Assembly: GCA_963836175.1 (NCBI GenBank)
Contig: CAWIIS010000008.1
Coordinates: 76,387 to 140,386 of the forward strand
DNA length: 64,000 nucleotides
DNA from: Nitrospirota bacterium
GTDB lineage: Bacteria; Nitrospirota; UBA9217
Direction: 5' to 3'
The notes beneath the pieces were generated by a model, which was not told the DNA's origin, did not search any database, and worked only from the letters and a program-made list of their open reading frames with translations. Each line of letters begins with the position of its first letter. Positions within the stretch are counted from its first letter, which is position 1. The position numbers and the translations under genes are program-made. Of the stretch, positions 1 through 64,000 are shown one piece after another.

Positions 1-1198
1 GCGTTCTTCCGTCGTCAAGAGGGGTAAGCCGGCTGCGGGGAGGGCAGATCAGGGCGCGCTCCACCGACGGTCGGGCATGCCTTTCGCGTCGAGCACGGAA
101 ACCAGCGCCTCGCCCACACCGAGCTCGGTGATGGCCTTCGCCACATCCAGGCCGGGGTTGGCGCGAAAGGTCTCGGCGGCCGCCCTGACCGCTTTCTGGT
201 CCCTGGGGCGTGAAGGCGCGGAGCGCATGCTGCACCCGGTTCCCGAGCTGGCCCAGCACGGTCTCGGGAATATCCAGCGGGTTCTGGGTGACGAAGTAGA
301 CGCCCACGCCCTTGGAGCGGATGAGCCGCACCACCTGCTCGATCTTGTCCTCCAGCGCTTTGGGCGCGTCGTCGAACAGCAGGTGCGCTTCATCGAAGAA
401 GAAGACGAGTTTCGGTTTTTCGGGGTCGCCCGACCTCGGGAAGGGTCTCGATAGAGCTCGGCAAGCATCCAGAGCAGGAACGTGGCATAGAGCTTCGGGC
501 GACTGCATGAGCTTGTCCGCGGCAAGGATGTTGATCACGCCCTTGCCGCGTTGGTCGGTCTGCATAAGGTCCTGCAGGTCAAGGGCGGGTTCGCCGAAGA
601 AGCTGCCGCCGCCCTGCTCCTCGAGGTCGAGCAGGCCGCGCTGGATCGCCCCGATGCTTGCGGCCGAGATGTTGCCGTACTCGGTCTTGAACTGGTCGCG
701 CGTTGTCGCCCACGAACTGGGTCATGGCGCGCAGGTCCTTCAGGTCCAGGAGCAGCAGGCCGTTGTCATCGGCGATCTTGAAGATGAGGGTCAGGACGCC
801 GCTCTGGATCTCGTTCAGGTTCAGGACGCGCGCGAGGAGGAGGGGGCCCATTTCGGAAACGGTCGTGCGGACCGGATGTCCCTGCTGGCCGAAAACATCC
901 CAGAACACGGTGGGGCAGCCGTCGAAGGCAAAGTCGGCGAGCCCGAGCTGCTTTCGCCCGTGCTGTTGACTCGGGCCGGTCGCCGCCCGGCCTGGCCATG
1001 CCCGGAGAGGTCGCCCTTGACGTCGGCCATGAAGACCGGCACGCCGATCCTGCTGAACTGTTCGGCCATGACGCGGAGCGTTACGGTCTTGCCCGTGCCG
1101 GTTGCGCCGGCGATAAGCCCGTGCCGGTTCGCCATGCGGGGCAGGATCGCGATCTCGTTCTTTCCTTTTGCGATGAGCAGGACTGCTTGCTGTGTCAT
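1..1198 (-). CDS. HerA-like P-loop ATPase (DUF853/YjgR family); runs off the left edge, several apparent frameshifts
   Basis: N-terminus [19 protein letters not shown] (Walker A) and [12 protein letters not shown]; later pieces [36 protein letters not shown] and [15 protein letters not shown] lie in different frames; GGAGG before ATG 1198. Confidence 0.85.
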
Positions 1199-1348
1199 GG
1201 CGCCTCCCGTGATCAACAATGCGTACTTTTTTGCGCGGCGGAGTGAATTATTTCACAAAGATATTTCCTTTGCAAGTTTTTTATGGCTTGCCCTGGGCAG
1301 AAAAAAATCCCGCGCCCCGGACTCCCGAGGCTCTGTTCTTCGAATACA

Positions 1349-2400
1349 TTATTCCCGGATCTCATTATCTGCCAGCGTCCGTATGGAGCGGCCGAGATCC
1401 TCAGCCATGCTCCTCTGAAAGATATCGATGATCCTTGAGCGCTGGAGGAGGAAGCGCCCGCGGCCTGCGATGCGGGCATCTTCGATCAACTCCCATTCCC
1501 CGTTCTGCAAAAAATGCGCGTATGCCGTCTTCATCTCCGGGAACAGTGTTTTCTGGAACCCTTCGGCCAGCGCCAGATGCAGGCTGAGTGCGCCCCGGTC
1601 CCTGGTCTCGATCATCCGCTTATAGGGCCCATGATTGGAAGTGTCGGCGATCAGGTCCTTTATGGCACGGACATACTGTTCCGCCTTGCGGTCTCCGACG
1701 GTTTGGAGGATGTCCTTCCATTCAGGCGCCTGTTCCCGCGCCTCGGCATGTTCATGGCAGAGGACCATTTCGGAGTAGCGCAGCGCCATGCTCTTGAGGC
1801 GCTCTTCGAAGCTGCTGTCCATGATCTGCTGGTAATGGAAGCCGTATGTACAAAAGCATCGTCCAGCGCCGCTGCCTTGCGGGGGTCCAAGGAAGAGAAC
1901 TTGCTCATGAGCAGCATGGACAGCGGTTCGAGGCGCAGCAGGATGCTTGTTCCCTGGAGCATGCCGGCAGAGGTAAAGAGGTCCCGCACCAGTTCCGCAT
2001 CCGAAGTGTAGACCGTCAGTCCGTCGACCTCGCGGACCGCGACGAGGCTGGCCAGGAAGAAGGTCGGCTTCATATACATGCCGTAGCCCGCGCCGTAGAT
2101 GAGTCCCTGCGGGACCAGCAGGCGGTTGATCCCGTCCAGGTCAAAGGGGTCATAGCTCTTCCCGTTCAGCGTTAGACTGCGGAAAGTTTGCCGCTCCAGC
2201 GCCGGCCATGCCGATTCCTTTGCCTGGATCCAGGCGCCGATCGCATCACTTCTGATCTCTGCCCGAAAGGCGAGGCCCTTCTCGGACCGGTAGAGGTCTC
2301 GATAACGGATCAGCAGCCCGCAGATCGAGAAATAGCCCCAATACCGCGCGTCCGAAACGTCACAATTGAATTTGATGTCCCTGAGGAGAGTGTCGTCCAT
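1349..2400 (-). CDS. Conserved hypothetical protein resembling the Sfum_1244 family; frameshift near 1830
   Basis: ORFs 1660..2427 and 1349..1822 join into one protein; motifs NCDVSDA..YFSICGLL.RYRDLY, YGAGYG..MKPTFFL, HEHAE, RAIKDLIADT; family name recalled, not searched. Confidence 0.65.
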
Positions 2401-2681
2401 GATGCCCCCCGTGTCCCTGCCATGCATTATTCACCAAAGGACAGGAAAAGTAAACGGTCAAAAATGATGCCGGTGTTCCTGCGGCACGGTCACCTTTGTG
2501 CGATCAAAGTTTATTGCTGCAAGAGGATCAGTGCCCGGAAAAATCGGCTTTTTGGGCATTTTTCGCGTAAAAAAACCAGACAAGCGCACCGCAAAATAAT
2601 GTATGGCCACGGCCGGAGATGTACCAGATATGGTGAAAACCGCCAGGTATGAAAAAAGTATAAGAAAAATGAAGAAAAGGC

Positions 2682-2711
2682 TTGACAATATTCATGTACT
2701 TATATCATAAT
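2682..2711 (+). promoter_or_regulatory. Putative sigma70 promoter of the HTH-pilMNOPQ operon
   Basis: TTGACA (2682-2687), 18 nt, CATAAT (2706-2711) in an AT-rich intergenic region. Confidence 0.5.
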
Positions 2712-2760
2712 AACTATACTTACTATAACTATCCATATTAATGTTCTTAGAGAGGGTAGC

Positions 2761-2961
2761 ATGGTTACGCGCAAACAACCGAAAAAATACAAAACCAGCG
2801 AAATCTGCGACAAGTATGATATCTCCCGCGCAACACTGTTCCGGTGGGAGAGTCAGGGGATCCTGAGCGGGGTTGAGCGCGATTGGCGCGGCTGGAGATT
2901 GTACACTGAGAGCAATCTGAAGACCATCGACAAGATCATCAGGGGCAAGAATACCGTTTAG
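2761..2961 (+). CDS. Small (66 aa) MerR-type HTH DNA-binding protein without an effector domain
   Basis: YKTSEICDKYDISRATLFRWESQG..ERDWRGWRLY fits a MerR winged HTH; GAGGG RBS. Confidence 0.8.
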   Translation: MVTRKQPKKYKTSEICDKYDISRATLFRWESQGILSGVERDWRGWRLYTESNLKTIDKIIRGKNTV

Positions 2962-2983
2962 CCAGGCGAGTGCCGGAGAGAAC

Positions 2984-4033
2984 ATGCTCTTTGCGAGAAA
3001 AATAGAACCAATAGCGCTGGACATCGGGTCCACCTTCATCAAGCTGGTGCAGCTGAAGGGGACGGAAAAGAACTACCAGCTTGTCAAGTTCGGCATGATA
3101 CCCCTGCCGCCCGAGGTCATCGTCGAAGGCGCGGTAATGGACGCCGGCAGGGTTGTTGAGGCGATCAAAGAGCTGGTGGCACAGCAGAAGGTCTCGACCA
3201 AGAGCGTGGTCATATCGGTCTCCGGGAGTTCCGTGATCATCAAACGCGTCTCCGTTGCCGACATGTCCGACGAGGAGCTTGCCGAGTCAATCAAGTGGGA
3301 GGCCGAACAGTACATCCCCTTCTCCATCGACGATGTGAACGTCGACTTTCAGAAGCTGGGTCCCGCCGCCACCGAGGGGCAGGCAGACGTTCTGCTGGTG
3401 GCGGTGAAAAAGGACAAGATCAACGATTATGTCAACCTGGTCAAGGAAGCGGGGCTTGAGCCCGTGGTGATGGACGTGGACGCCTTTGCACTGGCCAACA
3501 TGTATGAACTGAACTATGAAATGGAATCAGGCGCCACCGCCCTCCTCAACATCGGGGCTTCCGTGATGAACATCAATATTCTTCGGGACGGGATCTCGAT
3601 CTTTACCCGTGACATCACGGTCGGCGGCAACCGCTACACCGATGCGCTGCAGCGCGATTTCGGGCTGTCCTACGAGGACGCCGAGAAGGTGAAGCGGGGC
3701 GAGCACGTTGAAGGTGAGGACCGGGAGCAGCTGGCAGCCGCGATCGCCGCGGTTACCGAGGATATTGTGGCCGAGACGCAGCGTTCATTCGAATTTTTCC
3801 GCTCCACGACCGGGAACGAACCGGTGGCGCGGGTGCTGGTATCGGGAGGATGCGCACGGATCGGACAGTTCAGCACCATCCTCTCGGAGCGGCTGGAGAT
3901 ACCGGTGGAAGTGGCGAATCCTTTCAAGAACCTGAAAATTGACCCGAAACGTTTTAATCCCGCCCTCATTGAAGAGGCCGCACCCATGTGCGCCGTGGCG
4001 GTGGGACTCGCTATGAGGAGGCCCGGGGACTGA
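2984..4033 (+). CDS. pilM: Type IV pilus assembly ATPase-like protein PilM
   Basis: Actin-like IALDIGS..IK motif, WEAEQYIPF, LLNIGA, VSGGCA; first gene of the pilMNOPQ order. Confidence 0.95.
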   Translation: MLFARKIEPIALDIGSTFIKLVQLKGTEKNYQLVKFGMIPLPPEVIVEGAVMDAGRVVEAIKELVAQQKVSTKSVVISVSGSSVIIKRVSVADMSDEELAESIKWEAEQYIPFSIDDVNVDFQKLGPAATEGQADVLLVAVKKDKINDYVNLVKEAGLEPVVMDVDAFALANMYELNYEMESGATALLNIGASVMNINILRDGISIFTRDITVGGNRYTDALQRDFGLSYEDAEKVKRGEHVEGEDREQLAAAIAAVTEDIVAETQRSFEFFRSTTGNEPVARVLVSGGCARIGQFSTILSERLEIPVEVANPFKNLKIDPKRFNPALIEEAAPMCAVAVGLAMRRPGD

Positions 4034-4581
4034 TGATAAAGATAAATCTCCTCCCGACCAAACGGAAACCTCCGAAGAAACTGACCGAACTGCAGCAGCA
4101 GCTGATCCTCGGCGTGCTGCTGTTGACGGTGACCGTGGGCGGCGTGGCGTTTTTCTGGATGAAATTGACCGTCCAGGCCGCCGAACTGCAAGAGAAGGTC
4201 AATACCGCAAAAGCAACGGCGGAAGAACAGAAGAAAAAGCTGGCGAAGGTCGCTAATGTGGAAGAGGACCGGAAAAAGGTCCTGGAAAAGATCAACATCA
4301 TTGAACAGCTGAAAAAGAACCAGAGCGGCCCGGTCAAGCTTCTTGATAAGATCAGCAGGGCATTGCCCAAGGGACTGAACATTACGTCGCTCGTGGAAAA
4401 AACCGGACAGGTGAATGTCGATGGGACCGCTTTTTCGAACAATGAAGTGGTGCAATTTGTCGACAACCTTAAAGCCGAACCCTTTTTCGCCGAGGTCATG
4501 CTCCTGGAATCGAAACAGGCCAAGGTCGAAAACATTGATGTCTATCAATACAAACTTCAGTTCAAGGTCAAGGGAGAGTAA
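4033..4581 (+). CDS. pilN: Type IV pilus assembly protein PilN
   Basis: MIKINLLP N-terminal motif, single TM, coiled coil; TGATG overlap with pilM. Confidence 0.93.
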   Translation: MIKINLLPTKRKPPKKLTELQQQLILGVLLLTVTVGGVAFFWMKLTVQAAELQEKVNTAKATAEEQKKKLAKVANVEEDRKKVLEKINIIEQLKKNQSGPVKLLDKISRALPKGLNITSLVEKTGQVNVDGTAFSNNEVVQFVDNLKAEPFFAEVMLLESKQAKVENIDVYQYKLQFKVKGE

Positions 4582-5198
4582 TGGGTCTCGTCGATAAAAT
4601 ACAGAAGATCCCCGCAAAAACCCGGCTCTACAGCTTCATCGGGTTCCTGTGCGTGCTGGTCGGGCTATTCGTTTATTTTAAATACATCCCCCTGAACTCC
4701 GAAATCAGAAAGAATGAGATTGTCTTAAAGGAGACAGAGGCAACAATACGGCGCAATGACGAACGGATCATGAAACTGGCCGAACTCGAACAGGAGGTCG
4801 TGACGCTCAACGCGAAGCTGAAGGTCCTGTCGGAACAGCTGCCGCTGGAGACCGAGGTGTCGACGCTGCTCGGCGAAATCCAGGGCCTGGTGAACAAATC
4901 CGGCCTCACGCTCAAGCTGTGGAAACCCGAGAAGCGGCGGACCCATGCGAGCGGTCTGTATGAGGAAATCCCCATTTCCGTGGACCTGATCGGCGGGTAT
5001 CATAATGTGGGGGTATTTCTTGACAGTATCGGCAAAGTGAAACGCATCGTGAATATATTGAACATCAAAATGGGCCAGCCGAAGGCGAACCCTGACGGGG
5101 CAATGCAGATTGCCATCAGTTGTACGGCCATGACGTTCGCCGCCGCGGAGAAAAAAGTTGAGACAGCGCCAAAAACACCAGCAAAAAAGAAGCGATAG
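4581..5198 (+). CDS. pilO: Type IV pilus assembly protein PilO
   Basis: N-terminal TM, coiled coil, LP...EV..LL, YEEIPI.V...GGYH..G.F; synteny. Confidence 0.92.
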   Translation: MGLVDKIQKIPAKTRLYSFIGFLCVLVGLFVYFKYIPLNSEIRKNEIVLKETEATIRRNDERIMKLAELEQEVVTLNAKLKVLSEQLPLETEVSTLLGEIQGLVNKSGLTLKLWKPEKRRTHASGLYEEIPISVDLIGGYHNVGVFLDSIGKVKRIVNILNIKMGQPKANPDGAMQIAISCTAMTFAAAEKKVETAPKTPAKKKR

Positions 5199-5727
5199 CC
5201 TGACGGGTCTGCTCCCCGGCTTCCTGGCAGCGTTGCTGACCATCAGCGCGGGGTGCTCTGACTCGAAGAAGCCCGCCAGCCCTTCGTCCGGCAAGGCGAA
5301 GCAGACGGCGCCGACGGTCACTTCGCAAGTGACGCCGACGACCGTCGTCTCGGTCCCAGGCCAGGGCGCCGCCGATTATGCGTACGATCCTGAAGGCCGG
5401 CGCGATCCGTTCGCTCCGATTGTGAGCCGCGCGAGCAAGCTAACAGGCCAGACCAACCTGCCGCCGCTGGAGCGCTACCCCATCAGTGAATTCAAAATGA
5501 CCGGCATCCTCTGGGGGGGCTTCGGGTATAATGCCATGCTGGAAGGCCCGGACGGCAAAGGGTATTTTGTGCATGTCGGGTCGATCATCGGTCCGAACCG
5601 GGCAGTGGTAAAAAAAATAACCGAGGATTCCCTGCTGCTTGAAGAAAAATTTAAGAATGATATGGGCGCTGATGTGCGCAGGGAAATTATTATAAATCTC
5701 CGGAAAACACAGGAGGGGATGCAATGA
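5158..5727 (+). CDS. pilP: Type IV pilus lipoprotein PilP (start uncertain)
   Basis: Lipobox SAGC, YDPEGRRDPF, PLERYPISEFKMTGILW; synteny. Confidence 0.88.
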   Translation: MRQRQKHQQKRSDSLTGLLPGFLAALLTISAGCSDSKKPASPSSGKAKQTAPTVTSQVTPTTVVSVPGQGAADYAYDPEGRRDPFAPIVSRASKLTGQTNLPPLERYPISEFKMTGILWGGFGYNAMLEGPDGKGYFVHVGSIIGPNRAVVKKITEDSLLLEEKFKNDMGADVRREIIINLRKTQEGMQ

Positions 5728-8007
5728 CGTCCGTTCAACCCCGTTTCAAAATAGGCTGCCTGCTGCTCCTTGTTCCCTTTATTTTCATGATGAACGGTTG
5801 TGCCGGCACGACGCCCTCGGCAACGCAAGAGGCCAGGCTGGTTGTCATTGAAAAGATCGAACCGCGAGAAACGGATGGCAAAACCGAACTGGTCATCTCC
5901 GGCGGGGAACCCATTCTGCAATATACCTCGTTCCAGCTCACAGAGCCGCTTCGGCTGGTCGTCGATATCCCTGATGCTGATGTCAGGAACTTCAAGGACC
6001 CCCTGAACGTGGATAAAGGACCGGTGGGAACGGTCACGCCGACCCAGATGGACACGATCGCACGTCTTGAGATCGGCCTGACCCAGACGGCGGATGCCAA
6101 GGTATACCAGCTCGACGGACAGCTGATCGTTGAACTAACCAGGCCGGATGACACGGCGAAGGCCGAAACCGGGGCCATCACTCCGGTCCCGCCCGCGGAA
6201 CAACCGGTCGCACCAGCGGTCAGCCAGGAAAAAGGCACGGCAACCATTGTGACGTCGGTGAAGGCAACGGCTGGAAAGGACGGCGTCAATGTCGTCATTT
6301 CCGGCAACGGCACCATCCAGCCAAACACGTTCATGCTTGAGGGAAAAAGGCTTGTCATTGACATTCCCGGGGCCACCAGCAAAGTAAGGCCGACCGTGAT
6401 CCCGGTCCGGAAGGGCGGCCTCGACAAGAGTGCGCGTCGGCCAGCATAAGGACGGCGATGAGAAAAAAGTGCGCGTGGTGCTCGATCTCACGAAAACCAT
6501 GGAGTACACGGTCACGCCGAGCGGAAATACCGTTATCATCGCCATGAATGCGACGGCTGCGCCGGCTGCGGCGGCAGAGACCCCGGTCCAGGAAAAGGCG
6601 GCAGGGGCTCCGGCGGCGGCAGCGCCGGCTGCTGAAAAAGAGGTGGCGGCGGTTGAACCGGCAGCGCCTAAGCAAACGGCCGAGCCGGCCGCGATCCAGG
6701 CGCCGGTCCGAGATGAGGCCCTGGTTGTCGGCGCCAGCAAGTTTTCCGGCAAAAAGATCTCTCTTGATCTCCAGGACGCTGACCTGATAACGGTGATGAG
6801 ACTTTTTGCCGAGGTGGCGAATCTGAACATTATTCTTGCTCCCGATGTGAAGGGCAAGGTCACGGTGCGCATGGTCAGGATCCCCTGGGACCAGGCCATG
6901 GACATTATCCTGAGAATGAACGGCCTGGGCTATGTGCTCGAGGACAATATCCTTCGTATCGCCAGCACAGCGGAACTGACAAAAGCAATCTGATGAGCAG
7001 ATCAGCGCAAAGGAATCGAAAAAGAAAGCTGAGGACCTGGTAACCACGGTGGTTTCCATAAATTATGCCGGCGCCAAGAATCTGGAGCCGACGCTCAAAA
7101 AGTACTGTCGCCGCGCGGCGAGACCGTAGTGGATGATGCGGACCAATACTATCATCATTAAGGAAATCGGCTCGAAATATGGATGATGTCCTTGCGCTCG
7201 TCAAAAACCTCGATAAGGCCATCCCGCAGGTCATGATCGAGGCGAAGATCGTCGAGGCATCCCTGGCTTTCAGCCGTGACCTGGGCGTGCAGTGGGGCAT
7301 CGATTATAAGGCGGGAGCGGCGACAGGGAACCCGACAGGATTGCAGTTTCCGAACACGATCGGGGTAACGGGAGCGCCGGGAGCGGGAAAGCGGGCCGTC
7401 CGGCGTAGGTAATTACCTGGTAAACCTTCCGGCGGCAACGGGATCGGGCGCCGGCGGAGCGATCGGGTTCACCTTCGGGTCGCTCAGTAAAGCGTTCAAT
7501 CTGGATGTTATTTTATCGGCGATGGAATCGACCGGCGAGGGCAAGGTGATCTCGACGCCCCGGGTAAGCGCCCTCAATAATAAGGAAGCGAGAATATCGC
7601 AGGGTGTAAAAATACCGTTTCTCAGCCCGACTGCCGCCGGCCAGCCCCAGGTCTCGTTTATGCAAGCCGATTTGGCCCTTACCGTGACGCCGCAAGTGAC
7701 GCCTGATAATAAAATATTCATGAAGATCAGCGCGACGAAGAACGCGCCTGACACTTCGCTGTCTGTACAGGGCCAACCGTCCATACGGACAAACGAGGCC
7801 CAAACGGAAATCCTTCTTTCAGACGGAGAGACAGCGGTGATCGGCGGTATTTTGATCATGGATCGCGGCACTAGTATCGCAAAAGTGCCGTTTTTCGGCG
7901 ACCTTCCGCTTATCGGGTGGCTGTTCCGCACAAATACCACCCGGGAAGAAAAACGTGAACTGCTTATTTTCATTAAGCCGAATATCATAAGGCAGGAAGT
8001 GATCTAG
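5724..8007 (+). CDS. pilQ: Type IV pilus secretin PilQ with AMIN domains; split by several apparent indels
   Basis: AMIN PLRLVVDIP and RLVIDIP; KISLDLQDAD..IPWDQAMD; QVMIEAKIVEA; secretin C-terminus GETAVIGG..KVPFFGDLPLIGWLF. Confidence 0.92.
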
Positions 8008-8059
8008 GGAAGATGCGGTTATCCGGGAGTTTGGTGTGTAAACCATTACGCAATTGGGG

Positions 8060-8085
8060 GCCCGGCTGCCATTGCCGGGCGTTTC
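8060..8085 (+). terminator. Possible hairpin terminator after pilQ
   Basis: GCCCGGC-7 nt-GCCGGGC followed by only a short GTTTC tail. Confidence 0.35.
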
Positions 8086-8189
8086 AGACTTCTGGAGTTT
8101 ATCGTAAAAGTACGAATTAACAGTTAGTTCGGTCTGTCTTATCTTTTGGCATTATAGTTGTATGTTTAGAATACGTTTGGGAGGTATTT

Positions 8190-8663
8190 ATGAAGCTGAC
8201 AGCAAGACTGTTTTCGGTTCTGGTTCTTGCGTTTCTCATTTCACCCATCATACTGTTCCAGGGCTGCGGGGACAATAAGAACATACCCGACGGCTCCACA
8301 ATAACGATCTTGCCAGAAACCGTTGATCTCACCGATCTCGGGGGTCTCGGGGAAACGGTCGTCGATTTCAAAGTGGTCGTGCGATACGCCGATGGTACGC
8401 CGATTCCTTATGCCAATCTGGTCATTACGGGGAAATTCGCCATACCATCTCCCACAGCGACTTACCAGTTTTACTGGGATTCCGGAGGGGACCAGTTTAA
8501 TGCTAGCCCCATACCCGTTGACAACGGTTTTAAACCGCAGACGGACAAAAACGGGGTCTACGACTTTTCCATCGTTGTGTTCCCCGCGACAGCATTCTTC
8601 GACGACATCGTTGTTACATCTGGCACTGCGGTAGGACAAACTCACATAACATTGACCAAGCAA
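8190..8663 (+). CDS. Lipoprotein with one Ig-like beta domain; 3' end approximate because it reads in frame into the next gene
   Basis: GGAGG RBS, signal peptide ending FQGC; beta-rich; no stop before a second RBS, ATG and signal peptide at 8706. Confidence 0.65.
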
Positions 8664-8705
8664 TGCCGCTATATGAGATTTTATTTGTGTGGAGGGGGCT
8701 TCTTC

Positions 8706-11624
8706 ATGAAAAAGACCGATACTTTTGTCATTTTTATCACCATCCTTGCATTTCTTCTCGGCGGATGCGGGGTTGACTCACCGACCCCACCCCCTCCGTC
8801 CACCACGCCGGGAACCTCGACACCCACGACCGTCCAGGTATCGCTTTCCGCCGCGGCCATTGGCAACGGAGGGACTTCCACCGTGACCGCGGTCGTGACC
8901 AATGCGAGCTCTGTCGTGATGCCGAACGTCAGCGTCACCTTCTCTGTCATCGCCACCGGTGCGGGCACGTTCACCCCGTCCCCGGCGGTCACTGACGCGT
9001 CCGGCGCAGCAACGAGCGTGTTCACCGCGGTCACGCCGAACACGACCGCGACCATCCGGGCCAGCGTTACCGTCGGCACGACCACGATCAGCGGCAGCGC
9101 CCCCATCATTATCGGCACGCCGCCCCAGGTCCCCACCTCGATTGTGGTCACGCTGGGCTCAACGTCAATAGTCTCGTTGGGTAATACCACAGTGACCGCG
9201 AAAGTCAGGACGCGGTAGGAGCGGTCATCAGCGGCGTGAACGTGACGTTTACGGTCAGCGATGCGACGGCGGGTAATTTTACTCCAGGGACGGCAGTGAC
9301 CAACGCCTCGGGCGTGGCGACCGACACCTTCACGGCGAATGACGGTAGATGCAGCGGTAACCATCACCGCGACCGTCGGAGCTCTGAACAACGGCGCCAC
9401 GCTTACCATCGGCTCGCCGCCTCTGCCGGTACCGGCGACCATGACACTATCTTCGACGCCGCTGTCGGTCAATATTCAAGGCCAGTCAACGGTGTCCGCG
9501 ACGCTTCTTACCAGCACCGGCGCACCGGCCTCCGGTGCGACGGTCACGTTCACGATCACGTCGGGGACGACCCTCGGCAGTTTCAGCGCGATTGTTTCGC
9601 AGCTCACGATCACGGCGGTGACCAACGCCTCGGGCATCGCCAGCACGACCTTCTATGCCGGCACGTCATCAGGCGTGGTGAACATCCAGGGCTCCGCTAT
9701 GGGCGCTACGGGCGTGATTTCCCAGAACGTGTCATTGAACATCACGAGCGATCCGGCTTCGATCAGTGTAAGCGCCACTAACCCGAGCCTGCTGAGCGGC
9801 CAGACCACGAATTGATCGCCACGGTCAGGAACGCGCTGAACAATCCCGTGACAGACGGGACGACGGTGACATTCGCGATCACGGCCGGCGCAACGAATGC
9901 GGGAAGTCTCTCGTCGACAACTGCCACCACGGTGGGCGGCGACGCCTCCGTCACGTTCACCGCGCACCCTTCAAACAGCGGAAGTCTCGTGATCACCGCA
10001 ACCGCCGGAACGGTATCGGCTACGGTGCTGATCACGGTCAGTGCCGCGGCCACGCAGAGCATCGAGTTCGTATCTGCGGTTCCCGACGTGATCGGCGTTG
10101 CCGGGTCAGGGGGTGCGTCATCTTCGCTCGTGACGTTTATCGCAAGGGACACGAACGGCAATCCGAAATCAGGGAGTCTCGGTTGTCTTTACGCTGTACG
10201 GTCCTGCAGGCGCTACCCTTGCCGCTCCCAGCGGCAGCACCGGATTGGATGGAACAGTAGCGGCGAATCTGCAGGCCGGCACCGTGGCCGGGCCTGCCCG
10301 GATCGTTGCAACGACGACGCTGCCGAGCGGCGCAACGATCTCAACGTCCTCAGGCAATATATCGATTGGCGGCGGCGTGCCTTCCGACCGGTTCTTCAGC
10401 GTGGCGGTCAATAAGTTTAATCTCGACGGCCTCAACTGCGATAATGTCCAGTCCACGCTCACGGCTATATTGCGGACAGATTTGGAAACTATAATATTCT
10501 GGAGGGAACGTCGGTTTCATTTGCAACGGATGCCGGCGCAATTGATACGAGCAATGTGACCGATGCCCTGGGGGTCACGACTTCCGTGTACCGGACCCAG
10601 AATCCGAGACCGACCGATGTGGCGCCGGCCGCATGGGAAACGGCCGCCGGACTGTCCTATGTTGATGGTGCAAGAACGCGAAACCCCCGCGACGGGTATA
10701 TATCCATCGTTGTTTCAACCACGGGCGAAGAGCACTTCGTGGACGCCAATGCGAACGGAGTGTACAATCTGGGCGTTCCTGGTGAGACATTCACGGATCT
10801 TCCCGAGCCGTTCATCGATTCCGACGACAATGGCGCGCATGACACCACGGAATTGTTCTTTGACTGGCGGGTAGGCGCCACGGCGTGCCCGGCGCTACAG
10901 CGGGAGTATACAACAATGCGAACGGCGAGTGGGACTCCCAGATACCGATATACCGGAATGTGAATCTTGTGATCACCGGTCCGCCGAGCTTTGGACCCAA
11001 CACAAGCCATATCGAGAGCGATTCTGCCGGCTTTGGTGCGGTAACTATTGCGCCGGGAGCAAGCGAGATCTTTTACGTATATGTCAGCGATATAAATATG
11101 AATACGCCCATTGCCGGAACAACGATATCCCTGGCCTCGGACGATTCGGCTGCAAAGATAACCATGATCGGCGGCTCGGAGACATTAGCGATGCTCTGTC
11201 AACCGGCCCGTCGGTTGTGACCTACACGGTTAAGAATACTTCAACGTCGGCCGAACCCATCTTCCCGACGCTGCTCGCAACGTACAATTGGCCAGGCACC
11301 TGCGGCGCGATAAAGACGACGATATCCTATTCCGGGCTGGTAACGTTGCAGCCGGTGGAGCCGGCAGCGCCGAGCGTTACAGCGACCGCGGGACCTGGTG
11401 CAGGAAATATCACCCTTCAGTGGGCCCCCGTGGACGGTGCAACGTCATACAATCTGTATTGGGGAACCGCACCTGGACTTACGACGACTTTGATTTCCGG
11501 TGTCACAAGCCCTTATATTCATGGGGGGCGCACACCGGGCACGACATATTACTATGCGGTGACCGCTGTCAACACCGGCGGAGAAAGCCTCAAGTCCAGC
11601 GAGGTAAGTGCTATTGCGCCATGA
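8706..11624 (+). CDS. Large lipoprotein with tandem Ig-like (Big_1/invasin-type) domains, Ca-binding-like loops and a C-terminal FN3 domain; multiple apparent frameshifts
   Basis: Signal peptide ending LGGC; repeated TVTA.V...V.VTF...TDASG.A units; GEEHFVDANANG and EPFIDSDDNG; FN3 ITLQWAPVDGATSYNLYW..YYYAVTAVN.GGES. Confidence 0.8.
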
Positions 11625-11714
11625 TGGAGTTTGAGGCACGGAAAGGCGTTGCAGTGATGATGTCAGGTCGTTCTCCGGACAGTTTTATTCTAATCCGTGA
11701 AAACTGATTTTGCC

Positions 11715-11751
11715 TGCACCCTTGTGCTTTTATCAAGGGTGCAAGCTTTTT
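11715..11751 (+). terminator. Intrinsic terminator-like hairpin
   Basis: TGCACCCTTG-9 nt-CAAGGGTGCA then AGCTTTTT. Confidence 0.6.
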
Positions 11752-11761
11752 AAGGATTATT

Positions 11762-13456
11762 ATGTGGTCACATATAAAAGTATTTATAAGCGTCATCCTG
11801 GTCGCTGTTGCGCTGAACGGGTGCGCCGTGGACATTGCGGATCCTCCGTCATCCGCTACAGCTACGAGCGTTGTCATTTCAACGAGCAGGCAGGGCGCGC
11901 AAGTTGTGTCACAGGTGAACCAGGCGAAGGAACTTGTTTACAACAGCACCGCAGTCCTGAAGTCCCTGGGTTCCGCGGGGCTCAGTGTTATAGTAACGGA
12001 CCCGACGGTCACGCTTACCGCGCCGGTGGCCTGCGCAGATTACGGAGACTACACCTATACCGGATCGGTGAACGCCTCGGGGACTTACACCCTTGACCTC
12101 ACGTTCAAGCTTTGCAGGATGGACGGCTATCAGTTTGATGGAGCATATACCCTGACCGGTACGCCCACAAGCATGAACATCACGCTGGGCTCGACAAGCT
12201 CCGCCTTCAGGGTCGTGCAGTTCAATGGGAATAATTATTCGGCGATCATCGGGACCCTTTCGATGCTGGGTATGCGGTACACCATGTCGGGCGGTAGCTC
12301 GGGCGCGAACGAAACGTACACGATCATGTCCAATGGTATCATCACGGCCTTCGATTATATCATGCTCGGCGAGTTTTCCGTGGGGCTGTCCGGTCTGACC
12401 GTGAATTACTCATCATCCATCGATGCCGTGACCAAGAACAAGATGACGACTATGGCCGTGAATGGAAGGGGGCGTGAGACCTGGACGAGCGGCTCGGTTA
12501 CTCTGACCTATACGAACTTTTCCGTCTCGAAGCTTGAATATTTCTCATCTGCCGGCCCGCCGACGGTCTATTCGGGGAGCGATACCACGGTTGATGGAAC
12601 AGTGGCGTTCGACTTCAGTCCCAGCACATACGGGAATGAAGGCATTGTTTCCGTATCGACCTCGACAGTGGGAGCGCTGCATCATAATTACACCACCGGA
12701 AAAACGACACAAGGAATCATCACGGTCAGCGGCACCGGAAGCGCCACGGCGCAGTTCAATTCCGGAGGTGGTCTTGATGTTGCTGCCCCCGGAGATGCGG
12801 CGCTGCATTTCGGCAGCGAATATTATCTTAACAGCCTTGTCAATATCTATGGCATCGAACAAGCATTGCCTGAGTTCAAGGGCGCCGCGGGTGCCATCCC
12901 GTCGGCCGGCGCGGCGGGGAGCAGATGGTCCGCGACCATGACGGTCACAGCGCTGTCCTCAGGACCGGACCTCAACTGTTATACCGACGTCCATGTTCTC
13001 TATTACAATCCCGCTGACCTGCTCGTACCGCAGATAACCTGGTATGTTGACTGGAATATCGGCCTTGTCAATTCCTGTTCGCCGCCCCCGGGGATACCCT
13101 TTGAAGAGGCACGCGACATCGGAGGCGACAGCTCCTGTGACGTCGGCCTCGATATCAACGGGAGCGCTTTTGACATTACTTCCGGCGGCGTGGAGCATTT
13201 CACCGCCACCGCTCTTCCCGAGGGTTATTATATCATCTCGATCAACAACTATAGCTGCGCCGATACGACGACAAACATGGCCTCGATCATTATCGGAGAT
13301 TATCTTTTTGGGTCGTATAACTGCTCCTCCTATACGGCGTCGGATGGAGATGGAAGTATGCCAGGAGCATGGTGCCGGCTTGCCGATGTGCGCGTGAACG
13401 CGGACAGTAGCGTCGATGTGCTGACGCCGAATCCGTCTTACAATCCATGGCATTGA
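11762..13456 (+). CDS. 564-aa Ser/Thr/Gly-rich beta-structured lipoprotein with a Cys-containing, YfaP/DUF2135-like C-terminal domain
   Basis: Lipobox LNGC; intact ORF; C-terminal TDVHV...LDING..DITSGGVEHF..LPEGYYIISINNY resembles YfaP-type domains (by eye). Confidence 0.7.
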   Translation: MWSHIKVFISVILVAVALNGCAVDIADPPSSATATSVVISTSRQGAQVVSQVNQAKELVYNSTAVLKSLGSAGLSVIVTDPTVTLTAPVACADYGDYTYTGSVNASGTYTLDLTFKLCRMDGYQFDGAYTLTGTPTSMNITLGSTSSAFRVVQFNGNNYSAIIGTLSMLGMRYTMSGGSSGANETYTIMSNGIITAFDYIMLGEFSVGLSGLTVNYSSSIDAVTKNKMTTMAVNGRGRETWTSGSVTLTYTNFSVSKLEYFSSAGPPTVYSGSDTTVDGTVAFDFSPSTYGNEGIVSVSTSTVGALHHNYTTGKTTQGIITVSGTGSATAQFNSGGGLDVAAPGDAALHFGSEYYLNSLVNIYGIEQALPEFKGAAGAIPSAGAAGSRWSATMTVTALSSGPDLNCYTDVHVLYYNPADLLVPQITWYVDWNIGLVNSCSPPPGIPFEEARDIGGDSSCDVGLDINGSAFDITSGGVEHFTATALPEGYYIISINNYSCADTTTNMASIIIGDYLFGSYNCSSYTASDGDGSMPGAWCRLADVRVNADSSVDVLTPNPSYNPWH

Positions 13457-13488
13457 TCGAGCGAGCACTCGTACGCTACGGGCATTTC

Positions 13489-13525
13489 AACGGCAGGGCG
13501 CGGTCGGTGCCCTGCCGTTCTTTTC
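13489..13525 (+). terminator. Rho-independent terminator
   Basis: AACGGCAGGGC..GCCCTGCCGTT followed by CTTTT. Confidence 0.75.
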
Positions 13526-13560
13526 AATAACCCGCCGATAAAGGTCTCTTCCTCGATTCT

Positions 13561-14214
13561 ATGCACAGCAAAAAAGAAATTGTTTGCGATCTCCTCGAAA
13601 GAAACGAAGTCGGGTCCGTTGCCTCGCTTGCAAGAAATGACCGGAAGATAATATCTCTTCTTGTCAGGCTTGCCTACGAAAAGGAAACCCTTGTCGGTTG
13701 GCGTGCCATTAAGGCCGTGGGTATCATTGCGCAGGAACTTGTCAAAACGGATTATGAATATTTAAGAAACACCGTCCGGAAACTTCGCTGGTCCCTGTCC
13801 GATGAATCCGGCGGCATCGGCTGGTCGGCCCCTGAATTGATCGGTGAGATCGTTTGCGCCGACCCCCGGCGTTTTGCCGATATTGTTCCACTGATCGCGG
13901 ATGTCTACACTATTGAAGAGGATGTGTTCAGGCCCGGAGTTCTTTACGCGTTCAGCAGGATCGCGGAATCGGCTCCAGACCTTGTAGCGCCCTTCTCTGA
14001 TGTTATCAATGCTGCGCTGAGTGATAAAAATGCACTGGTTCGCTTCCATGCTCTGGAAACGATAGGGAAATTGAAAGACGTCTCGGAATTTTCAATCGCA
14101 ACAGATATTATTGAAAAGCTTAAACATGACAGTAGTGAAGTTTGGGTGTATCAGAGGGATGCTTTCGTCAATGTTGTAGTGGGTGACGCTGCTAAAAATA
14201 TCGTAATTTGGTAG
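13561..14214 (+). CDS. HEAT/PBS-lyase-like repeat protein (DVU0298-like family)
   Basis: WRAIKAVG, LRWSLSDESGGIGWSAPELIGEI, helical repeats. Confidence 0.7.
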   Translation: MHSKKEIVCDLLERNEVGSVASLARNDRKIISLLVRLAYEKETLVGWRAIKAVGIIAQELVKTDYEYLRNTVRKLRWSLSDESGGIGWSAPELIGEIVCADPRRFADIVPLIADVYTIEEDVFRPGVLYAFSRIAESAPDLVAPFSDVINAALSDKNALVRFHALETIGKLKDVSEFSIATDIIEKLKHDSSEVWVYQRDAFVNVVVGDAAKNIVIW

Positions 14215-14291
14215 TATTATTAATTCGGCATGTCGTATTTTAATGCGTTTGGTGGGAAGTTGCCTTCAAGCGCACTTTTTATGTAAACATG

Positions 14292-14321
14292 CTTGACAAT
14301 GATTGACTCATATTTTATATT
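14292..14321 (+). promoter_or_regulatory. sigma70 promoter overlapped by a HAIR-like (HspR) operator
   Basis: CTTGACA-N7-ACTCATA versus the HAIR consensus CTTGAGT-N7-ACTCAAG; TTGACA-17-TATATT; directly upstream of dnaJ-hspR-clpB. Confidence 0.65.
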
Positions 14322-14350
14322 ATAACTATTGTAAGATTATTGGGGGGTAT

Positions 14351-15486
14351 ATGGCAACTGGTACAAATAGCGATTACTACGAACTTTTGGGTCTGAAAAA
14401 GACTGCTTCCGAGGCTGAAATCAAGAAGGCATTCAGGAAGTTTGCCCGGAAATATCATCCTGATGTGAATCCCGGGGACAAGGCTTCCGAGTCGAAGTTC
14501 AAGGAAATAAGCGAGGCCTATGAAGTCCTGTCAGACCCGAAGAAGCGGCAGCAATATGACCAGTTCGGCCATGCAGCTTTCGAGCAGGGTTTTGACACGC
14601 AGCAGCGGCCGGGAGGAGGTTTTGGGGGCGCCGCCCAGGGCGGTGACTTCTTCAGGGGCGGCAATTTCGAGGACCTCTTCGGAAATCTTTTCGGCGGCGG
14701 CGCGGCACGGCAGCGCGGTCCCCGGAAAGGCGAGGACCTGACCTATTCGGTTGAAGTGGACCTCGAGGATGCCATTTTCGGCAGGACCATGCAGGTAGAA
14801 CTGCGGCGTGATGCACCGTGCGGCGCCTGTTCCGGTTCGGGCGCAGCTCCGGGCAGTTCGCCGCGGACCTGTCCGTCCTGCATGGGTTCGGGACGCATCT
14901 CTCAGGGAAAAGGCTTCATGCAGATCGCCCAGCCTTGTCCTACCTGCCGCGGAGAAGGCACGATCAATCCGAATCCCTGCAGGTCCTGCAACGGCAGCGG
15001 CAGCGTGCCGAAGACCGAGCGCATCAATGTCAAGATCCCTCCCGGCGTTGACAACGGGTCCAAGATCCGCGTATCAGGCATGGGAGAGGCCGGCGCCAAG
15101 GGCGGCCCTCCGGCGACCTCTATATCCTCACCAAGGTGCGGCCTCACCAGCACTTTGAGCGCAAAGGCGACGATCTCTATGCCGACGTGCGCGTTACCGT
15201 AAAGGAAGCGGCATTGGGCGACAAAGTGGAGATCCCGACCGTGGACGGCATGGTCACGCTCACGCTGCCGCCGGGCGTGCAGTCGGGCCAGCAGTTGAAG
15301 CTCACGGGAAAAGGCGTGCCCCATCTGGGCGGCGGAGGCGTGGGCGACCAGTATGCAACCATCAAGGTGGTCACGCCTGCAGGGTTGAGCGAACGCGGAA
15401 AAGAGCTGCTCAGAGAGCTCGACAAGCTGCATCCTTCCAACCCGCGTCAGGATACTTCCTTCAAGGGTTTCAGGAAGAGAAGTTGA
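14351..15486 (+). CDS. dnaJ: Chaperone DnaJ; frameshift near 15110
   Basis: J domain DYYELLG..YHPD, G/F-rich region, four CxxCxGxG motifs; C-terminus in ORF 15136..15486. Confidence 0.93.
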
Positions 15487-15520
15487 GTTTGGAGCTCACG
15501 ATGAAAACCAGGTCTGCGGA

Positions 15521-15946
15521 GTGATGATGGCTGAGCGAAAACATCGGTTGTATATGATCAGTGTGGTGTCGGAAATGCTGGGGATCCATCCTCAGACGCT
15601 GCGGATCTATGAGCGCGAAGGTTTTATCAAACCGTCGCGGAGCGTCGGGAATACGCGGCTCTATTCCGAAGACGATATCGAGAAGCTCGAAATGGTGCTG
15701 CGGCTCACGCGCGACCTCGGCGTCAACCTTGCGGGTGTTGAAGTGATCCTCTCGATGCGCGAGAAGATGGAGCAGATGCAGCGGAGCATGGAGGAGACGA
15801 TCAGGCAGCTCCAGGAAGAGCTGTTCGAGATGCGGCGGCAGGAGGAAGAGTCGGAATCGATGTGCGGATTGCGAAGGATTGTGAACTGCAGTAACGATTC
15901 ATACTGCCAGGCTTTTAAATTTAAATCCGAAATCGAATCGCAATAA
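15521..15946 (+). CDS. hspR: Heat-shock repressor HspR (MerR family); the tail may be read-through into a decayed repeat
   Basis: YMISVVSEMLGIHPQTLRIYEREG..PSRS.GNTRLYS, LGVNLAGV; between dnaJ and clpB. Confidence 0.85.
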   Translation: MMMAERKHRLYMISVVSEMLGIHPQTLRIYEREGFIKPSRSVGNTRLYSEDDIEKLEMVLRLTRDLGVNLAGVEVILSMREKMEQMQRSMEETIRQLQEELFEMRRQEEESESMCGLRRIVNCSNDSYCQAFKFKSEIESQ

Positions 15947-15968
15947 GAATGCATTTTGGAGGTTTCCC

Positions 15969-18573
<2,605 letters not shown>

Positions 18574-18700
18574 CGTTTTTTACGGCAACGAAATATGGTG
18601 CGGGACAATAATTCCATTTGCAGCGGAGAGAAAAATGGTATATATACTAACAAACTTTTCCTTCCGGGAGCGTTCCCGGCAGGAGTCCGGAAGGTCGTGC

Positions 18701-19840
18701 ATGCCCAGAAAAACGAAGGCCCCTAAAGATGCAATGCCGGAAACCGTGCGGGAATTTAAACCGCTTTTTTACCGGAAGCTCATGGAAACGCATTTATTCT
18801 ATGAGGTGGGGAAGACCATCGCTTCCGAGCTTGAACCCTACGACCTGGTCCAGAAAGTCATCACGCGCGGTCGGGAAAGCGATCAACTTTGAGGACGCCC
18901 TCGTCTACATGGTCAAAAAGGACATGACCGACGCTGGAGCCCTTTTACTTTCAAGGCCCCCTTTTCCGGGGCAGGGTCCTGGGTTCGATCTTTTTCGATA
19001 ACGGCGCGCCGGGTCGGATAGCGGCCACAGGCGAGCCGCTTTTTTTCCCGGACACCGGCGGGTTCGAAGGCTTCATCCATCATCCCGACGAAGCCCGGAA
19101 GGCCGGGAGCTATATGGGCGTCGCTCTGAAGAACGAGACCCAGGTCGTCGGCATCATCGGGCTTGAGCCACAGCAAACGCGACGCTTTTCGCATCGAGGA
19201 CTTCGACCTGATCCGGACCATCTCCCATCTGATCTCGGTGGGGCTTGAAAAGGCCGAGCTGTTCAGGAAAACGCTCGATCTTGCGCGGGTCGACGAATTG
19301 ACCGGGCTGCTCAATTACCGGGTGCTGCTCGAAAAGCTCGAAGAGGAGGCGCGGCGGCAGGCGCGGACCGGCCGCGAGTTTTCCTTTATCATGATCGACA
19401 TCGATGATTTCAAGCGGATCAACGACCGCTACGGCCACCTCGAGGGGAGCAGGCTGCTGGCCCAGATCGGGCCGGTGCTGCAGGCCTCATGCCGGAAGGA
19501 CAGCACGGATGTCTGCTTCCGTTACGGCGGCGAGGAGTTCTCGATCCTCCTCGGCGAAACAGGGATGGAGGAAGCCGCTGTTGTGGCGGAGCGCGTACGG
19601 CGGAGCGTGGAGGAGTATCCTTTTACCGTCAAGGCGCTGCACCCCCAGGAGCCGGTGACGGTCAGCCTCGGCGTCTCCACGGTGGGACAGGGCAACGAGA
19701 AATCAGTGAACGAACTGGTGCACGAGGCCGACATCGCACTGTACCGGTCAAAAGCGGAAGGAAAAAACAAGGTTACGTGCTATACGCGGGGCTGCGGCAT
19801 GCCGGTGCGCGGGGCCGATCAGAACCGCGCACTAAACTAA
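18701..19840 (+). CDS. GAF-GGDEF diguanylate cyclase; frameshifts in the GAF region
   Basis: DELTGLLN, DIDDFKRINDRYGH, RYGGEEF, ADIALYRSK.EGKN; upstream GAF-like pieces. Confidence 0.85.
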
Positions 19841-20010
19841 AAGCAGCCAAGCTGGCATGCGGTTATTTTTATCTTCAGCACGTTGCAGATCCTGCCTATC
19901 TCGCTGACCGGGACCTTCAGTTCTTCCGCCAGTTCGCGTGCCTTTTCACAGGACAACCGGTTCTCGGCGGCAGCCTTTCTGACCACATCGACAATATTCT
20001 CCTGATCCAT
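19837..20010 (-). CDS. Small conserved hypothetical protein (57 aa) ending in CQLGCF
   Basis: MDQENIV..RLSCEKA.ELA.EL..IGRICN.LKIKI.ACQLGCF; GGAGG RBS. Confidence 0.75.
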   Translation of the reverse strand: MDQENIVDVVRKAAAENRLSCEKARELAEELKVPVSEIGRICNVLKIKITACQLGCF

Positions 20011-20175
20011 GATTCCCTCCCTGATGATCTGTTCATCCTTCAGCATAGTACCCGAAGCAGGATGCAGAGTGCAAGCGGATGCTGCCATAGATGCAACATG
20101 CGCTGATTCCGGGGTTGACTTGTTTCAGGCTCTTGGATAGAATGAATCATTCGTTTTACGAAGGAGGAATTGTAC

Positions 20176-21108
20176 ATGGCACAACTGTATGACGCGATCA
20201 TCATCGGTTCCGGTCCCGCGGGCCTTACCGCCGCGCTCTATCTCGGCAGGGCCGGCCAGAAATGCGTAGTACTCGAAAAAGATTTTGTCGGCGGCTATAC
20301 CGCCAAGATCTCCCATATTGAGAACTATCCCGGCTATGAGACCATCAACGGCATGGACCTTACCCAGATCATGGCAAAGCAGGCCGAGAAATTCGGCGCG
20401 ACGATCATCTATCCGGTGGAAGTCGTGGACATGGAGCTTACGGGCGAGATCAAGCGCGTGCGCACCCGCGACGAGGTCTATGAAGGGCACGTGGTGATCA
20501 TCGCGATCGGCGTGGCCAGGAAAAAGCTCGAAGTGCCCGGCGCCAAGGAGTTCCTCGGCAAGGGCGTGTCCTACTGCGCCACCTGTGACGGCAACTTCTT
20601 CAAGGGCAGGAAGGTCGCTGTGGTCGGCTCCGACAACGAGGCTGCGGAGGAAGCGCTGCACCTTGCCGACCTCGCCGAGAAGGTCACGGTGGTGCCGCAC
20701 AAGGAGCTTGATATCGTGACTGCCGTCCTGACCCGGCTCAAGTCCAAGCCGAACGTGGAGATCCTTCCGACGGCGAAGATCCATGCCGTCGTGGGAGATG
20801 AACTGGTCACGGGCCTCAAGATCAGCCGCGATGGGACCGAGGCCGTGCTGGAACTCGAAGGCGTCTTCATCGCCATGGGGTCCACCCCCATCTCGCAGCT
20901 CATCCTGAAAGCGGGCGGCCTGACGGACGACCGGGGCTGCCTGATCGTGGACAAGCACCAGCGCATGAACCTCGACGGCGTGTTCGCTGCCGGCGACTGC
21001 ACCTGCGGCGGGATGCAGATCGTTGCCGCGGCGGGCGAAGGGTCTGTTGCCGGGATGCGGGCCGCATCGTACGTGCGCAAGATCAAGGCGAAGGCGGAAG
21101 GAAAGTAG
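20176..21108 (+). CDS. trxB: Thioredoxin reductase-like flavoprotein with a degenerate NADPH-binding motif
   Basis: GSGPAGLTAA, IENYPG, GVSYCATCDG, FAAGD; AGGAGG RBS. Confidence 0.85.
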   Translation: MAQLYDAIIIGSGPAGLTAALYLGRAGQKCVVLEKDFVGGYTAKISHIENYPGYETINGMDLTQIMAKQAEKFGATIIYPVEVVDMELTGEIKRVRTRDEVYEGHVVIIAIGVARKKLEVPGAKEFLGKGVSYCATCDGNFFKGRKVAVVGSDNEAAEEALHLADLAEKVTVVPHKELDIVTAVLTRLKSKPNVEILPTAKIHAVVGDELVTGLKISRDGTEAVLELEGVFIAMGSTPISQLILKAGGLTDDRGCLIVDKHQRMNLDGVFAAGDCTCGGMQIVAAAGEGSVAGMRAASYVRKIKAKAEGK

Positions 21109-21117
21109 GAATGATCA

Positions 21118-21197
21118 ATGCAAAGTGCAAAATGCAAAATTTAAATTGCAAAATGCCCTTACTTTGCACTTCGCGCTTTGCACTTTGCATTTTGCAA
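21118..21197. repeat. Inverted heptamer tandem array (NTGCAAA)x5 - 10 nt - (TTTGCAN)x5
   Basis: Read directly between trxB and moeA. Confidence 0.9.
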
Positions 21198-21223
21198 TCG
21201 ACGTCAGGGACGGTGTTTTACCC

Positions 21224-22504
21224 ATGACCCTCAAGGACATGCTCGGCCGATCCGGCGTGGTATCCCGGGAAGACGCGTTCAGGGCGCTCGAGCTGCATCT
21301 GACCATTGCTCCCCCCGCACCGGAAGAACTTTTCATCAGCCTGTCCCTCGGCAGGATCGTTGCTGAAGACATCGCGTCGCCTGAAGACCTCCCTGAGTTC
21401 GACCGTTCCACCATGGACGGGTTCGCGGTGCGGAGCATTGACACCTTTGGCGCGGCCGAGTCGCGGCCCGCGCTGGTGACGATCGTGGGCGATATCGCCA
21501 TGGGCGCCATGCCCGGCCGCGCACTGTCCGCGGGCGAAGCCATGAAGATCGCGACCGGCGGCGCGCTCCCGAAAGGAGCTGATGCCGTGGTCATGCTCGA
21601 ACAGACCCAGGCTGTAGACGCGGCACAGATCGAAGTGGTGAAGCCCGTAGCACCGGTCGAAAACGTGGTCCAGGCAGGCGACGATATCAAAAAGGGCGAG
21701 ATCATCCTGGGCCGCGGCCACCGGATGCGGCCGCAGGACGCGGGCGCACTTGCAGGCGTCGGCATTACCCGGGTATGCGTTTTCAAGAAACCCCGGGTAG
21801 CGATCATCAACACCGGCAATGAAGTTGTTCCCGCCGATACCGCACCCGCTCCCGGCCAGGTGCGCGATATCAATTCCTACAACCTTGAAGGCCTTATCGC
21901 GCAAGCAGGCGGCATGCCGGTCAAGAGAGGCATTATCCCGGACGACTATGGCCGGTTGCGCGAAGCGCTCGAAGCCGCCCTCGGGGATTGCGATCTTGTC
22001 CTGATGACCGGCGGCAGTTCCGTGGGCACCATGGACCTGACCGCGAAGGTGATCAATGATCTGGGCAGGCCCGGCGTGCTGGTGCACGGCGTTTCCATCA
22101 AGCCGGGCAAGCCGCTCATTATGGGTGTGCTCGCGATACCAGCAAGGCAGGTACCGGTGTTCGGCCTGCCGGGACATCCTGCCGCGGTCAGCATCTGTTT
22201 TGAACTGTTTGTTAAACCGGTCCTTGAGCGCATGACCGGAGAAGTGCCTCATCCCGCGCTTGCGGGTGTCTTGGCATATCGCAGCGTGAAAGCGAAACTG
22301 GCCAGGAGCATTTCTTCCTCACCGGGGCGCGAGGACCATGTGCGGGTCACGCTTGAAAAGAAGGACGACGGCCTCTGGGCCAGACCTGTGTTCGGCGCAT
22401 CAGGGCTGATCAGCACGCTGGTAAAAGCCGTGGGCACGGTCGTGGTGCCGGTCAATAAGATCGGGATCGAGGTCGGCGAGGAAGTGGAAGTAAGGCTGTT
22501 CTGA
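21224..22504 (+). CDS. moeA: Molybdopterin molybdotransferase MoeA (gephyrin-like)
   Basis: PEFDRSTMDGFAV, IATGGALP.GADAVVM.E, TGNEV, TGGSSVG, KPGKP, GLPGHP. Confidence 0.93.
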   Translation: MTLKDMLGRSGVVSREDAFRALELHLTIAPPAPEELFISLSLGRIVAEDIASPEDLPEFDRSTMDGFAVRSIDTFGAAESRPALVTIVGDIAMGAMPGRALSAGEAMKIATGGALPKGADAVVMLEQTQAVDAAQIEVVKPVAPVENVVQAGDDIKKGEIILGRGHRMRPQDAGALAGVGITRVCVFKKPRVAIINTGNEVVPADTAPAPGQVRDINSYNLEGLIAQAGGMPVKRGIIPDDYGRLREALEAALGDCDLVLMTGGSSVGTMDLTAKVINDLGRPGVLVHGVSIKPGKPLIMGVLAIPARQVPVFGLPGHPAAVSICFELFVKPVLERMTGEVPHPALAGVLAYRSVKAKLARSISSSPGREDHVRVTLEKKDDGLWARPVFGASGLISTLVKAVGTVVVPVNKIGIEVGEEVEVRLF

Positions 22505-22603
22505 GTAACTCGGTCCGCAAAACATTTACGTTCCCAAGGTGAGCCTGATCGACGAAGAACTCTTGCGGAACTGCTGATCGTTAGGACTGGTAGTGACTTT
22601 GAC

Positions 22604-24887
22604 ATGGTAAAAGACCGGGTAACGAAGGATCAACAAAAGACGGCTCAGGAACAGATTCCTGAAGCCGCAAGCAAGGAATTACCTCTTGATTCGCGTCTAT
22701 TGTCTGACGCCGTCATCGAACTGAATATTTCCCGCAAGAATGTCGGCATCTATCCTCCCGGCCACATCCAGATTTCAAAAAGCATTACTCGCTCCTATGA
22801 AGCGATGCTTAAACTGTTCGAGGTGCGTGCGGAGATGACGCTCGGCATTGCCAAGGACACGCTGTTCGTGGGGCAGGACTACCTGGACCGCGCCAATCCC
22901 GTGTACCGGGACTTCGCGCTTTCCCTGTACAACCAGGGAATCGCAGCGGTGACCTTCAAAAGGGGTATGGACCGGGACGAATTGGTTCGGCTTCACCGGA
23001 TAATTACCACGAGACCGGAAGAGATCAAGTCCCGGGGCGGCATTGCCGAGGTCGTTGACGAATCCGATATCCCCCACATTCGCATCACTCCCATAAACTA
23101 TGCAGGTTTTCATGTCACGGAAGAGCAGGAGATCTGCTCGAGACCGCGTTGTCAAACCCGAGACAGAAGAAGGTGTCGGCTTGTGGGGGGAATTCGTTTC
23201 TCATCTTTCCGCGGGGACGATTGCCTTTGCCGGCAAGGACCAGGGGGTCTCTCTCAAGGATGCGGAACAGGTGGATCCGGCAGAACTGGCCAGACTCCTG
23301 AACGAGCGCAAACTCGATCCGCATGTGGTGCTGCAGAGCTATGACAAGGTCATTTCAAGCCATGTGCGGGTCCGGGCCGAACAGAAACAGCTGAGCCGGT
23401 CGCAATCGAACACGCTCCGGAGCCTGAACAACCTAATGAAAGACCTGCACCCCGATCTCAGGAAGCAGTTCCTGGCAGTGACCTTCGAACGAACGGCGGA
23501 AGCGTCGCCAGCGGTGACCGAGGAAATCATGGGCGGCATGACTGACGACATGGTCATCGACATGCTCCAGCAAGCCAGTTTCCAGGGAAGAGAAATATCG
23601 CCGACACTCACCGGGTTGCTCCAAAAGCTCGCCAGTGCCAGTGATGTTGCAGCGAGTGCAGAAAGCGGCGGAAAAGCATCGGGCGGAACTCCGGCTGCAG
23701 CGCTCTCGCAGGAACAGGTGCAGGCGCTGTTCAAACGGGAAAATTACGAACAGTTTGTATCCACCGAGTATGCGGAAACGCTTGGTAAACTGTCGCAACG
23801 TCAGCCGGGCCAGATGGCGGCGGCCGCAGGCACATTCCCGATCGAAGAGTATATCGCCACGATGACGGAGGAACGGCTCGATTACCAGATCGGCCGGGTC
23901 CTGCTCGGTTTTATCGATGAAGACATTTCGGACGACGACTACGGCGAGTTTCTGAAGAAAGTGGTTTCGAATCTGCCCGAACTGGTCCGCTCCGAGCAAT
24001 TCGCGATGCTTCACGACACCTTTGAAACGCTCCGCCTGCACAGCAGGGAAAAGAAGTCCATGACGATCCGGTCCATGGTTGATATCGCGCTCCGGGGTTT
24101 TCGGGACCCGGCATTCATAGGATCTGTCGTAGATGCATGGGGCCTCTGCACCAGCAAGGAGAAGATGCGTGCTGCAACGAACTTCCTTCTTTCTCTCGGC
24201 CCTGATGCGCTTCCGCCGCTCCTTGATCTGTACTCACAGGGCGAGACTGCCGGGGGAAAGCGCTCCGTATTCGACCTCCTCTGCAGGTTCGGCAACACAG
24301 CGGCGCAGGAGGCGGTGAAGCGTCTTACTGATAAACGGCCCTTGTATGTTCGCAATCTGCTGATGCTTATCCGATGGGGATGGGATAATTCCGTAGTCCC
24401 CGCAATACGGCCGTTGGTCCAGCACAAAGACCGGATGGTCAGGCTGGAGGCGATCACCGCGTTGCTTCGGTTTCGCGATGCCTCGGCGATTCCCGCGCTG
24501 CGCACGCTGATACAGGACAACGATCCTGATGTGGCCGCCCTGGCCGTGGCGCTGGCGGGCCAGTTTCGCGTGCGGGCGGCCGTTGATCTGATCCTCGGCA
24601 AGCTCAAAAAGGTCATTCTCTTCGAGAGCGACTACGGATACAACGAGGAGATCATTCTGGCGCTGGGCGAGATCGGCGATCCCCGGTCAATACCGGAACT
24701 GGAGCGGATCGCAACAGGGGGGTGGCCGCTTTTTCCCAAACGCCGCAACCGCATGAAAGCGATGCTCTTCGAATCCCTGGGACGCTATCCACGGCAAAGC
24801 ATCAGTGGCCTGATTTCCATCGGCATGCAATCGGGCGATCCGCGCATTCTTCGTGCCTGCGCCAAACTGGGAGCAGAGAAACCGTGA
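22604..24887 (+). CDS. Large HEAT-repeat protein; frameshift near 23140
   Basis: ORFs 22604..23344 and 23100..24887 join; C-terminal HEAT repeats D.RPLYVRN, H.D.MVRLEAI.AL, ALGEIGDPRSIPEL. Confidence 0.75.
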
Positions 24888-26113
24888 ACGATCAGAAATC
24901 AGAGGCCCAGAACGACATCCAGTCGGAGACCGGATTCCAGGATGCGCTCAGGGGAGCGATCAGCATGATCAATGCGGCGGTCACGAACGTGGGGCTCTAT
25001 TCGTCGCCCCATCCCCAGGTGATCCGGTACATCGAAAAAGCCTTCCAATCCCTGACAACCGTTCTTCTGACGCGGCTGGAGGTGACCCTGCTCGTAATCG
25101 GAAACGATATTGTCGCGGAGAACAAACCGCTCAACGCGAGAGGTTCGAGCGGCGCCTTTCTTGAGAACTTCTGCCGAATTCTCGGGAAGAAGAGCGTGGA
25201 GCGGCTTACCTTTGTCGCCGGCATGACCCGGGAGGACCTCGAGGGTCTGATTGCCGATCTTGCCGCGGGACCTGACGTTCCGGTCCGGTCTCAGCCCTCC
25301 ATCAAGATCGGCAAGGTTGAGGTACGGGTCAAGGTCGTGGAGAAAAAAACCGGACAGGATGCGCAAGCGGCCGCCGTCGTCGACCCGCTCATTGCGGCCG
25401 CTGCCGCAAATATCCCGCCCGACGTTCTTGAGGAACTGAACGAGCTGACGTCGAAGGAGCTGGAGGAGCTCAAGGAACTATACAGCCGCATAAAGAAACA
25501 CAAGAAGATCAACGTGCGCGGCGTAGAAGATATTGTGAAAAACTTTATCCGATGCTTCCGTCAGGAGATCAATCCGCTCGGGATCCTTGCGTCGCTCAAG
25601 TCCTCTCATGAATATACCTTTACGCACGTGGCGAATGTCGGCATTCTGACCATGAGCCAGGCGGAGCACATGGGATTCACCGGAGAGCATTTGCACGATA
25701 TCGGTGTGGCGTCATTACTGCACGATGTCGGCAAACTGTTCATCCCCGAAGAGATCCTGAGCAAGCCGGGGATGCTCACGCCGGAAGAGCGAAAGATGAT
25801 GGAAACCCATACGGTCAAGGGCGCCCGCTACCTTATCGGGCTCGAAGGCATCCCGAAACTTGCCGTGCTCGCTGCGCTGGAGCATCACATCAAGTTTGAC
25901 GGGTCCGGATACCCGAATGTCCGCGGCGGCTGGAGACCGAACATCGCGAGCCAGATCGTCGCTGTTTCGGACGTGTTCGATGCCATGCGAAGCAAGCGGT
26001 CCTACCAGGAGGCACATCCCCTGGAAAAGATCGAATCAGTACTGCGGGGCGGAAGCGGCAAGGCTTTCAATCCTCAGCTTGTGGAACATTTCCTGAAGCT
26101 CGTCAAACGGTAG
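24884..26113 (+). CDS. HD-GYP cyclic-dinucleotide phosphodiesterase
   Basis: YTFTH..NV, LLHDVGK, HTVKG, EHH..FDGSGYP, DVFDAM...RSY; GTGA overlap with the HEAT gene. Confidence 0.9.
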   Translation: MNDQKSEAQNDIQSETGFQDALRGAISMINAAVTNVGLYSSPHPQVIRYIEKAFQSLTTVLLTRLEVTLLVIGNDIVAENKPLNARGSSGAFLENFCRILGKKSVERLTFVAGMTREDLEGLIADLAAGPDVPVRSQPSIKIGKVEVRVKVVEKKTGQDAQAAAVVDPLIAAAAANIPPDVLEELNELTSKELEELKELYSRIKKHKKINVRGVEDIVKNFIRCFRQEINPLGILASLKSSHEYTFTHVANVGILTMSQAEHMGFTGEHLHDIGVASLLHDVGKLFIPEEILSKPGMLTPEERKMMETHTVKGARYLIGLEGIPKLAVLAALEHHIKFDGSGYPNVRGGWRPNIASQIVAVSDVFDAMRSKRSYQEAHPLEKIESVLRGGSGKAFNPQLVEHFLKLVKR

Positions 26114-26232
26114 ACGGCAGGTCCGTTATCAACGTAGACCTTATGAAAAAGAGATAATAACCCTCGACTGCAATCTGCGATCCTGTCAAAAACCAAGGCG
26201 TCTCGCGCAAAGAACGTCAATAGCATGGGAAA

Positions 26233-26449
26233 CTTGATAAGTTCGAAAGAAGTCGATAATGCCCAAATTGTCATTCTGAGACGCAGCAAAGAATCTTGCT
26301 TGTCTCAATAGGATCCAGGGTTTTGCCGGTTCAGTCTTGCAGATTCAACCAAAAACTGTTAAGTTAATGTGTGGTTCAGGCGGCAGTCCTGAATCAGCGG
26401 CGTAAAATATGAAATACTGGATTGCCGCTTAGTTCATGCGGGAATGACG
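26233..26449. repeat. Decayed REP/MITE-like fragments
   Basis: TGTCATTCTGAGACGCAGCAAAGAATCT and CTGGATTGCCGC..CGGGAATGAC resemble GTCATT-type REP hairpin ends; AT-rich 350-bp gap. Confidence 0.4.
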
Positions 26450-26462
26450 GTCTATTAAAACT

Positions 26463-28411
26463 ATGGCATTCAAACAAAAAAAATATCTCGACAATATGCC
26501 GCTCGCCGAGGCGATCGCGAAATACGATGCTGCGCTGAAAAAAGCGAATATCGGCAGACCGCTCGCGGGTGAGCCGGTTCCGGTCGGCGATGCGCTGGGG
26601 CGCGTTACGTCGGAAGCGGTGATCGCGAAGATATCATCGCCTTTCTATCATTCCGCGGCCATGGACGGCTATGCGGTCAGGTTCATCGACACCTTCGGCG
26701 CAGGCGAGACGAGGCCGAAACGGCTCGCTGTCCCGGCGCAGGCGGTGGCCGTCGATACCGGCGACCCCATGCCCGACGGGTACGATGCCGTGATCATGAT
26801 CGAGGACGTGGAGAAGATGTCCGGATCCGAGATCGAGATCCTGAAGCCGGCCACGCCGTGGCAGCATGTGCGGCTCGTGGGCGAGGACATCGTCGCCACG
26901 GAGCTCATCATCTCCGAGAACCATGACGGTCCGGCCGGTGGACATGGCGGCCATGATCGCGAGCGGCCACACCACGGTCATGGTGCGCCGAAGGCCCGTC
27001 GATCTCCGATCATTCCCACCGGGACCGAACTGGTGGAGCCGGGCAGCGAGCTCAAAAAGGGCGATATCATCGATTTCAACTCGACCATGCTTGCGGCCAT
27101 GGCAACGGAGTGCGGCGCGCATGCTGTCCGCAAGGAACATCGTAAAGGATGACGCGGCTCTTCTCAAACAGACCATCCTCGACGCTCTCTGCGGAATCCG
27201 ACCTCGTGGTGATCAACGCGGGCTCTTCCGCAGGCAGGGAGGATTTTACCGCCGATGTGATTGCGGAGCTCGGCGAGGTCCTGGTGCACGGCGTCGCCAT
27301 CAAGCCCGGCAAGCCGGTGATCCTCGCCATCGTGCAGGGCAAGCCGGTCATCGGCATCCCGGGGTATCCGGTCTCTGCGGCGCTCACGTTCAATCTCTTT
27401 GTGAAGCCGCTGATCTACGCGTTGCTGGGGCTGGCGTCACCCGCTCCGGAACGATCAGCGGCGAAATTCAGCCGGCAGGTGGCATCATCGCTCGGCGCGG
27501 AGGAGTTCATCCGCGTGAAGCTCGGGAGCGTGTCGGGCAAACTGATCGCCACGCCCGTGACCCGGGGCGCGGGCGCGCTCATGTCGCTGGTCCGCGCCGA
27601 CGGCATCATCCGCGTTCCGGCGGAAAGCGAGGGCATCGCGCGCCGGGCACGATGTGACGGTGGAGCTTTTGCGGTCGCCCCGCGATATCAGGAACACCAT
27701 CGTCTGCATCGGCTCCCATGACAATGCCCTCGATGTGCTCGGCGAACTTTCTCAAGAAGAAACATCCCGAACTTTCCCTTTCATCCGCCCACGTGGGAAG
27801 CATGGGCGGGCTTCTTGCGCTCAAGCGCGGCGAGGCGCATTGCGCAGGGACCCATCTGCTCGATGAGGAGACGGGCGAGTACAATGTGAGCTACATCAAG
27901 AAACTGCTTCCGGACAAAAAGGTCGTGCTCGTGAACCTGGTGTACCGGACCCAGGGCTTCATCGTGCCGAAGGGCAACCCAAAGGGCATCAAGGGATTTG
28001 AGGACCTGGTGCGTCCGAAGACGTGGTGTTCGTGAACCGCCAGGCCGGAGCGGGCACGCGGCTCTTGACGGACCTGTACCTGAAACGATTAGGAATTGAC
28101 CCGAACAGTGTAAAAGGGTATCATCACGAGGAATTTACGCACATGGCGGTGGCCGCGGCCGTGCTTTCCGGCGCCGCCGACACCGGGCTTGGCGGTGCTT
28201 TCGGCGGCCCAGGCGCTTGATCTCGATTTCGTGCCCGTGGCGCAGGAACGGTACGACCTGGCGATCCTGGAGCGAGTATTACGATACGACCCATGCTCCA
28301 GGCGCTGCTCGGGATCATTCGCGAGGACGGCGCCTTCCGCGACCAGATCATGAAGCATGGGCGGCTATGACGTGTCGCGAGATGGGGAACGTGATCGCCA
28401 ACGCTGAATGA
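26463..28411 (+). CDS. moeA: MoeA fused to a C-terminal LysR/PBP-type substrate-binding domain; multiple frameshifts
   Basis: SAAMDGYAV, VDTGDPMP, GSSAGREDFT, KPGKP, GSHD, VGSMGGLLALKRGEAH.AG.HLLD, FVNRQ.G.GTR. Confidence 0.88.
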
Positions 28412-28470
28412 TTCAGGATTCAAGATGGTTCAGTACTATGCATTTTGAAGCTTGCAATTTTGAATTTTAT
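28411..28470. repeat. Degenerate inverted heptamer array of the ATTCAAG/TTTGAAT type
   Basis: ATTCAGG ATTCAAG ... TTTTGAA GCTTGCA ATTTTGA ATTTTAT. Confidence 0.55.
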
Positions 28471-28486
28471 ATTAACGGAGGTACTA

Positions 28487-29214
28487 ATGTTCGCACTGGC
28501 GGTAAGTGCGACACCGGGCATGGGAAGCGGCATCGTCGGTCTGTTCCTGGAGTCCGGTTGGATGGGCAAGGTGATCGTGGTCATCCTTATGGGGGTCTCG
28601 GTCGTGACCTGGGCCATGATCCTTATGAAGTATCAGTATCTGCGGAAGGCGGAACAGGAGTCGAAGCTGTTCATGGCACGAGTTCCGCAAGACCAAGGAC
28701 GCTCAGGAGCTTCTGAGGTCCAGCGGAAAAAAAGAAGTTCAGCCCCATGGCCACGCTGTTCATCGAAGGCTATCGGGAGGCCGAATCCATCGTCAAGTCG
28801 CTGCCGAACAATACGGTGGCCGATGAGGACCGCAAGACGCTGATGCCGAAGAGATCGAGCGGTCGCTCAAGATCACGACGCAGGACGAGATCTCGTACAT
28901 GGAGCGCTACCTGGCGTTTCTCGGCACCACCGGCACCGTCGGCCCGCTGCTCGGGCTGTTCGGCACGGTCTGGGGCATCATGGACGCTTTTTACGGCATC
29001 GGGCTGAAGGGGTCGGGCGACATCGGCGCGCTGGCGCCGGGCCTTGCGGAAGCGCTCATCAACACCTCGATGGGGCTCTTCGTCGCCATTCCCGCCGTGA
29101 TCGCCTATAACTACTTTTCCGAGAAGATCAGGGGCATCGCGACCCGGATGGACTCCTTCTCCATGGAATTCCTGAGCTTCATTCGAGCGGACGCTCGTCC
29201 GGAGGCAGCCATGA
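28487..29214 (+). CDS. tolQ: TolQ (MotA/TolQ/ExbB family); frameshifted, end approximate
   Basis: FLGTTGTVGPLLGLFGTVWGIMDAF, APGLAEAL..T..GLFVAIPAVIAYN. Confidence 0.88.
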
Positions 29215-29629
29215 GCTTTGAGCGCAGGAACAGCACCATCATGCGGGAGCTGAACCTGGTCCCGCTCATCGACGTGCTGCTCGTGGTGCTGTTCTTCTAC
29301 ATGATTATTTCTCCCATGATGAGCCGGGGGCTCGACGTGAACCTTCCGAAGTCCGGGGCCAATACGGTCAAGCCCGAGGACCGCATCGTGCTGACCGTCA
29401 CCCGTGCGCAGGAATTGTTCGTGGAAAAGGAGCGCGTGGATATCAGCAGGCTCCCGGACGTGCTCGACTCTATCCGCAAGACGCAAACCGCAGATCAATG
29501 TGTATCTCCGGGCCGACCGGGATGCGCCCTACGGCGCCGTGGTGCAGGTGATGGATATCGTGAAGCGGGCGGGCATCGACCGTCTCGGCATGGTGACCGA
29601 AGCGGCCGGGAGGCGAGACCGGGAAATGA
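29211..29629 (+). CDS. tolR: TolR/ExbD; frameshifted, end approximate
   Basis: ELNLVPLIDVLLV, VNLPK, LRADRDAPYGAVVQVMD; GGAGG RBS. Confidence 0.85.
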
Positions 29630-30372
29630 GGCTGATCCGCTGGAAAAGGATCGGACAGTCGGGCCAGGAGCTTGCTGCAGCGGTACTTTTTTCTTTCATC
29701 ATCCACGGCCTACTCATTGCCGCGGTCCTGGTGTACAGCCTTGCGGCTTCCCCGAAGATCTCGGTCCCGATCTCCTACCAGGTCATGCTGGTGAATGCAC
29801 CGACAACGGTTGACCCGGCGCTGCCCCCGGAAGCCCCGCCTCCGCTTCCGAAAACCGCGGAGGCGCCGGCGCAGAAAAAAACAGCGCCAACTCCGCAAGG
29901 CAAAACCTCCGGCGGTCAAAGAGCGCCATGCCCGATCTTGACATGCCAAAGGCAGCAAAAAAAAAGAACGAGCAGCAGCCTGAAGCAACGACGGAAAAAG
30001 AAAAACCGGCAGCGCTTACAGGGCAGCCTTCACCTGCGGGGACCGCTCTAAAAAAAGAGGCGGTAGCCGTGTCAGCGGGAGCGCAAAACCAGCTTCCCGG
30101 CCTCGCAGGTTACTTCCCCTTCGTGAAAAACAGGATCGAACCTAACTGGAATCCGCCGCAGGGTGTCAGGGAAGCCAGGTCCAAGGTTGTGTTCAGGATT
30201 CTCCGTTCGGGCAGGGTAGCTGAAGTGAAACTGCAGGATTCAAGCGGGAACTTTTATTTCGACCAGGCGGCGATCCGGGCGATCCTTTCAGTCGGGCTCC
30301 TTTCCGCCGCTGCCAGATGAATATCCCCGGGAGTATTTGGAAATCAGCGTTGATCTGATTCCGAAAGAGTGA
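29626..30372 (+). CDS. tolA: TolA/TonB-like energy transducer; frameshifted
   Basis: TM with SFIIH motif, Pro/Lys-rich linker, C-terminal NW.PP..FRILRSGRV..SSGN.YFDQAA.RAI. Confidence 0.75.
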
Positions 30373-30406
30373 GCAGAAGGGGTCAGGAATCCCGCATCCT
30401 GAATTA

Positions 30407-31697
30407 ATGATTATGAAACCTTTCCTGAAACTATGTACGTTCTGCATGCTGATGGCGGCGGCAACCGTCCATGCAGAATATTATCTCGGCGTGATCCAGG
30501 GCGAGGCAAAGAAGATCCCGATCGCCGTGCTGGCTGTCGTGGATGAGACCGGCGCTCCCGCGCTTCGTGACGAGCTGCTGAGCGTGCTTGAGGCCGACTT
30601 GCGCCGCTCGCAGATCTTCGATGTGCAGGACCCGAAAAAAATCGACCTGGTCTACTCCGGCCAGCAGGAGCCGGCTGTCGAGCTCGTGAAGCGGGGTGGC
30701 ACCTTCGGGCTGACCGGGGTGGTCTGGGCGTCGCTGCAGCGCAGCGGGAACGCGCTCCGTTTGAACGGCACGATTGTATGACGCCGCTTCAGGCTCAAAA
30801 CTGGCAAGCGTGCAGTATAACGGCAGCGCGGATTCCGTCCGCCGCCTTGCCCATTCTTTTGCCGACGAGATCGTTGCCCGGTACACGGGTGAGAAGGGCG
30901 TTGCCCGGACCCGCATCGCCTATGTATCGGACAAGACCGGGAATAAGGAACTCTACGTCATGGACTATGACGGGAAGAACTCCCTGAAGGTCACGGCGGA
31001 CCGCTCGATCTGCATGTCTCCTGCCTGGAGTCCCGACGGAAGGGTCCTTGCCTATGTGTCGTACCGGGACAAGAACCCCGATCTCTTCGGTCTTGACCTG
31101 GGAACGGGCAAGCGATGGAAGATCTCGGGGGCCGAGGGGCTGAACATCTCGCCTGCATGGTCGCCCGACGGCAAGCGGCTGGCTCTGGCGCTCAGCAAGG
31201 ACGGAGGCGCCGAGATCTACACCATGAACAGCGAGGGCCGCGATCTGGAGCGCCTTACCTTCGGCATCTCCGACAACGTGGCGCCTTCCTGGGCGCCGAA
31301 CAACCGGGAGATCGTTTTCAATTCCGGAAGGGCGGGAACGCCGCAGCTCTATATCATGGGCTCCGACGGCACCAATGTGCGGCGCGTGACCTTCGAGGGG
31401 TCCTATAACGCATCGCCGAACTGGTCGCCGCGCGGCGACCGCATCGTATTCGTCTCGCAGGTCGGCGGGCTCTTCAAGATCGCCACGATCAATCCCGACG
31501 GTTCCGAGCAGCGCCTGTTGACCAATGGCCCGGGGAACGACGAGAACCCATCATGGTCGCCCAACGGCCGGCAGATCGTGTTCAGCTCGAACCGCGGCGG
31601 CAGGTCCAATATCTATATCATGAACGCCGACGGTTCGGACCTTGAGCGGATCACGCCGAACGACGCCAATTACACCTCGCCTGCCTGGTCACCCTGA
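30407..31697 (+). CDS. tolB: Tol-Pal beta-propeller protein TolB; frameshift near 30775
   Basis: IPIAV N-domain, AHSFADEI..YTGEKG, repeated P.WSPDG (PD40) motifs. Confidence 0.92.
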
Positions 31698-31715
31698 ACA
31701 CAAGTACGTGTTCAG

Positions 31716-31781
31716 ATCCAAGATTCAAGACTCAAGATTCAAGATTTAAAAATATTGAATATTTCTTATTGAATTTTGAAT
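31716..31781. repeat. Inverted heptamer array (ATTCAAG)x5 ... (TTGAAT)n
   Basis: ATCCAAG ATTCAAG ACTCAAG ATTCAAG ATTTAAA ... ATTGAAT TTTGAAT. Confidence 0.8.
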
Positions 31782-31816
31782 GGCGGCGAAGGCCGCGCTG
31801 AGAGGAGACCGCGGTT

Positions 31817-32260
31817 ATGGACCTGCACAAACCCGTAACAATCCTGCTGGTAGAGGACGATCCCGGACACGCGCTGTTGATCGAGAAGAACCTTCGCCGC
31901 GCCGGGATAACCAACATTATTGTTGCGCTCGACAACGGCCAGCGGGCCGTTGACTACCTGTTCAAGAAGGCGGGGTACGAAAACGACCCCCATCCTGCGC
32001 CGTTCCTCATTCTGCTCGACCTCAATCTTCCCGTTCTTGACGGATACCAGGTGCTGAAAATCATCAAGAACGATCCCCGCACCAGGCGGATCCCTGTCGT
32101 GGTGCTGACAACGACGGATAATCCGCAGGAAATATCCCGGTGCTATGAACTGGGATGCAATGTCTATGTCACGAAACCGGTGGAGTACGACAAATTGTCC
32201 GAAGCCATCCGGATGCTCGGATTGTTCCTCACCATCGTCAAGGTGCCGGAAAAGGAGTAA
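31817..32260 (+). CDS. Single-domain response regulator (Rcp1-like)
   Basis: ILLVEDD, ILLDLNLP, IPVVVLTT, CYELGCN.YVTKP. Confidence 0.9.
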   Translation: MDLHKPVTILLVEDDPGHALLIEKNLRRAGITNIIVALDNGQRAVDYLFKKAGYENDPHPAPFLILLDLNLPVLDGYQVLKIIKNDPRTRRIPVVVLTTTDNPQEISRCYELGCNVYVTKPVEYDKLSEAIRMLGLFLTIVKVPEKE

Positions 32261-32308
32261 TAGGCCAGGTCGCGGGGTCTCGCGAAGCAGGAGGTCGGGG
32301 AGCGTCCA

Positions 32309-34624
32309 ATGAGCGAAAAGCGGTATACAGGGTTATCAATATTTTCCCAGCTTCTGATCGCGTTCATGATCGTTGTCGTTATCATCAGCGGACTGCTGAC
32401 CGCTGTCTACTATACGTTCAGCAAACGGCATATCGAGCAGCAAACCATGGAACGTGTCCTCCAGCAGTTCGTGACGATCAGACATCATTTCCATGACGAA
32501 CTCCGGAACGATCTTTCCGGCGATCTGCGCCTGCTTGCAGACAATCCCACCCTGGACGATTTCCTGCGCTCCTCCGGACCGGAGCGGGATATCGCTGCGC
32601 GTTCTGTCGAGCGGTTGTTTCGCGAATCGCTCCGCTATTTTCCCTCCTATCAGAATATCTCGCTCATGGATGCCGCAGGCAGAGCCGTTGTCACGGTCGG
32701 CCGGACCGGACGCACGAAGCAGGCCGGGAAGGCCGGCAGGCGCACCGTGTTCGCGCAGCCTGACACCGCTGCTCCCGGAGCTGTTCGCGTATCACCCCCG
32801 GGGGAGGACCTCCAGGAGAAGGCTTCTTTTTCCATCGGCATTGACAAAACCGGCCCCGATAATGGGGAATACCACGGCAGCCTTGTGATCGACTACAGCC
32901 TGGAGGAATTCCTCGGGTACCTCGACGCTATCAGGATACTGGGTGAAAATCCGATCTGGGTGTTTACCCCCGACGGGACCGTGCTGAAGCAGCCCGAACG
33001 CCAGCAGGCGATGTTCGATCCCCGGCCCCACCTCCAGCGGAGCGTGGAGCAGGACCGGACGCTGCTGGTGACCGAAGGCGGCATGCTGGTGTACCAGGAT
33101 TTTTTCGTCATGCCGGAGGCGCCGTTGCTGCGGTTGGCAATCAGCATCCCCAATGCGCTTCTGCTTGACGATATCCGGTCCATGCTCAGATTTCTGTTCA
33201 TCGTATTCCTGCTCCTCCTGGTACTCGCGACGGTGGTCGCCTATTATGTCTCGCGGTATCTTTCGCGTCCCATTGTCCGGCTCGTCCATGCCGCGGACCG
33301 GCTTGCGCAAGGGGACCTATCGGCGCAGGTGGACATGCGCTCCACGGGCGAGGTGCAGATGCTGGTCAAAAGCTTCAACCGCATGGCCGCCGACCTCGAG
33401 CGAACGACGGTTTCCCGCGATTACATGGACAACATCGTCTCCAGCATGATGGATACCCTCATCGTGGTCTCGCCGGAAGGCACGATCATCCGGTTGAACG
33501 AGGCGGCCTGTTTTCTGCTCGGGTATCACGAGGAGGAGCTTATCGGGCAGCCATTTGCCCTCATCCTGGGCGGAGAACGGGGAGGAGCGGATGATGGGAT
33601 CGCGGGCGTGCTCGCCCGGGGATCGATCAGCAACCAGGAGCGATGGTACCGGGGTAGCGACGGGCGGAGGATCCCCGTTCTCTTCTCGGCGTCGGTCCTG
33701 CGTGATGCGCAAGGCCTGGTGCAGGGCATTATCTGCGTGGCCCAGGATATCACAGAAAACAAACGAGGTGAGGCGCAGCTCAAGAGTTATTCGGAGGAAC
33801 TGGCCCTGATCAACGACGACCTCCGGAATTTCGCCTACATCGTGTCGCACGACCTTCGGGCGCCGCTCGTCAACATAAGAGGTTTTTCCGATGAACTTAT
33901 CTACAGCGTCAGAGAACTGACACCGATATTCATGACCTCTCTGGACCAGCTCGATGCCGGGCTGCGGCGCAAGTATCTCTCCGTCATCGAAAAGGACATC
34001 CCCGAGGCGCTCCAGTTCATCGCGACGTCGGTGAGCCGGATGGACAATCTCATTACCGCCATTCTGAAGCTCTCGCGCGCCGGCAGGCGCAGGATGAATC
34101 CCGAGCCGCTCCAGACCACCGTTTTCGTGCAGGGGCTCCTGAACTCGCTAGCGCACCAGATCGAGAGCCGCCGGATACAGGTCGTGGTGGAGCCGCTCCC
34201 GGATATGATAACGGACCGCACGGCTTTGGAGCAGATCTTCGGCAATCTCCTGGACAATGCCATAAAGTACCTTGCGCCCGACAAGCCGGGGCGCATAATG
34301 GTGGGCGCCGAACACGACGGGCGAAACATCGTCTTTCATATCTGCGATAACGGACGGGGGATGGCGAGCGAGGACGTTCCCAAGGCTTTCGACCTCTTCC
34401 GCCGCGTGGGACCGCAGGATGTGCCGGGAGAGGGCATGGGACTGGCCTACGTCAAGACCTTGTTGCGGCTGCTGGGGGGACGCATCTGGTGCGAATCGCA
34501 GGTGGGCGTCGGGACGACCTTCAGCTTTTCGGTCCCCGCAGCCCCGCCTGAGCCGGAAGAACTGCAGGATTCGGATAACCGAGCCCAGCGAACAGCCGGC
34601 GACGCTCCCGCCGGCCAGGCTTAA
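32309..34624 (+). CDS. Membrane sensor histidine kinase (periplasmic Cache-like, HAMP, PAS, HisKA, HATPase)
   Basis: Two TMs, HAMP E...L..SFN.M, PAS, SHDLRAPL H-box, NLLDNAIKY, DNGRG, GMGL. Confidence 0.9.
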   Translation: MSEKRYTGLSIFSQLLIAFMIVVVIISGLLTAVYYTFSKRHIEQQTMERVLQQFVTIRHHFHDELRNDLSGDLRLLADNPTLDDFLRSSGPERDIAARSVERLFRESLRYFPSYQNISLMDAAGRAVVTVGRTGRTKQAGKAGRRTVFAQPDTAAPGAVRVSPPGEDLQEKASFSIGIDKTGPDNGEYHGSLVIDYSLEEFLGYLDAIRILGENPIWVFTPDGTVLKQPERQQAMFDPRPHLQRSVEQDRTLLVTEGGMLVYQDFFVMPEAPLLRLAISIPNALLLDDIRSMLRFLFIVFLLLLVLATVVAYYVSRYLSRPIVRLVHAADRLAQGDLSAQVDMRSTGEVQMLVKSFNRMAADLERTTVSRDYMDNIVSSMMDTLIVVSPEGTIIRLNEAACFLLGYHEEELIGQPFALILGGERGGADDGIAGVLARGSISNQERWYRGSDGRRIPVLFSASVLRDAQGLVQGIICVAQDITENKRGEAQLKSYSEELALINDDLRNFAYIVSHDLRAPLVNIRGFSDELIYSVRELTPIFMTSLDQLDAGLRRKYLSVIEKDIPEALQFIATSVSRMDNLITAILKLSRAGRRRMNPEPLQTTVFVQGLLNSLAHQIESRRIQVVVEPLPDMITDRTALEQIFGNLLDNAIKYLAPDKPGRIMVGAEHDGRNIVFHICDNGRGMASEDVPKAFDLFRRVGPQDVPGEGMGLAYVKTLLRLLGGRIWCESQVGVGTTFSFSVPAAPPEPEELQDSDNRAQRTAGDAPAGQA

Positions 34625-34751
34625 TAGCATCCGCAATCTCTGCGTGACCAAACAGGCAGAGTATGTTACATTCAGCGAAACGATCGTGAAGATCAGTATG
34701 TTCCGCTCGATCACAAGGGTTCCGGAGGGTATGAAGGCAGTGGCTGATATC

Positions 34752-36059
34752 ATGATGACCAATGTACTGTATATGGAGGACGACCCCGGTCTTTCCGTTC
34801 TGCTGCAGAAGGGCCTGAGGCGGAAGGGGTTTGTCGTCGATACGGCGGCGGACGGCGAGGACGGACTGCAGAAGGTCGCGGAAGGCAGGTTTGACGTGCT
34901 GCTTGTCGACTATAATATGCCGTTCCTTGGCGGGCTCGATGTTATCCGGATCCTGGCCGAGCAGGGGTCCTCGATCCCGATCATCATGGTCACGGGAGAG
35001 GGAAATGAATCCATAGCGGTCGAGGCGCTCAAACTCGGCGCGGCCGATTACGTGGTGAAGGACGCCGAGATGCGGTACCTGGAACTGCTCCCGGCGGTCA
35101 TCGGCCAGATACTCTACAAACAGCAACTCGTCAAAGAGCATCGCCAGATGCAGGAAAACCTGCGGGAGAGCGAGGAACGTTACCGCCGCCTGGTCGAACT
35201 TTCACCGGACGGGATTGCCATCCACTCTCAGGGCCTGTTCTCCTTTGTCAATCCCGCCGGCGCGCGAATGCTTGGCGCGGCACGGGCTGAACAATTGACC
35301 AATCAGTCGATCTACGATATCGTGCATCCCGACTACCGGTCTCTGGTGCGATCGCGGATGCAGCGGTTGGAAGCGCAGTCCGGCAGCGCGCCCTGGATCG
35401 AAGAGAAATATATCCGGACCGGCGGAGCGGTCATCGATGTCGAGGTTGCCAGCATATCCTTTTTCCTGGAAGGAAAACTGACGGTCCAGACGATCTTTCG
35501 CGATATTACCGAACGAAAACAAGTGGCGCAGCGGCTGGAACACCTGGCGCTCTATGATCCGCTCACCGGACTTCCGAACCGCACCTTGTTCTTCGATCGT
35601 ATGGCCCAGCTCCTTGCGCTGTCAAAACGGAACAATTTTGTGCTTGCGCTGCTCTCTATGGACCTTGACCATTTCAAGAGCATCAACGATACGCTGGGTC
35701 ATGAAGTTGGCGACCTGCTGCTGCAGGAGGCTTCAAAACGCATGGCGTCTTCCACGCGGAAGGCCGACACGATAGCACGAATGGGCGGTGACGAATTCAT
35801 CGGCATATGCTGCAGGATCATGGCTGCCGAGGACGCGCTGGTCGTGGCCCGCAAGATCGTCGCTGTTCTTTCCGAGCCCTTTGACCTCATGGGCCACCGC
35901 TGTTCCATCAGTGCGAGCATCGGCATCAGCCTCTATCCCGGTGATGGTGATGACGCCGAGGTCCTGCTGAACAAGGCGGACCAGGCCATGTACCGCGTGA
36001 AGCAGGGCGGCAAGGGCGGCTGCCTGTTGTTCGGCGATATGACAAACACCCCTTCCTGA
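34752..36059 (+). CDS. REC-PAS-GGDEF diguanylate cyclase
   Basis: VLYMEDD..DYNMP receiver, PAS, YDPLTGLPNR, RKAD I-site, RMGGDEF. Confidence 0.9.
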   Translation: MMTNVLYMEDDPGLSVLLQKGLRRKGFVVDTAADGEDGLQKVAEGRFDVLLVDYNMPFLGGLDVIRILAEQGSSIPIIMVTGEGNESIAVEALKLGAADYVVKDAEMRYLELLPAVIGQILYKQQLVKEHRQMQENLRESEERYRRLVELSPDGIAIHSQGLFSFVNPAGARMLGAARAEQLTNQSIYDIVHPDYRSLVRSRMQRLEAQSGSAPWIEEKYIRTGGAVIDVEVASISFFLEGKLTVQTIFRDITERKQVAQRLEHLALYDPLTGLPNRTLFFDRMAQLLALSKRNNFVLALLSMDLDHFKSINDTLGHEVGDLLLQEASKRMASSTRKADTIARMGGDEFIGICCRIMAAEDALVVARKIVAVLSEPFDLMGHRCSISASIGISLYPGDGDDAEVLLNKADQAMYRVKQGGKGGCLLFGDMTNTPS

Positions 36060-36215
36060 AGCTTCCCCTCCCCCGTCGTGCTATACTATAAATGGAGATC
36101 GTTGACGACCATAATGGGACTATTTGAGTCTTATATTATATATCTATCCGGTCAGGCGCGGAAGGGGCCCAGGAGAAGGAGCACCTGATCAGCGCGGGCT
36201 TTCGGAGGGCAGGCA

Positions 36216-36662
36216 ATGCCGCATTTCGGGTTAATGAACGAGAAGGAGTTGGGGCCGGTCGCCGGTCCGTTGCAGCGGGCAAGGCTTCATCTGCGGGGCG
36301 GAAAACGAAGACTGCGCCAGGGAAAGATCTCGGCGGGCATTGTCACGCTGTACGACGCGTTGGAAGGCGCGATGCTTTCCTACGCCGAATCGCCTGAGAC
36401 AGGGCCGCGGCTGCAGTTCCGGCCTGGAGAGCGCATGCATGACAGCAAGGCGTTGTACGCAGTGCTTGTCCGGTCCGGAGTGCTTGACGGCTCCTTCGAC
36501 TTCGAGGCTTTTGACCGGTTGACGGAGCAAGCGCTCAAGCAGGAACTCGTTGGCTACGATACGCGGGACCTGCTCGCGGGCATTGAATCGGTCATGACGC
36601 AACTCGGGGTCCTGCCCTTTGACGAAGCAAGCCTGCCGCCGGAGGACCCGAAGACCTTCTAA
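36216..36662 (+). CDS. Conserved hypothetical helical protein
   Basis: GGAGG RBS, intact 148-aa ORF, MPHFGLM..RARLH.RGGKRRL. Confidence 0.65.
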   Translation: MPHFGLMNEKELGPVAGPLQRARLHLRGGKRRLRQGKISAGIVTLYDALEGAMLSYAESPETGPRLQFRPGERMHDSKALYAVLVRSGVLDGSFDFEAFDRLTEQALKQELVGYDTRDLLAGIESVMTQLGVLPFDEASLPPEDPKTF

Positions 36663-36695
36663 TTTCTGGATTGCGGATTTCGGATTGCGGATTGA
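36663..36695. repeat. One-sided heptamer array of the TTGCGGA/TTTCGGA type
   Basis: TTTCTGGA TTGCGGA TTTCGGA TTGCGGA TTG. Confidence 0.75.
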
Positions 36696-36703
36696 AAAAA
36701 ACT

Positions 36704-38665
36704 ATGAACCATCTTGCCAACGAACGATCGCCCTATCTGCGGCATGCCGCGGACCAGCCTGTTGACTGGCGGCCCTGGTCCGATGAAGCCTTCGAGCTGG
36801 CGCGTCAGGAGGACAAGCCGGTTTTTCTGAGCACCGGCGCTGTCTGGTGCCACTGGTGCCACGTCATGGCGAAGGAATCCTTCCAGGATGAAGAGGTCGC
36901 CCGGATTATGAACGAGCTCTTTGTTTGCGTCAAGCTCGACCGCGACGAACGGCCCGACATAGACCGACGCTTTCAGCAGGCCGTAGCCGCCTTGGGCAGC
37001 GGCAGCGGTTGGCCCCTTTCGGTGTTTCTCACGCCGGACCGGAAGCCCTTTTTCGGCGGCACCTACTTTCCTCCCGAGGACCGGCATGGCCGTCCGGGCT
37101 TCAAATCCATATTAAGATCGGTCAGTTTGTTCTACCAATCCCGGCAGGGAGAGGTGGAGGAATTTGCCGGCCGCCTCCTGGAAGCGCTGAAGCCGGACAG
37201 GATCCAGCCGGGCGAACTCCAAAAACAGGCGCTCACGGACGCGGTTGCCGCAATCCTTACGCAGTATGATCCGCAGCACGGCGGCTTTGGAGCAGCGCCG
37301 AAGTTCCCCATGCCGGGCGCCCTGGAGTTTCTGGTCCGCCGCTATCCCCTGATGCAGGACGGACTATTCGTGGAACTGGCGATCCGGAAAACACTGGAGA
37401 GCATGGCGCGCGGAGGATTCCACGATCAGCTGGGCGGCGGATTCCACCGGTATTCCGTTGACGAAGCGTGGATCGTACCGCACTTTGAGAAGATGGCTGA
37501 CGACAATGCCTGGCTGATCAGGAACTACATCGATGCCTATGCCCTGTTCGGGGACGAGCGATTCAAGGAGGTGGCACAGGGGATCATCCGGTTCAGCCGC
37601 GAGGTCCTGTCCGACCCTGCGGGCGGGTTCTTCGCGAGCCAGGACGCCGATGTGACGCCTGATGACGAAGGAGGGTACTTCACCTGGTCCGCTGACGAGT
37701 TCCGCGCCACCCTGACCGCTGAAGAGTATGCGGTCCTGTCACGGCATTTGCTCGATCCGCGCGGAGCCATGCACCACGATCCGTCACGACAGGTGCTTTT
37801 TGTTGTCCGGGAACCGCGGGATATCGCCCAAGAGCTTTCACTGCCCCTTGATGATGTGGAGCGCATCATCGCGCGCGGGAAGGAAAAGCTCCTCCTGAAT
37901 CGGAACGCGCGTCCGGCGCCGTTCATCGATCGGACGCTCTACACCTCCCTGAACGGCATGTTCATCGCGTCCTTTCTCCGCGCGCACCGAGTTCTGAACG
38001 ATCCCTGGCTCCTGGATTTTTCGGTCGCGAGCCTGGACCGCATCCTGCGGGAGCATTATCGCGGTCCGCAGCTTCTGCACACCGCAGGAATTCCCGGCCT
38101 GCTCGATGATCATGTCCACCTTGTCGAAGCCCTGCTGTCGGCCTATGAAGCGACGGGCGATGCACGTCGTCTTGCGCAGGCCCGGGACCTGATGGAGCTC
38201 ACCCTGGTAACGTTCCAGGACAGCGAGGGAGGGTTCTTCGATACAGGTCAGGAGGTGCTCGGTACGCGGCTCAAACGTATTGACGACATCCCGCACCCGT
38301 CGTCCAACAGCACGGCCATCATGCTGCTGCTCAAGCTCCATCGCCTGACCGGAGAGGACCGGTACCAGGAGGCGGCAGAAAGGGCGCTTTCGCTGTTCGC
38401 ATCTTCCGCCGCGGAGCTCGGCATTCATGCCGGCGCCTATTACAGCGGGCTCGACGCCTGGTTCCACCTCCTGACGCTGACTGTGGAAGCGCCTGCGGAG
38501 AGCATGCTTGCCCAGGCGGCCCGCAGATTCGCCTCCCATACCGTCATCCGATACAACGGCGACCACGGCCGCGTGGTCCCCTGTATAGGCACGCTTTGCG
38601 GAGAACCAGTCACCGATCCCGGAGCGCTTGCCGCGAGCGTCAGCAGACTGCAGCAGCAGTTCTAA
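36704..38665 (+). CDS. Thioredoxin-domain/glycosidase-fold protein (YyaL/DUF255/SSP411 family)
   Basis: NHLANERSPYLRHA..PVDW.PW, WCHWCHVM..ESF, GWPLSVFLTPD, GGGFHRYSVD..W.VPHFEKM. Confidence 0.9.
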   Translation: MNHLANERSPYLRHAADQPVDWRPWSDEAFELARQEDKPVFLSTGAVWCHWCHVMAKESFQDEEVARIMNELFVCVKLDRDERPDIDRRFQQAVAALGSGSGWPLSVFLTPDRKPFFGGTYFPPEDRHGRPGFKSILRSVSLFYQSRQGEVEEFAGRLLEALKPDRIQPGELQKQALTDAVAAILTQYDPQHGGFGAAPKFPMPGALEFLVRRYPLMQDGLFVELAIRKTLESMARGGFHDQLGGGFHRYSVDEAWIVPHFEKMADDNAWLIRNYIDAYALFGDERFKEVAQGIIRFSREVLSDPAGGFFASQDADVTPDDEGGYFTWSADEFRATLTAEEYAVLSRHLLDPRGAMHHDPSRQVLFVVREPRDIAQELSLPLDDVERIIARGKEKLLLNRNARPAPFIDRTLYTSLNGMFIASFLRAHRVLNDPWLLDFSVASLDRILREHYRGPQLLHTAGIPGLLDDHVHLVEALLSAYEATGDARRLAQARDLMELTLVTFQDSEGGFFDTGQEVLGTRLKRIDDIPHPSSNSTAIMLLLKLHRLTGEDRYQEAAERALSLFASSAAELGIHAGAYYSGLDAWFHLLTLTVEAPAESMLAQAARRFASHTVIRYNGDHGRVVPCIGTLCGEPVTDPGALAASVSRLQQQF

Positions 38666-38953
38666 CCGCCCATCTCCCGGAGCGAGCTGCTCAGGTACAT
38701 GGAGTGACCCGGTGCATATGGACAATAAAAATAAAACAGATTTCCCTGAAAATTACTCCTGTTTTCTGCAATAATCCATGTTATATTATAATCTGCTCCC
38801 GCAGCCGGACGCCGGGTTCAGTCGGCCATGGCGGCAGGGGACCATCCGGTGCGATCGAAGTATTCTTCTCGGGTATACGAGTGAGCTCTGAAGCGGATCG
38901 TCCATGAACGATGCAGCTTCGGCCAAAATGGTCCGTCCGGTCACAGGAGTGCG

Positions 38954-41900
38954 ATGACCTCTGCTCGAACGATAAATCTTGCCAGAAAATATGCAGAACC
39001 GGCGGCAGTCGCCGCAGTCCTGCTCGGGCTGTACCTTGCCAGCCTTTTCAACTTCCTGCTGTTCTTCAGCCTTGTCAAGGCGCTCACCGTCCTCCTGTCG
39101 TTCAGCATCTTTATCTTTGCCTGGAACACGCGGCGGTTGCAGGAGGACGCCTTTCTTCTTGTCATCGGGTACGGCAGCCTGTCCTCCGCAATACTTTATC
39201 TGATCCACTCCCTGACCGACGGCGTAAGCATGTTTCCGGAGTTCGGGATCAATCTCGGACAGCGGCTTTTGTTCGGGTCCATGGCAATCCAGAGCATTTC
39301 CCTGTTTGCGGCGTCCTTCCTTCCCGGCCGGAAAGCGCGCCCTGTGGCATTCGGCGCGGTCTTCGCTGCAGTCACGGCGCTGCTGTTGGGCGCGGCGTTT
39401 TTACCGCTGCTCCCGCCCAGCTATACCGATGACGGCGAACACACCGTATTCCTGCATACCGCCGGAATCTGTATAGCCCTGCTCTATCTGGCTGCCATCA
39501 TCAATCTGCTGCGAAAAGGCCGGATTTTTAACATCAGGGCCTACCACCTCCTGTTCGCAGCCCTGTTTGCCTCGGCAATTGCGGCGCTGCTGTCCGCCTT
39601 TGATGAGATGGGGCTCAGCGGATCGGACTTTCTCAGGCACTGCGTACGGCTGCTGTCATGGTATCTTCTCTACCGGGCCATCATCCTCTCCGGATTCGAT
39701 GAACCCATGGCGCGGCAGAGCCGCACCCTCAGTCAAAAAGAGGCGGAGCTGCGCGAGAGCGAAGGCCGCTTCCGGGCGATCTACGAACGGGCGCCGGTCG
39801 GCATTGCCCTGTTCGACCCTCTCACCGGCAGATTTCTGCAGGTCAACCCCAAGTACTGCGACATCACCGGCTACGATCATCAGGAGATGCTGCAGCTCAG
39901 CTTCCGGGACATCACCCATGCGGATGATCTTCAGGCCGACCTTGACAATATGGACCGGCTGCTGAAGGGTACGAGCCGGCATTTCACCATGGAAAAGCGC
40001 TATGTCCGCAAGGACGGGGCCGTGGTATGGGTCCACCTGACCGTGGTGCCCATGTGGGATGAACTCTGGACCGAGGGGGGCGGCCCCCCCAGTATCTGGC
40101 CATGGTGGAGGACATCACGGCACGCAAACGCGCCGAGGAGGCGCTCACGCTGTCGGAGGGAAAATACCGCGACCTCTTTGAACATGCCAATGACGCCATC
40201 TTCATCGTCGATGCGGAATACCGGTATCGCGACGTGAACCGCAAGGCCGTGGAGCTCCTGGGATATACGCGCGAGGAACTGCTCGGCATGGGGATCTTCG
40301 ACGTCATCCCCCCGGACCAGGCGTCCCGCTCGCAGGAAACGCTCCGGAAACTCGGCACCGCCGGGGGCTATGAGAAGTTCATCGGCAGGCTCAGGACCCG
40401 GGACGGACGTCTGATCGACGTGGAGGTGAACTCGTCGGCCATCGAAGCGGACGGCGTGGTCATCGGCTCCCGTGACACCGTGCGCGATATCACCGAGCGC
40501 ACACAGCGGGATGAGGAACGCAGGATCGACGATCTCCGGCTCCAGATCCTGATGACGATCTCGCAGCATGAAACGAGCTCGCTGCAGGAGCTGCTCGGCC
40601 TCGCTCTCGAAGGAGTGGTCGCCCTGTCGGGCAGCACGCTGGGCTATATTTTTTCTTACAGCGAGGAGACGGGGGAGTTCTCCCAGCAGGCATGGTCGAA
40701 GGACGTCATGGAGTCCTGCTCCTTTGCGGATCCTGCCGCGGCGTGTTATATGACAAAGACCGGCATATGGGGCGAGGCCGTGCGCCAGCGCAGTCCTATC
40801 GTGATCAACGATTTCACGGCGCCCCATCCGCTCAAGAAAGGGCGTCCCGACGGCCATGCTCCCCTTGTTCGATTCATGACGCTGCCGGTCATTCTGCGCC
40901 ACCGGATCGTGGCGGTGGTGGGTGTGGCGAACAAGAACGGTCCGTATACGGAACTGGACGTGCTGCAACTGCGCTGGATGATGGACGCGGTCTGGACCAT
41001 CGCGGAGCGCAAGATGGCCGAGCTGGCGCTCAAAGAAAGCCAGGCCATGTTCCGCCGGCTGGTGGACTCCAATATCATCGGCATCATCACCATGGACGAC
41101 GAAAAGGTGGTGCTTGCCAACGATATCTTTCTCGCCATGACCGGGTACAGCAAAGCCGACCTGGAGCAGGGGAAGCTGTTGTGGCGGAGCATGACGCCGC
41201 CGGAATATGCGGACAAGGAGATGCAAAAGGTGCAGGAGCTGCTGACCGCAGGTTCCTGCGCGCCCTATGAGAAGGAGTATCTGCGGCGCGATGGAAGCCG
41301 AGTGCCGGTCCTGATCGGGTCGGCGCTGATCAGGAAACGCCCGCTGCTGCGCATATCGTTCGTGCTGGACCTGAGCGAGCGCAAGCAGGCGGAGTTTGAA
41401 CGCGAAACCATGCTCACCACGGTCGACCGGATGCGGATTGTCGCGGAACAGCGCGCCGACGAGCTGGCGGCGATCTTTTCGACGTTGACGGAGCCGGTGA
41501 TCATCTACGCGGCGGACGGCGACGTGCTGCGCGCCAATCCCGCCGCTTTTGAGCTCCACGGCCTCGATCCCCGGTTTTTCATGGGCTCGGGCGATGGCGC
41601 CATCCTCGCTCCCGGAGGGAAACGCGTTTCCCCGGAGCGCGCGCCGGCCCTGCGCGCGCTGAACGGTGAGACCGTGGTCAATGAGCCGTTCACCGTCATC
41701 GACAGGAACGGGCATGAGGTCATTGGTCATGTGTCCGCCGCACCCTTCTATTCGAAGGAGGTCCTGCGGGGCGCTGTTGTCGCCTGGCATGACATTACTG
41801 AGCTGGAGCGGACAAAAACAGCACTGCAGCAGGCGTATGATGAAATGGAAAAACGTGTTCTGGAGCGGACGGATGAGCTGGCAACGGCCAATCGCCTGCT

Positions 41901-42621
41901 GCGAACCGAGATCGAGGAACGGATGGTTGCTGAGGACGAGCTGATGCAATCGCGGGAACAGTTGCGTGATCTTTCCCTGCACCTCCAGTCTGTGCTTGAG
42001 CGGGAGCGGGAGGATATCGCCCGGGAGATCCACGATGAGCTGGGACAGTCGCTTACGGCCATCAAACTCGACCTGTCCTGGCTGCATGACCGGTATGCCG
42101 ATCACCATGAGCTGTTGAAAAAGATCGACTCGATGGTCGGTCTTATCGACATGTCGCTCACGTCGGTGAAACGCATCGCTTCGGAGTTGCGGCCGGCTAT
42201 TCTCGATCATCTTGGCCTTGCCGCGGCCGTTGAATGGCAGATGAAAGAGTTTAAAGTGCGGACCGGCATCGACTGCCGGCTTATTATCACGCCCGATGAT
42301 CTTATGGCGGACCGTGACCGTTCTACTGCCCTCTTCAGGATCCTGCAGGAAGCCTTGACGAACGTGATCCGCCACGCCGAGGCATCAGAGGTCCAGGTTT
42401 CGCTCAGGAAAACAGACGGACAGATCACGCTCCAGATACAGGACAACGGGAAGGGGATCACGCAGGGGCAGCGCGCGGACCATCGGTCGTTCGGCCTCAT
42501 GGGCATCAGGGAACGGGTACTGTTCTTTAACGGCGACATTGATATTCACAGCGGGGAACCGGTCGAGGGGACGTCGATCACCATCCGGATCCCTCTCGAT
42601 GGGGCGGCTGCCGACTCCTGA
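38954..42621 (+). CDS. Multi-sensor NarX/UhpB-type histidine kinase (MASE3-like membrane domain, multiple PAS, GAF, HisKA_3); frameshift near 40085
   Basis: Multi-TM N-terminus, PAS repeats, GAF, AREIHDELGQ, FRILQEALTN..RHA, DNGKG, GL.GIRER. Confidence 0.88.
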
Positions 42622-42667
42622 TACGTATGTGGGCGCGGAATAAAATGATAAACGGGGAGAAATCCAA

Positions 42668-43300
42668 ATGATCAGGATCCTTATCGTGGACGACCACAGC
42701 ATTGTTCGTGAGGGCATGAAACAGATCCTTGCGGACATCGATGATATGCAGGTCGCCGGTGAAGCGGCGAACGGGTCCGACGCCCTGGCAAAGATCCAGA
42801 AGCAGCCCTTCGACCTGGTGCTGCTCGACATATCCATGCCCGGCCGGAGCGGCCTTGACGTGCTGAAGGAACTGAAAAACCTTCAGCCCCGTCTTCCGGT
42901 GCTGATGCTCAGCATGTATCCCGAGGAACAATACGCTGTCCGCGCGTTGCGGTCAGGCGCTTCGGGGTATCTGACCAAGGAGAGCGCGCCCGACGAACTG
43001 ATCTCGGCCATCAGGAAAGTATGCGGAGGAGGCAGGTACGTCAGCGCCTCCCTGGCGGAGAACATGGCGCTCACGTTCGACCGCAAGGCCGACCAATCGC
43101 CCCATGAGTCTCTTTCCGACCGCGAATACCAGATCATGTGCATGATCGCCTCGGGCAAAGCCGTAAAGGACATTGGCCAGGAGCTTTCTCTGAGCGTCAA
43201 GACCATCAGCACCTATCGGACACGCATCCTTATCAAAATGAACATGAAGACCAATGCCGAGATGACCCGCTACGCGCTCCAGAACAATCTCGTGTCCTAA
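42668..43300 (+). CDS. NarL/UvrY-family response regulator (REC plus LuxR HTH)
   Basis: IVDDH..VREG, LLDISMPG, LSDREYQI, LSLSVKTISTYR.RI. Confidence 0.93.
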   Translation: MIRILIVDDHSIVREGMKQILADIDDMQVAGEAANGSDALAKIQKQPFDLVLLDISMPGRSGLDVLKELKNLQPRLPVLMLSMYPEEQYAVRALRSGASGYLTKESAPDELISAIRKVCGGGRYVSASLAENMALTFDRKADQSPHESLSDREYQIMCMIASGKAVKDIGQELSLSVKTISTYRTRILIKMNMKTNAEMTRYALQNNLVS

Positions 43301-43350
43301 GCCTTTTTCTGTCCGCACCGCCCGCCTATTCAGATGCGTCACCCCTGCGC

Positions 43351-43421
43351 CTTGTAGGACGAACCCCTACAAAATTATCGGATATCTACCGATAGCGAAC
43401 TCCATGCTCTCTCGATATAGT
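43351..43421 (+). promoter_or_regulatory. Twin palindromic operator plus -10 element (copy 1)
   Basis: TGTAGG-N7-CCTACA and TATCGG-N7-CCGATA, then TATAGT 21 nt downstream. Confidence 0.7.
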
Positions 43422-43446
43422 TAAACAGTGGCTCAAGGAGGTACTT

Positions 43447-43668
43447 ATGGAATGTCCGCACTTTGCCGGCATGTTTATGAAATATTGTGTGGCTGAACGG
43501 GAAACGTATGTACCGAGCGTCTATGAAATGAGGGAATACTGCCAGCAGGAGCAGCACAGAGTATGCGGGATATATATGCGGAGCGATAACGGCGCAACAG
43601 GAATGAACAAGATTGCCGTGCAGCGCCAGAGAGCGCCAATAATCAAACCGCGTCTTAAGGAAGGGTAA
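43447..43668 (+). CDS. Small four-Cys protein (73 aa)
   Basis: AGGAGG RBS; MECP..C...YVPS.YEM.EYC....H.VC.IY. Confidence 0.7.
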   Translation: MECPHFAGMFMKYCVAERETYVPSVYEMREYCQQEQHRVCGIYMRSDNGATGMNKIAVQRQRAPIIKPRLKEG

Positions 43669-43798
43669 GTCCCGTGCCGGCATCAGCCTTTTGTATTACC
43701 GGACACTATCGATTGTGTCCGCATTCATCGCGCAGAAGGTCTGCTAAAGCTACATTGAGTTGCATAGTCTTTCCAGATGAAACACTACCACGCACAAT

Positions 43799-43869
43799 CT
43801 TGTAGGACAGACACTTACTTAATTATCAGACAGATACCGATACCCTTCAACCTTCGCAATTGGTATATT
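43799..43869 (+). promoter_or_regulatory. Twin palindromic operator plus extended -10 element (copy 2)
   Basis: Ungapped 44-bp match to 43351-43394; TGgTATATT with the same 21-nt spacing. Confidence 0.7.
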
Positions 43870-43892
43870 TTAGACTCATTTGGAGGTATTGC

Positions 43893-44387
43893 ATGGCGCT
43901 TTCCAGTATCCATAAAAAAATGCATGCACCGGTATCCGTTCCCGGTCTGCGGATCCAAAAAGAGAGCGTGAGAAAAAATACATGGGTGCTGGTCATGGAT
44001 GATGATGCGATCACGCGTCAGGTCATATGCCGTATGCTTGAGTCGAACGGCTATCGGACCTATGGCACCGACAACGGCGATGAAGCGGTCAACACCTATG
44101 TGAAGGCACGAGACTGCGGATACCCCTTCGACGCCGTGATCCTTGATCTGCATGTACCGCGGGGCAAGGACGGCAGGGAGGCAATGAAAGAACTGCTTGC
44201 GCTCGATCCCGATGTCCGTGCCATTCTTGCAACCGGGGACCATACGGACCACGTCGCGTTGAATTTCAGCGCTTTTGGCTTCAAAGGAATGCTCCCGAAG
44301 CCGTTCACCCTGGAGCAATTGGACGAAACGATGCGGAGCGCTCTTGACGGCAAAGGCGGGGTGTATGAGAAGAATATTGATTGTTGA
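43893..44387 (+). CDS. Single-domain response regulator
   Basis: VLVMDDD, VILDLHVP, ILATG, LPKPF; GGAGG RBS. Confidence 0.85.
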   Translation: MALSSIHKKMHAPVSVPGLRIQKESVRKNTWVLVMDDDAITRQVICRMLESNGYRTYGTDNGDEAVNTYVKARDCGYPFDAVILDLHVPRGKDGREAMKELLALDPDVRAILATGDHTDHVALNFSAFGFKGMLPKPFTLEQLDETMRSALDGKGGVYEKNIDC

Positions 44388-44754
44388 TGAAAATAAATAC
44401 CTGCGCGACGGGTTGACCATGCAGCTCCGGGCAATGCTGCGCAACTGCCTGGTCATGACCGCAGAAAACGGTATGAAGGCGATGAAAATGCTGGAGGCAG
44501 GGCCGATTGATTTTTTGTTGACGGACCTGCGGATGCCGGGGATGGATGGGTATGAACTCATGGAACGTGCAAAGATACATTGTCCCCATGTCCCGATGTA
44601 TGTGATGACCAGCGATACGTGTCCCTCGGTTGAAAAGCGCGCGCGGTCACTGGGCGCGCGGCAATGCATCCTCAAACCGCTCAGCTTCGAAAAGATAGCG
44701 CAGTTCATTGCAAATGAGTTGAACGTCGAGCTCGCACAGGCGCAGGCATGCTGA
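44365..44754 (+). CDS. Single-domain response regulator
   Basis: RILIVDE, LLTDLRMPGMDG, VMTS, ILKP. Confidence 0.85.
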   Translation: MRRILIVDENKYLRDGLTMQLRAMLRNCLVMTAENGMKAMKMLEAGPIDFLLTDLRMPGMDGYELMERAKIHCPHVPMYVMTSDTCPSVEKRARSLGARQCILKPLSFEKIAQFIANELNVELAQAQAC

Positions 44755-44846
44755 TTGCCGGATGAGCCGGCGATCTGCGTCCCTGCGTCATCGCGCTATG
44801 ATCCGGCACTGCCCGGTGAACGAACGCTCTGTTCAAGGAGGCCCTC

Positions 44847-45793
44847 GTGAGTACATGGAACAAGCCCGTTGACAGCCTGATGGTGGCCGAACACTACGAT
44901 GCCGAACCGCAGGAGGGAGGCAGGCCGGAGCCGTCAGAGGATGGGGAGGCGGCGCCTGCGCCGAAGACGCTCGATGTGGTCAAGTATTACCTGAAGGAGA
45001 TCAGAAAGACATCTCTTCTGACATTCGCCCAGGAGCAGGAACTGGGCAAGCGGGTCGCCGAGGGGGACCAGGAAGCACGGGCCAGAATGATCGAAGCGAA
45101 CCTGCGGCTTGTTGTCGCCATCGGCAAAAAATATATCAACCGCGGCCTCCCGTTTTCTGACATTATCGAAGAAGGGAACCTGGGCCTTATCAGGGCCGTC
45201 GAAAAATTCCAGTACGAACGGGGGTTCAAGTTCAGCACCTATGCTTCGTGGTGGATCAAACAATCCATCGAGCGGGCCATCGTGAACCAGGTGAGGACCA
45301 TCAGGCTGCCGATACATGTGGCTGAGTCCGTGAACCAGTACAAACGCGCCGTTCGACGGCTGACGCAGGATCTGGGCAGAGAACCGATTCTTGAAGAGAT
45401 TGCCGAAACGCTGGGAATGAGTGTTGACAAGATGCGGGGCATTTCCCAGGTGGTGCGGGAAACCTTCTCGCTGGACATGCTGATCGGCGAACAGGAAGAA
45501 GACACGCTGAAGGACGTGCTGCACGATGAGAACCGGCCGTCACCGTCATCGCATTCGGATGAACTGCAGCGACGCCAGCAGATCGATGAATGGCTCACCG
45601 AGATCTCCGAAACGAACGAAAGGTCCTCGAACTGCGTTTCGGCCTGGACGACGGCGAGCCCAAGACCCTTGACTTCATCGGAAAAATGTTCGGGATCACC
45701 CGGGAGCGGGTCAGGCAGATCGAGACGCAGGCACTGCAGAAGCTGCGGGCATTGACCAAACAACGGCAAATCGGATTTGAACTGATGGTCTGA
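44847..45793 (+). CDS. RpoS/RpoD-family sigma70 factor lacking region 1.1 (RpoS-like); frameshift near 45610
   Basis: [61 protein letters not shown]. Confidence 0.88.
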
Positions 45794-45812
45794 TCAGATA
45801 AGATAAGTCCTC

Positions 45813-45845
45813 ACTACCCCGCTGCTTGCGGCGGGGTAGTTTATT
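45813..45845 (+). terminator. Rho-independent terminator
   Basis: ACTACCCCGC..GCGGGGTAGT followed by TTATT. Confidence 0.75.
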
Positions 45846-46075
45846 ACCGAATCTCTCCTGCCCGTAGTTCAACCTTGCCAAAATTCCGCCATCTTGTCGA
45901 TCTCGTGTGTATACCGGTATCATATGCTATGATTAACACTATCTCTTCATGATGACTTGCAGTGCTTCATTGCTGCGGCGTCGTGGCCGGAATATGGACG
46001 GAAAGCGCGGTGGACCGTCCTGCTTTCCTGGTGAGCGGTTGAGGCTATTGTCCCCTGCCTTCGGGGAGTCGGCAT

Positions 46076-47103
46076 ATGAGAGCCCTGGTAACAGGCGGTA
46101 CCGGATTTATAGGCAGTAGGGTCGTCGAGCTCCTGCTGAAGCAGGGACAGGTCGTTCGGATTTTTTCGAGGCAGCGGGAACTCCCTCGCCGCCTCCAGGG
46201 CGAACAGGTGACGCTGTATCACGGAGACCTGGCTGATCCGTCGTCGCTCCTCAATGCCCTGGAAGGCATGGATGTCGTCTATCATATTGGCGAGATCCGC
46301 AACACGTCGCGTCACGCGGCCGAAATGAACGTGCGGACCCTGGAGTGGGTCGTGGACGAGCTCTCGCAGGCAGGCATTGAACGGATCGTGTTCATCAGTT
46401 CCTTAAGCGTTGCCGGGATCCCTTCCCGGGTGCCGGCAACGGAGGAGACGAAACCCGCTGTTTTGCTTGATGATCATTACACCTGGTACAAGCGGACCTG
46501 CGAGAAGATCCTTGCCGACCAGTCCAATGCCGCATCGGTTGTCATCAGACCCGGCATGGTCTACGGACCGGGTTCACGCTATCTCGAACGCCTGGTATCG
46601 TCGGTGCAGCGCCTCGGCCCCATCGGTTTTCCGTTCATCGGCAACGGCATGCATGCGGCCCCCTTCGTGCACGTCAACGACCTTGCCGCGGCCATCTGTC
46701 TCGCCGGAACGCGGCCCCATGCCCTTTGCCAGCTGTTCAACATCACCGATGGACTGCGCCACAGCTGGTTTGATTTTTTCAAGGCCATTGCCGATGCGTC
46801 GAAGAAACGATTCCGGATCCTTCCCTTGCCGCCGCCGCTGGTGCGGGGAGCGGGCGCTTCCTTGATCTGCTCCTCGGCCTCTTCGGCGTGAAACTCAGCC
46901 TGAACAACTACGTGCGCTATTTGACCTCCGACATCCTGTTCGATCCCGCCAGGGCAAAGGAGCTTCTCGGCTGGAATCCCCGGGAAAACTTCAACCGAAG
47001 CGTGGAGGACATGGTTCGGCAGCTGTCGCGGGCCATGCGGATGACCGCGCCGGCGCAATTCTCCTGTATCAAGCGGTCCGCGAAAAGAAAGGGGTATCGA
47101 TGA
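46076..47103 (+). CDS. NAD-dependent epimerase/dehydratase (extended SDR); frameshift near 46850
   Basis: ALVTGGTGFIG, YxxxK (YTWYK), RPGMVYGP, FVHVNDLA, ELLGWNP. Confidence 0.85.
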
Positions 47104-47612
47104 TGGATGCCATGAACGCTCTCCTGACCAGGAAAAGCATCAGGGTGTATACACCGAAGCACGTATCGCGCGAACTGATCCAGGAAGTCCTGGAGGCGGC
47201 CATGTGCGCGCCCTCTGCCGGGAACGAACGGCCCTGGCATTTCGTGGTCCTGACCGACCGCGCCCTGCTCGATGAAATTCCGAAGTTCCATCCGTATGCC
47301 GCCATGCTTAAGCACGCATCGACGGCGATCCTGGTTTGCGGCGATCCGACGAACGAAAAGCACCGGGGATACTGGGTCCTCGACTGCGCGGCAGCGACCG
47401 AAAATATCCTGCTTGCGGCCCATGCCAAAGGGCTTGGCGCGGTCTGGTGCGGGATTTACCCCACGGCGGACCGCGTGGTGAATATGCGCGCATTGCTCGA
47501 TCTCCCTGCGCAGATCGTGCCCTTTTCCCTGATCCCTCTCGGCTTTCCCGCAGAAGACAGAAAGTCCGGGGACCGTTTTGATGCGTCGCGGGTGCATGAG
47601 AACCGATGGTAG
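47100..47612 (+). CDS. Nitroreductase family protein
   Basis: RKSIR.Y, APSAGNERPWHFVV, DC.AA.ENILLAAH..GLG.VW. Confidence 0.9.
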   Translation: MMDAMNALLTRKSIRVYTPKHVSRELIQEVLEAAMCAPSAGNERPWHFVVLTDRALLDEIPKFHPYAAMLKHASTAILVCGDPTNEKHRGYWVLDCAAATENILLAAHAKGLGAVWCGIYPTADRVVNMRALLDLPAQIVPFSLIPLGFPAEDRKSGDRFDASRVHENRW

Positions 47613-47710
47613 GCAGCCATTCGGTAATGAAATTTCCGGAACAAAAGACGACAAAAAAACTGCCTGACATGGCGCATATCCGGGGAGTATCTGCGGAAAA
47701 CCAAGAAATG

Positions 47711-47739
47711 TTGACAAGGTTTTGGGAGTATGCTATGGT
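47711..47739 (+). promoter_or_regulatory. sigma70 promoter of pal-cpoB
   Basis: TTGACA-17-TATGGT with a TG extension. Confidence 0.55.
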
Positions 47740-47841
47740 GTTTCGATGCCTGTGCAGGTTTTTGCAGGGCGCAGCACTGAGTGCCTCGGATAGTTTCTAA
47801 TCAAAGAGAACTATGATCTGCTACTTAAAGGAGGAATTGCA

Positions 47842-48429
47842 ATGAAGAATCTTTCAAAGAGCAGCACTGTTTTATCCTTTGTACTCATCCTGTTCGTAAG
47901 CATGTTCGCTCTCTGGGGTTGTGCCAAGAGCGCCGAGGTAACGGCCGTGCCCGAAGCGCAGCCTGCGGCTGCCGAAGCTGAACAGTCAGAGGCAGCCAAA
48001 GCTGAAGCACAGGCGCAGGCTGAAAAGGAGCGTACTGCAGCAGAAGCCAGAGCCCGCGAAGAGTCCGAGACCAGTGAACGCGCAGCTGCCGCGGCCGGGG
48101 CTGGCCTCAATGCCGTCTATTTTGACTTCGACCGGTCCTTTATCCGCGATGATGCGCGTCCGGTGATGAAGGCCAACGCAGAATGGCTCAAGGCGAACCC
48201 GAATGCGCAGGTCAGGATCGAAGGGAACTGTGATGAGCGCGGCACCATCGAGTACAACCAGGCGCTCGGTCAGCGGCGCGCCGCAGCAGCCAGGAAGTAT
48301 CTGACGGACCTCGGCATTGCGTCGAGCCGGGTCAAACTTATCAGTTATGGCAAGGAAAAACCGGTCTGCAGCGAGCAGACAGAAGAATGCTGGCAGAAGA
48401 ACAGGCGGGCCGATCTCGTCGCGCGGTGA
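47842..48429 (+). CDS. pal: Peptidoglycan-associated lipoprotein Pal
   Basis: Lipobox LWGC; VYFDFD, IEGNCDERGT.EYN.ALGQRRA, SYGKEKP, NRR. Confidence 0.95.
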   Translation: MKNLSKSSTVLSFVLILFVSMFALWGCAKSAEVTAVPEAQPAAAEAEQSEAAKAEAQAQAEKERTAAEARAREESETSERAAAAAGAGLNAVYFDFDRSFIRDDARPVMKANAEWLKANPNAQVRIEGNCDERGTIEYNQALGQRRAAAARKYLTDLGIASSRVKLISYGKEKPVCSEQTEECWQKNRRADLVAR

Positions 48430-48505
48430 CACCGCAGCAGAATACTCCGCACAGGCGGCACAGAGCGCCGCCTACTTATTCACGACTGATCTTCGAGCGT
48501 TCGCT

Positions 48506-49348
48506 ATGATGACAAAAAAAACAATGACCATCTCCGTTTTCCTTCTCGTGGCAGCCTGTGCGCCCCAGGCCGAGCTTGTAAAGACCCGTTCCGAACTCTC
48601 CGAGGTCCGGACCGGCACCAGGGCCGTTGAGTCTACGGTGCAGGATCTGCAGAAGCGGCTGGCTGCCGTTGAAAAGCGGCTTGAGGCGGCGGAAATGTCG
48701 GCAAAGAGCGCGGGCGACGTGGAAAAGGCCGTGGCCGATGCAGGCGCCCGCTTCGACCAACTCTCAACAGACATCCAACTGGTCCAGGGCAAACTGGAGG
48801 AGAACAATTACCGCATTTCAGACCTTGCGCAGAAGATCGATGATCGCGGGTTTAAGATCTCCGAACTGGCGGCGCGCGTTGACGATCTTGACGCAACGAT
48901 GAAGGCACAGGCCTCCGGCGCAGCGGCCTCCGCGCCTTCGGCAACGGCAAAGGAGCAACGGGCGGCAAGGGTCGAGCCTTCCGAAGCCTACCGCCAGGCC
49001 AAAGGAGATTACGATAAAGGCAATTTCGAACTCGCGCTCGCCGGATTCCAGAACTACCTCGTGCAATTCCCCGATGCAAGCCAGGCAGACAATGCCCAGT
49101 ACTGGATCGGCGAATGCCACTATTCACTGAAGGAATTCAAGAAGGCCATTGAGGCCTTTGCCATGCTTATCAACACCTACCCCAAGAGCGACAAGGTGGC
49201 CGGAGCAAGGCTCAAGATCGGCCTGTCCTATCTGAGCCAAAAGAACAACGCAAAGGCCAGGGAAGCACTGAACAAGGTTGTTGCAGAGCATCCCGGCACC
49301 AAGGAGGCCGATATCGCAAAGAGCCGGCTCCAAAAACTCGGAAAATAG
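48506..49348 (+). CDS. cpoB: Tol-Pal protein CpoB/YbgF
   Basis: Lipoprotein-like signal, coiled coil, TPRs ADNAQYWIGE, YPKS.K...A.LK.G; follows pal. Confidence 0.88.
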   Translation: MMTKKTMTISVFLLVAACAPQAELVKTRSELSEVRTGTRAVESTVQDLQKRLAAVEKRLEAAEMSAKSAGDVEKAVADAGARFDQLSTDIQLVQGKLEENNYRISDLAQKIDDRGFKISELAARVDDLDATMKAQASGAAASAPSATAKEQRAARVEPSEAYRQAKGDYDKGNFELALAGFQNYLVQFPDASQADNAQYWIGECHYSLKEFKKAIEAFAMLINTYPKSDKVAGARLKIGLSYLSQKNNAKAREALNKVVAEHPGTKEADIAKSRLQKLGK

Positions 49349-49672
49349 CGTTGTTCAGCGCTCGTTTTTTTTCGGGACCGCCAACCTCTCATCCCGTCCT
49401 CTCACAATAGAGCAGTAAATGCTACCATCGTAGTACCAGAGACGCTCCACTCATCCTTTTTCAGCTGATGTACCCTTAATTATCGTTCTGTTTTCTTTGT
49501 GTATGTGGCGCGGTCATTTCAACGTGGTCATCCCTACCATCGGAAATCACAGCGCTATAATAAAAACGAGCAACGTGGTTTCATTAAGTCCGGTCGCTGT
49601 AGCATATCATTTAGACATCGAAGCACAGGCTTCAGCCAATCATCGAACCGACTGATATACAATGGAAAAATA

Positions 49673-49689
49673 TTGGCACGGGATATGCT
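49673..49689 (+). promoter_or_regulatory. sigma54 (-24/-12) promoter of the copper ATPase operon
   Basis: TTGGCACGGGATATGCT: GG-N10-GC with a TGGCACG core, about 55 nt before the ATG. Confidence 0.7.
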
Positions 49690-49742
49690 GCTTTTAAAAC
49701 ATGAAAGCGCGACGTTAATCTGTCCGGCGTCGGGAGGAAGCG

Positions 49743-52154
49743 ATGAAGGTCAAAGATCCTGTATGCGGAATGACTATAGAAGATTCCGATGCCGCAGCCA
49801 CATCAACGTATAAAGGCATGACCTATTATTTCTGCTCACCATCCTGTAAACAGGATTTTAAAAAATATCCGGAATCGTACATCGTTGTAAAAGGCGGACC
49901 TTCCATCAAAACCGACGAGCCGCAGCCCGTGCACGTGTTCACCTGCCCCATGCACCCAGAGGTTCGACAACCAGGACCGGGATCCTGTCCCAAGTGCGGT
50001 ATGGCACTCGAACCGGTTGAGCCGATTATTGCTTCATCCAAAACAGAGTGGACCTGTCCCATGCATCCGGAGATCGTGCGCGACGCGCCGGGAAGCTGCC
50101 CGATCTGCGGGATGGCGCTGGAGCCGAGAACGGTCTCTCTTGAGGAAGAGGAGAACCCCGAACTTATCGATATGACCAGGCGGTTCAGGATCAGTACAGT
50201 TCTCACGATCCCCCTGGTGTATATCGCAATGGGCGGCTACATCCCCGCGATCTCGCCTGAGAAGTTCATTCCCATGGAGATGCTGAAGTGGATGGAGCTG
50301 ATCCTGGCGACCCCGGTTGTCCTGTGGGGCGGCTGGCCGTTCTTCGTGCGAGGGTGGAAGTCGATCGTTACCTGGAACCCTAACATGTTCACCCTGATCG
50401 GCCTCGGCGTGGGTGTTGCCTACGGATACAGCATCGTCGCCGCTCTGTTCCCGCAGATTTTTCCCTCCTCCTTCCGGGGGAAAAGCGGCGAAGTGGGGTC
50501 CTACTTCGAGGCTGCTGCCGTTATTACAACGCTCGTGCTTCTGGGCCAGGTCCTGGAACTTCGGGCACGGAGCAAGACGGGGGCCGCGATCAAAGCCCTG
50601 CTCGGGCTTGCGCCGAAGACCGCGCGCCGCGTGAAGGACGAAAAGGAAGAGGATGTTCCGCTGGATCAGGTGCATGCCGGCGATCTCCTGCGTGTTCGGC
50701 CAGGTGAAAAGGTCCCCGTGGACGGCACTGTAGTAGAGGGAGCCAGCAGCGTGGACGAATCCATGATCACCGGCGAACCGATTCCCGTTGAAAAACATGC
50801 AGGCGACCGGGTTGTCGGCGCCACCGTGAACGGGACAGGCTCGCTCATCATGAGGGCCGAGAAGGTGGGGTCTGAGACGCTTCTTGCGCAGATCGTGCAC
50901 ATGGTGGCCGAGGCCCAGCGGAGCCGGGCGCCGATCCAGAAGCTGGCGGATATCATCGCCGGGTATTTTGTCCAGATCGTGGTCGCAATCGCAATTGTCA
51001 CCTTTATTATCTGGGCCTGGGTCGGGCCCGAGCCCCGCTTTGTCTACGCGCTGGTGAATGCGGTAGCGGTGCTGATCATCGCCTGCCCCTGCGCACTGGG
51101 GCTCGCGACGCCCGTGTCCATCATGGTCGCCATGGGCAAGGGCGCCACAGGCGGCGTGCTGTTCAAGAACGCCGAAGCCATCGAGCTGATGCGAAAAGTA
51201 GACACTCTTGTCGTGGACAAGACCGGAACGCTTACGGTGGGGAAGCCGCAATTGAATGCGGTAGTGTTCAAACGACGGATACGACGAGAAGTCGCTGCTC
51301 CTGTACGCATCGAGCATTGAGCGAGGCAGCGAACATCCCCTTGCGGCAGCCATCGTGGCCGGCGCACAGGAAAAAGGCGTAACGCCTAAGAATGCAGAGG
51401 ACTTCCAGTCTAAGACCGGTAAAGGAGTTGTCGGAAAAGTGGACGGTCATGTTGTCGCGCTTGGTAACCGCGCACTGCTCGATGAGCTTCGGATCGATCC
51501 TGGCGGATTATCCATGAAGGCCGAGGACCTGCGGAAGGACGGCCAGACGGTGATGTTCGTGGCCGTGAACGGAAAAGCGGCTGGCCTCCTGGGAGTAGCC
51601 GATCCGATCAAGGAAACAACGCTCGAAGCAATTAGAGCTCTTCATGACGACGGAATCCGTATTGTGATGCTCACGGGCGACAACAGGACCACCGCCGAAA
51701 CGGTGGCGAGAAAGCTGGACATTGACGACGTGGTCGCCGAAGTACTGCCGGACCAGAAAGCAGATGTCGTGAAGCGGTTCCAGAGCGAAGGACGGTTTGT
51801 GGCAATGGCAGGCGACGGCATCAACGACGCACCGGCTTTGGCCCAGGCCCAGGTCGGCATAGCCATGGGAACCGGCACGGATGTGGCCATGGAGAGCGCA
51901 GGAGTGACGCTGGTGAAAGGCGATCTCAGAGGAATCCTGCGGGCGCGGCTCTTCAGCAGGGCCACAATGAAAACATCAAGCAGAACCTCTTCTTCGCCTT
52001 TGTGTATAACGCTCTCGGCATCCCCGTTGCGGCGGGAGTGCTCTACCCGTTCTTCGGCATCCTTCTCAGTCCGATCTTCGCCGCGGCAGCCATGAGCTTC
52101 AGCTCCGTGTCGGTGATCGGGAACGCCCTAAGGCTTCGTGGGACAAAAATTTAA
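49743..52154 (+). CDS. copA: Cu(I)/Ag(I)-translocating P1B-type ATPase with YHS and two CPMHP metal-binding domains; frameshifts near 51270 and 51970
   Basis: KDPVCGM/YFCS, TCPMHP..CPKCGM twice, [29 protein letters not shown]...P, AMS.SS. Confidence 0.92.
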
Positions 52155-52159
52155 TAGAG

Positions 52160-52555
52160 ATGAATACAGTATCATATATCTCATTTCTGCTTATAGTATT
52201 ACTCGTGTCTCTTACCGGGTGGGCCCAGGAAGAACATCACAAGCGTGAGCAGCACGGGCACCCGGAATACGCAAAGATCAAAAATCCAATTACAAAGACA
52301 GAAAAATCTGTCGCCGAAGGCAGAAGGCTCTATGAGAAGCATTGCATAGCCTGTCATGGAGAAGCAGGAAAAGGGGGCGTAGGCCCTGATCTAACGGTCC
52401 CGAGCCGGATTCACGGCAGCACTGACGGCGAGATGTTTCATGTTATTGCAGACGGCGTAGTAGGAACGGCCATGAAAGGGTTCGGGAACGATCTCTCGGA
52501 CGAGATGCGGTGGCATCTTGTTAATTACATTACCAGTCTGAGAAAAAGCAAATAA
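52160..52555 (+). CDS. Periplasmic monoheme cytochrome c
   Basis: Signal peptide, His-rich N-terminus, CIACHG, distal Met (GTAM.GF), W.LVNYI. Confidence 0.88.
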   Translation: MNTVSYISFLLIVLLVSLTGWAQEEHHKREQHGHPEYAKIKNPITKTEKSVAEGRRLYEKHCIACHGEAGKGGVGPDLTVPSRIHGSTDGEMFHVIADGVVGTAMKGFGNDLSDEMRWHLVNYITSLRKSK

Positions 52556-52623
52556 ATAAGTATGCAGGAAAAAAAGCGATATACTTGATGTATCTTTTCA
52601 CCCTAAAAAAGGAGGAACTAATC

Positions 52624-53055
52624 ATGCAAAAGATTCTGGTAGTGACCGCATTGGCACTTGCTTTGGCGGCGGCGACGGCATTTGCCCAAATGGGCGGTGG
52701 CGGCGGAATGGGCGGTAAACAGCAGCCGGGCGGGATGATGGGTTCCCAGCAGTCCCAGCAGATGATGGGCAGTCAGATGATGAGCCAGGAGATGATGCGC
52801 GACATGTCCGGCATGATGAAGCAGATGAACGAAACGATGCAGAAAATGTCCCATGCCATGGAGCACAAGACCGTTACGGACCATGCCATGATGCAGGACA
52901 TGGGCAAGATGATGCGCGAGATGTCGGGGCAGATGAACGAGATGGCAATGCACATGGAGCAGGGGAAGATGGACCAGGGCACGGTCAAGAAGATGCATGA
53001 AAATTTGCAGATGATGAACCAAAAACTGGATGCAATGCAGAAGAGCGCTAAATAA
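52624..53055 (+). CDS. Exported Met-rich helical protein (probable Cu/Ag binder)
   Basis: GGAGG RBS, signal ending AFA-Q, about 32 Met and 5 His in about 122 mature residues, no Cys. Confidence 0.75.
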   Translation: MQKILVVTALALALAAATAFAQMGGGGGMGGKQQPGGMMGSQQSQQMMGSQMMSQEMMRDMSGMMKQMNETMQKMSHAMEHKTVTDHAMMQDMGKMMREMSGQMNEMAMHMEQGKMDQGTVKKMHENLQMMNQKLDAMQKSAK

Positions 53056-53139
53056 AAAATGCAACGACCGCTGAATGGCCAGAGAGGCCGGAAAGACTCT
53101 TGTCAGAGAAAGCCCGGAAGGAATGCATCCGGAGGTTTT

Positions 53140-53889
53140 GTGAGCAGGGCGCGGGATTACTTCCCAGCCGTTCACGGGGTCGTTGCACTGCTGCTTATTT
53201 TATTGTCGCCGCTTGCAGCCGGTGCGGAGGAGGGGCGTTCCTATCTCGAAATGAGCGGCGGGTATAAGACGGGAGATTTCGGCACGCCGACGAGGTCGGA
53301 ACTGTACTACGTCTCACCGACGCTTGGCTACGTGGCGCCGCGATATGATTTGAGTATAGCTGCTCCTTATCTGTTTCTGGCAAACAAGACAGATATCGAG
53401 ACAACATCTGAGAGCGGTATCGGCGATGTCATCCTGCGGGGCGGCAGGGTGTTTGTGCCCGAAGGTGACGGCGGTTTTTCACTCGATGGAGCACTGGCAG
53501 TGAAGCTGCCGACCGCCGACGAGAAAAAGGGGCTGGGCACGGGTGAGACGGATTACGGAGCATTTTTAAGTGTGCATCAACGCTTTGATAAAACCAGGCT
53601 GTCTTTGCTTTCGGGGTACATAAAAGTCGGCGATTCTCCGTCGGTGAACTATAACGACATTTACCTTTATGGCTTTGGAATAGCGCGTGTCTTCGGCAAC
53701 ACCGAAGTGTATGCCGCGTACGAAGGCAGGCGGGCAATGGTTCCCGGCTTCAAAAATCCGCAAGAGATCAATGTCGGATTTTTTCATGTTCTGAACCAGG
53801 ACTACGCGATTAAAGGCGGCGCTTTTTCCGGCCTGAACAACGGCAGCCCTGATTTCGGCATGAATTTCGGAGTCGTAAGATGGTTTTAG
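53140..53889 (+). CDS. Outer-membrane beta-barrel protein (start uncertain)
   Basis: Signal peptide, SGIGDV, VKLPTAD..KGLGTGETDY, C-terminal aromatic residue (RWF). Confidence 0.7.
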   Translation: MSRARDYFPAVHGVVALLLILLSPLAAGAEEGRSYLEMSGGYKTGDFGTPTRSELYYVSPTLGYVAPRYDLSIAAPYLFLANKTDIETTSESGIGDVILRGGRVFVPEGDGGFSLDGALAVKLPTADEKKGLGTGETDYGAFLSVHQRFDKTRLSLLSGYIKVGDSPSVNYNDIYLYGFGIARVFGNTEVYAAYEGRRAMVPGFKNPQEINVGFFHVLNQDYAIKGGAFSGLNNGSPDFGMNFGVVRWF

Positions 53890-54063
53890 ATTAACTTCAT
53901 CATCACCATCCTGCCGGAACTGCTCAAAACCGTTCTGTATTCTGTTGTATGAAATACTACACTTCTTTGAGCAGACGCTTCAAACTTGAATTACTCTCCC
54001 TCGGATTTCACCTCTATTCTTCTGATTTTATTATATAATCTAAACATTATCTATTCGTGCTTT

Positions 54064-54080
54064 TTGGCGCACGCCTTGCT
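54064..54080 (+). promoter_or_regulatory. sigma54 (-24/-12) promoter of cusCBA
   Basis: TTGGCGCACGCCTTGCT: GG-N10-GC with a TTGC -12 element; AT-rich upstream tract. Confidence 0.65.
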
Positions 54081-54104
54081 ATAGTATTAGACAGGAGGCA
54101 CGCA

Positions 54105-55353
54105 ATGCGGAACCTGGTATATGTATTTATTTTTTTGATAGTTTTCCTGCCCATAAACGCTCCATCCCAGGAGGTCGGTGTTACACTCAAGGACCTGGAG
54201 CAGGAGGCGCTGAATAATAATCCCGAGATCGGCATGGCCGGGAAAAAAGCCGAGGCTGCCGAAGAACGGAAGTCGCTCGCTTCCGCCATGCCGGACCCCA
54301 TGGTAGGCGTCATGATCCAGAATGTCGGCGCTCTCGGCATCTCGACCGTGGGCAAGGAAGAAATGAGCATGCAGGGTGTGGTGTTCACGCAGGAGATCCC
54401 GTTCCCTGGCAAGCTTTCCACCAAGGGCAGGGCTGCCGCAAAAATGGCGGGGCGTGAGCAGGAAAATTCCCGGGAGACCAGGCTCAGGGTGCTGAACAAT
54501 TTGAGGACCGCTTACTATGAGTACTTCCTGGCGTACCGGTCCGCGGAGATCCTGAATGAGACCAAGGAACTCATGAAAAACTTTCAACGCATCGCCGAGA
54601 CCCGCTATGCGACCGGGCAGGGCATGCAGCAGGACGTGCTCAGGGCGCAGCTCGAGGTTTCCATGCTTCTCGACAAGATCGCCGAAGAGGACCGGAAAAA
54701 AGAGACCCAGGCCGCGCATGATCAACAGTCTTATCGGCCGGAACCCGCTGGCGCCCCTGGGAAAGCCCGCAGAACCGCCCCGCCGTGCACTGACCAAAAG
54801 CCTGGATGAAATGGCTGCCCGGGCCCAGGCCCATTCACCGATGCTCAAGGGCAAGCAGCAGATGGTCGAGCAGGGCGAGGCGGAGCTGTCGATGAGCCGC
54901 AGGGAATATCTGCCCGACATGGTGGTGTCCGCCGGTATGTTCACGCGGGGAGATTATAAAGATGTCTGGCAGGCAAGCCTGATGCTCAAAGTCCCGCTCT
55001 ATTTCTGGAACAAGGCCACGGGCGTCAAAGCCGCGAACGCCGACCTGCATGCGGCACGGTACGAGTATGAGGCGGAGAAACTTGCGACCCTGGCCCGCAT
55101 GCGCGACCTCTACGCCATGGTGAACACCGCGGAGCACCACCTCCACTTGTACGAATCCGGGATCATTCCCCAGGCACGGCTGGCGCTCCAGTCCGCCTCG
55201 TCGAACTACCAGGTGGGAAAGACCGATTTTCTATCGCTGCTTGAGTCGGAGAACATGCTGCTCAAATACCAGCTCATGGAACAGGAGGAGCTGGTGAACC
55301 TAAGCAAGGCCCAGTCCATGCTCGGGGAGATCACGGGGGAAGAACATGAGTAG
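54105..55353 (+). CDS. TolC-family outer-membrane factor of a heavy-metal RND system (CusC-like); frameshift near 54715
   Basis: ALNNNPEI, PDP, QEIPFPGKL, YATGQG.QQDVLRAQ.E, YQVGK.DFL.LL. Confidence 0.85.
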
Positions 55354-55355
55354 GA

Positions 55356-55390
55356 ATTTCGGATTGCGGATTTCGGATTTCGGATTGAGG
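55356..55390. repeat. Heptamer array (ATTKCGG)x4 plus ATTGAGG
   Basis: ATTTCGG ATTGCGG ATTTCGG ATTTCGG ATTGAGG; the last unit overlaps the GAGGAG RBS. Confidence 0.85.
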
Positions 55391-55396
55391 AGCGTA

Positions 55397-56503
55397 ATGC
55401 GGGTAATTATGATTGCTCTCTGCGTATGTCTGTATAGTTTGCCGGGTTTTTCCCAGGATCATGCCGGGCATCAGCAGGGCCAGGGTGCGGGTGAAAAAAA
55501 ACAAACGGAAAAAACGCCTGTCATCACGCTCACGCCCGACAAGGTGCAGCTCATCGGTGTGCGCACCGCGGTTGCCGCGTACCGCTCGCTGGACAAGCAG
55601 ATCCGCACGGTCGGCAAGGTGGAGGTCGATGAGACCAGGCTCGCTTTTGTGAACACAAAGGTCTCGGGATGGGTAAAAAAACTGTACGTGAATTTCACCG
55701 GCGACCGGGTCGAGAAAGGCCAGCCGCTGCTTTCGATCTACAGTCCCGACCTCGTGACCGCCCAGGAAGAGTATCTCCTGGCGCTGCGGTCCCGGTCGAC
55801 CGGCACGGGCGACCTTCCGGAAGTGGAAGCGTCGCAGCAATCATTGATCGAATCAGCGAAGCGGCGGCTGCTCTTGTGGGACATCTCGCCCCGGCAGATC
55901 GAGGAGCTCGAAAAGGCCGACAGGCGACAGACCGAAATGACCATCGAGGCGCCGCTGAGCGGCATTGTGCTCGAAAAAATGGTGCTCGACGGCGCCTACG
56001 TCACTTCCGGCATGAACCTGTACAAGATCGCGGATCTGTCCCGGGTCTGGATCATCGCCGATATCTATGAATACGAGGTCCCCCTGGTGAAGCTCGGGCA
56101 GAAGGCGCGGGTGACCCTGCCGTACTCCCCGAACGAAGCATTGCACGCCGAGGTGAGCTATATTTACCCGGTGCTCGATCCCATGACGAGAACAGTCAAG
56201 GTGCGCATCGCGGTGAACAATCCCGGACTGGTCCTCAAGCCGGACATGTTCACCAACGTGGAGATCAGGGTCGCCTCGGGGTCGCGGCTCGTCATTCCCC
56301 GGGAAGCGGTGATCGATTCCGGAACCCGCCAGATCGTGTATGTGGAGACAAAGCCCGGCACGTACGAGATGCGCGCCGTGACGCTCGGCGTGCGCGGTGA
56401 GAATGACGTCGAGGTGGTCAAAGGCATCAAGAAGGGCGAACGCGTCGTGACGTCCGGCAATTTCCTGATCGACTCCGAAAGCCAGCTGAGGAGCGGACAA
56501 TGA
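55397..56503 (+). CDS. cusB: Heavy-metal RND periplasmic adaptor (CusB-like); alternative start 55346
   Basis: GWVKKLY, IYSPDL..AQEEYL, IADLS.VW, TRTVKVR, LKPDMF, GNFLIDSES.L. Confidence 0.9.
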   Translation: MRVIMIALCVCLYSLPGFSQDHAGHQQGQGAGEKKQTEKTPVITLTPDKVQLIGVRTAVAAYRSLDKQIRTVGKVEVDETRLAFVNTKVSGWVKKLYVNFTGDRVEKGQPLLSIYSPDLVTAQEEYLLALRSRSTGTGDLPEVEASQQSLIESAKRRLLLWDISPRQIEELEKADRRQTEMTIEAPLSGIVLEKMVLDGAYVTSGMNLYKIADLSRVWIIADIYEYEVPLVKLGQKARVTLPYSPNEALHAEVSYIYPVLDPMTRTVKVRIAVNNPGLVLKPDMFTNVEIRVASGSRLVIPREAVIDSGTRQIVYVETKPGTYEMRAVTLGVRGENDVEVVKGIKKGERVVTSGNFLIDSESQLRSGQ

Positions 56504-56508
56504 GTTCA

Positions 56509-56631
56509 ATTGCGGATTTCGGATTGCGGATTGCGGAATGAAAATCTTCGGAGGCAGAAATATGCAAACGAATGGGTCTCTCTATTTGTTTTTTGGGGTT
56601 AATCCGCAATTCGCAATCCGCAATCCGCAAT
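56509..56631. repeat. Inverted heptamer array (ATTGCGG)x4 - about 65 nt - (TCCGCAA)x4
   Basis: Read directly between cusB and cusA. Confidence 0.9.
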
Positions 56632-56641
56632 GGTACATACC

Positions 56642-59600
56642 ATGTTAGCGAAGATCATCGAGCTGTCTGCCCGAAACAAATTCCTCGTCTTTCTCGTTGT
56701 GGGTTTCCTGACCGCCTGGGGCGTCTGGGCCGTGTACCAGACGCCGCTCGACGCGATACCCGATCTTTCGGACGCCCAGGTGATCGTCTTCACCGAGTGG
56801 GCAGGCAGGAGCCCGGACCTGGTCGAGGACCAGATCACCTACCCCATCGTGTCGTCCATGCTCTCGGCGCCCAAGGTGCGCGTGGTGCGCGGCAAGTCCT
56901 TCCTCGGCCTGTCTTTCGTGTATGTGATCTTCGAGGACGGCACCGACATCTACTGGGCGCGGAGCCGGGTCCTTGAATATCTCCAGGGCGTGACCGGCAG
57001 GCTTCCCGCAGGGCGTGACGCCCGTGCTCGGCCCTGATGCCACCGGCGTCGGCTGGGGTTTTCAGTACGCGGTCACGGACGAGACCGGCAAACACGACCT
57101 TGCCCAGCTCCGTTCGCTCCAGGACTGGACGCTCAAGTACGCCATCGAATCCGTGCCGGGCGTGTCCCAGGTCGCGAGCGTGGGCGGTTTCGTGAAGCAG
57201 TACCAGATCACCGTCGACCCGAACCGGCTGTTCGCCTACAAGCTCTCGCTGATGAAGGTCATGGAAGCGGTCCGGAGGAGCAACCGGGACGTCGAGGGCA
57301 GGGTGGTGGAATGGTCCGGCCGGGAGTATATGGTGCGCGGCCGCGGCTACATCAAGGACAAGGCAGACATTGAAAAGATCGCCGTCGGCACCGACGGCAA
57401 GGGCACGCCGATCCTGCTGCGGGACATCGCGGCGGTACAGCTCGGCCCCGAGATCAGGCGCGGCGCCGCCGATCTGGACGGCAAGGGAGAGGCCGTGGGC
57501 GGCATCGTCGTCGTCCGGTTCGGCGAGAACGTGCTGTCGGTCATCGACCGCGTCAAAGCCAGGATCAAGGAGATCGAACCTTCGCTGCCGGAAGGGGTGA
57601 AGATCGTCACGACCTACGACCGGTCGGAGCTGATCCACCGGTCCGTGGACACGCTGAAGGAAGAGATCATCAAGCTCGGCCTGGCAGTGAGCGTGGTCTG
57701 CATCGTCTTCCTGTTCCATCTGCCGAGCGCCTTTGTCGTTATCCTGACCTTGCCGATCGCCATCCTCATCTCCTTTATCTGCATGTACTATCTGGGGATC
57801 AGCTCGAACATCATGAGCCTCTCCGGCATTGCCATCGCCATCGGCGCCATGGTCGACGCCTCGATCATCATGGTCGAGAACGCGCACAAAAAGCTGGAGG
57901 ACTGGGAAGCAGGCGGGCAGCGTCCACGGCTCCCGCGTGGACGTGATCATCCAGGCCGCGCAGGAAGTCGGGCCGTCGCTCTTTTTCTCGCTCCTGGTGA
58001 TCACCGTCGGGTTCCTGCCGGTCTTTACGCTCGAGGACCAGGCGGGACGGCTGTTCAAACCGCTTGCCTATACCAAGACGTTCTCCATGCTGTTCGCGAG
58101 CTTTCTCGCGATCACGCTCACGCCGGTACTCATGACCCTGTTCATCAAGGGAAAGATCAGGCACGAGGACAAAAACCCGATCAGCCATTTCCTGGCCAGG
58201 ATCTATCACCCGGTGGCGGAGTTCTCGCTCCGGTTCCGAAAGACCGTGATCATCATTGCCCTCGTGATCGTGCTGGTCACGATCTTTCCGTTCCTGCAGC
58301 TGGGATCGGAGTTCATGCCGCCCTTGTACGAAGGCACGCTTCTGTTCATGCCCACGGCGGTGCCCGGCGCATCGATCACGACCATGTCCGGCATCCTGCA
58401 GGCCCAGAACCGGATCATGAAGCAGTTCCCCGAGGTGGAGCAGGTTTTCGGCAAGGCCGGCCGCGCGGAAACGCCGACGGACCCGGCTCCGCTCGAGATG
58501 ATCGAGACCAATGTGACGCTCAAGCCCATGAACGAATGGCGTCCCCAGTTCAGGAAGTTCGAAGACCTGCGCGACGAACTCGATGCGGCGATCGCGATCC
58601 CCGGGGTGGGCAACAACTGGACCATGCCGATCATCGGCAGGATCGATATGCTGTCAACGGGCATCAGGACCCCGCTGGGCCTCAAGATCTTCGGCCCGAA
58701 GCTCGATGAGATAGAACGCATCGGACTGGACGTGGAAAAGACCCTGCGCGAGGTGCCCGGCACGCGCGCGGTCTATGCCGAACGGGCGAATACGGGATAT
58801 TTTCTCGATTTCACGATCAACCGCGACGAGATCAGCCCGCTACGATCTCACGGATCGAGGATGTGCAGGAAGTGATCCAATCGGCCATCGGCGGCATGAA
58901 CCTGACAACCACGGTGGAAGGGCGGGAGCGCTATCCCGTGAACGTCCGGTACGGCCGTGAACTGCGCGACGATGTGGAGAAGCTCAAGCGGGTGCTGGTC
59001 CCGGTGATGGACGGGGCCCAGGTGCCGCTGGGCCAGCTGGCCGATATCCGGGTCACGCGCGGACCGGGCATGGTGCAGAGCGAAGGCGGCAGGCTTACGG
59101 CCGCGGTGACGCTGAACATCGACGGAAGCGATTTCGGCGGCTATGTGGAAAAGGCGCGGAAGGCGATCGCGGAAAAAATAAAGATACCCGCGGGATATTC
59201 CCTGCTCTGGTCAGGCCAGTACGAGTACATGGAGAGCGTGAAGACCAAGCTCTTCTATGTCATCCCGCTGACGCTGTTCATCATCATCGTGCTGATCTAC
59301 CTCAATACCGCATCGTGGACCAAGACCGCAATCGTGCTTCTGGCGGTGCCGTTCTCGCTGGTCGGAACGGTCTGGTTTCTCTATATCCTTGGTTATCACA
59401 TGAGCACGGCTGTCTGGGTCGGCGTGATCGCCCTGGCCGGGCTCGATGCCGAGACCGGCATCGTGATGCTGCTCTATCTCGACCTGTCGTACAATCAATG
59501 GCACAAGGACGGCAGGATCAACTCGCTGCGCGATATTGAGGATTCCGTCATGGAAGGGGCGGTGAAACGCATCCGGCCGAAGATCATGACCGTGTCGGTG

Positions 59601-59783
59601 ATCCTGGCCGGACTGGTGCCGATCATGCTGTCGACCGGCACCGGCGCCGACGTGATGAAGCGCATTGCCGCACCCATGGTCGGCGGGGTCATAACCTCGA
59701 CCATCCTGGAGCTCATCATCTATCCGGCGATCTACGTGATCTGGAAGGAACGTGCCTTGGAAAAAGGCACGCGTTCGGAGTAG
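56642..59783 (+). CDS. cusA: CusA/CzcA-family heavy-metal RND permease; frameshifts near 57010, 57925 and 58840
   Basis: LDAIPDLSD.QVI, GPDATGVGW, GAMVDA.I.MVEN, GSEFMPPL.EG, DPAPLEM.ET, W.MPI..RIDML.TG, R.RPK.MT, MKRIAAPMVGG. Confidence 0.93.
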
Positions 59784-59863
59784 GGAGTGCGTAGTTAGGA
59801 GTAATGAGTTCGGAGTGAGGAGTTAAACGTAAAACTACGAACTCCCAACTCCAAACTCCAAAC
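59773..59863. repeat. Inverted heptamer array (GTNNGGA)x7 ... (TCCAAAC)x4 between convergent genes; likely bidirectional terminator
   Basis: GTTCGGA GTAGGGA GTGCGTA GTTAGGA GTAATGA GTTCGGA GTGAGGA ... TACGAAC TCCCAAC TCCAAAC TCCAAAC. Confidence 0.85.
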
Positions 59864-60555
59864 TATTTTTGGGAAGGGTTCATCGCGGCATCGTAACGTT
59901 TCAGGTAGTCGCTGACCAGGCGCTCGGGTTCATACCCGAGCGCTTTTGCGTAGAGGACCAGGAAACCGCGGAGGTAGGGCCGGGCGGGGAGCTTGCTGAA
60001 ATTCTCCGCTTCAATGAACTCGACATAGCGCGAGCCGAGTTTCGTCATATCGGCGAGGTTGCGGACGGTAATGTTGCGCTGTTCCCGCAGGTCCCTGAGG
60101 ACCGGGCCGGTTAATTCCGTGACCGTTGAAGGAAGCGGCTGGGGCGTCGGCATCACTACGGCAGGCATCGGCGTCGGCAGAGGCTCCCGTATCGGCTCGG
60201 CGCTCTTGAGATGGCGGATGTCCGCTTCAAGGGACAGGGACGGCTGCCGGGGCTGGGCCTGATAGGGTTTTTCCGCCGGTTGCAGCGCGGCAGGCGCAGG
60301 CGGCCCGCTGCTCTGGCGGAGCAGTGCGTCGTAGCGCTTACGGGTCTCTTCGTAGACCAGCGTACGGTAAGCCTCTTCGATGCGCCGGTTGATCGAGGCT
60401 GTTTCGTCCGCCGAGAAGAGGGAATAGAGCGCGATGGAGTTCGGTTCATAGATCTTGCGTATCCGGTCGTAGGCCCGGTGGATATCCTGCGACGAGGCGT
60501 CCGTGTTGATCTCAAGGAGTTCGTAGTAGTTCAGGTCCTCTATTTTCTTGATCAT
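59863..60555 (-). CDS. Degenerate J-like domain plus Pro-rich linker plus RodZ-type (XRE) HTH protein
   Basis: NYYELLEI..DAS..DI.RAY with YEPN in place of YHPD; LRDLREQRNI..IEAENF..LP..YLRGFL..YAKALG. Confidence 0.8.
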   Translation of the reverse strand: MIKKIEDLNYYELLEINTDASSQDIHRAYDRIRKIYEPNSIALYSLFSADETASINRRIEEAYRTLVYEETRKRYDALLRQSSGPPAPAALQPAEKPYQAQPRQPSLSLEADIRHLKSAEPIREPLPTPMPAVVMPTPQPLPSTVTELTGPVLRDLREQRNITVRNLADMTKLGSRYVEFIEAENFSKLPARPYLRGFLVLYAKALGYEPERLVSDYLKRYDAAMNPSQK

Positions 60556-60571
60556 GAAAGCTCCCGTAAAT

Positions 60572-60600
60572 AATCAAATCACAGACACCAAATCACAAAT
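60572..60600. repeat. One-sided heptamer array of the TCACAAA type
   Basis: AATCAAA TCACAGA CACCAAA TCACAAA. Confidence 0.55.
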
Positions 60601-60612
60601 AAATTTACCCTT

Positions 60613-61557
60613 TCAATAGAGCATGCTGGCGGTAAGCTGTTCTTTCCTGAGCACATTATGGACGATCCGTTCGATGCAGCGCGCCGGCCGCGAGTAGGGA
60701 TATTCGATCGCCAGCGGCCGCTTGCTCCGGATGGACTGCCAGACGCAGTCATCGTACTCGACATAGCCCAGATATTCAAGGCTGATGCCGAAGTACTTCT
60801 GACAGGCGCTCTTCATTGAAAAACCGATCTGGATGTCGTTCTTGGTCCGCACCTGGTTCACGACGAGCTTGGGCCTGAACTTCATCATCTCGAGCTCCAG
60901 GGTCTCGCCGCTTTCCGGCTCCAGCTGCTTGATGCGTTCGATCAGGTCGTAGGGAGTGCGGATCCCCATGTTGTTCTTCTGGTCCATGGCCGCATCGATC
61001 AGGTCCTTGATGTTCTGCCCGGTCACGATCCGCTTGAACCGGCGGTAAAAGGCGCTCTTGATGAACCGGTAGGCGTTCTCAATGGCGGTAGGTTCCGGCA
61101 GCACCACGAGAATGCCGTGGTCGGCGAACAGGAAAAAATCGAGGATGTTGAAGGACGTTCCGGCGCCGAGGTCGAGGATAATGTAGTCGGCATCAAGGGT
61201 TTCGAGGTGCCGCAGCAGGCGGGTTTTTTGCGCGAAGTTGGGGTTGGCCGCATCGAGGAAGTCCTGGGCGCCGCTCACCAGGCTCAGGTTCGGGATGCTG
61301 GTCTTGATGATAACGTCCTGGATGGTCTCGACGCGGCGGTTCAGAAAATCGGAAAGCGTCATCTCCGGCACGCCGATGCCGAGCGTCGTGTGCAGGTTCG
61401 CTCCGCCGAGATCGGCGTCCACGAGCAGGACCCGCTTCTTCAGGCGGGCGAGGGTGATGCCGATATTGCCGGTGATCAGGCTTTTACCGATGCCGCCCTT
61501 GCCGCCGCCGACTGCCCAGATCTCTTTTTTGCGCAGGGCGTCCTGGATCTCTTTCAT
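60613..61557 (-). CDS. MinD/FlhG-like P-loop ATPase
   Basis: GGGKGGIGKS deviant Walker A, VDADLGGANLH, ILDLGAG, PEPTAIENAYRF. Confidence 0.88.
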   Translation of the reverse strand: MKEIQDALRKKEIWAVGGGKGGIGKSLITGNIGITLARLKKRVLLVDADLGGANLHTTLGIGVPEMTLSDFLNRRVETIQDVIIKTSIPNLSLVSGAQDFLDAANPNFAQKTRLLRHLETLDADYIILDLGAGTSFNILDFFLFADHGILVVLPEPTAIENAYRFIKSAFYRRFKRIVTGQNIKDLIDAAMDQKNNMGIRTPYDLIERIKQLEPESGETLELEMMKFRPKLVVNQVRTKNDIQIGFSMKSACQKYFGISLEYLGYVEYDDCVWQSIRSKRPLAIEYPYSRPARCIERIVHNVLRKEQLTASMLY

Positions 61558-62247
61558 TAAGCCTGACTCTCCCCGGTGGCCGCGGTTTTCGTTGTATCTG
61601 CTGAAGGGGACTCCTCCTCCGGGGCCAGGTCCGCATACGCGGCCTCTTCCTCGAGGATCTCCGCCTCACTGGCCGGTGCTGCTGCGCGGTACTTCTTCCA
61701 TGGCATCCTCGCCCGCTTCAAGCTCCTGGAACTCCTTGAGCGTCGGCAGGGACGAGAGGTCCTTTAACCCGAAATACTGCAGAAAGTCCTGGGTCGTGCC
61801 GTACATCATGGGTTTGCCCGGCACATCCTTCTTCCCCACGATCTTGACGAGCCTGCGCTCCATCAGGTTCCGCATGATGCCGCCGATGTTGACGCCGCGG
61901 ACCGCTTCCACCTCGGTGCGCGTGATGGGCTGCTTGTATGCCACGATGGCCAGCGTTTCGAGCGCCGGCTTCGACAGTCTGGTCGAGACCTTGACGGTCT
62001 TGAACTTCCTGATCCAGCCGAAGTGCTCCGGCCGCGTCGCGAGCTGGTATCCGCCCGCCACCTCGGCAAGCATGATGCCGGCGCCCCGGTCGTCGTATTC
62101 CTGCCTGAGCAAGGCGAGCTGCAGGTCGATCTGTTCGGCAGACGCCTCATCGAAGATGCCCTTCAGCTTGTCCATGGACAAGGGGTTGCCCGAGACGAAG
62201 AGCAGCGCCTCAAGCGCCGATTTTAATTGTTGATCTTCCAATTTCAC
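61557..62247 (-). CDS. scpB: SMC-ScpAB subunit ScpB; acidic tail shifted by an indel near 61670
   Basis: LEALLF, VAGGYQL.T, LSKPALETLAIVAYKQPITR, YGTT..FL.YFGL..L..LP; the tail ends in a TAATG overlap with the next gene. Confidence 0.93.
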
Positions 62248-62304
62248 TACCTCTAAAAATTATAAGTGTTGAGTCCTTGAAATGCAAAAAAAGAACATGA
62301 GCTC

Positions 62305-62394
62305 TGCCACGAAGGCACGAAGACAGCTTAAGACCTGGTCAATGAGATCGTAAAGTTCTACCGTCTTTCTTCGAGCCTTCGTGTCTTCGTGGCA
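62305..62394. repeat. Inverted octamer array TGC(CACGAAGR)x2 ... (YCTTCGWG)x3 GCA
   Basis: TGCCACGAAGGCACGAAGAC ... TCTTCGAG CCTTCGTG TCTTCGTG GCA. Confidence 0.8.
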
Positions 62395-62421
62395 AAAGAT
62401 TCTGTTTGTCCGGGTCAAGAG

Positions 62422-63270
62422 CTACATCGCCATCGGGTCGCCCAGCCTGCCGAGTGCAACCTTGGCGTTCATCTTCACATCCATGTCCGTTGCGGTTTCC
62501 AGGATCTTCCGGATCTTCGGGACCGCGTCCTTCACGAACTCCGGGTTGGAGCTGCCGATGTTCCCGATGGCGGCGACCGCGTTCTTGACCGCGTTGGGAT
62601 GGCCGCTGTCCAGGTAGGCCATGAGCTTCGGCACCAGGCTTGCCACTTCCTTGGGATAATGGAGCCCGATGGCGCCCAGGGCGAAGAGCACGCCGCCGCA
62701 GGTTGCCTCTTTGGAGAACTCAAGCACTTCCACGAGCTTCGGTAGGATGCCGCGGATCAGCTCCGGCGCGTTGATGCCGACCTTGCCCAGGGCATGGGAC
62801 GCCGCTTCGCGCTCGTCGTCGTCGCCGGTTTCGAGCATCCGGATCAGCCGCGGGACCGCGTCGCGGACGAGGTCCGTGTGGGCGAAGCCGATGTTGCCGA
62901 GGGCGTAGGCCCCCTCCTGGCGCACGAGGCTCTGCTCATGTTCGAGGAGCGCCTTGAGCTTCGGCGCTGCCGCTGTTGCCGCTTCCTTGAAATTAAAACC
63001 CAGGTTACCGACCGCATTGGCCGCATCGATCTTGACGAACATGTCCGGGTCGTCCAGGAGCGCGATCAGGACCGGCAGATGACGCCGCGTGTCGTTGGGG
63101 TAATCAAAACCCACGCGCGACAACAGGTTCAATACGCCCGAGCGCACGTCGCCGTTCTTCTCGCCGAGCAGGGTCACCAGGTCGCCGATGAGCGAGCGGT
63201 CCGCGTAAATCGCCGTCTCGATCTCGCCGAATTTTTTTGCAAAGGCCAGTGCTTTGATGTCAGGTTTCAT
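62422..63270 (-). CDS. HEAT-repeat protein (282 aa, about 6 repeats)
   Basis: Repeated P.L..LL...D..VR..A..ALG.IG units. Confidence 0.85.
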   Translation of the reverse strand: MKPDIKALAFAKKFGEIETAIYADRSLIGDLVTLLGEKNGDVRSGVLNLLSRVGFDYPNDTRRHLPVLIALLDDPDMFVKIDAANAVGNLGFNFKEAATAAAPKLKALLEHEQSLVRQEGAYALGNIGFAHTDLVRDAVPRLIRMLETGDDDEREAASHALGKVGINAPELIRGILPKLVEVLEFSKEATCGGVLFALGAIGLHYPKEVASLVPKLMAYLDSGHPNAVKNAVAAIGNIGSSNPEFVKDAVPKIRKILETATDMDVKMNAKVALGRLGDPMAM

Positions 63271-63284
63271 AAGTTAAGTAAAAG

Positions 63285-63311
63285 GGTCCAGGGACCAGGT
63301 TCAGGGTCCAG
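63285..63311. repeat. Short heptamer array of the GGTCCAG type
   Basis: GGTCCAG GGACCAG GTTCAG GGTCCAG. Confidence 0.55.
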
Positions 63312-63326
63312 GAGATCAAAACCGTG

Positions 63327-64000
63327 CTACTTGCCTTCGATCATTCCATCTCCGAAAAGGTTCCCCGTTGCATTGTCCCGGTCCTGCGAATCGATCACGG
63401 CCTTCATGATCCGAATGGGGCCGAACTGCTCCATCTGGAAGACCTTGATGACCCGCGTCTTGAGCAGTTCGAGCAGCGCCATGAAGGTGCCGATGATCTG
63501 GGCTTTGCTGGTGGTGTTGTCAAAGAGCTCGGTAAAGAGCATGCAGTCCGTGGTCTCGAAGCGCGCCAGGATCTGCGAGATCTTCTCGGTGATCGAGACG
63601 GCCTCGGGCGTCACGTCGAAGCTCGCATCCGGCACGCGCGCCATGACGTCCTTCAGCGCCGCAAGCAGGTCGAAGAGATGGAAATCGAACAGCAGCGGCT
63701 GATCTTCCTCGGGGATGTCGGAGGCGGCTTCGGCCGGCCGGGTGTAGATCTGCGACCACGTCTCTTCCTTGCCCCCCAGGGAGGAGGCCGCTTCCTTGAA
63801 GCTCTTGTACTCAAGCAGCCGGCGGATAAGCTCGGCCCGCGGATCGACGCCATCCTCATCGGCCTCAGGGTGCTCGGGAGGCGGCAGCATTTCCCGGGAC
63901 TTGATAAGCGTGAGCGTCGACGCCATCACGAGGAACTCACCGGCAATCTCCATATCGAGGCTCTTCATGAGCTCGATGTATTCGAGGTATTGCTGGGTGA
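63327..64000 (-). CDS. scpA: SMC kleisin ScpA (5' end beyond the window)
   Basis: TQQYLEYI, AGEFLVMASTL..IKSR.MLP, DPR.EL..RLLEY..FK, F.ALLEL.K, Q...FG.I. Confidence 0.93.
   Translation of the reverse strand, partial: TQQYLEYIELMKSLDMEIAGEFLVMASTLTLIKSREMLPPPEHPEADEDGVDPRAELIRRLLEYKSFKEAASSLGGKEETWSQIYTRPAEAASDIPEEDQPLLFDFHLFDLLAALKDVMARVPDASFDVTPEAVSITEKISQILARFETTDCMLFTELFDNTTSKAQIIGTFMALLELLKTRVIKVFQMEQFGPIRIMKAVIDSQDRDNATGNLFGDGMIEGK

Follow-up and report, generated by a model that had tools for sequence, protein, structure and literature searches.

The short tandem arrays between the genes of the Nitrospirota bacterium assembly GCA_963836175.1 (G000) include those of the window, the whole 64,000-nt stretch analysed here, and these are part of a hairpin-element family spread across the genome. 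We consider it reasonably probable (about 0.6) that the arrays are copies, lacking a gene, of intervening-sequence-type hairpin elements sited outside rRNA. The arrays of the window would accordingly be the arms, paired or solo, of a hairpin-element family built like the intervening sequences (IVSs) of 23S rRNA and located 3′ of the stop codons of ordinary protein-coding genes.

Tandem arrays at gene junctions in the window

An initial annotation of the window had listed short tandem arrays at ten or more gene junctions, and at each of the ten listed TRF found arrays with a period of 7 or 8. The array sequences were also read directly.

15862..15947, plus strand: decayed pair, G-arm remnant GGATTGCGAAGGATTGTGAA and C-arm remnant AAATCCGAAATCGAATCGCAAT (sequence reading; TRF row 15866-15885), overlapping the 3′ end of a MerR-family ORF (15521-15946) directly 5′ of clpB (Pfam MerR_1, Clp_N)
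21117..21196, plus strand: hairpin of AATGCAA ×5.7, a 4-nt gap and ACTTTGC ×5.1 (TRF 21117-21156, 21161-21196), beginning 9 nt past the TAG of a pyridine-nucleotide disulphide oxidoreductase gene, with moeA downstream (Pfam)
28408..28472, plus strand: weak A/T-rich pair, ATTCAGG/ATTCAAG-type arm and ATTTTGA arm (TRF row 28442-28468), flanked by a PBP-like gene remnant and a small ORF
31714..31781, plus strand: A/T-rich pair, AGATTCA ×4.7 and AATATTG ×4.4 (TRF 31714-31746, 31751-31781), 3′ of the stop of a PD40/Tol-type beta-propeller gene and 5′ of a response regulator (Pfam)
36662..36694, plus strand: single G-rich arm of the dominant ATTKCGG family (TRF), starting at the upstream gene's TAA and ending ~10 nt ahead of a DUF255 thioredoxin-like gene
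55356..55386, plus strand: single G-rich arm, ATTTCGG/ATTGCGG ×4.4, 31 nt (TRF), starting 5 nt past the TAG of an outer-membrane efflux gene (Pfam), its final unit merging into the GAGGAG that precedes a membrane-fusion (HlyD/CusB-type) gene
56509..56631, plus strand: full hairpin, ATTGCGG ×4.1, a 63-nt spacer and AATCCGC ×4.4 (TRF 56509-56537, 56601-56631), separating the membrane-fusion gene from an AcrB/CusA-type pump gene
59773..59864, plus strand: hairpin at convergent genes (TRF 59773-59825, 59832-59864), with the pump gene's TAG inside the GGAGTNN arm and the AAACTCC arm abutting the stop of an opposite-strand DnaJ/HTH gene
60572..60606, minus strand: single imperfect arm, sense TTTGTGA/TTTGGTG (sequence reading), flanked by a ParA-like gene (stop side) and the DnaJ/HTH gene (start side)
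62305..62391, minus strand: 8-mer hairpin with a ~45-nt loop, CACGAAGR arm and TCTTCGTG arm (TRF row 62368-62391, partner arm ~62305-62325), flanked by a HEAT-repeat gene and scpB
63283..63312, minus strand: AGGGTCC-type array ×4.4, partly self-complementary (TRF), separating two minus-strand genes

The pairing of a forward with a reverse-complement arm, also described in the initial annotation, is clear at five sites, weak at two or three and absent from three (36660, 55351 and 60560), where a single arm is present. When folding was tested as RNA against 200 shuffles per site, five segments folded better than 200/200 shuffles, namely 21112-21200 (−28.1 kcal/mol, z −4.4), 56504-56634 (−61.7 kcal/mol, z −8.2), 59770-59866 (−34.5 kcal/mol, z −4.3) and, on the minus strand, 62296-62396 (−39 kcal/mol, z −4.7) and 63276-63318 (z −2.9). 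The two A/T-rich pairs at 28404 and 31708 were not superior to their 200 shuffles (z −0.6 each). No RNA fold was found for the single arms at 36660 and 60560, and the folding analysis likewise returned a single arm at 55351.

Turnover at orthologous junctions

Across five congeners (G001 to G005), with flanking genes 76–98% identical, orthologous junctions are empty, half-filled, filled or replaced, and the unit sequence varies freely while the period is kept. The junction at 21117 carries an array in 5/5 congeners, with a different unit sequence in 4/5, and that at 59773 holds arrays of other units in every readable congener (GGAGT/CTCCGAA, ACCCTGA or CAGTAGA). Related ATTCAAG/TTGAAT arms occur at 28408 in G003, G001 and G005; at 31714, unrelated sequence without repeats occupies the junction in G003 and G004. 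The arm at 36662 recurs as variant single arms in G004, G001, G005 and G002, with a 121-nt hairpin of a different family in G003, and the arm at 55356 is kept, with point variants, in G003, G004 and G001. At 56509, G001 keeps both arms around an unrelated spacer; in G003 and G004 the left arm persists and a different 9-mer hairpin comes after it. The junction at 60572 measures 15 nt and is empty in G005 and G002; in G003 it contains a full 151-nt hairpin. The hairpin at 62305 is shared with G003 (3 units there versus 2 in G000) and missing from G005, G004 being mostly masked at this junction. Finally, the array at 63283 is found in G004 and G005; in G003, the junction at 63285 instead carries a CACGAAG 8-mer hairpin of the same type as the one at 62305..62391. 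The initial annotation had read the arrays as footprints of a repeat-generating or mobilising system, and both presence/absence and replacement variation were seen among the congeners.

We give practically no credence to an artefactual origin of the arrays in the assembly or sequencing of a long-read metagenome bin. The assembly does contain frameshift-split genes (clpB, 15969-18573, and the AcrB-type gene, 56630-59783), and no sequencing run contains more than 18% of the window's words; however, arrays of the same kind occur at these junctions in five further assemblies from the genus, in at least 124 stretches of named public records and in contigs from four metagenome runs, and short-read contigs terminate at arrays, the behaviour expected of real repeats. 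Among the metagenome contigs, a depth spike coincides with the arm at 55356..55386, and one contig bridges the site at 60572 with 21 nt.

Abundance and architecture across the genome

Genome-wide, G000 contains 370 period-7 arrays of at least three copies, compared with 56 of period 6, 47 of period 8, 65 of period 9 and 27 of period 10. According to a crude gene predictor made for this analysis, whose calls cover ~70% of the genome, 305/370 lie mostly outside genes. The real intergenic DNA contains 316 period-7 arrays, versus 0 in one third-order Markov simulation of equal length. Unit diversity under a fixed period is equally general (78 canonical heptamers). Array length peaks sharply at 30–32 nt, and 116/166 ATTKCGG-type arrays consist of exactly 4 units plus AWT.

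About one third of the arrays are paired as 24–31 bp hairpins, and single arms account for 194/310 elements. Their location just past stop codons, another element of the initial description, was confirmed in co-directional junctions (n = 227), where 158 elements are closer to the upstream stop and 69 to the downstream start (p = 3e-9). The sense strand is G-rich in 115/142 single arms; these start a median of 5 nt past the stop (77/115 within 15 nt), compared with 72 nt for C-rich single arms (3/27 within 15 nt). Array orientation tracks the strand of the gene; gene strand and GC-skew strand mostly coincide, however, and where they are discordant, 13 arrays track the gene versus 6 the skew, which is not significant.

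An alternative that we regard as rather unlikely, although the strongest of those considered, is that the arrays are autonomous simple-sequence repeats in which polymerase slippage favours 7-nt units and a G-quadruplex or stem in the mRNA 3′ region is retained. Stabilisation or tuning of the upstream cistron would then come from the hairpin or from the G-rich strand with its four GG tracts, and small genes would lodge in pre-existing hairpins. Positional rules equal to those of GGGNATC arrays described in Xanthomonas and Nostoc (PMC4692102), G-richness on the sense strand in 103/120 GG-containing single arms, and point-variant units intermixed inside arrays, as mutation plus slippage would give, all agree with this explanation. 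Against it, the length distribution is sharply peaked at ~31 nt with no decay with copy number, and the 67 elements with GG-less units (AATGCAA, AGATTCA etc.), including 36 hairpins, share the same architecture. Nor does slippage alone predict that at least a dozen phyla share the same 31-nt ATTKCGG element (68/92 matches in named records), that period 7 occurs with one gene family and 8–10 with another, or that arrays are absent from genomes without the four-helix-bundle gene.

Small genes between the arms

The suggestion in the initial annotation that four-helix-bundle or GxxExxY genes often sit between such arms was borne out when TRF was run on gene flanks, with control flanks taken 700 nt further out. 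Arrays on at least one side were found at 48/50 four-helix-bundle loci (PF05635, "23S rRNA intervening-sequence protein") from six phyla and at 24/30 GxxExxY loci (both sides, 15/30; control flanks, 6/60), compared with 11/160 control flanks overall. The four-helix-bundle loci comprise those of relatives (26/28; both sides, 19/28; control flanks, 5/56) and of five other phyla (22/22; both sides, 16/22; control flanks, 0/44). In G000 itself, 2/2 four-helix-bundle genes lie between inverted heptamer arrays and at least 3/4 GxxExxY genes between inverted tandem arrays of 9–10-mers. The period differs with the gene family: period 7 occurs in 51/83 flank arrays of four-helix-bundle genes and in 0/39 of GxxExxY genes (Fisher p = 1e-12), the latter having period 8 in 15, 9 in 14 and 10 in 8 cases.

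Left and right arms of the same locus match each other (median arm-pairing score of 30, versus 14 for mismatched loci), and the own pair is the top match of its row in 18/27 loci. Proteins L016 and L019 (70% identical) both have GAGTTCG arms, and L006 and L008 (72% identical) both have GGTGAAG 8-mers, in each case at different host loci. The commonest array families of G000 match the arms of its resident genes; the ATTGCGG type makes up 199/325 intergenic heptamer arrays, TCGCAAAGG 35/81 9-mer arrays and CGCGAATGAA 27/66 10-mer arrays.

A complete element consists, in order from the host stop, of a G-rich arm of ~4.5 heptamers, a ~25-nt spacer with a ribosome-binding site, a four-helix-bundle ORF of 110–140 codons (PF05635/TIGR02436) and a complementary C-rich arm, followed by the next host gene. 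A parallel form encloses a GxxExxY (PD-(D/E)XK) ORF between arms of 8–10-nt units. Most copies in G000 are without an ORF, being either empty hairpins (stems of 24–31 bp) or solitary G-rich arms on the stop-proximal side. In G003, the 4HB#1 junction holds a frameshifted remnant of the cassette.

Co-occurrence of arrays and genes across genomes

Eight sampled genomes without a four-helix-bundle match contained 1 heptamer array in 546 kb, compared with 66 in 823 kb for 11 genomes with at least 4 matches; seven genomes were sampled via contigs already known to carry a gene match, and arrays less than 400 nt from matches were masked. The four-helix-bundle gene was present in 11/11 array-positive versus 3/11 array-negative sampled genomes, in 5/5 genomes from 5 phyla chosen through the array and, among 101 Planctomycetota genomes, in 11/11 with the AWTKCGG ×3 pattern versus 36/90 others (hypergeometric p = 2.4e-4 with the seed genome removed); related genomes are not independent data points in such counts. 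G006, G025 and G026 have the gene and no heptamer array in the 53–80 kb sampled, and the G002 assembly, in 490 contigs that break at arrays, yielded 167 pattern matches and no four-helix-bundle match. The four-helix-bundle and GxxExxY proteins are linked to the repeats by association and co-occurrence only, and the co-occurrence may partly reflect general selfish-element load.

Y1 transposase-like genes, another selfish-element marker, also track array-rich genomes (11/11 array-positive versus 6/11 array-negative sampled genomes), less well than four-helix-bundle genes.

That such a Y1 (RAYT/IS200-type) transposase moves the arrays as REP/REPIN-like elements appears very unlikely to us. G000 does have 8 Y1_Tnp (PF01797) matches, mostly ORFs of ~220–320 codons, and the family occurs in 24/31 related genomes, including every array-positive genome sampled; but in G000 its members have motifs of their own in their flanks (TAGGGTCAGGTC-type and others), not ATTKCGG or other heptamer arrays, the family is also present in 6/11 of the array-negative genomes sampled, and it was not found in G001, which holds 186 pattern matches. 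Moreover, the arms are tandem repeats, not one imperfect palindrome.

Discussion

The closest published relatives of the window elements are rRNA intervening sequences and the heptamer arrays of Xanthomonas and Nostoc; cyanobacterial STRR repeats, to which the initial annotation had pointed, are a loose comparison only. Published rRNA IVSs are cleaved by RNase III, and the 23S IVS of Coxiella has a 28-bp stem, cut by RNase III within it, and tandem GACAGAT heptamers ahead of an S23p ORF, with a copy number that differs between strains (PMC4990558). The window elements resemble these in anatomy and differ in sitting outside rRNA; none of the three 23S rRNA genes of G000 contains a heptamer array, and the element here is therefore no IVS of rRNA. 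Among solved structures, XCC0516 (2gsc, E = 1.7e-14) is the closest relative of the four-helix-bundle protein of G000, and in Xanthomonas campestris a GGGAATC ×4 array lies 6 nt past the bccP stop and overlaps the XCC0516 start (PMC4692102 supplement). For GGGNATC arrays in Xanthomonas and Nostoc, the same source describes a preference for four units, location on the sense strand within 50 bp past stops, 70 convergent pairs and transcription of the majority (PMC4692102).

A further possibility, which we judge improbable, is that the arrays are binding sites of a host RNA-binding regulator (ribosomal protein S1, a cold-shock protein, a CsrA-like protein or a pentameric four-helix-bundle protein serving the host) that sets translation or decay of neighbouring cistrons. 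Such a role has been suggested for the TAACTGA heptamer arrays of Beggiatoaceae (PMC4679880), GGA recurs at 7-nt intervals in arrays of the dominant unit, and arrays are located within operons, between cistrons. The solved relatives 2gsc and 2rld have 5 chains per entry, published work describes the Xanthomonas protein as a homopentameric toroid (PMC4990558), and five contacts spaced 7 nt apart would cover about 31–35 nt. However, the 78 units in one genome and their free exchange at orthologous junctions under a constant period are at odds with a sequence-specific regulator, and the arrays sit at the upstream stop, not at the downstream start.

If the arrays are indeed gene-less copies of IVS-type elements, they would be transcribed together with their host operons, and paired arms may form long RNA stems of the type that RNase III cleaves, by analogy with the homologous rRNA IVSs, for which cleavage has been demonstrated. 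The co-option as RNA hairpins put forward in the initial annotation would have the same published cleavage as its basis. Single arms cannot be RNase III substrates. Copies without an ORF would derive from ORF-bearing cassettes by ORF loss or arm copying, and slippage together with arm-to-arm correction would maintain the repetitiveness and complementarity of the arms. As a counterweight, ~370 heptamer arrays stand against 2 four-helix-bundle genes in G000 (assembly 72% complete), and a cassette origin of every array would need many ORF losses or independent arm copying. The interpretation of the initial annotation as a whole is partly supported. A family of hairpin elements with an enclosed four-helix-bundle gene may explain why 7-base repeats are common in many bacteria.

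Tandem arrays in the window and their folding

The initial annotation placed tandem arrays with a 7-nt period (one with 8 nt) at gene junctions of the window, and TRF rows together with direct reading of the sequence recover them there.

Tandem arrays in the window, with the source of each row
~15862-15947, decayed pair of arms (sequence reading)
21117-21196, period-7 array (TRF)
28442-28468, period-7 array (TRF)
31714-31781, period-7 array (TRF)
36662-36694, period-7 array (TRF)
55356-55386, period-7 array (TRF)
56509-56537 and 56601-56631, two period-7 arrays (TRF)
59773-59864, period-7 array (TRF)
60572, imperfect single arm (sequence reading)
near 62305, left 8-mer arm (sequence reading)
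62368-62391, period-8 array (TRF)
63283-63312, period-7 array (TRF)

All window sites lie between protein genes of ordinary kinds, among them moeA downstream of an oxidoreductase, a response regulator downstream of a Tol-type propeller, three efflux-pump genes, scpB and a ParA-like gene. Two window genes, clpB (15969-18573) and an AcrB/CusA-type pump gene (56630-59783), are each split into two or three overlapping frames, probably through assembly indel errors rather than as pseudogenes.

The proposed architecture of a forward arm plus a reverse-complement arm held clearly at five sites, where the predicted RNA fold was better than all 200 shuffles: 21112-21200 (z -4.4), 56504-56634 (z -8.2), 59770-59866 (z -4.3) and, on the minus strand, 62296-62396 (z -4.7) and 63276-63318 (z -2.9). 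The stems at these sites are made of 24-31-nt arms. It is weak for the A/T-rich pairs at 28404 and 31708, whose folds are not above shuffles (z -0.6), and did not hold for three sites that carry single arms only. A search of the whole window against Rfam at gathering score returned no match. We also considered intrinsic terminators and rejected them: a scan of 44001-64000, restricted to loops of 3-8 nt, gave 25 terminator-like sites, not one of which coincides with an array, and the DNA 3' of single arms is A-rich, not T-rich. At window position 59784 and at four other loci (L011, L014, L015, L030), a stop codon falls within the array unit (CAGTAGA, CAGTAAA, GGAGTAG), the host stop being the first unit; three units of this type place a stop in every frame.

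Abundance, length and polarity across the genome

The arrays are real, non-random and polar. In the assembly that holds the window (G000; 3.63 Mb in 9 contigs, 72% complete), we counted 370 period-7 arrays of at least three copies, against 56, 47, 65 and 27 for periods 6, 8, 9 and 10. By our own rough gene predictor, which covers ~70% of the DNA (64-73% in early versions), 305 of the 370 lie mostly outside predicted genes; adjacency to stop codons was checked directly on the sequences. Concatenated intergenic DNA contains 316 period-7 arrays and one equal-length third-order Markov simulation contains none, which bears out the expectation that the arrays exceed those of randomised intergenic DNA.

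That the unit varies while the period holds, as first proposed, is likewise borne out: G000 has 78 canonical heptamer units, with ATTGCGG/ATTTCGG and near variants dominant, and other units occupy the corresponding junctions of congeners. Single-linkage clustering of the units at one mismatch merged nearly all of them and was uninformative. The dominant units ATTGCGG and ATTTCGG carry GG and no GGG or GGGG tract, and 67 heptamer elements are free of GG on either strand. The 310 heptamer elements comprise ~116 hairpins, that is, two complementary arms (59 from paired TRF rows and 57 whose local-alignment score exceeds the 99th percentile of the null), and 194 single arms. The commonest array length is 30-32 nt (127 of 461 rows), with a median of 31 nt in the ATTKCGG family (interquartile range 29-32), and 116 of 166 regular-expression matches consist of exactly four units, then AWT, then an A-rich stretch, typically with a stop codon 3-7 nt upstream.

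Among single arms at co-directional junctions, the sense strand is G-rich in 115 of 142 (p = 1.5e-14). The median distance past the stop codon is 5 nt for the start of the G-rich arms (15 nt or less in 77 of 115) and 72 nt for the C-rich arms (15 nt or less in 3 of 27). Elements closer to the upstream stop outnumber those closer to the downstream start by 158 to 69, in agreement with the placement just past stop codons given in the initial annotation. We dropped a "G-arm first" count of hairpins as a measure of orientation relative to genes, because a G-first hairpin reads G-first on either strand; it shows merely that the two arms converge, which follows from single-arm polarity. Gene strand and GC-skew strand mostly agree, and the 19 discordant cases divide into 13 with the gene and 6 with the skew (not significant), so that these data do not tell transcription polarity from replication polarity.

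Two small gene families between the arms

The initial annotation proposed that small four-helix-bundle or GxxExxY genes often sit between such arms. G000 has two matches to the four-helix-bundle family TIGR02436/PF05635 (4HB; S23p, the "23S rRNA intervening-sequence protein"; PF05635 at 5.6e-31), with XCC0516 (2gsc) as nearest solved relative of the G000 protein, and four GxxExxY loci (TIGR04256/PF13366). Both 4HB genes lie between inverted heptamer arrays, one with ATTKCGG and the other with GAGTTCG arms, and the GxxExxY genes lie between inverted 9- or 10-mers. We extended the comparison to 28 4HB loci from 19 related genomes including G000, 22 4HB loci from genomes of five other phyla obtained via named records, and 30 GxxExxY loci, running TRF over 230-260 nt on each side and over control flanks 700 nt further out.

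Arrays flanking genes of the two families
4HB, related genomes, 28 loci: array on at least one side at 26, on both at 19; period 7 in 31 arrays, 8 in 6; control flanks 5/56
4HB, other phyla, 22 loci: array on at least one side at 22, on both at 16; period 7 in 20 arrays, 8 in 10; control flanks 0/44
GxxExxY, 30 loci: array on at least one side at 24, on both at 15; period 8 in 15 arrays, 9 in 14, 10 in 8, 7 in none; control flanks 6/60

The proposed link is borne out, with at least one flanking array at 48 of 50 4HB loci and 24 of 30 GxxExxY loci (controls 11/160). Units of 7 nt go with the 4HB gene (51 of its 83 flanking arrays have period 7) and units of 8-10 nt with GxxExxY. In the direction of its gene, a cassette, meaning an ORF between arms, runs from the host stop codon through a G-rich arm, a purine-rich spacer of ~25 nt, the ORF and a C-rich arm to the next host gene's ribosome-binding site and start. 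The left and right arms of one locus complement each other with a median score of 30, compared with 14 for arms of different loci, and a locus's own pair is the best in its row at 18 of 27 loci.

Arm families are common to proteins that are 70-90% identical. Two protein pairs share an arm family at unrelated host loci (L016/L019, and L006/L008 of an 8-mer clade). We therefore ruled out that the unit is copied from the local target site, since related cassettes at different host loci have common arms. None of the window arrays encloses a 4HB ORF, their loops being 4-63 nt; they are ORF-less relatives, not full members, of the elements of intervening-sequence (IVS) type that carry the S23p ORF.

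Several copies lie within or against coding sequence. Outside the window, at G000:C4:54946-55012, a GAGTTCG/CTCCGAA hairpin array sits in the ATPase-domain part of a histidine kinase ORF, between its N and DxGxG boxes, and is in-frame and translated (…VRSTELGV…SSEL…). A homologous kinase at L016 (G012:C134) has a complete 4HB cassette at the position of this array, by which its ORF is split. A Chloroflexota 4HB cassette with GGGAGTA/CTCCC arms (L320, G034:C7:61300-62650) apparently lies inside an ORF whose downstream part has an N6-methylase-like motif region (…DPAAGSGHFL…). At L301 (G000:C7:84525-85160), a GxxExxY gene has 10-mer arms, with an empty hairpin of identical arms and similar loop ~80 nt away; the frame of the gene continues across the arm and, with no stop, enters the lipoprotein-like ORF that follows.

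Turnover among congeners

We compared orthologous junctions in five congeners (G001-G005), with 76-98% identity in the flanking genes.

State of window junctions in congeners
21118: array in all five congeners; other units in four, the window's unit in G004
56509: arms retained, spacer between them unrelated
59773: array in each readable genome, with a different unit every time
60572: two genomes empty (15 nt); window with a half arm; G003 with a full hairpin of 151 nt
62305: 8-mer hairpin common with G003 (2 units in the window, 3 in G003); absent in G005; G004 largely masked
63285: 8-mer hairpin of the 62305 type in G003

Presence/absence variation among relatives, on which the initial annotation depended, is thus found in aligned orthologous junctions, as at 60572. 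In the one clean comparison of empty and filled sites, at this same junction, no target-site duplication is evident, the boundaries being blurred by divergence. The loci of the two G000 4HB genes vary likewise. One gene (4HB#2) is present in G003, and G002 and G005 have instead 82-88 nt with other single arrays. At the junction of the other (4HB#1), G002 has 57 nt, G004 a 214-nt empty hairpin of 9-10-nt units, and G003 a frameshifted 4HB remnant (L316, G003:C6 ~2014082-2014648). The ends of the L316 insert are a long inverted repeat, GTCATTCTGAGCGGAGCGAAGAATCTCG and its complement, in place of heptamers. A GIY-YIG identity of this insert was set aside, as its frames show remnants of the 4HB gene.

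G003 also has a family of hairpins with CAAAT-type heptamer-like arms at the orthologues of 21118, 36663 and 60572 (L061, L063). The copies at 36663 and 60572 have the loop motif TTCAAACGTTTC in common, and at 21118 the loop motif is a variant, GAACGTTTCGAA. With such a recurring loop, some array hairpins possess a fixed centre and resemble dispersed copies of a single element. Short-read contigs of relatives stop at arrays. Four metagenome runs yielded contigs of relatives only, with ends and depth spikes at arrays and one empty site bridged. Among the sequencing runs listed for the window, none was of RNA and none shared more than 18% of its words.

Co-occurrence with the 4HB gene and spread across phyla

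Matches to AWTKCGG in three copies number 90-304 per genome within the genus (six genomes), 0-72 elsewhere in the family and 0-2 in the phylum's other families; the reversed pattern gave none except 1 + 1 in a single genome (G030). We then sampled 28-126 kb per genome in 22 related genomes and counted all heptamer arrays. The eight genomes without a 4HB match gave 1 array in 546 kb and the 11 genomes with at least four 4HB matches gave 66 in 823 kb, counts in which kin are not independent, some contigs were chosen for holding a match and neighbouring arrays were masked. Three sampled genomes have the gene and no heptamer array in the sample, and one (G017) has GxxExxY but neither a 4HB gene nor a heptamer array in the sampled DNA. 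Among 101 Planctomycetota genomes, 11 have the pattern and 47 the 4HB gene, and none of the 11 pattern carriers lacks the gene (p = 2.4e-4 when the seed genome is left out). Genes resembling Y1 transposases likewise track array-rich genomes, less sharply than 4HB does.

Named genome records contain at least 124 stretches with exact ATTKCGG in 3.4 copies, where ~0.03 are estimated by chance. By title, the matches listed (80 loci) come from Nitrospirota, Acidobacteriota, Planctomycetota, Verrucomicrobiota, Chloroflexota, Bacteroidota, Desulfobacterota, Gemmatimonadota, Myxococcota, Bacillota (Heliobacteriaceae), Saccharibacteria and others; among the matches listed, 68 of 92 have the 4.4-copy, 31-nt form.

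Relation to known repeat classes

REP sequences and REPINs are abundant intergenic hairpin repeats inside operons, strand-oriented, often in inverted pairs and flanking a cognate protein gene. The present elements resemble REP/REPIN with RAYT in being oriented intergenic hairpin repeats in operons that flank a protein gene of their own. They differ in that each arm repeats a short unit in tandem instead of being one palindromic unit, and that the flanked genes code for a four-helix bundle or a PD-(D/E)XK protein where REP/RAYT has a Y1 transposase. None of the eight Y1_Tnp matches in G000 (C3:487956, C8:280349, C8:880990, C8:1105727, C7:110342, C5:16116 and two more) is flanked by an inverted heptamer repeat; they have other flanking motifs, and several are bracketed by repeats of their own of TAGGGTCAGGTC / GACCTGACCC type. 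ORF length is 258-322 codons for six of them and 218 and 124 codons for the other two, and five of the longer ORFs have a conserved N-terminus (…RPLRIEY…) in common. These genes look like a separate REP/RAYT-like system. MITEs are similar in being short and non-coding with inverted ends, present or absent between close relatives, with one type at several junctions; unlike MITEs, the arrays have no matching transposase, and single arms outnumber paired ones.

The intervening sequences of Coxiella and Leptospira 23S rRNA have the ORF family PF05635 in common with our cassettes. As described by Warrier et al. (PMC4990558), the Coxiella IVS has a 28-bp stem cleaved by RNase III, which excises the IVS in vitro; its S23p ORF is preceded by three tandem GACAGAT heptamers, variable between strains, and the solved Xanthomonas S23p is a homopentameric toroid. 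On that account, both systems have an ORF in the loop of a terminal-inverted-repeat stem (28 bp there, arms of ~24-31 nt here), tandem heptamers in the 5' arm before the ORF, with strain-variable copy number in Coxiella, and an ORF that tends to decay. Unlike the 23S IVS, the elements here lie outside rRNA, immediately after protein-gene stop codons and at times inside ORFs; they number hundreds per genome, are mostly ORF-less and use dozens of units, and a parallel 8-10-nt set is tied to another gene family. An insertion in helix 25 or 45 of G000's own 23S rRNA was ruled out, since its three full-length genes near contig ends (C1:2059-5058, C2:279871-282871, C8:2070-5070; 3,000-3,001 nt, full model match) contain neither a heptamer array nor an IVS.

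Heptamer repeats have also been reported in their own right. Rehm et al. (PMC4692102) describe 186 GGGAATC arrays in Xanthomonas campestris that prefer four units, lie up to 50 bp past stops on the sense strand and form 70 convergent pairs, and report no function found. As that paper presents them, the G-rich heptamers of Xanthomonas and Nostoc (GGGAATC, GGGGAYT, including an STRR1-type unit) match ours in period, intergenic position, a size of about four units, sense-strand placement close past the stop, frequent inverted pairs and differences in length and sequence between close relatives. In its supplementary table, array 15 lies six nt past the bccP stop and overlaps the start of XCC0516, a 4HB gene; the paper does not connect its arrays with this gene, whose name appears in supplementary tables only and is absent from the main text. 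The arrays there belong to a single unit family with GGG/GGGG tracts and are interpreted as G-quadruplex formers, whereas ours have GG at most and many have none. The TAACTGA arrays described by MacGregor (PMC4679880) are likewise intergenic heptamers, in 2-6 copies, with one unit common to distant phyla (marine Beggiatoaceae, Cyanobacteria, Bacteroidetes), a distribution that in that account suggests horizontal spread by a vehicle not known. They lie just upstream of starts and are almost never inverted; the G000 arrays lie just downstream of stops and are often inverted.

Discussion

We read the arrays as ORF-less members of an IVS-type hairpin family that lives behind stop codons. Beyond their observed anatomy, gene association, period specificity, co-occurrence, turnover and cross-phylum spread, the arrays would be transcribed together with the host operon, paired arms may be processed in the manner of RNase III substrates, and solo arms and empty hairpins are presumably descended from cassettes.

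Two literatures seem to have stayed apart so far. In one, heptamers are over-represented among bacterial simple repeats, with hundreds in Xanthomonas, Nostoc and Beggiatoaceae and no known function or origin; in the other, rRNA IVSs carry an S23p ORF, and their origin and mobility are likewise unexplained. Since the gene-bearing element, the empty hairpins and the solo arms are alike in period, length, polarity and phyletic distribution, heptamer repeats and rRNA IVSs may be one thing at different sites, and GxxExxY is a second gene family with identical design and another period. If they are one thing, "why seven?" would become a testable question about one protein family, abundant RNase III-type stems would be predicted in the operons of many environmental phyla, and a frequent reason why contigs break in short-read metagenome bins would be accounted for. 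The literature searched, with most subscription journals outside its coverage, held no paper joining heptamer repeats with the S23p IVS.

A bolder proposal, to which we give roughly one chance in four, is that the excess of 7-nt repeats in many bacteria was left behind by a single class of selfish element. The pentameric, Avd-related 4HB protein would recognise and propagate its own ~31-nt heptamer array through five contacts at 7-nt spacing, seeding it behind stop codons and in rRNA helices, and GxxExxY nucleases would do likewise with 8-10-nt units. Avd, a protein of diversity-generating retroelements, would enter as a relative of the 4HB "IVS protein". The arrays would then be protein-specified micro-elements, not slippage products, and copies inside ORFs, as in the histidine kinase, would be tolerated through in-frame translation or removal at the RNA level.
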